Below are positions 1 to 64,000 of a DNA stretch of 64,000 nt, piece by piece. How positions within the stretch are numbered: position 1 is the stretch's first letter; the number at the start of each line of letters is the position of its first letter. The DNA comes from Nemertoderma westbladi. Lineage: Eukaryota > Animalia > Xenacoelomorpha. Both the position numbers and the translations under genes were made by a program. The stretch covers positions 1 through 64,000 of the forward strand of contig JAUCBJ010006506.1 of NCBI GenBank assembly GCA_032718475.1. The letters are read 5' to 3'. The notes beneath the pieces were generated by a model. That model ran no database searches and was not told where the DNA came from. It saw only the letters and a list, made by a program, of their open reading frames with translations.

Positions 1-786
1 CCATGCCTTTCCCTTACGTATTCGAAGGTCCTCACCTGACTTCCGGATCCATGATCCCAGGTAACAGAAGTCGTCCACATGCTCAAGCATACAATCCTTT
101 GAGCTTATGCTCATCCGATCAGAGACTTGCTGAGGACTTTCAAAGTTAACTGTCAGAATTTTGGTCTTTCTGGAGTTAATAACAAGACCAACACTAGAAG
201 CAGCATGTTCTAATGAGCTGAGGAGCCGTTGGGTTCCCTCTAATGATTCTGAGAGTACTCCTAAGTCATCAGCAAAGTCTAGATCAGTTAGGTACTTGGC
301 AGGATTTCCTCGACTTCTGGAGCCAGTAGGTGGAGTTATCATCACCCCATCATCATTATAATGATCTAAGGACATACGTAGAACATTGTCAACCACAATA
401 ATGAACAAGAATGGTGCAAGTGTGTCTCCTTGGAGAACGCCCCATAACACTTCAAATGGTTCTGTGTCACCATCAACAGTAGACACAAATGTTGTCGAAC
501 CATCGTATACTGATCTGATTGCTGCAATAATTTCATCAGGAATCCCATATAATGAAAGTATGCTGAACATACGTGAGCGAGAGACTGAATCAAAGGCCTT
601 GAAGAAGTCAACAAAAATAACAGCCAGATGCCTGTCTTTCTTTTTTGATAACTCTTCAATTATCCTTCTAAGTGCCAAAATGGGCTCCATGGTCCCACGA
701 CCTTTACGGAACCCATTCTGATTTCCACGGAGCAGCCTCTCAATGGGATCCCTGATGCGATTTAATAGAATCCTATTGTATAGCTC
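1..786 (-). mobile_element. 5'-truncated non-LTR retrotransposon (LINE, RTE/RTEX-like); continues beyond the left window edge
   Basis: The minus-strand frame is stop-free from 789 to 1 and contains ordered non-LTR RT motifs. RT similarity stops abruptly at ~783-786 (ELYNRILLNRI), with TGA at 792-790 and AT-rich sequence beyond. The clade assignment comes from recalled motif resemblance only. Confidence 0.9.
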
Positions 787-789
787 ATT
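1..789 (-). CDS. Partial reverse transcriptase domain of LINE ORF2 (no start codon; probably a dead-on-arrival copy)
   Basis: Manual translation: ELYNRILLNRIRDPIERLLRGNQNGFRKGRGTMEPILALRRIIEE...AVIFVDFFKAFDSVSR...GVLQGDTLAPFLFIIVVD...YLTDLDFADDLGVLS...GLVINSRKTK...EHVDDFCYLGSWI...DLRIRKGKAW. It contains QNGFR (720-706), DFxKAFD (609-589), QGD (432-424), catalytic FADD (276-265) and YLGS (63-52). Confidence 0.93.
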
Positions 790-849
790 TCACAACGCAA
801 ATTTGAAAACCTGAATAAAACAGATGTTGAAGTCTAAAAATAAAATCAA

Positions 850-855
850 ACTTAC
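850..855 (-). promoter_or_regulatory. 5' splice donor GTAAGT
   Basis: The plus strand reads acttac at 850-855, i.e. TG|GTAAGT on the minus strand, a perfect U2-type donor. It sits exactly where the transporter-like frame would otherwise hit TAA. Confidence 0.8.
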
Positions 856-1011
856 CAAATTCCAGCCTGACAGAAAAATCCCAAAAATACCATTAAATAA
901 TAATAGCCCAATACAGCGCCGCCTTCATCTATGTTCTTTAAACGTAGAATACTGCCAGCCAATAGGGAGGCAATGCCAATAGGTAGAAGCCAAACAATAG
1001 TTCGCATTAAC
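856..1011 (-). CDS. Internal coding exon (156 nt, phase 2/2) of a putative SLC1/EAAT-family dicarboxylate/amino acid:cation symporter, TM5-TM6 region
   Basis: Bounded by TATTTAATTTTTAG| (AG at 1013-1012) and |GTAAGT (855-850); length is divisible by 3. The peptide (R/K)LMRTIVWLLPIGIASLLAGSILRLKNIDEGGAVLGYYYLMVFLGFFCQAGI(W/C) aligns without gaps to the recalled SLC1 pattern W-x-x-P-[IV]-G-I-x-x-L-I-A-G-K-I...L-[GA]-x-Y-x-x-T-V-I-x-G-L-x-I-H. It lies inside track ORF 852..1055. Confidence 0.8.
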
Positions 1012-1048
1012 CTAAAAATTAAATAGGTACCAATGGATAGAGAGAGGT
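1012..1048 (-). promoter_or_regulatory. 3' splice acceptor with pyrimidine-rich tract (also the intronic part of the first satellite unit)
   Basis: The minus strand reads ACCTCTCTCTATCCATTGGTACCTATTTAATTTTTAG|GTTAATGCG, a T-rich tract ending in TAG immediately before the SLC1-like frame. Confidence 0.72.
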
Positions 1049-4000
1049 CAAACAATAGTTCGTATTAACATAAAAAATAAATAGGTACCAATGGATAGAG
1101 AGAGGTCAAACAATAGTTCGCATTAACCTAAAAAATAAATAGGTACCAATGGATAGAGAGAGGTCAAACAATAGTTCGTATTAACCTAAAAAATAAATAG
1201 GTACCAATGGATGGAGAGAGGTCAAACAATAGTTCGTATTAACATAAAAAATAAATAGGTACCAATGGATGGAGAGAGGTCAAACAATAGTTCGTATTAA
1301 CCTAAAAAATAAATAGGTACCAATGGATGGAGAGAGGTCAAACAATAGTTCGCATTAACATAAAAAATAAATAGGTACCAATGGATAGAGAGAGGTCAAA
1401 CAATAGTTCGTATTAACATAAAAAATAAATAGGTACCAATGGATAGAGAGAGGTCAAACAATAGTTCGCATTAACATAAAAAATAAATAGGTACCAATGG
1501 ATAGAGAGAGGTCAAACAATAGTTCGCATTAACATAAAAAATAAATAGGTACCAATGGATAGAGAGAGGTCAAACAATAGTTCGTATTAACATAAAAAAT
1601 AAATAGGTAACAATTGAGGGAGAGGTCAAACAATAGTTCGTATTAACATAAAAAATAAATAGGTACCAATGGATAGAGAGAGGTCAAACAATAGTTCGTA
1701 TTAACCTAAAAAATAAATAGGTACCAATGGATAGAGAGAGGTCAAACAATAGTTCGCATTAACATAAAAAATAAATAGGTACCAATGGATAGAGAGAGGT
1801 CAAACAATAGTTCGTATTAACATAAAAAATAAATAGGTACCAATGGATAGAGAGAGGTCAAACAATAGTTCGCATTAACATAAAAAATAAATAGGTACCA
1901 ATGGATAGAGAGAGGTCAAACAATAGTTCGCATTAACATAAAAAATAAATAGGTACCAATGGATAGAGAGAGGTCAAACAATAGTTCGTATTAACATAAA
2001 AAATAAATAGGTACCAATGGATAGAGAGAGGTCAAACAATAGTTCGTATTAACATAAAAAATAAATAGGTACCAATGGATAGAGAGAGGTCAAACAATAG
2101 TTCGTATTAACATAAAAAATAAATAGGTACCAATGGATAGAGAGAGGTCAAACAATAGTTCGCATTAACATAAAAAATAAATAGGTACCAATGGATAGAG
2201 AGAGGTCAAACAATAGTTCGCATTAACATAAAAAATAAATAGGTACCAATGGATAGAGAGGTCAAACAATAGTTCGCATTAACATAAAAAATAAATAGGT
2301 ACCAATGGATAGAGAGAGGTCAAACAATAGTTCGTATTAACATAAAAAATAAATAGGTACCAATGGATAGAGAGAGGTCAAACAATAGTTCGTATTAACA
2401 TAAAAAATAAATAGATACCAATTGATAGAGAGAGGTCAAACAATAGTTCGTATTAACATAAAAAATAAATAGGTACCAATGGATAGAGAGAGGTCAAACA
2501 ATAGTTCGCATTAACATAAAAAATAAATAGGTAACAATGGATAGAGAGAGGTCAAACAATAGTTCGTATTAACATAAAAAATAAATAGGTACCAATGGAT
2601 AGAGAGAGGTCAAACAATAGTTCGTATTAACCTAAAAAATAAATAGGTACCAATGGATAGAGAGAGGTCAAACAATAGTTCGCATTAACATAAAAAATAA
2701 ATAGGTAACAATGGATAGAGAGGTCAAACAATAGTTCGTATTAACATAAAAAATAAATAGGTAACAATGGATAGAGAGAGGTCAAACAATAGTTCGCATT
2801 AACATAAAAAATAAATAGGTAACAATGGATAGAGAGAGGTCAAACAATAGTTCGTATTAACATAAAAAATAAATAGGTAACAATGGATAGAGAGAGGTCA
2901 AACAATAGTTCGCATTAACCTAAAAAATAAATAGGTACCAATGGATAGAGAGGTCAAACAATAGTTCGTATTAACATAAAAAATAAATAGGTACCAAAGG
3001 ATAGAGAGAGGTCAAACAATAGTTCGTATTAACATAAAAAATAAATAGGTAACAATGGATAGAGAGAGGTCAAACAATAGTTCGCATTAACATAAAAAAT
3101 AAATAGGTACCAATGGATAGAGAGAGGTCAAACAATAGTTCGTATTAACATAAAAAATAAATAGGTAACAATGGATAGAGAGAGGTCAAACAATAGTTCG
3201 TATTAACATAAAAAATAAATAGGTAACAATGGATAGAGAGAGGTCAAACAATAGTTCGTATTAACATAAAAAATAAATAGGTACCAATGGATAGAGAGAG
3301 GTCAAACAATAGTTCGCATTAACCTAAAAAATAAATAGGTACCAATGGATAGAGTGAGGTCAAACAATAGTTCGCATTAACATAAAAAATAAATAGGTAC
3401 CAATGGATAGAGAGAGGTCAAACAATAGTTCGCATTAACCTAAAAAATAAATAGGTACCAATGGATAGAGAGAGGTCAAACAATAGTTCGTATTAACATA
3501 AAAAATAAATAGGTACCAATGGATAGAGAGAGGTCAAACAATAGTTCGTATTAACATAAAAAATAAATAGGTACCAATGGATAGAGAGAGGTCAAACAAT
3601 AGTTCGTATTAACATAAAAAATAAATAGGTACCAATGGATAGAGAGAGGTCAAACAATAGTTCGTATTAACATAAAAAATAAATAGGTACCAATTGATAG
3701 AGAGAGGTCAAACAATAGTTCGTATTAACATAAAAAATAAATAGGTACCAATGGATAGAGAGAGGTCAAACAATAGTTCGCATTAACATAAAAAATAAAT
3801 AGGTAACAATGGATAGAGAGAGGTCAAACAATAGTTCGTATTAACATAAAAAATAAATAGGTACCAATGGATAGAGAGAGGTCAAACAATAGTTCGTATT
3901 AACCTAAAAAATAAATAGGTAACAATTGAGGGAGAGGTCAAACAATAGTTCCCATTAACCTAAAAAATAAATAGGTACCAATGGATAGAGAGAGGTCAAA

Positions 4001-7000
4001 CAATAGTTCGTATTAACATAAAAAATAAATAGGTACCAATGGATAGAGAGAGGTCAAACAATAGTTCGTATTAACATAAAAAATAAATAGGTACCAATGG
4101 ATAGAGAGAGGTCAAACAATAGTTCGCATTAACATAAAAAATAAATAGGTACCAATGGATAGAGAGAGGTCAAACAATAGTTCGCATTAACATACAAAAT
4201 AAATAGGTAACAATTGAGGGAGAGGTCAAACAATAGTTCGCATTAACATAAAAAATAAATAGGTAACAATTGAGGGAGAGGTCAAACAATAGTTCGCATT
4301 AACATAAAAAATAAATAGGTACCAATGGATAGAGAGAGGTCAAACAATAGTTCGTATTAACATAAAAAATAAATAGGTACCAATGGATAGAGAGAGGTCA
4401 AACAATAGTTCGCATTAACCTAAAAAATAAATAGGTACCAATGGATAGAGAGAGGTCAAACAATAGTTCGTATTAACATAAAAAATAAATAGGTACCAAT
4501 GGATAGAGAGGTCAAACAATAGTTCGCATTAACCTAAAAAATAAATAGGTACCAATGGATAGAGAGAGGTCAAACAATAGTTCGTATTAACATAAAAAAT
4601 AAATAGGTACCAATGGATAGAGAGAGATCAAACAATAGTTCGTATTAACCTAAAAAATAAATAGTTACCAATGGATAGAGAGAGGTCAAACAATAGTTCG
4701 TATTAACATAAAAAATAAATAGGTACCAATGGATAGAGAGAGGTCAAACAATAGTTCGCATTAACATAAAAAATAAATAGGTACCAATGGATAGAGAGAG
4801 GTCAAACAATAGTTCGCATTAACCTAAAAAATAAATAGGTACCAATGGATAGAGAGAGGTCAAACAATAGTTCGTATTAACATAAAAAATAAATAGGTAC
4901 CAATGGATAGAGAGAGGTCAAACAATAGTTCGTATTAACATAAAAAATAAATAGGTACCAATGGATAGAGAGAGGTCAAACAATAGTTCGTATTAACATA
5001 AAAAATAAATAGGTACCAATGGATAGAGAGAGATCAAACAATAGTTCGTATTAACCTAAAAAATAAATAGGTACCAATGGATAGAGAGAGGTCAAACAAT
5101 AGTTCGTATTAACCTAAAAAATAAATAGGTACCAATGGATAGAGAGATCAAACAATAGTTCGTATTAACATAAAAAATAAATAGGTACCAATGGATAGAG
5201 AGAGGTCAAACAATAGTTCGTATTAACCTAAAAAATAAATAGGTACCAATGGATAGAGAGAGGTCAAACAATAGTTCGTATTAACATAAAAAATAAATAG
5301 GTACCAATGGATAGAGAGATCAAACAATAGTTCGTATTAACATAAAAAATAAATAGGTACCAATGGATAGAGAGAGGTCAAACAATAGTTCGCGTTAACA
5401 TAAAAAATAAATAGGTACCAATGGATAGAGAGAGGTCAAACAATAGTTCGCATTAACATAAAAAATAAATAGGTACCAATGGATAGAGAGAGGTCAAACA
5501 ATAGTTCGTATTAACATAAAAAATAAATAGGTACCAATGGATAGAGAGAGGTCAAACAATAGTTCGTATTAACATAAAAAATAAATAGGTACCAATGGAT
5601 AGAGAGAGGTCAAACAATAGTTCGTATTAACATAAAAAATAAATAGGTACCAATGGATAGAGAGAGGTCAAACAATAGTTCGTATTAACATAAAAAATAA
5701 ATAGATACCAATGGATAGAGAGATCAAACAATAAATAGGTACCAATGGATAGAGAGATCAAACAATAGTTCGTATTAACATAAAAAATAAATAGGTACCA
5801 ATGGATAGAGAGAGGTCAAACAATAGTTCGTATTAACATAAAAAATAAATAGGTACCAATGGATAGAGAGAGGTCAAACAATAGTTCGTATTAACATAAA
5901 AAATAAATAGGTACCAATGGATAGAGAGAGGTCAAACAATAGTTCGTATTAACATAAAAAATAAATAGGTACCAATGGATAGAGAGAGGTCAAACAATAG
6001 TTCGCATTAACATAAAAAATAAATAGGTACCAATGGATAGAGAGAGGTCAAACAATAGTTCGCATTAACATAAAAAATAAGTAGGTACCAATGGATAGAG
6101 AGGTCAAACAATAGTTCGTATTAACATAAAAAATAAATAGGTACCAATGGATAGAGAGAGGTCAAACAATAGTTCGCATTAACATAAAAAATAAGTAGGT
6201 ACCAATGGATAGAGAGGTCAAACAATAGTTCGTATTAACATAAAAAATAAATAGGTACCAATGGATAGAGAGGTCAAACAATAGTTCGTATTAACATAAA
6301 AAATAAATAGGTACCAATGGATAGAGAGAGGTCAAACAATAGTTCGTATTAACATAAAAAATAAATAGGTACCAATGGATAGAGAGAGGTCAAACAATAG
6401 TTCGCATTAACATAAAAAATAAGTAGGTACCAATGGATAGAGAGGTCAAACAATAGTTCGTATTAACATAAAAAATAAATAGGTACCAATGGATAGAGAG
6501 GTCAAACAATAGTTCGTATTAACATAAAAAATAAATAGGTACCAATGGATAGAGAGAGGTCAAACAATAGTTCGTATTAACCTAAAAAATAAATAGGTAC
6601 CAATGGATAGAGAGAGATCAAACAATAGTTCGTATTAACATAAAAAATAAATAGGTACCAATGGATAGAGAGAGGTCAAACAATAGTTCGCATTAACATA
6701 AAAAATAAGTAGGTACCAATGGATAGAGAGAGGTCAAACAATAGTTCGCATTAACATAAAAAATAAGTAGGTACCAATGGATAGAGAGAGGTCAAACAAT
6801 AGTTCGTATTAACATAAAAAATAAATAGGTACCAATGGATAGAGAGAGGTCAAACAATAGTTCGCATTAACATAAAAAATAAGTAGGTACCAATGGATAG
6901 AGAGGTCAAACAATAGTTCGTATTAACATAAAAAATAAATAGGTACCAATGGATAGAGAGGTCAAACAATAGTTCGTATTAACATAAAAAATAAATAGGT

Positions 7001-10000
7001 ACCAATGGATAGAGAGAGGTCAAACAATAGTTCGCATTAACATAAAAAATAAATAGGTACCAATGGATAGAGAGGTCAAACAATAGTTCGTATTAACATA
7101 AAAAATAAATAGGTACCAATGGATAGAGAGAGGTCAAACAATAGTTCGTATTAACCTAAAAAATAAATAGGTACCAATGGATAGAGAGAGATCAAACAAT
7201 AGTTCGTATTAACATAAAAAATAAATAGGTACCAATGGATAGAGAGAGGTCAAACAATAGTTCGTATTAACATAAAAAATAAATAGGTACCAATGGATAG
7301 AGAGAGGTCAAACAATAGTTCGTATTAACATAAAAAATAAATAGGTACCAATGGATAGAGAGAGATCAAACAATAGTTCGTATTAACCTAAAAAATAAAT
7401 AGGTACCAATGGATAGAGAGATCAAACAGTAGTTCGTATTAACATAAAAAATAAATAGGTACCAATGAATAGAGAGAGGTCAAACAATAGTTCGTATTAA
7501 CATAAAAAATAAATAGGTACCAATGGATAGAGAGATCAAACAATAAATAGGTACCAATGGATAGAGAGGTCAAACAATAGTTCGTATTAACATAAAAAAT
7601 AAATAGGTACCAATGGATAGAGAGAGGTCAAACAATAGTTCGTATTAACATAAAAAATAAATAGGTACCAATGGATAGAGAGAGGTCAAACAATAGTTCG
7701 CATTAACATAAAAAATAAATAGGTACCAATGGATAGAGAGAGGTCAAACAATAGTTCGCGTTAACATAAAAAATAAATAGGTACCAATGGATAGAGAGAG
7801 GTCAAACAATAGTTCGTATTAACATAAAAAATAAATAGGTACCAATGGATAGAGAGAGGTCAAACAATAGTTCGTATTAACATAAAAAATAAATAGGTAC
7901 CAATGGATACAGGAGGTAAAACAATAGTTCGTATTAACATAAAAAATAAATAGGTACCAATGGATAGAGAGGTCAAACAATAGTTCGTATTAACATAAAA
8001 TATAAATAGGTAACAATTGAGGGAGAGGTCAAACAATAGTTCGCATTAACATAAAAAATAAATAGGTACCAATGGATAGAGAGAGGTCAAACAATAGTTC
8101 GTATTAACATAAAAAATAAATAGGTACCAATGGATAGAGAGAGGTCAAACAATAGTTCGCATTAACCTAAAAAATAAATAGGTACCAATGGATAGAGAGA
8201 GGTCAAACAATAGTTCGTATTAACATAAAAAATAAATAGGTACCAATGGATAGAGAGGTCAAACAATAGTTCGCATTAACCTAAAAAATAAATAGGTACC
8301 AATGGATAGAGAGAGGTCAAACAATAGTTCGTATTAACATAAAAAATAAATAGGTACCAATGGATAGAGAGAGGTCAAACAATAGTTCGTATTAACATAA
8401 AAAATAAATAGGTACCAATGGATAGAGAGAGGTCAAACAATAGTTCGTATTAACATAAAAAATAAATAGGTACCAATGGATAGAGAGAGGTCAAACAATA
8501 GTTCGTATTAACATAAAAAATAAATAGGTACCAATGGATAGAGAGGTCAAACAATAGTTCGCATTAACCTAAAAAATAAATAGGTACCAATGGATAGAGA
8601 GAGATCAAACAATAGTTCGCATTAACCTAAAAAATAAATAGGTACCAATGGATAGAGAGAAGTCAAACAATAGTTCGCATTAACATAAAAAATAAATAGG
8701 TACCAATGGATAGAGAGAGGTCAAACAATAGTTCGCATTAACCTAAAAAATAAATAGGTACCAATGGATAGAGAGAAGTCAAACAATAGTTCGCATTAAC
8801 ATAAAAAATAAATAGGTACCAATGGATAGAGAGAGGTCAAACAATAGTTCGTATTAACATAAAAAATAAATAGGTACCAATGGATAGAGAGAGGTCAAAC
8901 AATAGTTCGTATTAACCTAAAAAATAAATAGGTACCAATGGATAGAGAGAAGTCAAACAATAGTTCGCATTAACATAAAAAATAAATAGGTACCAATGGA
9001 TAGAGAGAGGTCAAACAATAGTTCGTATTAACATAAAAAATAAATAGGTACCAATGGATAGAGAGAGGTCAAACAATAGTTCGTATTAACATAAAAAATA
9101 AATAGGTACCAATGGATAGAGAGAGGTCAAACAATAGTTCGCATTAACATAAAAAATAAATAGGTACCAATGGATAGAGAGAGGTCAAACAATAGTTCGT
9201 ATTAACATAAAAAATAAATAGGTACCAATGGATAGAGAGATCAAACAATAGTTCGCATTAACATAAAAAATAAATAGGTAACAATGGATAGAGAGAGGTC
9301 AAACAATAGTTCGTATTAACATAAAAAATAAATAGGTACCAATGGATAGAGAGATCAAACAATAGTTCGCATTAACATAAAAAATAAATAGGTACCAATG
9401 GATAGAGAGAGGTCAAACAATAGTTCGTATTAACATAAAAAATAAATAGGTAACAATGGATAGAGAGAGGTCAAACAATAGTTCGCATTAACATAAAAAA
9501 TAAATAGGTAACAATGGATAGAGAGAGATCAAACAATAGTTCGTATTAACATAAAAAATAAATAGGTACCAATGGATAGAGAGAGGTCAAACAATAGTTC
9601 GCATTAACATAAAAAATAAATAGGTAACAATGGATAGAGAGAGATCAAACAATAGTTCGTATTAACATAAAAAATAAATAGGTACCAATGGATAGAGAGA
9701 GGTCAAACAATAGTTCGCATTAACATAAAAAATAAATAGGTACCAATGGATAGAGAGAGGTCAAACAATAGTTCGTATTAACATAAAAAATAAATAGGTA
9801 CCAATGGATAGAGAGATCAAACAATAGTTCGTATTAACATAAAAAATAAATAGGTACCAATGGATAGAGAGAGGTCAAACAATAGTTCGCATTAACATAA
9901 AAAATAAATAGGTACCAATGGATAGAGAGAGGTCAAACAATAGTTCGTATTAACATAAAAAATAAATAGGTACCAATGGATAGAGAGAGGTCAAACAATA

Positions 10001-13000
10001 GTTCGCATTAACATAAAAAATAAATAGGTAACAATGGATAGAAAGAGGTCAAACAATAGTTCGCATTAACATAAAAAATAAATAGGTACCAATGGATAGA
10101 GAGAGGTCAAACAATAGTTCGCATTAACATAAAAAATAAATAGGTACCAATGGATAGAGAGAGGTCAAACAATAGTTCGTATTAACATAAAAAATAAATA
10201 GGTACCAATGGATAGAGAGAGGTCAAACAATAGTTCGTATTAACATAAAAAATAAATAGGTAACAATGGATAGAGAGAGGTCAAACAATAGTTCGCATTA
10301 ACATAAAAAATAAATAGGTAACAATGGATAGAGAGAGATCAAACAATAGTTCGTATTAACATAAAAAATAAATAGGTACCAATGGATAGAGAGAGGTCAA
10401 ACAATAGTTCGCATTAACATAAAAAATAAATAGGTAACAATGGATAGAGAGAGATCAAACAATAGTTCGTATTAACATAAAAAATAAATAGGTACCAATG
10501 GATAGAGAGAGGTCAAACAATAGTTCGCATTAACATAAAAAATAAATAGGTACCAATGGATAGAGAGAGGTCAAACAATAGTTCGTATTAACATAAAAAA
10601 TAAATAGGTACCAATGGATAGAGAGATCAAACAATAGTTCGTATTAACATAAAAAATAAATAGGTACCAATGGATAGAGAGATCAAACAATAGTTCGTAT
10701 TAACATAAAAAATAAATAGGTACCAATGAATAGAGAGAGGTCAAACAATAGTTCGTATTAACATAAAAAATAAATAGGTACCAATGGATAGAGAGAGGTC
10801 AAACAATAGTTCGTATTAACATAAAAAATAAATAGGTACCAATGGATAGAGAGATCAAACAATAGTTCGCATTAACATAAAAAATAAATAGGTACCAATG
10901 GATAGAGAGAGGTCAAACAATAGTTCGCATTAACATAAAAAATAAATAGGTACCAATGGATAGAGAGAGGTCAAACAATAGTTCGTATTAACATAAAAAA
11001 TAAATAGGTACCAATGGATAGAGAGAGGTCAAACAATAGTTCGTATTAACATAAAAAATAAATAGGTACCAATGGATAGAGAGATCAAACAATAGTTCGC
11101 ATTAACATAAAAAATAAATAGGTACCAATGGATAGAGAGAGGTCAAACAATAGTTCGCATTAACATAAAAAATAAATAGGTACCAAAGGATAGAGAGATC
11201 AAACAATAGTTCGCATTAACATAAAAAATAAATAGGTACCAATGGATAGAGAGATCAAACAATAGTTCGCATTAACATAAAAAATAAATAGGTACCAATG
11301 GATAAAGAGAGGTCAAACAATAGTTCGCATTAACATAAAAAATAAATAGGTACCAATGGATAGAGAGATCAAACAATAGTTCGTATTAACATAAAAAATA
11401 AATAGGTACCAATGGATAGAGAGAGGTCAAACAATAGTTCGTATTAACATAAAAAATAAATAGGTACCAATGGATAGAGAGATCAAACAATAGTTCGCAT
11501 TAACATAAAAAATAAATAGGTACCAATGGATAGAGAGATCAAACAATAGTTCGTATTAACATAAAAAATAAATAGGTACCAATGAATAGAGAGAGGTCAA
11601 ACAATAGTTCGTATTAACATAAAAAATAAATAGGTACCAATGGATAGAGAGAGGTCAAACAATAGTTCGCATTAACCTAAAAAATAAATAGGTACCAATG
11701 GATAGAGAGATCAAACAATAGTTCGTATTAACATAAAAAATAAATAGGTACCAATGGATAGAGAGAGGTCAAACAATAGTTCGTATTAACATAAAAAATA
11801 AATAGGTACCAATGGATAGGGAGAGGTCAAACAATAGTTCGTATTAACATAAAAAATAAATAGGTACCAATGGATAGAGAGAGGTCAAACAATAGTTCGT
11901 ATTAACATAAAAAATAAATAGGTACCAATGGATAGAGAGATCAAACAATAGTTCGCATTAACATAAAAAATAAATAGGTACCAATGGATAGAGAGATCAA
12001 ACAATAGTTCGTATTAACATAAAAAATAAATAGGTACCAATGAATAGAGAGAGGTCAAACAATAGTTCGTATTAACATAAAAAATAAATAGGTACCAATG
12101 GATAGAGAGAGGTCAAACAATAGTTCGCATTAACCTAAAAAATAAATAGGTACCAATGGATAGAGAGATCAAACAATAGTTCGTATTAACATAAAAAATA
12201 AATAGGTACCAATGGATAGAGAGAGGTCAAACAATAGTTCGTATTAACATAAAAAAAAAATAGGTACCAATGGATAGAGAGATCAAACAATAAATAGGTA
12301 CCAATGGATAGAGAGAGGTCAAACAATAGTTCGTATTAACATAAAAAATAAATAGGTACCAATGGATAGAGAGATCAAACAATAGTTCGTATTAACATAA
12401 AAAATAAATAGGTACCAATGGATAGAGAGAGGTCAAACAATAGTTCGTATTAACATAAAAAATAAATAGGTACCAATGGATAGAGAGAGGTCAAACAATA
12501 GTTCGCATTAACATAAAAAATAAATAGGTACCAATGGATAGAGAGATCAAACAATAGTTCGCATTAACATAAAAAATAAATAGGTACCAATGGATAGAGA
12601 GATCAAACAATAGTTCGTATTAACATAAAAAATAAATAGGTACCAATGGATAGAGAGATCAAACAATAGTTCGCATTAACATAAAAAATAAATAGGTACC
12701 AATGGATAGAGAAATCAAACAATAGTTCGTATTAACATAAAAAATAAATAGGTACCAATGAATAGAGAGAGGTCAAACAATAGTTCGTATTAACATAAAA
12801 AATAAATAGGTACCAATGGATAGAGAGAGGTCAAACAATAGTTCGCATTAACCTAAAAAATAAATAGGTACCAATGGATAGAGAGATCAAACAATAGTTC
12901 GTATTAACATAAAAAATAAATAGGTACCAATGGATAGAGAGAGGTCAAACAATAGTTCGTATTAACATAAAAAATAAATAGGTACCAATGGATAGAGAGA

Positions 13001-16000
13001 TCAAACAATAAATAGGTACCAATGGATAGAGAGAGGTCAAACAATAGTTCGTATTAACATAAAAAATAAATAGGTACCAATGGATAGAGAGATCAAACAA
13101 TAGTTCGTATTAACATAAAAAATAAATAGGTACCAATGGATAGAGAGAGGTCAAACAATAGTTCGTATTAACATAAAAAATAAATAGGTACCAATGGATA
13201 GAGAGATCAAACAATAGTTCGTATTAACATAAAAAATAAATAGGTACCAATGGATAGAGAGAGGTCAAACAATAGTTCGTATTAACATAAAAAATAAATA
13301 GGTACCAATGGATAGAGAGATCAAACAATAGTTCGTATTAACATAAAAAATAAATAGGTACCAATGGATAGAGAGAGGTCAAACAATAGTTCGTATTAAC
13401 ATAAAAAATAAATAGGTACCAATGGATAGAGAGATCAAACAATAGTTCGTATTAACATAAAAAATAAATAGGTACCAATGGATAGAGAGAGGTCAAACAA
13501 TAGTTCGTATTAACATAAAAAATAAATAGGTACCAATGGATAGAGAGAGGTCAAACAATAGTTCGCATTAACCTAAAAAATAAATAGGTACCAATGGATA
13601 GAGAGAGGTCAAACAATAGTTCGCATTAACCTAAAAAATAAATATGTACCAATGGATAGAGAGAGGTCAAACAATAGTTCGCATTAACATAAAAAATAAA
13701 TAGGTACCAATGGATAGAGAGAGGTCAAACAATAGTTCGCATTAACATAAAAAATAAATAGGTAACAATGGATAGAGAGAGGTCAAACAATAGTTCGTAT
13801 TAACATAAAAAATAAATAGGTACCAATGGATAGAGAGATCAAACAATAGTTCGCATTAACATAAAAAATAAATAGGTACCAATGGATAGAGAGATCAAAC
13901 AATAGTTCGCATTAACATAAAAAATAAATAGGTACCAATGGATAGAGAGAGGTCAAACAATAGTTCGTATTAACCTAAAAAATAAATAGGTACCAATGGA
14001 TAGAGAGAGGTCAAACAATAGTTCGCATTAACATAAAAAATAAATAGGTACCAATGGATAGAGAGATCAAACAATAGTTCGCATTAACATAAAAAATAAA
14101 TAGGTACCAATGGATAGAGAGAGGTCAAACAATAGTTCGTATTAACCTAAAAAATAAATAGGTACCAATGGATAGAGAGAGGTCAAACAATAGTTCGCAT
14201 TAACATAAAAAATAAATAGGTACCAATGGATAGAGAGAGGTCAAACAATAGTTCGTATTAACATAAAAAATAAATAGGTACCAATGGATGGAGAGAGGTC
14301 AAACAATAGTTCGTATTAACATAAAAAATAAATAGGTACCAATGGATAGAGAGATCAAACAATAGTTCGTATTAACATAAAAAATAAATAGGTACCAATG
14401 GATAGAGAGATCAAACAATAGTTCGTATTAACATAAAAAATAAATAGGTACCAATGGATAGAGAGAGGTCAAACAATAGTTCGTATTAACATAAAAAATA
14501 AATAGGTACCAATGGATAGAGAGATCAAACAATAAATAGGTACCAATGGATAGAGAGAGGTCAAACAATAGTTCGTATTAACATAAAAAATAAATAGGTA
14601 CCAATGGATAGAGAGATCAAACAATAGTTCGTATTAACATAAAAAATAAATAGGTACCAATGGATAGAGAGATCAAACAATAGTTCGTATTAACATAAAA
14701 AATAAATAGGTACCAATGGATAGAGAGATCAAACAATAAATAGGTACCAATGGATAGAGAGAGGTCAAACAATAGTTCGCATTAACCTAAAAAATAAATA
14801 GGTACCAATGGATAGAGAGAGGTCAAACAATAGTTCGCATTAACCTAAAAAATAAATAGGTACCAATGGATAGAGAGAGGTCAAACAATAGTTCGCATTA
14901 ACATAAAAAATAAATAGGTACCAATGGATAGAGAGAGGTCAAACAATAGTTCGCATTAACATAAAAAATAAATAGGTACCAATGGATAGAGAGATCAAAC
15001 AATAAATAGGTACCAATGGATAGAGAGAGGTCAAACAATAGTTCGTATTAACATAAAAAATAAATAGGTACCAATGGATAGAGAGATCAAACAATAGTTC
15101 GTATTAACATAAAAAATAAATAGGTACCAATGGATAGAGAGAGGTCAAACAATAGTTCGTATTAACATAAAAAATAAATAGGTACCAATGGATAGAGAGA
15201 TCAAACAATAGTTCGTATTAACATAAAAAATAAATAGGTACCAATGGATAGAGAGGTCAAACAATAGTTCGTATTAACATAAAAAATAAATAGGTACCAA
15301 TGGATAGAGAGATCAAACAATAGTTCGTATTAACATAAAAAATAAATAGGTACCAATGGATAGAGAGAGGTCAAACAATAGTTCGCATTAACATAAAAAA
15401 TAAATAGGTACCAATGGATAGAGAGAGGTCAAACAATAGTTCGTATTAACATAAAAAATAAATAGGTACCAATGGATAGAGAGAGGTCAAACAATAGTTC
15501 GCATTAACATAAAAAATAAATAGGTACCAATGGATAGAGAGAGGTCAAACAATAGTTCGCATTAACATAAAAAATAAATAGGTACCAATGGATAGAGAGA
15601 TCAAACAATAGTTCGTATTAACATAAAAAATAAATAGGTACCAATGGATAGAGAGATCAAACAATAGTTCGTATTAACATAAAAAATAAATAGGTACCAA
15701 TGGATAGAGAGATCAAACAATAGTTCGTATTAACATAAAAAATAAATAGGTACCAATGGATAGAGAGAGGTCAAACAATAGTTCGCATTAACCTAAAAAA
15801 TAAATAGGTACCAATGGATAGAGAGATCAAACAATAGTTCGTATTAACATAAAAAATAAATAGGTACCAATGGATAGAGAGATCAAACAATAGTTCGTAT
15901 TAACATAAAAAATAAATAGGTACCAATGGATAGAGAGAGGTCAAACAATAGTTCGCATTAACCTAAAAAATAAATAGGTACCAATGGATAGAGAGATCAA

Positions 16001-19000
16001 ACAATAGTTCGTATTAACATAAAAAATAAATAGGTACCAATGGATAGAGAGAGGTCAAACAATAGTTCGTATTAACATAAAAAATAAATAGGTACCAATG
16101 GATAGAGAGATCAAACAATAGTTCGTATTAACATAAAAAATAAATAGGTACCAATGGATAGAGAGAGGTCAAACAATAGTTCGCATTAACATAAAAAATA
16201 AATAGGTACCAATGGATAGAGAGATCAAACAATAGTTCGTATTAACATAAAAAATAAATAGGTACCAATGGATAGAGAGATCAAACAATAAATAGGTACC
16301 AATGGATAGAGAGAGGTCAAACAATAGTTCGTATTAACATAAAAAATAAATAGGTACCAATGGATAGAGAGATCAAACAATAGTTCGTATTAACATAAAA
16401 AATAAATAGGTACCAATGGATAGAGAGAGGTCAAACAATAGTTCGCATTAACATAAAAAATAAATAGGTACCAATGGATAGAGAGATCAAACAATAGTTC
16501 GTATTAACATAAAAAATAAATAGGTACCAATGGATAGAGAGAGGTCAAACAATAGTTCGCATTAACCTAAAAAATAAATAGGTACCAATGGATAGAGAGA
16601 TCAAACAATAGTTCGTATTAACATAAAAAATAAATAGGTACCAATGGATAGAGAGATCAAACAATAGTTCGTATTAACATAAAAAATAAATAGGTACCAA
16701 TGGATAGAGAGATCAAACAATAGTTCGTATTAACATAAAAAATAAATAGGTACCAATGGATAGAGAGAGGTCAAACAATAGTTCGCATTAACATAAAAAA
16801 TAAATAGGTACCAATGGATAGAGAGATCAAACAATAGTTCGTATTAACATAAAAAATAAATAGGTACCAATGGATAGAGAGAGGTCAAACAATAGTTCGC
16901 ATTAACCTAAAAAATAAATAGGTACCAATGGATAGAGAGATCAAACAATAGTTCGTATTAACATAAAAAATAAATAGGTACCAATGGATAGAGAGATCAA
17001 ACAATAGTTCGTATTAACATAAAAAATAAATAGGTACCAATGGATAGAGAGATCAAACAATAAATAGGTACCAATGGATAGAGAGAGGTCAAACAATAGT
17101 TCGTATTAACATAAAAAATAAATAGGTACCAATGGATAGAGAGATCAAACAATAGTTCGTATTAACATAAAAAATAAATAGGTACCAATGGATAGAGAGA
17201 GGTCAAACAATAGTTCGCATTAACATAAAAAATAAATAGGTACCAATGGATAGAGAGATCAAACAATAGTTCGTATTAACATAAAAAATAAATAGGTACC
17301 AATGGATAGAGAGAGGTCAAACAATAGTTCGTATTAACCTAAAAAATAAATAGGTACCAATGGATAGAGAGAGGTCAAACAATAGTTCGCATTAACATAA
17401 AAAATAAATAGGTACCAATGGATAGAGAGATCAAACAATAGTTCGTATTAACATAAAAAATAAATAGGTAACAATTGAGGGAGAGGTCAAACAATAGTTC
17501 GCATTAACATAAAAAATAAATAGGTAACAATGGATAGAGAGAGGTCAAACAATAGTTCGCATTAACCTAAAAAATAAATAGGTACCAATGGATAGAAAGA
17601 GGTCAAACAATAGTTCGTATTAACCTAAAAAATAAATAGGTACCAATGGATAGAAAGAGGTCAAACAATAGTTCGTATTAACATAAAAAATAAATAGGTA
17701 ACAATTGAGGGAGAGGTCAAACAATAGTTCGCATTAACATAAAAAATAAATAGGTAACAATGGATAGAGAGAGGTCAAACAATAGTTCGTATTAACATAA
17801 AAAATAAATAGGTACCAATGGATAGAGAGAGGTCAAACAATAGTTCGCATTAACCTAAAAAATAAATAGGTACCAATGGATAGAGAGATCAAACAATAGT
17901 TCGCATTAACCTAAAAAATAAATAGGTACCAATGGATAGAGAGATCAAACAATAGTTCGTATTAACATAAAAAATAAATAGGTACCAATGGATAGAGAGA
18001 TCAAACAATAGTTCGTATTAACATAAAAAATAAATAGGTACCAATGGATAGAGAGATCAAACAATAAATAGGTACCAATGGATAGAGAGATCAAACAATA
18101 GTTCGTATTAACATAAAAAATAAATAGGTACCAATGGATAGAGAGATCAAACAATAAATAGGTACCAATGGATAGAGAGAGGTCAAACAATAGTTCGTAT
18201 TAACATAAAAAATAAATAGGTACCAATGGATAGAGAGATCAAACAATAGTTCGTATTAACATAAAAAATAAATAGGTACCAATGGATAGAGAGATCAAAC
18301 AATAGTTCGTATTAACATAAAAAATAAATAGGTACCAATGGATAGAGAGAGGTCAAACAATAGTTCGTATTAACATAAAAAATAAATAGGTACCAATGGA
18401 TAGAGAGAGGTCAAACAATAGTTCGTATTAACATAAAAAATAAATAGGTACCAATGGATAGAGAGATCAAACAATAGTTCGTATTAACATAAAAAATAAA
18501 TAGGTACCAATGGATAGAGAGAGGTCAAACAATAGTTCGCATTAACCTAAAAAATAAATAGGTACCAATGGATAGAGAGAGGTCAAACAATAGTTCGCAT
18601 TAACCTAAAAAATAAATAGGTACCAATGGATAGAGAGAGGTCAAACAATAGTTCGCATTAACCTAAAAAATAAATAGGTACCAATGGATAGAGAGAGGTC
18701 AAACAATAGTTCGCATTAACCTAAAAAATAAATAGGTACCAATGGATAGAGAGAGGTCAAACAATAGTTCGCATTAACATAAAAAATAAATAGGTACCAA
18801 TGGATAGAGAGAGGTCAAACAATAGTTCGCATTAACATAAAAAATAAATAGGTACCAATGGATAGAGAGATCAAACAATAAATAGGTACCAATGGATAGA
18901 GAGAGGTCAAACAATAGTTCGTATTAACATAAAAAATAAATAGGTACCAATGGATAGAGAGAGGTCAAACAATAGTTCGCATTAACCTAAAAAATAAATA

Positions 19001-19299
19001 GGTACCAATGGATAGAGAGAGGTCAAACAATAGTTCGCATTAACATAAAAAATAAATAGGTACCAATGGATAGAGAGAGGTCAAACAATAGTTCGCATTA
19101 ACCTAAAAAATAAATAGGTACCAATGGATAGAGAGAGGTCAAACAATAGTTCGCATTAACCTAAAAAATAAATAGGTACCAATGGATAGAGAGAGGTCAA
19201 ACAATAGTTCGCATTAACCTAAAAAATAAATAGGTACCAATGGATAGAGAGAGGTCAAACAATAGTTCGCATTAACCTAAAAAATAAATAGGTACCAAT

Positions 19300-22200
19300 G
19301 GATAGAGAGAGGTCAAACAATAGTTCGCATTAACATAAAAAATAAATAGGTACCAATGGATAGAGAGAGGTCAAACAATAGTTCGCATTAACATAAAAAA
19401 TAAATAGGTACCAATGGATAGAGAGATCAAACAATAAATAGGTACCAATGGATAGAGAGAGGTCAAACAATAGTTCGTATTAACATAAAAAATAAATAGG
19501 TACCAATGGATAGAGAGATCAAACAATAAATAGGTACCAATGGATAGAGAGATCAAACAATAGTTCGCATTAACATAAAAAATAAATAGGTACCAATGGA
19601 TAGAGAGAGGTCAAACAATAGTTCGCATTAACCTAAAAAATAAATAGGTACCAATGGATAGAGAGAGGTCAAACAATAGTTCGTATTAACATAAAAAATA
19701 AATAGGTACCAATGGATAGAGAGAGGTCAAACAATAGTTCGTATTAACATAAAAAATAAATAGGTACCAATGGATAGAGAGAGGTCAAACAATAGTTCGC
19801 ATTAACATAAAAAATAAATAGGTACCAATGGATAGAGAGAGGTCAAACAATAGTTCGCATTAACATAAAAAATAAATAGGTACCAATGGATAGAGAGAGG
19901 TCAAACAATAGTTCGTATTAACATAAAAAATAAATAGGTACCAATGGATAGAGAGATCAAACAATAGTTCGCATTAACATAAAAAATAAATAGGTACCAA
20001 TGGATAGAGAGAGGTCAAACAATAGTTCGCATTAACATAAAAAATAAATAGGTACCAATGGATAGAGAGAGGTCAAACAATAGTTCGCATTAACATAAAA
20101 AATAAATAGGTACCAATGGATAGAGAGATCAAACAATAGTTCGTATTAACATAAAAAATAAATAGGTACCAATGGATAGAGAGAGGTCAAACAATAGTTC
20201 GCATTAACATAAAAAATAAATAGGTACCAATGGATAGAGAGAGTCAAACAATAGTTCGTATTAACATAAAAAATAAATAGGTACCAATGGATAGAGAGAT
20301 CAAACAATAGTTCGTATTAACATAAAAAATAAATAGGTACCAATGGATAGAGAGAGGTCAAACAATAGTTCGCATTAACCTAAAAAATAAATAGGTACCA
20401 ATGGATAGAGAGAGGTCAAACAATAGTTCGCATTAACCTAAAAAATAAATAGGTACCAATGGATAGAGAGAGGTCAAACAATAGTTCGCATTAACATAAA
20501 AAATAAATAGGTACCAATGGATAGAGAGAGGTCAAACAATAGTTCGCATTAACATAAAAAATAAATAGGTACCAATGGATAGAGAGAGGTCAAACAATAG
20601 TTCGCATTAACATAAAAAATAAATAGGTACCAATGGATAGAGAGGTCAAACAATAGTTCGTATTAACATAAAAAATAAATAGGTACCAATGGATAGAGAG
20701 AGATCAAACAATAGTTCGTATTAACATAAAAAATAAATAGGTACCAATGGATAGAGAGGTCAAACAATAGTTCGCATTAACATAAAAAATAAATAGGTAC
20801 CAATGGATAGAGAGAGATCAAACAATAGTTCGTATTAACATAAAAAATAAATAGGTACCAATGGATAGAGAGATCAAACAATAGTTCGCATTAACATAAA
20901 AAATAAATAGGTACCAATGGATAGAGAGAGATCAAACAATAGTTCGTATTAACATAAAAAATAAATAGGTACCAATGGATAGAGAGAGGTCAAACAATAG
21001 TTCGTATTAACATAAAAAATAAATAGGTACCAATGGATAGAGAGGTCAAACAATAGTTCGCATTAACATAAAAAATAAATAGGTACCAATGGATAGAGAG
21101 AGGTCAAACAATAGTTCGCATTAACATAAAAAATAAATAGGTACCAATGGATAGAGAGAGATCAAACAATAGTTCGTATTAACATAAAAAATAAATAGGT
21201 ACCAATGGATAGAGAGAGGTCAAACAATAGTTCGCATTAACATAAAAAATAAATAGGTACCAATGGATAGAGAGAGATCAAACAATAGTTCGTATTAACA
21301 TAAAAAATAAATAGGTACCAATGGATAGAGAGATCAAACAATAGTTCGCATTAACATAAAAAATAAATAGGTACCAATGGATAGAGAGAGATCAAACAAT
21401 AGTTCGTATTAACATAAAAAATAAATAGGTACCAATGGATAGAGAGAGGTCAAACAATAGTTCGTATTAACATAAAAAATAAATAGGTACCAATGGATAG
21501 AGAGATCAAAAAATAAATAGGTACCAATGGATAGAGAGATCAAACAATAGTTCGCATTAACATAAAAAATAAATAGGTACCAATGGATAGAGAGAGATCA
21601 AACAATAGTTCGTATTAACATAAAAAATAAATAGGTACCAATGGATAGAGAGATCAAAAAATAAATAGGTACCAATGGATAGAGAGAGATCAAACAATAG
21701 TTCGTATTAACATAAAAAATAAATAGGTACCAATGGATAGAGAGAGATCAAACAATAGTTCGTATTAACATAAAAAATAAATAGGTACCAATGGATAGAG
21801 AGATCAAACAATAGTTCGCATTAACATAAAAAATAAATAGGTACCAATGGATAGAGAGAGATCAAACAATAGTTCGTATTAACATAAAAAATAAATAGGT
21901 ACCAATGGATAGAGAGAGGTCAAACAATAGTTCGTATTAACATAAAAAATAAATAGGTACCAATGGATAGAGAGATCAAAAAATAAATAGGTACCAATGG
22001 ATAGAGAGATCAAGCAATAGTTCGCATTAACATAAAAAATAAATAGGTACCAATGGATAGAGAGAGATCAAACAATAGTTCGTATTAACATAAAAAATAA
22101 ATAGGTACCAATGGATAGAGAGAGGTCAAACAATAGTTCGTATTAACCTAAAAAATAAATAGGTACCAATGGATAGAGAGATCAAACAATAAATAGGTAC

Positions 22201-25200
22201 CAATGGATAGAGAGAGGTCAAACAATAGTTCGTATTAACATAAAAAATAAATAGGTACCAATGGATAGAGAGAGGTCAAACAATAGTTCGCATTAACATA
22301 AAAAATAAATAGGTACCAATGGATAGAGAGAGGTCAAACAATAGTTCGCATTAACCTAAAAAATAAATAGGTACCAATGGATAGAGAGAGGTCAAACAAT
22401 AGTTCGTATTAACATAAAAAATAAATAGGTACCAATGGATAGAGAGAGGTCAAACAATAGTTCGCATTAACCTAAAAAATAAATAGGTACCAATGGATAG
22501 AGAGATCAAACAATAGTTCGTATTAACATAAAAAATAAATAGGTACCAATGGATAGAGAGAGATCAAACAATAGTTCGTATTAACCTAAAAAATAAATAG
22601 GTACCAATGGATAGAGAGAGGTCAAACAATAGTTCGCATTAACCTAAAAAATAAATAGGTACCAATGGATAGAGAGAGATCAAACAATAGTTCGTATTAA
22701 CATAAAAAATAAATAGGTACCAATAGATAGAGAGAGGTCAAACAATAGTTCGTATTAACATAAAAAATAAATAGGTACCAATGGATAGAGAGATCAAACA
22801 ATAGTTCGTATTAACATAAAAAATAAATAGGTACCAATGGATAGAGAGAGATCAAACAATAGTTCGTATTAACATAAAAAATAAATAGGTACCAATGGAT
22901 AGAGAGATCAAAAAATAAATAGGTACCAATGGATAGAGAGGTCAAACAATAGTTCGCATTAACATAAAAAATAAATAGGTACCAATGGATAGAGAGATCA
23001 AACAATAGTTCGCATTAACATAAAAAATAAATAGGTACCAATGGATAGAGAGAGATCAAACAATAGTTCGTATTAACATAAAAAATAAATAGGTACCAAT
23101 GGATAGAGAGAGGTCAAACAATAGTTCGCATTAACATAAAAAATAAATAGGTACCAATGGATAGAGAGAGATCAAACAATAGTTCGTATTAACATAAAAA
23201 ATAAATAGGTACCAATGGATAGAGAGATCAAAAAATAAATAGGTACCAATGGATAGAGAGATCAAACAATAGTTCGTATTAACATAAAAAATAAATAGGT
23301 ACCAATGGATAGAGAGAGGTCAAACAATAGTTCGCATTAACATAAAAAATAAATAGGTACCAATGGATAGAGAGAGGTCAAACAATAGTTCGTATTAACA
23401 TAAAAAATAAATAGGTACCAATGGATAGAGAGATCAAAAAATAAATAGGTACCAATGGATAGAGAGATCAAACAATAGTTCGTATTAACATAAAAAATAA
23501 ATAGGTACCAATGGATAGAGAGATCAAACAATAGTTCGTATTAACATAAAAAATAAATAGGTACCAATGGATAGAGAGAGGTCAAACAATAGTTCGTATT
23601 AACATAAAAAATAAATAGGTACCAATGGATAGAGAGATCAAACAATAGTTCGTATTAACATAAAAAATAAATAGGTACCAATGGATAGAGAGAGGTCAAA
23701 CAATAGTTCGCATTAACATAAAAAATAAATAGGTACCAATGGATAGAGAGAGGTCAAACAATAGTTCGCATTAACCTAAAAAATAAATAGGTACCAATGG
23801 ATAGAGAGAGGTCAAACAATAGTTCGCATTAACATAAAAAATAAATAGGTACCAATGGATAGAGAGAGGTCAAACAATAGTTCGCATTAACCTAAAAAAT
23901 AAATAGGTACCAATGGATAGAGAGATCAAAAAATAAATAGGTACCAATGGATAGAGAGATCAAACAATAGTTCGTATTAACATAAAAAATAAATAGGTAC
24001 CAATGGATAGAGAGAGGTCAAACAATAGTTCGTATTAACATAAAAAATAAATAGGTACCAATGGATAGAGAGAGGTCAAACAATAGTTCGCATTAACCTA
24101 AAAAATAAATAGGTACCAATGGATAGAGAGAGGTCAAACAATAGTTCGCATTAACCTAAAAAATAAATAGGTACCAATGGATAGAGAGATCAAAAAATAA
24201 ATAGGTACCAATGGATAGAGAGATCAAACAATAGTTCGTATTAACATAAAAAATAAATAGGTACCAATGGATAGAGAGAGGTCAAACAATAGTTCGCATT
24301 AACATAAAAAATAAATAGGTACCAATGGATAGAGAGAGGTCAAACAATAGTTCGCATTAACCTAAAAAATAAATAGGTACCAATGGATAGAGAGAGGTCA
24401 AACAATAGTTCGCATTAACATAAAAAATAAATAGGTACCAATGGATAGAGAGAGGTCAAACAATAGTTCGCATTAACCTAAAAAATAAATAGGTACCAAT
24501 GGATAGAGAGATCAAAAAATAAATAGGTACCAATGGATAGAGAGATCAAACAATAGTTCGTATTAACATAAAAAATAAATAGGTACCAATGGATAGAGAG
24601 AGGTCAAACAATAGTTCGTATTAACATAAAAAATAAATAGGTACCAATGGATAGAGAGAGGTCAAACAATAGTTCGCATTAACCTAAAAAATAAATAGGT
24701 ACCAATGGATAGAGAGAGGTCAAACAATAGTTCGCATTAACCTAAAAAATAAATAGGTACCAATGGATAGAGAGAGGTCAAACAATAGTTCGCATTAACC
24801 TAAAAAATAAATAGGTACCAATGGATAGAGAGAGGTCAAACAATAGTTCGCATTAACCTAAAAAATAAATAGGTACCAATGGATAGAGAGAGGTCAAACA
24901 ATAGTTCGCATTAACCTAAAAAATAAATAGGTACCAATGGATAGAGAGAGGTCAAACAATAGTTCGCATTAACATAAAAAATAAATAGGTACCAATGGAT
25001 AGAGAGAGGTCAAACAATAGTTCGCATTAACCTAAAAAATAAATAGGTACCAATGGATAGAGAGAGGTCAAACAATAGTTCGCATTAACATAAAAAATAA
25101 ATAGGTACCAATGGATAGAGAGAGGTCAAACAATAGTTCGCATTAACCTAAAAAATAAATAGGTACCAATGGATAGAGAGATCAAAAAATAAATAGGTAC

Positions 25201-28200
25201 CAATGGATAGAGAGATCAAACAATAGTTCGCATTAACATAAAAAATAAATAGGTACCAATGGATAGAGAGAGGTCAAACAATAGTTCGCATTAACCTAAA
25301 AAATAAATAGGTACCAATGGATAGAGAGATCAAAAAATAAATAGGTACCAATGGATAGAGAGGTCAAACAATAGTTCGCATTAACATAAAAAATAAATAG
25401 GTACCAATGGATAGAGAGAGGTCAAACAATAGTTCGCATTAACCTAAAAAATAAATAGGTACCAATGGATAGAGAGAGGTCAAACAATAGTTCGCATTAA
25501 CATAAAAAATAAATAGGTACCAATGGATAGAGAGAGGTCAAACAATAGTTCGCATTAACCTAAAAAATAAATAGGTACCAATGGATAGAGAGATCAAAAA
25601 ATAAATAGGTACCAATGGATAGAGAGGTCAAACAATAGTTCGCATTAACATAAAAAATAAATAGGTACCAATGGATAGAGAGAGGTCAAACAATAGTTCG
25701 CATTAACATAAAAAATAAATAGGTACCAATGGATAGAGAGAGGTCAAACAATAGTTCGTATTAACATAAAAAATAAATAGGTACCAATGGATAGAGAGAG
25801 GTCAAACAATAGTTCGTATTAACATAAAAAATAAATAGGTACCAATGGATAGAGAGAGGTCAAACAATAGTTCGCATTAACCTAAAAAATAAATAGGTAC
25901 CAATGGATAGAGAGAGGTCAAACAATAGTTCGCATTAACATAAAAAATAAATAGGTACCAATGGATAGAGAGAGGTCAAACAATAGTTCGCATTAACCTA
26001 AAAAATAAATAGGTACCAATGGATAGAGAGAGGTCAAACAATAGTTCGTATTAACATAAAAAATAAATAGGTACCAATGGATAGAGAGAGGTCAAACAAT
26101 AGTTCGTATTAACATAAAAAATAAATAGGTACCAATGGATAGAGAGAGGTCAAACAATAGTTCGCATTAACCTAAAAAATAAATAGGTACCAATGGATAG
26201 AGAGAGGTCAAACAATAGTTCGCATTAACATAAAAAATAAATAGGTACCAATGGATAGAGAGAGGTCAAACAATAGTTCGCATTAACCTAAAAAATAAAT
26301 AGGTACCAATGGATAGAGAGAGGTCAAACAATAGTTCGCATTAACATAAAAAATAAATAGGTACCAATGGATAGAGAGAGGTCAAACAATAGTTCGCATT
26401 AACATAAAAAATAAATAGGTACCAATGGATAGAGAGATCAAACAATAGTTCGCATTAACATAAAAAATAAATAGGTACCAATGGATAGAGAGAGGTCAAA
26501 CAATAGTTCGTATTAACATAAAAAATAAATAGGTACCAATGGATAGAGAGAGGTCAAACAATAGTTCGTATTAACATAAAAAATAAATAGGTACCAATGG
26601 ATAGAGAGAGGTCAAACAATAGTTCGCATTAACCTAAAAAATAAATAGGTACCAATGGATAGAGAGAGGTCAAACAATAGTTCGCATTAACATAAAAAAT
26701 AAATAGGTACCAATGGATAGAGAGAGGTCAAACAATAGTTCGCATTAACCTAAAAAATAAATAGGTACCAATGGATAGAGAGAGGTCAAACAATAGTTCG
26801 TATTAACATAAAAAATAAATAGGTACCAATGGATAGAGAGAGGTCAAACAATAGTTCGCATTAACCTAAAAAATAAATAGGTACCAATGGATAGAGAGAG
26901 GTCAAACAATAGTTCGCATTAACATAAAAAATAAATAGGTACCAATGGATAGAGAGAGGTCAAACAATAGTTCGTATTAACATAAAAAATAAATAGGTAC
27001 CAATGGATAGAGAGAGGTCAAACAATAGTTCGCATTAACCTAAAAAATAAATAGGTACCAATGGATAGAGAGAGGTCAAACAATAGTTCGCATTAACATA
27101 AAAAATAAATAGGTACCAATGGATAGAGAGAGGTCAAACAATAGTTCGCATTAACCTAAAAAATAAATAGGTACCAATGGATAGAGAGAGGTCAAACAAT
27201 AGTTCGTATTAACATAAAAAATAAATAGGTACCAATGGATAGAGAGAGATCAAACAATAGTTCGTATTAACATAAAAAATAAATAGGTAACAATTGAGGG
27301 AGAGGTCAAACAATAGTTCGCATTAACATAAAAAATAAATAGGTACCAATGGATAGAGAGAGGTCAAACAATAGTTCGTATTAACCTAAAAAATAAATAG
27401 GTACCAATGGATAGAGAGATCAAACAATAGTTCGTATTAACCTAAAAAATAAATAGGTACCAATGGATAGAGAGAGGTCAAACAATAGTTCGTATTAACA
27501 TAAAAAATAAATAGGTACCAATGGATAGAGAGAGGTCAAACAATAGTTCGTATTAACATAAAAAATAAATAGGTACCAATGGATAGAGAGGTCAAACAAT
27601 AGTTCGTATTAACATAAAAAATAAATAGGTACCAATGGATAGAGAGAGGTCAAACAATAGTTCGCATTAACCTAAAAAATAAATAGGTACCAATGGATAG
27701 AGAGAGGTCAAACAATAGTTCGTATTAACATAAAAAATAAATAGGTACCAATGGATAGAGAGAGGTCAAACAATAGTTCGTATTAACATAAAAAATAAAT
27801 AGGTACCAATGGATAGAGAGAGGTCAAACAATAGTTCGTATTAACCTAAAAAATAAATAGGTAACAATTGAGGGAGAGGTCAAACAATAGTTCGTATTAA
27901 CATAAAAAATAAATAGGTACCAATGGATAGAGAGAGGTCAAACAATAGTTCGTATTAACATAAAAAATAAATAGGTACCAATGGATAGAGAGAGGTCAAA
28001 CAATAGTTCGTATTAACCTAAAAAATAAATAGGTACCAATGGATAGAGAGAGGTCAAACAATAGTTCGTATTAACATAAAAAATAAATAGGTACCAATGG
28101 ATAGAGAGAGATCAAACAATAGTTCGTATTAACATAAAAAATAAATAGGTAACAATTGAGGGAGAGGTCAAACAATAGTTCGCATTAACATAAAAAATAA

Positions 28201-31200
28201 ATAGGTACCAATGGATAGAGAGAGGTCAAACAATAGTTCGTATTAACCTAAAAAATAAATAGGTACCAATGGATAGAGAGAGGTCAAACAATAGTTCGTA
28301 TTAACCTAAAAAATAAATAGGTAACAATTGAGGGAGAGGTCAAACAATAGTTCGTATTAACATAAAAAATAAATAGGTACCAATGGATAGAGAGAGGTCA
28401 AACAATAGTCCGTATTAACATAAAAAATAAATAGGTACCAATGGATAGAGAGAGGTCAAACAATAGTTCGTATTAACCTAAAAAATAAATAGGTACCAAT
28501 GGATAGAGAGAGGTCAAACAATAGTTCGTATTAACATAAAAAATAAATAGGTACCAATGGATAGAGAGAGGTCAAACAATAGTTCGTATTAACCTAAAAA
28601 ATAAATAGGTACCAATGGATAGAGAGAGGTCAAACAATAGTTCGTATTAACCTAAAAAATAAATAGGTACCAATGGATAGAGAGAGGTCAAACAATAGTT
28701 CGTATTAACCTAAAAAATAAATAGGTACCAATGGATAGAGAGAGGTCAAACAATAGTTCGTATTAACATAAAAAATAAATAGGTACCAATGGATAGAGAG
28801 AGGTCAAACAATAGTTCGTATTAACATAAAAAATAAATAGGTACCAATGGATAGAGAGAGGTCAAACAATAGTTCGTATTAACCTAAAAAATAAATAGGT
28901 ACCAATGGATAGAGAGATCAAACAATAGTTCGTATTAACATAAAAAATAAATAGGTACCAATGGATAGAGAGAGGTCAAACAATAGTTCGCATTAACATA
29001 AAAAATAAATAGGTACCAATGGATAGAGAGGTCAAACAATAGTTCGTATTAACATAAAAAATAAATAGGTACCAATGGATAGAGAGATCAAACAATAGTT
29101 CGTATTAACCTAAAAAATAAATAGGTACCAATGGATAGAGAGAGAGGTCAAACAATAGTTCGTATTAACATAAAAAATAAATAGGTACCAATGGATAGAG
29201 AGAGATCAAACAATAGTTCGTATTAACATAAAAAATAAATAGGTACCAATGGATAGAGAGATCAAACAATAAATAGGTACCAATGGATAGAGAGATCAAA
29301 CAATAGTTCGTATTAACATAAAAAATAAATAGGTAACAATGGATAGAGAGAGATCAAACAATAGTTCGTATTAACATAAAAAATAAATAGGTACCAATGG
29401 ATAGAGAGAGGTCAAACAATAGTTCGTATTAACATAAAAAATAAATAGGTACCAATGGATAGAGAGAGGTCAAACAATAGTTCGTATTAACCTAAAAAAT
29501 AAATAGGTACCAATGGATAGAGAGATCAAACAATAGTTCGTATTAACATAAAAAATAAATAGGTACCAATGGATAGAGAGAGGTCAAACAATAGTTCGTA
29601 TTAACATAAAAAATAAATAGGTACCAATGGATAGAGAGAGGTCAAACAATAGTTCGCATTAACATAAAAAATAAATAGGTACCAATGGATAGAGAGATCA
29701 AACAATAGTTCGTATTAACATAAAAAATAAATAGGTACCAATGGATAGAGAGAGGTCAAACAATAGTTCGTATTAACATAAAAAATAAATAGGTACCAAT
29801 GGATAGAGAGAGGTCAAACAATAGTTCGTATTAACATAAAAAATAAATAGGTACCAATGGATAGAGAGATCAAACAATAGTTCGTATTAACATAAAAAAT
29901 AAATAGGTACCAATGGATAGAGAGAGGTCAAACAATAGTTCGTATTAACATAAAAAATAAATAGGTACCAATGGATAGAGAGAGGTCAAACAATAGTTCG
30001 TATTAACATAAAAAATAAATAGGTACCAATGGATAGAGAGATCAAACAATAAATAGGTACCAATGGATAGAGAGATCAAACAATAGTTCGTATTAACATA
30101 AAAAATAAATAGGTACCAAAGGATAGAGAGAGGTCAAACAATAGTTCGTATTAACATAAAAAATAAATAGGTACCAATGGATAGAGAGAGGTCAAACAAT
30201 AGTTCGTATTAACATAAAAAATAAATAGGTACCAATGGATAGAGAGAGGTCAAACAATAGTTCGTATTAACATAAAAAATAAATAGGTACCAATGGATAG
30301 ATAGAGGTCAAACAATAGTTCGTATTAACATAAAAAATAAATAGGTACCAATGGATAGAGAGATCAAACAATAGTTCGCATTAACCTAAAAATTAAATAG
30401 GTACCAATGGATAGAGAGAGGTCAAACAATAGTTCGTATTAACATAAAAAATAAATAGGTACCAATGGATAGAGAGATCAAACAATAGTTCGTATTAACA
30501 TAAAAAATAAATAGGTACCAATGGATAGAGAGATCAAACAATAGTTCGTATTAACATAAAAAATAAATAGGTACCAATGGATAGAGAGAGGTCAAACAAT
30601 AGTTCGTATTAACATAAAAAATAAATAGGTACCAATGGATAGAGAGAGGTCAAACAATAGTTCGCATTAACCTAAAAATTAAATAGGTACCAATGGATAG
30701 AGAGAGGTCAAACAATAGTTCGTATTAACATAAAAAATAAATAGGTACCAATGGATAGAGAGAGGTCAAACAATAGTTCGCATTAACATAAAAAATAAAT
30801 AGGTACCAATGGATAGAGAGAGGTCAAACAATAGTTCGCATTAACATAAAAAATAAATAGGTACCAATGGATAGAGAGAGGTCAAACAATAGTTCGTATT
30901 AACATAAAAAATAAATAGGTACCAATGGATAGAGAGAGGTCAAACAATAGTTCGTATTAACATAAAAAATAAATAGGTACCAATGGATAGAGAGAGGTCA
31001 AACAATAGTTCGTATTAACATAAAAAATAAATAGGTACCAATGGATAGAGGTCAAACAATAGTTCGTATTAACATAAAAAATAAATAGGTACCAATGGAT
31101 AGAGAGATCAAAAAATAATTAGGTACCAATGGATAGAGAGATCAAACAATAGTTCGTATTAACATAAAAAATAAATAGGTACCAATGGATAGAGAGATCA

Positions 31201-34200
31201 AACAATAGTTCGTATTAACATAAAAAATAAATAGGTACCAATGGATAGAGAGATCAAACAATAGTTCGTATTAACATAAAAAATAAATAGGTACCAATGG
31301 ATAGAGAGAGGTCAAACAATAGTTCGTATTAACATAAAAAATAAATAGGTACCAATGGATAGAGAGATCAAACAATAGTTCGTATTAACATAAAAAATAA
31401 ATAGGTACCAATGGATAGAGAGATCAAACAATAGTTCGTATTAACATAAAAAATAAATAGGTACCAATGGATAGAGAGAGGTCAAACAATAGTTCGTATT
31501 AACATAAAAAATAAATAGGTACCAATGGATAGAGAGATCAAACAATAGTTCGTATTAACATAAAAAATAAATAGGTACCAATGGATAGAGAGATCAAACA
31601 ATAGTTCGTATTAACATAAAAAATAAATAGGTACCAATGGATAGAGAGATCAAACAATAGTTCGTATTAACATAAAAAATAAATAGGTACCAATGGATAG
31701 AGAGAGGTCAAACAATAGTTCGTATTAACATAAAAAATAAATAGGTACCAATGGATAGAGAGATCAAACAATAGTTCGTATTAACATAAAAAATAAATAG
31801 GTACCAATGGATAGACAGATCAAACAATAGTTCGTATTAACATAAAAAATAAATAGGTACCAATGGATAGAGAGATCAAACAATAGTTCGTATTAACATA
31901 AAAAATAAATAGGTACCAATGGATAGAGAGATCAAACAATAGTTCGTATTAACATAAAAAATAAATAGGTACCAATGGATAGAGAGAGGTCAAACAATAG
32001 TTCGCATTAACCTAAAAAATAAATAGGTACCAATGGATAGAGAGATCAAACAATAGTTCGTATTAACATAAAAAATAAATAGGTACCAATGGATAGAGAG
32101 ATCAAACAATAGTTCGTATTAACATAAAAAATAAATAGGTACCAATGGATAGAGAGAGGTCAAACAATAGTTCGCATTAACCTAAAAAATAAATAGGTAC
32201 CAATGGATAGAGAGAGGTCAAACAATAGTTCGCATTAACCTAAAAAATAAATAGGTACCAATGGATAGAGAGAGGTCAAAAAATAGTTCGCATTAACATA
32301 AAAAATAAATAGGTACCAATGGATAGAGAGAGGTCAAACAATAGTTCGCATTAACATAAAAAATAAATAGGTACCAATGGATAGAGAGATCAAACAATAA
32401 ATATGTACCAATGGATAGAGAGAGGTCAAACAATAGTTCGTATTAACATAAAAAATAAATAGGTACCAATGGATAGAGAGATCAAACAATAAATAGGTAC
32501 CAATGGATAGAGAGATCAAACAATAGTTCGCATTAACATAAAAAATAAATAGGTACCAATGGATAGAGAGAGGTCAAACAATAGTTCGCATTAACCTAAA
32601 AAATAAATAGGTACCAATGGATAGAGAGAGGTCAAACAATAGTTCGTATTAACATAAAAAATAAATAGGTACCAATGGATAGAGAGAGGTCAAACAATAG
32701 TTCGTATTAACATAAAAAATAAATAGGTACCAATGGATAGAGAGAGGTCAAACAATAGTTCGCATTAAACTAAAAAATAAATAGGTACCAATGGATAGAG
32801 AGAGGTCAAACAATAGTTCGTATTAACATAAAAAATAAATAGGTACCAATGGATAGAGAGATCAAACAATAGTTCGTATTAACATAAAAAATAAATAGGT
32901 ACCAATGGATAGAGAGATCAAACAATAGTTCGCATTAACATAAAAAATAAATAGGTACCAATGGATAGAGAGAGGTCAAACAATAGTTCGCGTTAACATA
33001 AAAAATAAATAGGTACCAATGGATAGAGAGAGGTCAAACAATAGTTCGCATTAACATAAAAAATAAAATAAATAGGTACCAATGGATAGAGAGAGGTCAA
33101 ACAATAGTTCGTATTAACATAAAAAATAAATAGGTACCAATGGATAGAGAGAGGTCAAACAATAGTTCGCATTAACATAAAAAATAAATAGGTACCAATG
33201 GATAGAGAGAGATCAAACAATAGTTCGTATTAACATAAAAAATAAATAGGTACCAATGGATAGAGAGATCAAACAATAGTTCGTATTAACATAAAAAATA
33301 AATAGGTACCAATGGATAGAGAGAGGTCAAACAATAGTTCGCATTAACCTAAAAAATAAATAGGTACCAATGGATAGAGAGAGGTCAAACAATAGTTCGC
33401 ATTAACCTAAAAAATAAATAGGTACCAATGGATAGAGAGAGGTCAAACAATAGTTCGCATTAACATAAAAAATAAATAGGTACCAATGGATAGAGAGAGG
33501 TCAAACAATAGTTCGCATTAACATAAAAAATAAATAGGTACCAATGGATAGAGAGAGGTCAAACAATAGTTCGCATTAACATAAAAAATAAATAGGTACC
33601 AATGGATAGAGAGGTCAAACAATAGTTCGTATTAACATAAAAAATAAATAGGTACCAATGGATAGAGAGAGATCAAACAATAGTTCGTATTAACATAAAA
33701 AATAAATAGGTACCAATGGATAGAGAGGTCAAACAATAGTTCGCATTAACATAAAAAATAAATAGGTACCAATGGATAGAGAGAGATCAAACAATAGTTC
33801 GTATTAACATAAAAAATAAATAGGTACCAATGGATAGAGAGATCAAACAATAGTTCGCATTAACATAAAAAATAAATAGGTACCAATGGATAGAGAGAGA
33901 TCAAACAATAGTTCGTATTAACATAAAAAATAAATAGGTACCAATGGATAGAGAGAGGTCAAACAATAGTTCGTATTAACATAAAAAATAAATAGGTACC
34001 AATGGATAGAGAGGTCAAACAATAGTTCGCATTAACATAAAAAATAAATAGGTACCAATGGATAGAGAGAGGTCAAACAATAGTTCGCATTAACATAAAA
34101 AATAAATAGGTACCAATGGATAGAGAGAGATCAAACAATAGTTCGTATTAACATAAAAAATAAATAGGTACCAATGGATAGAGAGAGGTCAAACAATAGT

Positions 34201-34980
34201 TCGCATTAACATAAAAAATAAATAGGTACCAATGGATAGAGAGAGATCAAACAATAGTTCGTATTAACATAAAAAATAAATAGGTACCAATGGATAGAGA
34301 GATCAAACAATAGTTCGCATTAACATAAAAAATAAATAGGTACCAATGGATAGAGAGAGATCAAACAATAGTTCGTATTAACATAAAAAATAAATAGGTA
34401 CCAATGGATAGAGAGAGGTCAAACAATAGTTCGTATTAACATAAAAAATAAATAGGTACCAATGGATAGAGAGATCAAAAAATAAATAGGTACCAATGGA
34501 TAGAGAGATCAAACAATAGTTCGCATTAACATAAAAAATAAATAGGTACCAATGGATAGAGAGAGATCAAACAATAGTTCGTATTAACATAAAAAATAAA
34601 TAGGTACCAATGGATAGAGAGATCAAAAAATAAATAGGTACCAATGGATAGAGAGAGATCAAACAATAGTTCGTATTAACATAAAAAATAAATAGGTACC
34701 AATGGATAGAGAGAGATCAAACAATAGTTCGTATTAACATAAAAAATAAATAGGTACCAATGGATAGAGAGATCAAACAATAGTTCGCATTAACATAAAA
34801 AATAAATAGGTACCAATGGATAGAGAGAGATCAAACAATAGTTCGTATTAACATAAAAAATAAATAGGTACCAATGGATAGAGAGAGGTCAAACAATAGT
34901 TCGTATTAACATAAAAAATAAATAGGTACCAATGGATAGAGAGATCAAAAAATAAATAGGTACCAATGGATAGAGAGATC
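19300..34980. repeat. Dispersed ~2.7-kb duplicated block: ~19.3-22.0 kb matches ~32.3-35.0 kb
   Basis: Track ORFs 19371..19556 and 32334..32519 differ by one residue (offset 12,963). Further along, the offset is 12,969, explained by a 5-bp AAATA insertion near 33061 and a unit 1 bp shorter near 20243. Confidence 0.8.
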
Positions 34981-37900
34981 AAAAAATAAATAGGTACCAA
35001 TGGATAGAGAGATCAAAAAATAAATAGGTACCAATGGATAGAGAGAGGTCAAACAATAGTTCGTATTAACATAAAAAATAAATAGGTACCAATGGATAGA
35101 GAGATCAAAAAATAAATAGGTACCAATGGATAGAGAGATCAAAAAATAAATAGGTACCAATGGATAGAGAGGTCAAACAATAGTTCGTATTAACATAAAA
35201 AATAAATAGGTACCAATGGATAGAGAGAGGTCAAACAATAGTTCGTATTAACATAAAAAATAAATAGGTACCAATGGATAGAGAGAGGTCAAACAATAGT
35301 TCGTATTAACATAAAAAATAAATAGGTACCAATGGATAGAGAGATCAAAAAATAAATAGGTACCAATGGATAGAGAGAGATCAAACAATAGTTCGTATTA
35401 ACATAAAAAATAAATAGGTACCAATGGATAGAGAGAGGTCAAACAATAGTTCGTATTAACATAAAAAATAAATAGGTACCAATGGATAGAGAGATCAAAA
35501 AATAAATAGGTACCAATGGATAGAGAGAGGTCAAACAATAGTTCGTATTAACATAAAAAATAAATAGGTACCAATGGATAGAGAGAGGTCAAACAATAGT
35601 TCGCATTAACATAAAAAATAAATAGGTACCAATGGATAGAGAGAGGTCAAACAATAGTTCGTATTAACATAAAAAATAAATAGGTACCAATGGATAGAGA
35701 GAGGTCAAACAATAGTTCGTATTAACATAAAAAATAAATAGGTACCAATGGATAGAGAGAGGTCAAACAATAGTTCGTATTAACATAAAAAATAAATAGG
35801 TACCAATGGATAGAGAGATCAAAAAATAAATAGGTACCAATGGATAGAGAGAGGTCAAACAATAGTTCGTATTAACATAAAAAATAAATAGGTACCAATG
35901 GATAGAGAGAGGTCAAACAATAGTTCGCATTAACATAAAAAATAAATAGGTACCAATGGATAGAGAGAGGTCAAACAATAGTTCGCATTAACATAAAAAA
36001 TAAATAGGTACCAATGGATAGAGAGAGGTCAAACAATAGTTCGTATTAACATAAAAAATAAATAGGTACCAATGGATAGAGAGAGGTCAAACAATAGTTC
36101 GCATTAACATAAAAAATAAATAGGTACCAATGGATAGAGAGAGGTCAAACAATAGTTCGTATTAACATAAAAAATAAATAGGTACCAATGGATAGAGAGA
36201 GGTCAAACAATAGTTCGTATTAACATAAAAAATAAATAGGTACCAATGGATAGAGAGAGGTCAAACAATAGTTCGTATTAACATAAAAAATAAATAGGTA
36301 CCAATGGATAGAGAGATCAAAAAATAAATAGGTACCAATGGATAGAGAGAGGTCAAACAATAGTTCGTATTAACATAAAAAATAAATAGGTACCAATGGA
36401 TAGAGAGAGGTCAAACAATAGTTCGCATTAACATAAAAAATAAATAGGTACCAATGGATATAGAGAGGTCAAACAATAGTTCGTATTAACATAAAAAATA
36501 AATAGGTACCAATGGATAGAGAGAGGTCAAACAATAGTTCGCATTAACATAAAAAATAAATAGGTACCAATGGATAGAGAGATCAAACAATAGTTCGCAT
36601 TAACATAAAAAATAAATAGGTACCAATGGATAGAGAGAGGTCAAACAATAGTTCGCATTAACATAAAAAATAAATAGGTACCAATGGATAGAGAGATCAA
36701 ACAATAGTTCGCATTAACATAAAAAATAAATAGGTACCAATGGATAGAGAGAGGTCAAACAATAGTTCGTATTAACCTAAAAAATAAATAGGTACCAATG
36801 GATAGAGAGAGGTCAAACAATAGTTCGCATTAACATAAAAAATAAATAGGTACCAATGGATAGAGAGAGATCAAACAATAGTTCGTATTAACATAAAAAA
36901 TAAATAGGTACCAATGGATAGAGAGATCAAACAATAGTTCGCATTAACATAAAAAATAAATAGGTACCAATGGATAGAGAGAGGTCAAACAATAGTTCGT
37001 ATTAACATAAAAAATAAATAGGTACCAATGGATAGAGAGAGGTCAAACAATAGTTCGCATTAACATAAAAAATAAATAGGTACCAATGGATAGAGAGAGG
37101 TCAAACAATAGTTCGCATTAACCTAAAAAATAAATAGGTACCAATGGATAGAGAGAGGTCAAACAATAGTTCGCATTAACATAAAAAATAAATAGGTACC
37201 AATGGATAGAGAGAGGTCAAACAATAGTTCGCATTAACCTAAAAAATAAATAGGTACCAATGGATAGAGAGATCAAAAAATAAATAGGTACCAATGGATA
37301 GAGAGATCAAACAATAGTTCGTATTAACATAAAAAATAAATAGGTACCAATGGATAGAGAGAGGTCAAACAATAGTTCGTATTAACATAAAAAATAAATA
37401 GGTACCAATGGATAGAGAGAGGTCAAACAATAGTTCGTATTAACATAAAAAATAAATAGGTACCAATGGATAGAGAGAGGTCAAACAATAGTTCGTATTA
37501 ACATAAAAAATAAATAGGTACCAATGGATAGAGAGAGGTCAAACAATAGTTCGCATTAACATAAAAAATAAATAGGTACCAATGGATAGAGAGATCAAAC
37601 AATAGTTCGCATTAACATAAAAAATAAATAGGTACCAATGGATAGAGAGAGGTCAAACAATAGTTCGTATTAACATAAAAAATAAATAGGTACCAATGGA
37701 TAGAGAGAGGTCAAACAATAGTTCGTATTAACATAAAAAATAAATAGGTACCAATGGATAGAGAGAGGTCAAACAATAGTTCGCATTAACCTAAAAAATA
37801 AATAGGTACCAATGGATAGAGAGAGGTCAAACAATAGTTCGCATTAACATAAAAAATAAATAGGTACCAATGGATAGAGAGAGGTCAAACAATAGTTCGC

Positions 37901-40900
37901 ATTAACCTAAAAAATAAATAGGTACCAATGGATAGAGAGAGGTCAAACAATAGTTCGTATTAACATAAAAAATAAATAGGTACCAATGGATAGAGAGAGG
38001 TCAAACAATAGTTCGTATTAACATAAAAAATAAATAGGTACCAATGGATAGAGAGAGGTCAAACAATAGTTCGCATTAACCTAAAAAATAAATAGGTACC
38101 AATGGATAGAGAGAGGTCAAACAATAGTTCGCATTAACATAAAAAATAAATAGGTACCAATGGATAGAGAGAGGTCAAACAATAGTTCGCATTAACCTAA
38201 AAAATAAATAGGTACCAATGGATAGAGAGAGGTCAAACAATAGTTCGCATTAACATAAAAAATAAATAGGTACCAATGGATAGAGAGAGGTCAAACAATA
38301 GTTCGCATTAACATAAAAAATAAATAGGTACCAATGGATAGAGAGATCAAACAATAGTTCGCATTAACATAAAAAATAAATAGGTACCAATGGATAGAGA
38401 GAGGTCAAACAATAGTTCGTATTAACATAAAAAATAAATAGGTACCAATGGATAGAGAGAGATCAAACAATAGTTCGTATTAACATAAAAAATAAATAGG
38501 TACCAATGGATAGAGAGATCAAACAATAGTTCGCATTAACATAAAAAATAAATAGGTACCAATGGATAGAGAGAGATCAAACAATAGTTCGTATTAACAT
38601 AAAAAATAAATAGGTACCAATGGATAGAGAGAGGTCAAACAATAGTTCGTATTAACATAAAAAATAAATAGGTACCAATGGATAGAGAGGTCAAACAATA
38701 GTTCGCATTAACATAAAAAATAAATAGGTACCAATGGATAGAGAGAGGTCAAACAATAGTTCGCATTAACATAAAAAATAAATAGGTACCAATGGATAGA
38801 GAGAGATCAAACAATAGTTCGTATTAACATAAAAAATAAATAGGTACCAATGGATAGAGAGAGGTCAAACAATAGTTCGCATTAACATAAAAAATAAATA
38901 GGTACCAATGGATAGAGAGAGATCAAACAATAGTTCGTATTAACATAAAAAATAAATAGGTACCAATGGATAGAGAGATCAAACAATAGTTCGCATTAAC
39001 ATAAAAAATAAATAGGTACCAATGGATAGAGAGAGATCAAACAATAGTTCGTATTAACATAAAAAATAAATAGGTACCAATGGATAGAGAGAGGTCAAAC
39101 AATAGTTCGTATTAACATAAAAAATAAATAGGTACCAATGGATAGAGAGATCAAAAAATAAATAGGTACCAATGGATAGAGAGATCAAACAATAGTTCGC
39201 ATTAACATAAAAAATAAATAGGTACCAATGGATAGAGAGAGATCAAACAATAGTTCGTATTAACATAAAAAATAAATAGGTACCAATGGATAGAGAGATC
39301 AAAAAATAAATAGGTACCAATGGATAGAGAGAGATCAAACAATAGTTCGTATTAACATAAAAAATAAATAGGTACCAATGGATAGAGAGAGATCAAACAA
39401 TAGTTCGTATTAACATAAAAAATAAATAGGTACCAATGGATAGAGAGAGGTCAAACAATAGTTCGTATTAACATAAAAAATAAATAGGTACCAATGGATA
39501 GAGAGATCAAAAAATAAATAGGTACCAATGGATAGAGAGATCAAAAAATAAATAGGTACCAATGGATAGAGAGAGGTCAAACAATAGTTCGTATTAACAT
39601 AAAAAATAAATAGGTACCAATGGATAGAGAGATCAAAAAATAAATAGGTACCAATGGATAGAGAGATCAAAAAATAAATAGGTACCAATGGATAGAGAGG
39701 TCAAACAATAGTTCGTATTAACATAAAAAATAAATAGGTACCAATGGATAGAGAGAGGTCAAACAATAGTTCGTATTAACATAAAAAATAAACAGGTACC
39801 AATGGATAGAGAGAGGTCAAACAATAGTTCGTATTAACATAAAAAATAAATAGGTACCAATGGATAGAGAGATCAAAAAATAAATAGGTACCAATGGATA
39901 GAGAGAGATCAAACAATAGTTCGTATTAACATAAAAAATAAATAGGTACCAATGGATAGAGAGAGGTCAAACAATAGTTCGTATTAACATAAAAAATAAA
40001 TAGGTACCAATGGATAGAGAGATCAAAAAATAAATAGGTACCAATGGATAGAGAGAGGTCAAACAATAGTTCGTATTAACATAAAAAATAAATAGGTACC
40101 AATGGATAGAGAGAGGTCAAACAATAGTTCGCATTAACATAAAAAATAAATAGGTACCAATGGATAGAGAGAGGTCAAACAATAGTTCGTATTAACATAA
40201 AAAATAAATAGGTACCAATGGATAGAGAGAGGTCAAACAATAGTTCGTATTAACATAAAAAATAAATAGGTACCAATGGATAGAGAGAGGTCAAACAATA
40301 GTTCGTATTAACATAAAAAATAAATAGGTACCAATGGATAGAGAGATCAAAAAATAAATAGGTACCAATGGATAGAGAGAGGTCAAACAATAGTTCGTAT
40401 TAACATAAAAAATAAATAGGTACCAATGGATAGAGAGAGGTCAAACAATAGTTCGCATTAACATAAAAAATAAATAGGTACCAATGGATAGAGAGAGGTC
40501 AAACAATAGTTCGCATTAACATAAAAAATAAATAGGTACCAATGGATAGAGAGAGGTCAAACAATAGTTCGTATTAACATAAAAAATAAATAGGTACCAA
40601 TGGATAGAGAGAGGTCAAACAATAGTTCGCATTAACATAAAAAATAAATAGGTACCAATGGATAGAGAGAGGTCAAACAATAGTTCGTATTAACATAAAA
40701 AATAAATAGGTACCAATGGATAGAGAGAGGTCAAACAATAGTTCGTATTAACATAAAAAATAAATAGGTACCAATGGATAGAGAGAGGTCAAACAATAGT
40801 TCGTATTAACATAAAAAATAAATAGGTACCAATGGATAGAGAGATCAAAAAATAAATAGGTACCAATGGATAGAGAGAGGTCAAACAATAGTTCGTATTA

Positions 40901-43000
40901 ACATAAAAAATAAATAGGTACCAATGGATAGAGAGAGGTCAAACAATAGTTCGCATTAACATAAAAAATAAATAGGTACCAATGGATATAGAGAGGTCAA
41001 ACAATAGTTCGTATTAACATAAAAAATAAATAGGTACCAATGGATAGAGAGAGGTCAAACAATAGTTCGCATTAACATAAAAAATAAATAGGTACCAATG
41101 GATAGAGAGATCAAACAATAGTTCGCATTAACATAAAAAATAAATAGGTACCAATGGATAGAGAGAGGTCAAACAATAGTTCGCATTAACATAAAAAATA
41201 AATAGGTACCAATGGATAGAGAGATCAAACAATAGTTCGCATTAACATAAAAAATAAATAGGTACCAATGGATAGAGAGAGGTCAAACAATAGTTCGTAT
41301 TAACCTAAAAAATAAATAGGTACCAATGGATAGAGAGAGGTCAAACAATAGTTCGCATTAACATAAAAAATAAATAGGTACCAATGGATAGAGAGAGATC
41401 AAACAATAGTTCGTATTAACATAAAAAATAAATAGGTACCAATGGATAGAGAGATCAAACAATAGTTCGCATTAACATAAAAAATAAATAGGTACCAATG
41501 GATAGAGAGATCAAAAAATAAATAGGTACCAATGGATAGAGAGATCAAAAAATAAATAGGTACCAATGGATAGAGAGATCAAACAATAGTTCGCATTAAC
41601 ATAAAAAATAAATAGGTACCAATGGATAGAGAGAGGTCAAACAATAGTTCGTATTAACATAAAAAATAAATAGGTACCAATGGATAGAGAGAGGTCAAAC
41701 AATAGTTCGCATTAACATAAAAAATAAATAGGTACCAATGGATAGAGAGAGGTCAAACAATAGTTCGCATTAACCTAAAAAATAAATAGGTACCAATGGA
41801 TAGAGAGAGGTCAAACAATAGTTCGCATTAACATAAAAAATAAATAGGTACCAATGGATAGAGAGAGGTCAAACAATAGTTCGCATTAACCTAAAAAATA
41901 AATAGGTACCAATGGATAGAGAGATCAAAAAATAAATAGGTACCAATGGATAGAGAGATCAAACAATAGTTCGTATTAACATAAAAAATAAATAGGTACC
42001 AATGGATAGAGAGAGGTCAAACAATAGTTCGTATTAACATAAAAAATAAATAGGTACCAATGGATAGAGAGAGGTCAAACAATAGTTCGTATTAACATAA
42101 AAAATAAATAGGTACCAATGGATAGAGAGAGGTCAAACAATAGTTCGTATTAACATAAAAAATAAATAGGTACCAATGGATAGAGAGAGGTCAAACAATA
42201 GTTCGCATTAACATAAAAAATAAATAGGTACCAATGGATAGAGAGATCAAACAATAGTTCGCATTAACATAAAAAATAAATAGGTACCAATGGATAGAGA
42301 GAGGTCAAACAATAGTTCGTATTAACATAAAAAATAAATAGGTACCAATGGATAGAGAGAGGTCAAACAATAGTTCGTATTAACATAAAAAATAAATAGG
42401 TACCAATGGATAGAGAGAGGTCAAACAATAGTTCGCATTAACCTAAAAAATAAATAGGTACCAATGGATAGAGAGAGGTCAAACAATAGTTCGCATTAAC
42501 ATAAAAAATAAATAGGTACCAATGGATAGAGAGAGGTCAAACAATAGTTCGCATTAACCTAAAAAATAAATAGGTACCAATGGATAGAGAGAGGTCAAAC
42601 AATAGTTCGTATTAACATAAAAAATAAATAGGTACCAATGGATAGAGAGAGGTCAAACAATAGTTCGTATTAACATAAAAAATAAATAGGTACCAATGGA
42701 TAGAGAGAGGTCAAACAATAGTTCGCATTAACCTAAAAAATAAATAGGTACCAATGGATAGAGAGAGGTCAAACAATAGTTCGCATTAACATAAAAAATA
42801 AATAGGTACCAATGGATAGAGAGAGGTCAAACAATAGTTCGCATTAACCTAAAAAATAAATAGGTACCAATGGATAGAGAGAGGTCAAACAATAGTTCGC
42901 ATTAACATAAAAAATAAATAGGTACCAATGGATAGAGAGAGGTCAAACAATAGTTCGCATTAACATAAAAAATAAATAGGTACCAATGGATAGAGAGATC
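33800..43000. repeat. Approximately 4.5-kb tandem duplication within the satellite (boundaries approximate)
   Basis: The private variant GGATATAGAG occurs at 36461 and 40989, and track ORFs start at 35160 and 39688, both at offset 4,528. The order of unit types matches apart from a few unit-level indels. Confidence 0.8.
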
Positions 43001-46000
43001 AAACAATAGTTCGTATTAACATAAAAAATAAATAGGTACCAATGGATAGAGAGAGGTCAAACAATAGTTCGTATTAACATAAAAAATAAATAGGTACCAA
43101 TGGATAGAGAGAGGTCAAACAATAGTTCGTATTAACATAAAAAATAAATAGGTACCAATGGATAGAGAGAGGTCAAACAATAGTTCGTATTAACATAAAA
43201 AATAAATAGGTACCAATGGATAGAGAGAGGTCAAACAATAGTTCGCATTAACCTAAAAAATAAATAGGTACCAATGGATAGAGAGAGGTCAAACAATAGT
43301 TCGCATTAACATAAAAAATAAATAGGTACCAATGGATAGAGAGAGGTCAAACAATAGTTCGCATTAACCTAAAAAATAAATAGGTACCAATGGATAGAGA
43401 GAGGTCAAACAATAGTTCGCATTAACATAAAAAATAAATAGGTACCAATGGATAGAGAGAGGTCAAACAATAGTTCGCATTAACCTAAAAAATAAATAGG
43501 TACCAATGGATAGAGAGAGGTCAAACAATAGTTCGTATTAACATAAAAAATAAATAGGTACCAATGGATAGAGAGAGATCAAACAATAGTTCGTATTAAC
43601 ATAAAAAATAAATAGGTAACAATTGAGGGAGAGGTCAAACAATAGTTCGCATTAACATAAAAAATAAATAGGTACCAATGGATAGAGAGAGGTCAAACAA
43701 TAGTTCGTATTAACCTAAAAAATAAATAGGTACCAATGGATAGAGAGATCAAACAATAGTTCGTATTAACCTAAAAAATAAATAGGTACCAATGGATAGA
43801 GAGAGGTCAAACAATAGTTCGTATTAACATAAAAAATAAATAGGTACCAATGGATAGAGAGAGGTCAAACAATAGTTCGTATTAACATAAAAAATAAATA
43901 GGTACCAATGGATAGAGAGGTCAAACAATAGTTCGTATTAACATAAAAAATAAATAGGTACCAATGGATAGAGAGAGGTCAAACAATAGTTCGCATTAAC
44001 CTAAAAAATAAATAGGTACCAATGGATAGAGAGAGGTCAAACAATAGTTCGTATTAACCTAAAAAATAAATAGGTAACAATTGAGGGAGAGGTCAAACAA
44101 TAGTTCGTATTAACATAAAAAATAAATAGGTACCAATGGATAGAGAGAGGTCAAACAATAGTTCGTATTAACATAAAAAATAAATAGGTACCAATGGATA
44201 GAGAGAGGTCAAACAATAGTTCGTATTAACCTAAAAAATAAATAGGTACCAATGGATAGAGAGAGGTCAAACAATAGTTCGTATTAACATAAAAAATAAA
44301 TAGGTACCAATGGATAGAGAGAGATCAAACAATAGTTCGTATTAACATAAAAAATAAATAGGTAACAATTGAGGGAGAGGTCAAACAATAGTTCGCATTA
44401 ACATAAAAAATAAATAGGTACCAATGGATAGAGAGAGGTCAAACAATAGTTCGTATTAACATAAAAAATAAATAGGTACCAATGGATAGAGAGAGGTCAA
44501 ACAATAGTTCGTATTAACATAAAAAATAAATAGGTACCAATGGATAGAGAGAGGTCAAACAATAGTTCGTATTAACATAAAAAATAAATAGGTACCAATG
44601 GATAGAGAGAGGTCAAACAATAGTTCGTATTAACATAAAAAATAAATAGGTACCAATGGATAGAGAGAGGTCAAACAATAGTTCGTATTAACCTAAAAAA
44701 TAAATAGGTACCAATGGATAGAGAGAGGTCAAACAATAGTTCGTATTAACATAAAAAATAAATAGGTACCAATGGATAGAGAGAGATCAAACAATAGTTC
44801 GTATTAACATAAAAAATAAATAGGTAACAATTGAGGGAGAGGTCAAACAATAGTTCGCATTAACATAAAAAATAAATAGGTACCAATGGATAGAGAGAGG
44901 TCAAACAATAGTTCGTATTAACATAAAAAATAAATAGGTACCAATGGATAGAGAGAGGTCAAACAATAGTTCGTATTAACATAAAAAATAAATAGGTACC
45001 AATGGATAGAGAGAGGTCAAACAATAGTTCGCATTAACATAAAAAATAAATAGGTACCAATGGATAGAGAGAGGTCAAACAATAGTTCGCATTAACATAA
45101 AAAATAAATAGGTACCAATGGATAGAGAGAGGTCAAACAATAGTTCGCATTAACATAAAAAATAAATAGGTACCAATGGATAGAGAGATCAAACAATAGT
45201 TCGCATTAACATAAAAAATAAATAGGTACCAATGGATAGAAAGAGGTCAAACAATAGTTCGCATTAACATAAAAAATAAATAGGTACCAATGGATAGAGA
45301 GAGGTCAAACAATAGTTCGCATTAACATAAAAAATAAATAGGTACCAATGGATAGAGAGATCAAACAATAGTTCGCATTAACATAAAAAATAAATAGGTA
45401 CCAATGGATAGAGAGAGGTCAAACAATAGTTCGTATTAACATAAAAAATAAATAGGTACCAATGGATAGAGAGAGGTCAAACAATAGTTCGTATTAACAT
45501 AAAAAATAAATAGGTACCAATGGATAGAGAGAGGTCAAACAATAGTTCGCATTAACCTAAAAAATAAATAGGTACCAATGGATAGAGAGAGGTCAAACAA
45601 TAGTTCGTATTAACCTAAAAAATAAATAGGTACCAATGGATAGAGAGAGGTCAAACAATAGTTCGTATTAACATAAAAAATAAATAGGTACCAATGGATA
45701 GAGAGAGATCAAACAATAGTTCGTATTAACATAAAAAATAAATAGGTACCAATGGATAGAGAGATCAAACAATAGTTCGCATTAACATAAAAAATAAATA
45801 GGTACCAATGGATAGAGAGAGGTCAAACAATAGTTCGTATTAACATAAAAAATAAATAGGTACCAATGGATAGAGAGAGGTCAAACAATAGTTCGTATTA
45901 ACATAAAAAATAAATAGGTACCAATGGATAGAGAGAGGTCAAACAATAGTTCGCATTAACCTAAAAAATAAATAGGTACCAATGGATAGAGAGAGGTCAA

Positions 46001-49000
46001 ACAATAGTTCGCATTAACATAAAAAATAAATAGGTACCAATGGATAGAGAGAGGTCAAACAATAGTTCGCATTAACCTAAAAAATAAATAGGTACCAATG
46101 GATAGAGAGAGGTCAAACAATAGTTCGTATTAACATAAAAAATAAATAGGTACCAATGGATAGAGAGAGGTCAAACAATAGTTCGTATTAACATAAAAAA
46201 TAAATAGGTACCAATGGATAGAGAGAGGTCAAACAATAGTTCGCATTAACCTAAAAAATAAATAGGTACCAATGGATAGAGAGAGGTCAAACAATAGTTC
46301 GCATTAACATAAAAAATAAATAGGTACCAATGGATAGAGAGAGGTCAAACAATAGTTCGCATTAACCTAAAAAATAAATAGGTACCAATGGATAGAGAGA
46401 GGTCAAACAATAGTTCGCATTAACATAAAAAATAAATAGGTACCAATGGATAGAGAGAGGTCAAACAATAGTTCGCATTAACATAAAAAATAAATAGGTA
46501 CCAATGGATAGAGAGATCAAACAATAGTTCGCATTAACATAAAAAATAAATAGGTACCAATGGATAGAGAGAGGTCAAACAATAGTTCGTATTAACATAA
46601 AAAATAAATAGGTACCAATGGATAGAGAGAGGTCAAACAATAGTTCGTATTAACATAAAAAATAAATAGGTACCAATGGATAGAGAGAGGTCAAACAATA
46701 GTTCGCATTAACCTAAAAAATAAATAGGTACCAATGGATAGAGAGAGGTCAAACAATAGTTCGCATTAACATAAAAAATAAATAGGTACCAATGGATAGA
46801 GAGAGGTCAAACAATAGTTCGCATTAACCTAAAAAATAAATAGGTACCAATGGATAGAGAGAGGTCAAACAATAGTTCGTATTAACATAAAAAATAAATA
46901 GGTACCAATGGATAGAGAGAGGTCAAACAATAGTTCGCATTAACCTAAAAAATAAATAGGTACCAATGGATAGAGAGAGGTCAAACAATAGTTCGCATTA
47001 ACATAAAAAATAAATAGGTACCAATGGATAGAGAGAGGTCAAACAATAGTTCGTATTAACATAAAAAATAAATAGGTACCAATGGATAGAGAGAGGTCAA
47101 ACAATAGTTCGCATTAACCTAAAAAATAAATAGGTACCAATGGATAGAGAGAGGTCAAACAATAGTTCGCATTAACATAAAAAATAAATAGGTACCAATG
47201 GATAGAGAGAGGTCAAACAATAGTTCGCATTAACCTAAAAAATAAATAGGTACCAATGGATAGAGAGAGGTCAAACAATAGTTCGTATTAACCTAAAAAA
47301 TAAATAGGTACCAATGGATAGAGAGAGGTCAAACAATAGTTCGTATTAACATAAAAAATAAATAGGTACCAATGGATAGAGAGAGGTCAAACAATAGTTC
47401 GTATTAACCTAAAAAATAAATAGGTACCAATGGATAGAGAGAGGTCAAACAATAGTTCGTATTAACATAAAAAATAAATAGGTACCAATGGATAGAGAGA
47501 GGTCAAACAATAGTTCGCATTAACCTAAAAAATAAATAGGTACCAATGGATAGAGAGAGGTCAAACAATAGTTCGCATTAACATAAAAAATAAATAGGTA
47601 CCAATGGATAGAGAGAGGTCAAACAATAGTTCGCATTAACCTAAAAAATAAATAGGTACCAATGGATAGAGAGAGGTCAAACAATAGTTCGCATTAACAT
47701 AAAAAATAAATAGGTACCAATGGATAGAGAGAGGTCAAACAATAGTTCGCATTAACATAAAAAATAAATAGGTACCAATGGATAGAGAGATCAAACAATA
47801 GTTCGCATTAACATAAAAAATAAATAGGTACCAATGGATAGAGAGAGGTCAAACAATAGTTCGTATTAACATAAAAAATAAATAGGTACCAATGGATAGA
47901 GAGAGGTCAAACAATAGTTCGTATTAACATAAAAAATAAATAGGTACCAATGGATAGAGAGAGGTCAAACAATAGTTCGCATTAACCTAAAAAATAAATA
48001 GGTACCAATGGATAGAGAGAGGTCAAACAATAGTTCGCATTAACATAAAAAATAAATAGGTACCAATGGATAGAGAGAGGTCAAACAATAGTTCGCATTA
48101 ACCTAAAAAATAAATAGGTACCAATGGATAGAGAGAGGTCAAACAATAGTTCGTATTAACATAAAAAATAAATAGGTACCAATGGATAGAGAGAGGTCAA
48201 ACAATAGTTCGCATTAACCTAAAAAATAAATAGGTACCAATGGATAGAGAGAGGTCAAACAATAGTTCGCATTAACATAAAAAATAAATAGGTACCAATG
48301 GATAGAGAGAGGTCAAACAATAGTTCGTATTAACATAAAAAATAAATAGGTACCAATGGATAGAGAGAGGTCAAACAATAGTTCGCATTAACCTAAAAAA
48401 TAAATAGGTACCAATGGATAGAGAGAGGTCAAACAATAGTTCGCATTAACATAAAAAATAAATAGGTACCAATGGATAGAGAGAGGTCAAACAATAGTTC
48501 GCATTAACCTAAAAAATAAATAGGTACCAATGGATAGAGAGAGGTCAAACAATAGTTCGTATTAACATAAAAAATAAATAGGTACCAATGGATAGAGAGA
48601 GATCAAACAATAGTTCGTATTAACATAAAAAATAAATAGGTAACAATTGAGGGAGAGGTCAAACAATAGTTCGCATTAACATAAAAAATAAATAGGTACC
48701 AATGGATAGAGAGAGGTCAAACAATAGTTCGCATTAACATAAAAAATAAATAGGTACCAATGGATAGAGAGAGGTCAAACAATAGTTCGCATTAACATAA
48801 AAAATAAATAGGTACCAATGGATAGAGAGAGGTCAAACAATAGTTCGTATTAACCTAAAAAATAAATAGGTACCAATGGATAGAGAGATCAAACAATAGT
48901 TCGTATTAACCTAAAAAATAAATAGGTACCAATGGATAGAGAGAGGTCAAACAATAGTTCGTATTAACATAAAAAATAAATAGGTACCAATGGATAGAGA

Positions 49001-52000
49001 GAGGTCAAACAATAGTTCGTATTAACATAAAAAATAAATAGGTACCAATGGATAGAGAGGTCAAACAATAGTTCGTATTAACATAAAAAATAAATAGGTA
49101 CCAATGGATAGAGAGAGGTCAAACAATAGTTCGCATTAACCTAAAAAATAAATAGGTACCAATGGATAGAGAGAGGTCAAACAATAGTTCGTATTAACCT
49201 AAAAAATAAATAGGTAACAATTGAGGGAGAGGTCAAACAATAGTTCGTATTAACATAAAAAATAAATAGGTACCAATGGATAGAGAGAGGTCAAACAATA
49301 GTTCGTATTAACATAAAAAATAAATAGGTACCAATGGATGGAGAGAGGTCAAACAATAGTTCGTATTAACATAAAAAATAAATAGTTACCAATGGATAGA
49401 GAGAGGTCAAACAATAGTTCGTATTAACATAAAAAATAAATAGGTACCAATGGATAGAGAGAGGTCAAACAATAGTTCGTATTAACATAAAAAATAAATA
49501 GGTACCAATGGATAGAGAGAGGTCAAACAATAGTTCGTATTAACATAAAAAATAAATAGTTACCAATGGATAGAGAGAGGTCAAACAATAGTTCGTATTA
49601 ACATAAAAAATAAATAGGTACCAATGGATAGAGAGAGGTCAAACAATAGTTCGTATTAACATAAAAAATAAATAGGTACCAATGGATAGAGAGATCAAAC
49701 AATAGTTCGTATTAACATAAAAAATAAATAGGTACCAATGGATAGAGAGAGGTCAAACAATAGTTCGTATTAACATAAAAAATAAATAGGTACCAATGGA
49801 TAGAGAGAGGTCAAACAATAGTTCGTATTAACCTAAAAAATAAATAGGTACCAATGGATAGAGAGAGGTCAAACAATAGTTCGTATTAACATAAAAAATA
49901 AATAGGTACCAATGGATAGAGAGAGATCAAACAATAGTTCGTATTAACATAAAAAATAAATAGGTAACAATTGAGGGAGAGGTCAAACAATAGTTCGCAT
50001 TAACATAAAAAATAAATAGGTACCAATGGATAGAGAGAGGTCAAACAATAGTTCGTATTAACCTAAAAAATAAATAGGTACCAATGGATAGAGAGAGGTC
50101 AAACAATAGTTCGTATTAACCTAAAAAATAAATAGGTAACAATTGAGGGAGAGGTCAAACAATAGTTCGTATTAACATAAAAAATAAATAGGTACCAATG
50201 GATAGAGAGAGGTCAAACAATAGTTCGTATTAACATAAAAAATAAATAGGTACCAATGGATAGAGAGAGGTCAAACAATAGTTCGTATTAACCTAAAAAA
50301 TAAATAGGTACCAATGGATAGAGAGAGGTCAAACAATAGTTCGTATTAACATAAAAAATAAATAGGTACCAATGGATAGAGAGAGGTCAAACAATAGTTC
50401 GTATTAACCTAAAAAATAAATAGGTACCAATGGATAGAGAGAGGTCAAACAATAGTTCGTATTAACCTAAAAAATAAATAGGTACCAATGGATAGAGAGA
50501 GGTCAAACAATAGTTCGTATTAACCTAAAAAATAAATAGGTACCAATGGATAGAGAGAGGTCAAACAATAGTTCGTATTAACATAAAAAATAAATAGGTA
50601 CCAATGGATAGAGAGAGGTCAAACAATAGTTCGTATTAACATAAAAAATAAATAGGTACCAATGGATAGAGAGAGGTCAAACAATAGTTCGTATTAACCT
50701 AAAAAATAAATAGGTACCAATGGATAGAGAGATCAAACAATAGTTCGTATTAACATAAAAAATAAATAGGTACCAATGGATAGAGAGAGGTCAAACAATA
50801 GTTCGCATTAACATAAAAAATAAATAGGTACCAATGGATAGAGAGATCAAACAATAGTTCGTATTAACCTAAAAAATAAATAGGTACCAATGGATAGAGA
50901 GAGGTCAAACAATAGTTCGTATTAACATAAAAAATAAATAGGTACCAATGGATAGAGAGAGATCAAACAATAGTTCGTATTAACATAAAAAATAAATAGG
51001 TACCAATGGATAGAGAGATCAAACAATAAATAGGTACCAATGGATAGAGAGATCAAACAATAGTTCGTATTAACATAAAAAATAAATAGGTAACAATGGA
51101 TAGAGAGAGATCAAACAATAGTTCGTATTAACATAAAAAATAAATAGGTACCAATGGATAGAGAGATCAAACAATAGTTCGTATTAACCTAAAAAATAAA
51201 TAGGTACCAATGGATAGAGAGATCAAACAATAGTTCGTATTAACATAAAAAATAAATAGGTACCAATGGATAGAGAGAGGTCAAACAATAGTTCGCATTA
51301 ACATAAAAAATAAATAGGTACCAATGGATAGAGAGATCAAACAATAGTTCGTATTAACATAAAAAATAAATAGGTACCAATGGATAGAGAGAGGTCAAAC
51401 AATAGTTCGTATTAACATAAAAAATAAATAGGTACCAATGGATAGAGAGAGGTCAAACAATAGTTCGTATTAACATAAAAAATAAATAGGTACCAATGGA
51501 TAGAGAGATCAAACAATAGTTCGTATTAACATAAAAAATAAATAGGTACCAATGGATAGAGAGAGGTCAAACAATAGTTCGTATTAACCTAAAAAATAAA
51601 TAGGTACCAATGGATAGAGAGAGGTCAAACAATAGTTCGTATTAACATAAAAAATAAATAGGTACCAATGGATAGAGAGAGGTCAAACAATAGTTCGTAT
51701 TAACATAAAAAATAAATAGGTACCAATGGATAGAGAGAGGTCAAACAATAGTTCGTATTAACATAAAAAATAAATAGGTACCAATGGATAGAGAGAGGTC
51801 AAACAATAGTTCGTAATAACATAAAAAATAAATAGGTACCAATGGATAGAGAGATCAAACAATAAATAGGTACCAATGGATAGAGAGAGGTCAAACAATA
51901 GTTCGCATTAACCTAAAAATTAAATAGGTACCAATGGATAGAGAGAGGTCAAACAATAGTTCGTATTAACATAAAAAATAAATAGGTACCAATGGATAGA

Positions 52001-55000
52001 GAGATCAAACAATAGTTCGTATTAACATAAAAAATAAATAGGTACCAATGGATAGAGAGATCAAACAATAGTTCGTATTAACATAAAAAATAAATAGGTA
52101 CCAATGGATAGAGAGAGGTCAAACAATAGTTCGCATTAACATAAAAAATAAATAGGTACCAATGGATAGAGAAATCAAACAATAGTTCGTATTAACATAA
52201 AAAATAAATAGGTACCAATGGATAGAGAGAGGTCAAACAATAGTTCGTATTAACATAAAAAATAAATAGGTACCAATGGATAGAGAGAGGTCAAACAATA
52301 GTTCGCATTAACCTAAAAATTAAATAGGTACCAATGGATAGAGAGAGGTCAAACAATAGTTCGTATTAACATAAAAAATAAATAGATACCAATGGATAGA
52401 GAGAGGTCAAACAATAGTTCGCATTAACATAAAAAATAAATAGGTACCAATGGATAGAGAGAGGTCAAACAATAGTTCGCATTAACATAAAAAATAAATA
52501 GGTACCAATGGATAGAGAGAGGTCAAACAATAGTTCGTATTAACATAAAAAATAAATAGGTACCAATGGATAGAGAGAGGTCAAACAATAGTTCGTATTA
52601 ACATAAAAAATAAATAGGTACCAATGGATAGAGAGAGGTCAAACAATAGTTCGTATTAACATAAAAAATAAATAGGTACCAATGGATAGAGAGATCAAAC
52701 AATAAATAGGTACCAATGGATAGAGAGAGGTCAAACAATAGTTCGTATTAACATAAAAAATAAATAGGTACCAATGGATAGAGAGATCAAAAAATAAATA
52801 GGTACCAATGGATAGAGAGAGATCAAACAATAGTTCGTATTAACATAAAAAATAAATAGGTACCAATGGATAGAGAGAGGTCAAACAATAGTTCGTATTA
52901 ACATAAAAAATAAATAGGTACCAATGGATAGAGAGATCAAACAATAAATAGGTACCAATGGATAGAGAGAGGTCAAACAATAGTTCGTATTAACATAAAA
53001 AATAAATAGGTACCAATGGATAGAGAGATCAAAAAATAAATAGGTACCAATGGATAGAGAGAGGTCAAACAATAGTTCGTATTAACATAAAAAATAAATA
53101 GGTACCAATGGATAGAGAGAGGTCAAACAATAGTTCGTATTAACATAAAAAATAAATAGGTACCAATGGATAGAGAGATCAAAAATTAAATAGGTACCAA
53201 TGGATAGAGAGAGGTCAAACAATAGTTCGTATTAACATAAAAAATAAATAGGTACCAATGGATAGAGAGAGGTCAAACAATAGTTCGCATTAACCTAAAA
53301 ATTAAATAGGTACCAATGGATAGAGAGATCAAACAATAGTTCGTATTAACATAAAAAATAAATAGGTACCAATGGATAGAGAGAGGTCAAACAATAGTTC
53401 GCATTAACATAAAAAATAAATAGGTACCAATGGATAGAGAGAGGTCAAACAATAGTTCGCATTAACCTAAAAATTAAATAGGTACCAATGGATAGAGAGA
53501 TCAAACAATAGTTCGTATTAACATAAAAAATAAATAGGTACCAATGGATAGAGAGAGGTCAAACAATAGTTCGTATTAACATAAAAAATAAATAGGTACC
53601 AATGGATAGAGAGAGGTCAAACAATAGTTCGCATTAACCTAAAAAATAAATAGGTACCAATGGATAGAGAGAGGTCAAAAAATAGTTCGTATTAACATAA
53701 AAAATAAATAGGTACCAATGAATAGAGAGAGGTCAAACAATAGTTCGCATTAACATAAAAAATAAATAGGTACCAATGGATAGAGAGAGGTCAAACAATA
53801 GTTCGTATTAACATAAAAAATAAATAGGTACCAATGGATAGAGAGAGGTCAAACAATAGTTCGCATTAACCTAAAAAATAAATAGGTACCAATGGATAGA
53901 GAGAGGTCAAACAATAGTTCGCATTAACCTAAAAAATAAATAGGTACCAATGGATAGAGAGAGGTCAAACAATAGTTCGCATTAACCTAAAAATTAAATA
54001 GGTACCAATGGATAGAGAGATCAAACAATAGTTCGTATTAACATAAAAAATAAATAGGTACCAATGGATAGAGAGATCAAACAATAGTTCGTATTAACAT
54101 AAAAAATAAATAGGTACCAATGGATAGAGAGATCAAACAATAAATAGGTACCAATGGATAGAGAGATCAAACAATAGTTCGTATTAACATAAAAAATAAA
54201 TAGGTACCAATGGATAGAGAGAGGTCAAACAATAGTTCGCATTAACCTAAAAAATAAATAGGTACCAATGGATAGAGAGAGGTCAAACAATAGTTCGCAT
54301 TAACCTAAAAAATAAATAGGTACCAATGGATAGAGAGAGGTCAAACAATAGTTCGCATTAACCTAAAAATTAAATAGGTACCAATGGATAGAGAGATCAA
54401 ACAATAGTTCGTATTAACATAAAAAATAAATAGGTACCAATGGATAGAGAGATCAAACAATAGTTCGTATTAACATAAAAAATAAATAGGTACCAATGGA
54501 TACAGGAGGTAAAACAATAGTTCGTATTAACATAAAAAATAAATAGGTACCAATGGATAGAGAGGTCAAACAATAGTTCGCATTAACCTAAAAAATAAAT
54601 AGGTACCAATGGATAGAGAGGTCAAACAATAGTTCGCATTAACCTAAAAAATAAATAGGTACCAATGGATAGAGAGGTCAAACAATAGTTCGTATTAACA
54701 TAAAAAATAAATAGGTACCAATGGATAGAGAGAGGTCAAACAATAGTTCGTATTAACATAAAAAATAAATAGGTACCAATGGATGGAGAGAGGTCAAACA
54801 ATAGTTCGTATTAACCTAAAAAATAAATAGGTACCAATGGATAGAGAGAGGTCAAACAATAGTTCGCATTAACATAAAAAATAAATAGGTACCAATGGAT
54901 AGAGAGAGGTCAAACAATAGTTCGCATTAACATAAAAAATAAATAGGTACCAATGGATAGAGAGAGGTCAAACAATAGTTCGTATTAACATAAAAAATAA

Positions 55001-55973
55001 ATAGGTAACAATGGATAGAGAGAGGTTAAACAATAGTTCGCATTAACATAAAAAATAAATAGGTACCAATGGATAGAGAGATCAAAAAATAAATAGGTAC
55101 CAATGGATAGAGAGAGATCAAACAATAGTTCGCATTAACATAAAAAATAAATAGGTACCAATGGATAGAGAGATCAAACAATAGTTCGCGTTAACATAAA
55201 AAATAAATAGTTACCAATGGATAGAGAGATCAAACAATAAATAGGTACCAATGGATAGAGAGGTCAAACAATAGTTCGCATTAACCTAAAAAATAAATAG
55301 GTACCAATGGATAGAGAGATCAAACAATAAATAGGTACCAATGGATAGAGAGAGGTCAAACAATAGTTCGCATTAACATAAAAAATAAATAGGTACCAAT
55401 GGATAGAGAGAGGTCAAACAATAGTTCGTATTAACATAAAAAATAAATAGGTACCAATGGATAGAGAGATCAAACAATAAATAGGTACCAATGGATAGAG
55501 AGAGGTCAAACAATAGTTCGCATTAACATAAAAAATAAATAGGTACCAATGGATAGAGAGATCAAACAATAAATAGGTACCAATGGATAGAGAGATCAAA
55601 CAATAAATAGGTACCAATGGATAGAGAGAGGTCAAACAATAGTTCGCATTAACATAAAAAATAAATAGGTACCAATGGATAGAGAGATCAAACAATAAAT
55701 AGGTACCAATGGATAGAGAGATCAAACAATAAATAGGTACCAATGGATAGAGAGGTCAAACAATAGTTCGCATTAACCTAAAAAATAAATAGGTACCAAT
55801 GGATAGAGAGATCAAACAATAAATAGGTACCAATGGATAGAGAGGTCAAACAATAGTTCGCATTAACCTAAAAAATAAATAGGTACCAATGGATAGAGAG
55901 GTCAAACAATAGTTCGCATTAACCTAAAAAATAAATAGGTACCAATGGATAGAGAGGTCAAACAATAGTTCGT

Positions 55974-58900
55974 ATTAACATAAAAAATAAATAGGTACCA
56001 ATGGATAGAGAGATCAAACAATAAATAGGTACCAATGGATAGAGAGGTCAAACAATAGTTCGCATTAACCTAAAAAATAAATAGGTACCAATGGATAGAG
56101 AGATCAAACAATAAATAGGTACCAATGGATAGAGAGAGGTCAAACAATAGTTCGCATTAACATAAAAAATAAATAGGTACCAATGGATAGAGAGATCAAA
56201 AAATAAATAGGTACCAATGGATAGAGAGGTCAAACAATAGTTCGCATTAACATAAAAAATAAATAGGTACCAATGGATAGAGAGAGGTCAAACAATAGTT
56301 CGTATTAACATAAAAAATAAATAGGTACCAATTGATAGAGAGAGGTCAAACAATAGTTCGTATTAACATAAAAAATAAATAGGTACCAATGGATAGAGAG
56401 AGGTCAAACAATAGTTCGTATTAACATAAAAAATAAATAGGTACCAATGGATAGAGAGAGGTCAAACAATAGTTCGCATTAACATAAAAAATAAATAGGT
56501 ACCAATGGATAGAGAGATCAAAAAATAAATAGGTACCAATGGATAGAGAGGTCAAACAATAGTTCGCATTAACATAAAAAATAAATAGGTACCAATGGAT
56601 AGAGAGAGGTCAAACAATAGTTCGCATTAACATAAAAAATAAATAGGTACCAATGGATAGAGAGATCAAAAAATAAATAGGTACCAATGGATAGAGAGAG
56701 GTCAAACAATAGTTCGCATTAACATAAAAAATAAATAGGTACCAATTGATAGAGAGAGGTCAAACAATAGTTCGTATTAACATAAAAAATAAATAGGTAC
56801 CAATTGATAGAGAGAGGTCAAACAATAGTTCGTATTAACATAAAAAATAAATAGGTACCAATGGATAGAGAGAGGTCAAACAATAGTTCGCATTAACATA
56901 AAAAATAAATAGGTACCAATGGATTGAGAGATCAAAAAATAAATAGGTACCAATGGATAGAGAGGTCAAACAATAGTTCGCATTAACATAAAAAATAAAT
57001 AGGTACCAATGGATAGAGAGAGGTCAAACAATAGTTCGCATTAACATAAAAAATAAATAGGTACCAATGGATAGAGAGATCAAAAAATAAATAGGTACCA
57101 ATGGATAGAGAGAGGTCAAACAATAGTTCGCATTAACATAAAAAATAAATAGGTACCAATTGATAGAGAGAGGTCAAACAATAGTTCGCATTAACCTAAA
57201 AAATAAATAGGTACCAATGGATAGAGAGAGGTCAAACAATAGTTCGCATTAACATAAAAAATAAATAGGTACCAATGGATAGAGAGATCAAAAAATAAAT
57301 AGGTACCAATGGATAGAGAGATCAAAAAATAAATAGGTACCAATGGATAGAGAGAGGTCAAACAATAGTTCGAATTAACATAAAAAATAAATAGGTACCA
57401 ATGGATAGAGAGAGGTCAAACAATAGTTCGCATTAACATAAAAAATAAATAGGTACCAATGGATAGAGAGAGGTCAAACAATAGTTCGCATTAACATAAA
57501 AAATAAATAGGTACCAATGGAAAGAGAGAGATCAAACAATAGTTCGAATTAACATAAAAAATAAATAGGTACCAATGGATAGAGAGAGGTCAAACAATAG
57601 TTCGCATTAACATAAAAAATAAATAGGTACCAATGGATAGAGAGAGATCAAACAATAGTTCGAATTAACATAAAAAATAAATAGGTACCAATGGATAGAG
57701 AGAGGTCAAACAATAGTTCGCATTAACATAAAAAATAAATAGGTACCAATGGATAGAGAGAGGTCAAACAATAGTTCGTATTAACATAAAAAATAAATAG
57801 GTACCAATGGATAGAGAGATCAAAAAATAAATAGGTACCAATGGATAGAGAGGTCAAACAATAGTTCGAATTAACATAAAAAATAAATAGGTACCAATGG
57901 ATAGAGAGATCAAACAATAAATAGGTACCAATGGATAGAGAGGTCAAACAATAGTTCGCATTAACCTAAAAAATAAATAGGTACCAATGGATAGAGAGAT
58001 CAAACAATAAATAGGTACCAATGGATAGAGAGAGGTCAAACAATAGTTCGCATTAACATAAAAAATAAATAGGTACCAATGGATAGAGAGATCAAAAAAT
58101 AAATAGGTACCAATGGATAGAGAGGTCAAACAATAGTTCGCATTAACATAAAAAATAAATAGGTACCAATGGATAGAGAGAGGTCAAACAATAGTTCGTA
58201 TTAACATAAAAAATAAATAGGTACCAATTGATAGAGAGAGGTCAAACAATAGTTCGTATTAACATAAAAAATAAATAGGTACCAATGGATAGAGAGAGGT
58301 CAAACAATAGTTCGTATTAACATAAAAAATAAATAGGTACCAATGGATAGAGAGAGGTCAAACAATAGTTCGCATTAACATAAAAAATAAATAGGTACCA
58401 ATGGATAGAGAGATCAAAAAATAAATAGGTACCAATGGATAGAGAGGTCAAACAATAGTTCGCATTAACATAAAAAATAAATAGGTACCAATGGATAGAG
58501 AGAGGTCAAACAATAGTTCGCATTAACATAAAAAATAAATAGGTACCAATGGATAGAGAGATCAAAAAATAAATAGGTACCAATGGATAGAGAGAGGTCA
58601 AACAATAGTTCGCATTAACATAAAAAATAAATAGGTACCAATTGATAGAGAGAGGTCAAACAATAGTTCGTATTAACATAAAAAATAAATAGGTACCAAT
58701 TGATAGAGAGAGGTCAAACAATAGTTCGTATTAACATAAAAAATAAATAGGTACCAATGGATAGAGAGAGGTCAAACAATAGTTCGCATTAACATAAAAA
58801 ATAAATAGGTACCAATGGATTGAGAGATCAAAAAATAAATAGGTACCAATGGATAGAGAGGTCAAACAATAGTTCGCATTAACATAAAAAATAAATAGGT

Positions 58901-59805
58901 ACCAATGGATAGAGAGAGGTCAAACAATAGTTCGCATTAACATAAAAAATAAATAGGTACCAATGGATAGAGAGATCAAAAAATAAATAGGTACCAATGG
59001 ATAGAGAGAGGTCAAACAATAGTTCGCATTAACATAAAAAATAAATAGGTACCAATTGATAGAGAGAGGTCAAACAATAGTTCGCATTAACCTAAAAAAT
59101 AAATAGGTACCAATGGATAGAGAGAGGTCAAACAATAGTTCGCATTAACATAAAAAATAAATAGGTACCAATGGATAGAGAGATCAAAAAATAAATAGGT
59201 ACCAATGGATAGAGAGATCAAAAAATAAATAGGTACCAATGGATAGAGAGAGGTCAAACAATAGTTCGAATTAACATAAAAAATAAATAGGTACCAATGG
59301 ATAGAGAGAGGTCAAACAATAGTTCGCATTAACATAAAAAATAAATAGGTACCAATGGATAGAGAGAGGTCAAACAATAGTTCGCATTAACATAAAAAAT
59401 AAATAGGTACCAATGGAAAGAGAGAGATCAAACAATAGTTCGAATTAACATAAAAAATAAATAGGTACCAATGGATAGAGAGAGGTCAAACAATAGTTCG
59501 CATTAACATAAAAAATAAATAGGTACCAATGGATAGAGAGAGATCAAACAATAGTTCGAATTAACATAAAAAATAAATAGGTACCAATGGATAGAGAGAG
59601 GTCAAACAATAGTTCGCATTAACATAAAAAATAAATAGGTACCAATGGATAGAGAGAGGTCAAACAATAGTTCGTATTAACATAAAAAATAAATAGGTAC
59701 CAATGGATAGAGAGATCAAAAAATAAATAGGTACCAATGGATAGAGAGGTCAAACAATAGTTCGAATTAACATAAAAAATAAATAGGTACCAATGGATAG
59801 AGAGA
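55974..59805. repeat. Higher-order tandem duplication within the satellite, period 1,896 bp
   Basis: Rare variants recur at exactly +1,896: GGATTGAG (56925/58821), GGAAAGAG (57522/59418), and the identical track ORFs 56048..56233 and 57944..58129. Confidence 0.9.
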
Positions 59806-62800
59806 GGTCAAACAATAGTTCGCATTAACATAAAAAATAAATAGGTACCAATGGATAGAGAGAGGTCAAACAATAGTTCGTATTAACATAAAAAATAAAT
59901 AGGTACCAATGGATAGAGAGAGGTCAAACAATAGTTCGTATTAACATAAAAAATAAATAGGTACCAATGGATAGAGAGGTCAAACAATAGTTCGAATTAA
60001 CATAAAAAATAAATAGGTACCAATGGATAGAGAGAGGTCAAACAATAGTTCGTATTAACATAAAAAATAAATAGGTACCAATGGATAGAGAGAGGTCAAA
60101 CAATAGTTCGTATTAACATAAAAAATAAATAGGTACCAATGGATAGAGAGATCAAACAATAGTTCGCATTAACATAAAAAATAAATAGGTACCAATGGAT
60201 AGAGAGATCAAACAATAGTTCGTATTAACATAAAAAATAAATAGGTACCAATGGATAGAGAGAGGTCAAACAATAAATAGGTACCAATGGATAGAGAGGT
60301 CAAACAATAGTTCGTATTAACATAAAAAATAAATAGGTACCAATGGATAGAGAGATCAAACAATAGTTCGCATTAACATAAAAAATAAATAGGTACCAAT
60401 GGATAGAGAGAGGTCAAACAATAGTTCGAATTAACATAAAAAATAAATAGGTACCAATGGATAGAGAGATCAAAAAATAAATAGGTACCAATGGATAGAG
60501 AGATCAAAAAATAAATAGGTACCAATGGATAGAGAGAGGTCAAACAATAGTTCGCATTAACATAAAAAATAAATAGGTACCAATGGATAGAGAGAGGTCA
60601 AACAATAGTTCGTATTAACATAAAAAATAAATAGGTACCAATGGATAGAGAGAGGTCAAACAATAGTTCGTATTAACATAAAAAATAAATAGGTACCAAT
60701 GGATAGAGAGAGGTCAAACAATAGTTCGTATTAACATAAAAAATAAATAGGTACCAATGGATAGAGAGATCAAACAATAGTTCGCATTAACATAAAAAAT
60801 AAATAGGTACCAATGGATAGAGAGATCAAACAATAGTTCGTATTAACATAAAAAATAAATAGGTACCAATGGATAGAGAGAGGTCAAACAATAAATAGGT
60901 ACCAATGGATAGAGAGAGGTCAAACAATAGTTCGTATTAACCTAAAAAATAAATAGGTACCAATGGATAGAGAGATCAAACAATAGTTCGTATTAACATA
61001 AAAAATAAATAGGTACCAATGGATAGAGAGAGGTCAAACAATAAATAGGTACCAATGGATAGAGAGATCAAACAATAGTTCGTATTAACATAAAAAATAA
61101 ATAGGTACCAATGGATAGAGAGAGGTCAAACAATAAATAGGTACCAATGGATAGAGAGAGGTCAAACAATAGTTCGTATTAACATAAAAAATAAATAGGT
61201 ACCAATGGATAGAGAGATCAAACAATAGTTCGCATTAACATAAAAAATAAATAGGTACCAATGGATAGAGAGATCAAACAATAGTTCGTATTAACATAAA
61301 AAATAAATAGGTACCAATGGATAGAGAGAGGTCAAACAATAAATAGGTACCAATAGATAGAGAGGTCAAACAATAGTTCGAATTAACATAAAAAATAAAT
61401 AGGTACCAATGGATAGAGAGATCAAAAAATAAATAGGTACCAATGGATAGAGAGATCAAAAAATAAATAGGTACCAATGGATAGAGAGATCAAACAATAG
61501 TTCGTATTAACATAAAAAATAAATAGGTACCAATGGATAGAGAGAGGTCAAACAATAGTTCGTATTAACATAAAAAATAAATAGGTACCAATGGATAGAG
61601 AGAGGTCAAACAATAGTTCGTATTAACATAAAAAATAAATAGGTACCAATGGATAGAGAGAGGTCAAACAATAGTTCGTATTAACATAAAAAATAAATAG
61701 GTACCAATGGATAGAGAGAGGTCAAACAATAGTTCGTATTAACATAAAAAATAAATAGGTACCAATGGATAGAGAGAGGTCAAACAATAGTTCGTATTAA
61801 CATAAAAAATAAATAGGTACCAATGGATAGAGAGAGGTCAAACAATAGTTCGTATTAACATAAAAAATAAATAGGTACCAATGGATAGAGAGAGGTCAAA
61901 CAATAGTTCGTATTAACATAAAAAATAAATAGGTACCAATGGATAGAGAGAGGTCAAACAATAGTTCGAATTAACATAAAAAATAAATAGGTACCAATGG
62001 ATAGAGAGAGGTCAAACAATAGTTCGTATTAACATAAAAAATAAATAGGTACCAATGGATAGAGAGAGGTCAAACAATAGTTCGCATTAACATAAAAAAT
62101 AAATAGGTACCAATGGATAGAGAGAGGTCAAACAATAGTTCGTATTAACATAAAAAATAAATAGGTACCAATGGATAGAGAGAGGTCAAACAATAGTTCG
62201 TATTAACATAAAAAATAAATAGGTACCAATGGATAGAGAGAGGTCAAACAATAGTTCGAATTAACATAAAAAATAAATAGGTACCAATGGATAGAGAGAG
62301 GTCAAACAATAGTTCGAATTAACATAAAAAATAAATAGGTACCAATGGATAGAGAGATCAAAAAATAAATAGGTACCAATGGATAGAGAGATCAAAAAAT
62401 AAATAGGTACCAATGGATAGAGAGGTCAAACAATAGTTCGTATTAACATAAAAAATAAATAGGTACCAATGGATAGAGAGAGGTCAAACAATAGTTCGAA
62501 TTAACATAAAAAATAAATAGGTACCAATGGATAGAGAGATCAAAAAATAAATAGGTACCAATGGATAGAGAGATCAAAAAATAAATAGGTACCAATGGAT
62601 AGAGAGAGGTCAAACAATAGTTCGAATTAACATAAAAAATAAATAGGTACCAATGGATAGAGAGAGGTCAAACAATAGTTCGTATTAACATAAAAAATAA
62701 ATAGGTACCAATGGATAGAGAGAGGTCAAACAATAGTTCGTATTAACATAAAAAATAAATAGGTACCAATGGATAGAGAGATCAAACAATAGTTCGTATT

Positions 62801-64000
62801 AACATAAAAAATAAATAGGTACCAATGGATAGAGAGAGGTCAAACAATAGTTCGTATTAACATAAAAAATAAATAGGTACCAATGGATAGAGAGATCAAA
62901 CAATAGTTCGTATTAACATAAAAAATAAATAGGTACCAATGGATAGAGAGAGGTCAAACAATAGTTCGTATTAACATAAAAAATAAATAGGTACCAATGG
63001 ATAGAGAGATCAAAAAATAAATAGGTACCAATGGATAGAGAGATCAAACAATAGTTCGCATTAACATAAAAAATAAATAGGTACCAATGGATAGAGAGAG
63101 GTCAAACAATAGTTCGTATTAACATAAAAAAAAAATAGGTACCAATGGATAGAGAGATCAAACAATAGTTCGTATTAACATAAAAAATAAATAGGTACCA
63201 ATGGATAGAGAGAGGTCAAACAATAGTTCGTATTAACATAAAAAATAAATAGGTACCAATGGATAGAGAGGTCAAACAATAGTTCGCATTAACATAAAAA
63301 ATAAATAGGTACCAATGGATAGAGAGGTCAAACAATAGTTCGCATTAACATAAAAAATAAATAGGTACCAATGGATAGAGAGATCAAACAATAGTTCGTA
63401 TTAACATAAAAAATAAATAGGTACCAATGGATAGAGAGAGGTCAAACAATAGTTCGTATTAACATAAAAAATAAATAGGTACCAATGGATAGAGAGAGGT
63501 CAAACAATAGTTCGTATTAACATAAAAAATAAATAGGTACCAATGGATAGAGAGAGATCAAACAATAGTTCGCATTAACATAAAAAATAAATAGGTACCA
63601 ATGGATAGAGAGATCAAAAAATAAATAGGTACCAATGGATAGAGAGAGGTCAAACAATAGTTCGCATTAACATAAAAAATAAATAGGTACCAATGGATAG
63701 AGAGATCAAACAATAAATAGGTACCAATGGATAGAGAGAGGTCAAACAATAGTTCGCATTAACATAAAAAATAAATAGGTACCAATGGATAGAGAGATCA
63801 AAAAATAAATAGGTACCAATGGATAGAGAGATCAAAAAATAAATAGGTACCAATGGATAGAGAGGGGTCAAACAATAGTTCGTATTAACATAAAAAATAA
63901 ATAGGTACCAATGGATAGAGAGATCAAACAATAGTTCGAATTAACATAAAAAATAAATAGGTACCAATGGATAGAGAGGTCAAACAATAGTTCGCATTAA

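Follow-up and report, generated by a model that had tools for sequence, protein, structure and literature searches.

A splice-junction repeat of at least 63 kb beside an SLC1 exon of Nemertoderma westbladi

How far can a repeat built on a splice junction grow inside a gene, and how is the genuine splice site then told from its copies? The question is raised by a stretch of 64,000 nucleotides from the xenacoelomorph Nemertoderma westbladi (assembly GCA_032718475.1, contig JAUCBJ010006506.1, positions 1 to 64,000; hereafter the window), in which a tandem array runs into a coding exon. Related structures are known from amphioxus, in which so-called 'mirage' minisatellites have been described in the globin genes BflGb6 and BflGb9, in Adh3, in troponin C and in PGBD5 (PMC3087553, PMC3902484). 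In the excerpts of these reports used here, mirages are tandem duplications of the 3' end of an intron together with the 5' part of the exon, with 3 and 6 units in BflGb6 (PMC3087553). The Adh3 unit measures 10-72 bp, the AG/GT junction is kept in many but not all copies, splicing stays regular, and the repeats show length instability and concerted evolution (PMC3087553, PMC3902484). On the excerpted evidence, a 37-bp VNTR in intron 7 of human F7 has a first element that spans the exon-intron border, followed by identical pseudo-sites that are silent (PMC1557585). An earlier note on the Nemertoderma locus, made from the letters of the window, named no described array of this size derived from the host's own acceptor. 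Novelty of the kind is not supported beside the amphioxus mirages as excerpted (PMC3087553): the kind is already known, and it is the size that stands out.

Judging from its sequence, the exon beside the array is part of an SLC1 (SDF, PF00375) gene. The match of 856-1011 to Pfam SDF (PF00375) that the earlier note had expected is there, but it is weak (E=0.01) and lies below the curated cut-off. In a search of PDB sequences the exon matches positions 283-330 of human EAAT2 (E=0.0019), and the ten best of 14 matches are SLC1 proteins. An exhaustive search of 1.84 billion representatives returned a sole match, P0123 (48% identity), which is itself a clear SDF protein (E=8e-15); word-index protein searches and Atlas gave no match to the exon peptide. 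The alignment with P0123 begins at exon residue 1, and identical residues occur at four of the seven positions encoded by the head, that is, by the first 21 exon nucleotides, which recur in the array. Because these seven codons fit the SLC1 family, the head is best read as old coding sequence, and the array was therefore likely copied from the exon and not the reverse. The substrate-binding motifs of the transport domain lie in exons beyond the window. Vertebrate SLC1 genes presumably have an intron at the W codon in which the shared head breaks off; literature searches did not confirm this position, which was given no weight. With its length of 156 nt and phase 2 at both ends, the exon could be skipped with the frame preserved.

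Contigs of public sequencing runs were aligned on 500-1075, and four of the eight listed runs have the stretch (X1-X4). X1 and X3 are one sample, X2 is from a different sample and study from X1, and X4 is another sample. In X4, one contig of 3,113 nt matches the window over 853-1011 only, flanked by 1,896 letters of other sequence upstream and 1,058 downstream. The upstream joint departs from the window right behind 1011, exactly at the predicted AG; the downstream joint has three ambiguous letters, the next exon starting identically, and the GT rule places it at 856. Read by hand, both 30-letter loose ends carry on the SLC1 reading frame, matching the EAAT1 chain in register at K-L, I and W upstream and at I-Y and R downstream. 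None of the runs with the stretch is labelled as RNA; this one is labelled 'DNA?', has a depth of 0 in the intron and array bins, and has a LINE:exon depth ratio of ~8-37 as opposed to ~40,000 in X1, for a LINE family that is very abundant. Because of this depth pattern, with no intron or array depth and a low LINE:exon ratio, we take X4 to be RNA. In this contig the terminal acceptor and the GTAAGT donor are both used, joining the exon to neighbouring SLC1 exons. This RNA-like evidence is one contig from one run of another sample than the window, and because contigs drop rare variants, decoys may still be used at a low level. Both junctions proposed in the earlier note, at 1011 and 856, are thus borne out, as is its SLC1-like exon, for which the EAAT2 match, the SDF relative P0123 and the flanking exons in register all speak.

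Table 1 Features of the window (positions count from its first letter)
Feature	Position	Strand	Remarks
5'-truncated LINE	1..786	minus	reverse transcriptase (RT) frame open over 262 codons; RVT_1 E=5.5e-24; not part of the array
Donor GTAAGT	850..855	minus	X4 contig matches from 853, the three extra letters being also the start of the next exon
SLC1 (SDF family) coding exon	856..1011	minus	156 nt, open, phase 2 at both ends; TAG at 1012-1014, GTAAGT at 850-855
Terminal unit	991..1048	minus	37 nt ending in the used acceptor plus first 21 exon nt
Tandem array	991..64000	minus	1,141 units (58-, 56- and 34-nt types); in the intron upstream of the SLC1 exon; open-ended at the window edge
Used acceptor AG	1012..1013	minus	GT follows directly (AG/GT); joint of X4 contig
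Eight decoys	30385..54362	minus	equal to the true acceptor over -20..+21; four identical over all 58 nt
Heads of the identical decoys	30385, 30671, 51912, 52312, 53294, 53466, 53986, 54362	minus	sequence comparison
Exact adjacent doublet	55989..59780		1,896 bp, 37 units

From 991 onward the window has a period of 58 (TRF). The anchor motif occurs 1,141 times within 991-64000, and neither a non-repeat stretch nor an N was found in that range up to the window end; the array reaches the edge at 64000, and its size is therefore a lower bound of at least 1,141 units and at least 63 kb. Most units are 58 nt long: the 1,140 unit spacings comprise 768 of 58, 254 of 56, 107 of 34, five of 36 and three of 57 nt, with one each of 54, 60 and 63 nt. 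The units fall into 89 distinct types, and a 58-mer departs from the consensus by 0.87 letters on average. As the earlier note had seen, the first unit (991-1048) overlaps the exon: the terminal copy crosses the exon-intron border at 1011/1012, and its head is the exon start. The array would lie in one intron, at one locus. A coding role is ruled out, the longest open stretch of the array being 113 codons. In the 34- and 36-nt units the acceptor and the head are deleted between two near-identical A-rich words, and such units look like the product of microhomology-driven deletion. The part most distant from the exon, 56000-64000, is poor in AG-bearing copies (5 of 116) and rich in acceptor-less short units (37 of 153), a makeup that may reflect local block expansion.

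Most of the array no longer carries the splice site. Among the 1,029 head-bearing copies, 838 are preceded by TAT and 191, the true acceptor included, by TAG; another 112 short units have neither acceptor nor head. The AG is hence kept in 191 of 1,141 units (17%), which are the true site and 190 decoys, and lost in 83%, and the transcribed strand has no AG dinucleotide besides these 191. The earlier description of the array as copies of the intron's own 3' splice site is right about the origin of the 21-nt head from coding sequence, but it does not fit the 83% of units that are without the site today. In frame, the codon directly behind the head is TGA in 1,025 copies, TAA in one, TTA in two and TGG in the terminal copy only, so a stop stands directly behind 1,026 of the 1,029 heads. 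As the earlier note had stated, only the terminal copy continues into the exon and the GTAAGT. The transcribed strand of the array has no GTAAG and no AATAAA, as against 1,122 AATAAA on the opposite strand.

Selection against the decoys was not detected, loss of the AG in 81% of heads comparing with other derived changes that reach 99% at -8 and 56% at +6. New AGs are not significantly avoided (0 vs 2.5 expected, P=0.06), and the share of AG copies shows no trend with distance along the array (Spearman p=0.74). The AG copies are linked to the ATG state of the exon, which 133 of the 191 have as compared with 288 of the 838 TAT copies, and this fits descent from the terminal type.

Because eight decoys equal the true acceptor over 41 nt, local sequence cannot be the selector of the true site, and because only the true site has a strong donor 156 nt on, exon definition likely selects the terminal AG. 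The reading that we prefer, with a probability of roughly 0.72, is that the junction repeat was amplified in place, is tolerated and is near-neutral, the true acceptor likely being chosen by exon definition. A 58-nt piece over the acceptor and the first seven codons of the SLC1 exon would have been amplified more than 1,100 times in tandem, in place, through slippage and unequal exchange. The direction of copying would be from exon to array, given seven codons that fit the family. Tolerance would follow from the last copy alone having a complete exon and a strong donor behind it, and the distance of 156 nt to that donor would allow exon definition to pick the true acceptor. Nonsense-mediated decay is an established pathway, and rare RNA spliced at a decoy would carry a stop and probably be removed by it; the array itself would be near-neutral. 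Such an array is likely an unusually large case of the mirage type of repeat.

A different fate of the array is suggested by its AG/GT borders. Because the junction reads AG/GT (190 sites read TAG/GTTA, the true one included), each unit is formally a 58-nt GT...AG piece, and the units between AG-bearing copies could be pieces of 58 nt or multiples that are spliced out stepwise at dual-specific or recursive sites, which we consider unlikely. The 189 AG/GTTAAT sites are the best donor-like matches of the array besides 4 GTAACT, and in a crude match count they reach 6 of 9 positions of the donor consensus, the true donor reaching 7 of 9. GTT is a poor donor, however, and counts against an array that removes itself; moreover, 81% of the heads are without AG, only five of 116 copies beyond 56 kb have one, and no intermediate was seen. 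Precedents exist in the excerpted literature for both parts of the idea, with tandem AGGT sites used both ways in human UBC (PMC10809524) and intron gain through AGGT duplication (PMC4974935).

Under stepwise removal, the intron may have been born by tandem duplication of the first 60 nt of the exon, a piece that opens with GT and closes with the first AG in the exon. In the fullest version, a 60-nt coding GT...AG piece was duplicated, became a minimal intron and grew to more than 63 kb, since any run of units bounded by AG/GT could itself be spliced out, with ~190 ratchet points for removal and the far end abutting the upstream exon; we regard this as quite unlikely. The exon's first AG does close at nt 60, the 37-nt tail of the unit can be aligned over its whole length to exon nt 22-60, and the frame of P0123, at 48% identity, continues across both intron positions. 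The tail-exon alignment score was reached in 12-20 of 1,500 shuffles in a prefix test and in 73-287 of 5,000 in a global test (p ~0.01-0.06, post hoc). However, the likeness is weak, it was spotted first and tested later, 35 of 1,896 unrelated offsets score equally, and other offsets inside the exon tie or beat the score. The head is identical at 21 of 21 positions but the tail only ~55-65% alike, which requires two steps, and the GT start of the exon is not special here because the next exon also starts with GT. Scans of metagenomes for orthologous DNA gave 0 matches, and a pattern scan gave 594 hits, of which 0 were confirmed.

Amplification in place has left traces in the order of the units. 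Fourteen blocks, each of 12-37 units, come back unchanged 1.3-21 kb away, compared with 5-7 units in 20 shuffled orders, and from these nested duplicated kilobase blocks we infer growth by unequal exchange or slippage. The exact 1,896-bp doublet may have arisen by duplication very recently or be a repeat made locally by the assembly. To obtain the expected sequencing depth, the array of the window was turned into a 31-mer graph by simulation, in which the summed array:exon depth ratio at 1020-1039 is 6,800-20,800, a range that depends on the pruning of rare words. The observed ratios are 5,855 in X1, 17,119 in X2 and 271 in X3, the last being some 20-fold below X1 despite the common sample. 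Summed contig depth is a rough measure and no copy number, and by this rough measure the X1 and X2 samples differ ~threefold. The junction of the 34-nt unit stands at 163 times exon depth in X2, as compared with 66-68 in the window. The depths of two of the three DNA runs, X1 and X2, correspond to a total between tens of kb and ~150 kb, about what one such array would give, and thereby speak against a gross expansion in the assembly as well as against a megabase satellite. The size given in the earlier note, at least 63 kb and about 1,100 copies, agrees with the 1,141 units counted, and its order is backed by the same two runs.

These depths bear on the possibility that the living genome has a far shorter array, expanded in the assembly, or that the array sits on a dead allele, its haplotype having been disabled by the array and by a fresh LINE insertion. 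The low ratio of 271 in X3, the one exact adjacent 1,896-bp doublet and the fact that no array-spanning read was seen would fit such a case, as would the LINE, which is in the window's haplotype only and not in the X1-X3 contigs. We nevertheless hold it to be improbable: the 89 unit types stand in a nested, non-periodic order, the depth is of the order expected in both X1 and X2, whose samples and studies are separate, and the exon is intact and equals the X2 contig letter for letter over 787-974. The LINE lies in the downstream intron, in the gene's sense direction and 69 nt past the donor. To the left of 787 the X1, X2 and X3 DNA contigs extend for 549-648 letters that do not match it, and the insertion looks polymorphic and recent. 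Its relatives are 47-59% identical, and the named ones come from lancelet, ctenophore and fish.

The depth in X2 permits up to ~2.5 times the window's copies, and this would leave room for a unit that is a multi-locus satellite, spread genome-wide or inserted here, lending the exon a new acceptor and seven codons. Such an origin is highly improbable, given that the total depth in X1 and X2 is about that of one array, not 10-100 times more, and that the seven codons fit SLC1 in register, which those of an unrelated satellite would not.

With amplification of the gene's own junction as the preferred reading, the locus can be placed among known systems, as far as the excerpts of the respective papers describe them. 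As in mirages, the unit spans the exon-intron border of the host gene and not all copies keep the AG (191 of 1,141); unlike the BflGb6 mirage with its 3 and 6 units, the array has 1,141 units or more, spans 63 kb or more, contains kilobase block duplications and keeps the AG in only 17% of units. The F7 VNTR is on the donor side, has few copies, and its first site wins by 5'-3' scanning (PMC1557585), whereas here the acceptor side is involved and it is the last of 191 sites that is chosen, an outcome not predicted by scanning from upstream. Human UBC is likewise a tandem array with AG/GT unit borders (PMC10809524), but its units are coding and spliced stochastically, whereas here an in-frame stop follows and no use of internal sites was seen in the contigs. 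The gigantic introns of Drosophila Y fertility genes are also enlarged by tandem repeats; they measure hundreds of kb to Mb and are not described, in the excerpted text, as derived from the gene's own splice site (PMC6508621, PMC11207136). No described junction array of this size was found in the open-licence literature, which is weak evidence of absence. The locus shows how far a splice-junction repeat can grow, more than 100 times beyond the amphioxus globin cases as excerpted (PMC3087553). With 190 decoys that are all transcribed before the true site, eight of them matching it over 41 nt, it lends itself naturally to testing exon definition against first-AG scanning, and also co-transcriptional commitment within a long intron. 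If the AG/GT units were removed stepwise, the array would link the birth of introns by duplication with their growth to giant size; otherwise it is a known oddity taken to a striking but functionally quiet extreme.

The exon also varies among the runs. The X2 and X3 contigs cease matching at 974, the X3 contig then having 27 non-matching letters, and 975-979 are uncovered in both; this break near 975-990 may be a variant at the exon-array border or graph pruning beside the high-depth repeat. Two single-nucleotide differences from the window are 917 C>T in X1 and X3 and 918 G>A in X1 and X4, so that the RNA-like X4 contig has the 918 variant and not the window's letter.

Follow-up and report, generated by a model that had tools for sequence, protein, structure and literature searches.

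The stretch of DNA analysed here, referred to as the window, comprises 64,000 nucleotides of a Nemertoderma westbladi contig (JAUCBJ010006506.1) and contains a single exon of an SLC1-like gene on the minus strand, lying between a retrotransposon fragment and a tandem array (Table 1). The 52-amino-acid piece encoded by the exon matched the Pfam SDF family at E = 0.008, with a score of 15.6 that lies under the curated cut-off of 27.9. When the same 52-residue peptide was searched against solved structures, SLC1 chains accounted for all ten of the ten best matches, with EAAT2 chains matched at E = 1.3e-3 (22.3 bits). Two further sequence searches with the exon gave no match and a single match at 48%, respectively.

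We considered whether the apparent splice acceptor is simply coding sequence, since the frame stays open to 1064 and this longer frame raised the EAAT2 match from 22.3 to 26.1 bits (E = 9e-5). This was rejected because a contig from another sample (X4; 3,113 nt, depth 240), which matches the window over 853-1011 with one difference and departs from it at both ends, leaves the window at 1011. In both loose ends of X4 the frame continues without a stop (30 letters on each side, translated by hand), and the upstream loose end resembles the EAAT residues that align with the longer frame. Since X4 has zero cover at 790-849 and on the array, it is likely a transcript assembly, though the run is recorded as 'DNA?'. 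The AG adjoining this SLC1-family exon is thus its real splice acceptor, and use of that site is seen in this one spliced contig; contigs drop rare forms, and the absent array cover says nothing on decoy use. The preliminary description, made from the letters alone, had thus assumed the correct boundary and had correctly assigned an AG to the exon-adjacent repeat copy, while its caveat that the gene could be an unexpressed pseudogene is disfavoured by the spliced, in-frame X4 contig. Sample S1 has the same exon variant at 918 as X4 and a contig that spans the exon to 1020 at full single-copy depth, so the junction is likely the same on the spliced allele. Other samples differ from the window within the exon, silently at 918 (X1, X4) and with Ala replaced by Thr at 917 (X1, X3), the codon effects being read by hand.

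The reverse transcriptase of the downstream intron is open for 263 codons in the sense direction of the host gene and lies about 70 nt from the donor. Copies elsewhere extend beyond 785, as very deep loose ends show, and the summed depth, about 40,000-60,000 times that of the single-copy exon (X1-X3), points to a very abundant family; relatives at 44-59% identity include sequences from amphioxus and ctenophore.

Table 1. Features of the window, with the evidence on which each is placed
Feature	Position	Strand	Basis
5'-truncated non-LTR retrotransposon reverse transcriptase, in the downstream intron and outside the finding	1..785	-	Pfam RVT_1, E=5e-24
Splice donor GTAAGT of the SLC1-like exon	850..855	-	sequence; X4 contig departs at 853, with three bases placeable on either side
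Coding exon of SLC1/EAAT (glutamate transporter family) gene, 156 nt, phase 2 at both ends	856..1011	-	Pfam SDF, EAAT2 matches, X4 contig
True splice acceptor AG	1012..1013	-	X4 contig diverges from the window exactly after 1011
Intronic tandem array, 58-bp unit, open at the window end	991..64000	-	decomposition
Exon-adjacent repeat unit (37 nt of intron end followed by 21 nt of exon start), template of the array	991..1048	-	decomposition
TTTGAC, formed at each unit junction: in-frame TGA at which any decoy would stop, plus branch-point-like motif, A at -37	1047..1052	-	sequence; use as branch point inferred
Unit 2, nearest decoy, AT, changed base at 1070	1049..1106	-	sequence
AG-poor tract, with blocks recurring at 20275-21984 and 38436-41485	33244..36957	.	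block comparison
AG-rich tract, recent copies of 25717-27336 (9/25, 7/22 and 7/19 units AG)	45740..48689	.	block comparison

The array was decomposed by cutting at a fixed anchor. It had been described as starting at 1049, which is in fact the start of unit 2; the real start is at 991, and the terminal unit (991-1048) covers the real splice boundary. Beyond this exon-adjacent unit there are 1,140 others (768 of 58 bp, 254 of 56, 107 of 34, five of 36 and six of other length), and 190 of these reiterate the acceptor intact. Among the 1,028 units that bear the site, 838 (81.5%) have AT and 190 (18.5%) have AG, in line with the preliminary description, which had noted an AG>AT change in a clear majority of copies and had put AG at about one in five by eye. 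AT is the derived state. A hexamer count over the window gave 190 occurrences of AACCTA, the true acceptor included, and 838 of AACATA. Upstream of the true acceptor, AG occurs on the gene strand in these 190 units and nowhere else, and in the 112 units without a site, which are the 34/36-bp forms, the acceptor is deleted. These short units, found from 5692 to 64000, arose when the 22-24 bp separating a pair of near-identical 7-mers were lost, and they are denser distally. From 991 to 64000 an AATAAA also occurs in nearly every unit on the plus strand, which is antisense to the gene; on the gene strand the consensus unit lacks this hexamer.

Two other positions commonly differ from the exon-adjacent unit, -8 in 1,020 of 1,028 units (99%) and +7 in 591 of 1,028 (58%), and eight of the 190 AG decoys are identical to that unit at all three common sites. 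The -8 change lengthens the T-run of the decoys, so it would not weaken a decoy, and at this position the edge unit may be the changed one. Its base at -8 recurs in eight full units and one 34-bp unit, at 30339-30680 and 51864-54372. As these are all 30-54 kb away, with none in the first 29 kb, the edge unit has not recently seeded its neighbourhood.

The two alleles are distributed in patches. Seven AG-dense or AG-free stretches had been named beforehand, and all were as stated when counted: AG is present in 9/13 units at 18.5-19.3 kb, 25/57 at 23.7-27.2 kb and 19/51 at 45.5-48.5 kb, and in 0/47 at 8.95-11.65 kb, 0/51 at 33.45-36.75 kb, 0/47 at 38.2-41.25 kb and 0/44 beyond 60.95 kb. The scarcity of AG in the last 8 kb (5/116) weighs against neutral turnover. 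The patchiness exceeded that of shuffled arrays (dispersion 2.67 versus a 99.9th percentile of 1.69), and three other common variants were equally patchy (dispersion 2.8-3.4). Block comparison identified 17 duplicated blocks above the shuffled maximum, with AG-rich blocks copied as well. Two of the AG-free tracts, at 33-37 and 38-41 kb, consist in part of mutual copies and are thus not independent. The AG share inside blocks scoring at least 12 was 71/367 (19.3%) versus 119/661 (18.0%) outside them, with 18.1% versus 18.7% at score 15 and 16.1% versus 19.4% at a score of at least 20, in a test of weak power against weak selection. The longest exact block is a perfect tandem duplication of 37 units (~1.9 kb) at 55989-59780, which is either recent or a local assembly feature.

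An assembly artefact is disfavoured for the array as a whole, because its k-mer depth is high in each of three runs, which represent two samples (S1, S2). From contig depth we inferred an AG share of ~19% in X2 and 17% in X3, and class shares near those of the window. The estimate covers 25 of 237 pieces, each given a haplotype according to how many differences it showed; for the two classes with 2 differences the window served as the guide, and X2 may itself be the source of the window. These contig depths would imply ~2,300 units in X2 versus 54 in X3, and depth therefore cannot be read as copy number.

On balance, we lean towards reading the AT majority as an early mutation multiplied by block duplication under neutral turnover, and not as the outcome of a purge of splice sites. 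A 58-bp piece across the SLC1-family acceptor was amplified to more than 1,100 intronic copies, presumably by unequal exchange or slippage, and early mutations at -8, -1 and +7 would have risen to high frequency with the copying of founder blocks. In favour of this reading, 190 intact decoys persist in the array, and intact junction copies are tolerated elsewhere, in F7, LMNB2 and PDGF (available text of PMC1557585) and in CBS 844ins68 (available text of PMC2630376). On the same grounds, since published junction repeats mostly keep intact copies, we set the prior for a required loss at about a tenth, by our own judgement.

The preliminary description had proposed instead that the array may have been tolerated because a splice-dead unit spread preferentially through it. 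Array-wide, the signals expected of such a process were not observed: AG showed no gradient with distance from the exon (Spearman rho -0.007 over the array), and neither the units nearest the exon nor the recent expansions were depleted of intact sites, unit 2 alone, with its AT, being in keeping with a depletion. Three of the five nearest units are AG (binomial P=0.047 for an excess). Rare mutations number 60 in 838 AT units (0.072 per unit) and 5 in 190 AG units (0.026 per unit), a difference that is not significant on distinct changes (29 versus 4). Since AT units thus have no deficit of rare mutations, there is no sign of a recent AT sweep. Gene-strand G>T changes are seen at five of eight possible sites, and the odds that one of the three common changes strikes the AG are 10-11%. 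Pointing the other way, towards selection, a new gene-strand AG was created by none of the 35 other substitutions, with ~2 expected (P=0.10 type-matched, 0.03 region-stratified); one of the 35 falls at a creator site, but on the other background.

To these counts we added toy simulations in which blocks were duplicated and deleted while the edge stayed frozen, with variants polarised against the edge unit and no indels, run under four or five hand-picked settings and accepted only when 25-55 variants were present. Under neutrality AG fell below 50% in 2-9% of accepted runs (4-20% given two to four common variants) and at least three sites rose above 50% in 7-34%, whereas an AG share of 8-35% was reached in 0.3-2%. 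The suggestion that the AT frequency is compatible with neutral turnover therefore fares unevenly: it agrees with neighbouring sites that differ in 58% and 99% of units, but the neutral toys seldom yield the observed share. A dead founder without continued selection gave 8-35% AG in 2-13% of runs.

In its strong form, where the array was possible only because splice-dead units displaced live ones, the splice-dead proposal is very improbable. The AT majority does fall on the invariant G, as this form would have it, but with a strong penalty (5% per AG) fewer than 5% of units kept AG in 88-100% of accepted runs, with 8-35% AG in 0-5%, and the real array retains 190 decoys and AG-rich blocks that were recently copied. 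Of the original proposal, what survives is a local or weak version, which may hold.

One such version is weak array-wide selection, in which each decoy costs slight mis-splicing and AG-rich blocks fix somewhat less often. We regard it as improbable, although a 1% penalty per AG gave 8-35% AG in 7-27% of the runs accepted (14-121 for each setting) against the neutral 0.3-2%. The lack of AG-creating substitutions (0/35) and the 112 further units without a site also agree with it. However, neither the absence of a distance gradient nor the lack of an AG deficit in recent blocks is as it would predict, and far decoys have no donor partner. Moreover, 107 of the 112 siteless units stand on a background that is AT in 231 of 244 site-bearing units, so these deletions likely removed a site already dead.

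How a decoy could matter depends on what would follow from its use. All 190 decoys reach a stop at the seventh codon. The nearest intact AGs precede the true acceptor by 116, 174 and 290 nt, and their use would lengthen the exon from 156 nt to 272, 330 and 446 nt, respectively. A motif search for donors within the array found no GT[AG]AG and no GTAAG, the GTs present being weak; splice-site strength was judged by motif only. Under exon definition, pairing with the real donor would be limited to the few decoys that lie closest to it. The 190 intact decoys, each followed by 21 nt of exon and with no consensus donor in the array, would thus mostly be ignored, and rare mis-spliced RNA would probably be subject to nonsense-mediated decay. 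Pseudo-exons are said to far outnumber real exons in the available text of PMC1557585.

The intact copies could serve as stepping points for recursive splicing through an intron of more than 63 kb, given its great length and the AG followed by GTTAAT in each intact unit. We give this reading almost no credence. A recursive splice site has an AG followed by a consensus donor, and GTTAAT is far from that consensus; the same hexamer begins the true exon, which is included.

The other local version concerns unit 2. An AG 58 nt upstream of the true acceptor would compete for the donor and yield a 214-nt exon with a stop, so that haplotypes with a dead unit 2 would have survived and that unit would have seeded most of the array, with deeper AT copies hitchhiking. 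Unit 2 is indeed AT and every decoy use ends in a stop, and toys that required a dead site in unit 2 alone gave 8-35% AG in 13-30% of accepted runs. The joint pattern (8-35% AG, at least two of the first five units AG, unit 2 dead) was obtained in 4-8% of these runs versus 0.06-0.5% of neutral ones, a 16-73-fold better fit, or 6-35-fold with a further condition (neutral counts nonzero). Yet this model was picked after the AT in unit 2 was known and begins from an already rescued state, which places its prior below the apparent fit; with 81.5% AT, unit 2 would be AT by chance four times in five. The intact AGs at 116, 174 and 290 nt would also still yield exons of 272-446 nt. A precedent is offered by the title of Yang et al. 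2000 (cited in PMC1557585 and PMC8826174), who reportedly found that a substitution in the second 31-bp repeat of the CBS VNTR prevents alternative splicing; there, as with the AT unit 2, the changed copy lies next to the real site, although the CBS repeat is on the donor side and its array is small. Against it, the intact duplicated intron/exon junction of CBS 844ins68 is described as harmless in the available text of PMC2630376. Taken together, we consider selection on the nearest copy an unlikely explanation, if one to be taken seriously.

More broadly, it is conceivable, though doubtful, that splicing fidelity set the sequence of this 60-130 kb satellite, either because the nearest copy had to lose its AG or because each AG was slightly costly. 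If true, selection on the host gene would have left a direct footprint in the composition of a satellite. Neutral turnover and host-gene filtering of arrays are hard to tell apart, since most satellites lack a base of known effect. Here every unit is a copy of one real acceptor in a live or dead form, and the question becomes countable across haplotypes and testable with minigenes. Even under the neutral turnover that we favour, an exon that is found correctly behind at least 190 copies of its own acceptor constitutes an extreme natural test of exon definition.

A literature search on selection shaping splice-site copies in arrays, covering few subscription journals and no supplements, returned nothing relevant. 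The array itself is of a known kind, ~45-200 times larger than its human counterparts. Human junction minisatellites comprise the 37-bp repeat of F7 IVS7, the 31-bp repeat of CBS IVS13, the 100-bp repeat of LMNB2, the 81-bp repeat of PDGF and that of the interferon-inducible gene 6-16, and according to the available text F7, LMNB2 and PDGF use the real donor only, the two nearest copies being used in addition in 6-16 and CBS (PMC1557585). The present array resembles the F7, CBS and LMNB2 type in that its first unit spans the real junction and intronic copies repeat the site; in the human arrays most of the pseudo-sites are silent, with only the nearest used, if any. As far as that text describes them, the human arrays lie on the donor side with 5-25 units, whereas this one lies on the acceptor side with more than 1,100 (at least 63 kb), and, unlike theirs, most of its copies are changed at an invariant base. 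Closer in orientation is CBS 844ins68, where a duplicated intron/exon junction precedes the exon and normal mRNA is made through use of the downstream site; the available text calls these sites 'donor', but the junction that it names and the title of Romano 2002 point to 3' sites (PMC2630376). That case involves one extra copy, which is intact, compared to more than 1,100 copies here, mostly AT.

A further parallel is offered by the Drosophila Y chromosome, where introns are far longer than the one described here and the satellites within them are simple sequences that are not known to derive from a splice junction. In the available accounts of these Y-linked genes, giant introns are filled with satellite and the gene is expressed across the tandem DNA (PMC6508621, PMC11207136). 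In both systems an expressed gene extends across intronic tandem DNA.
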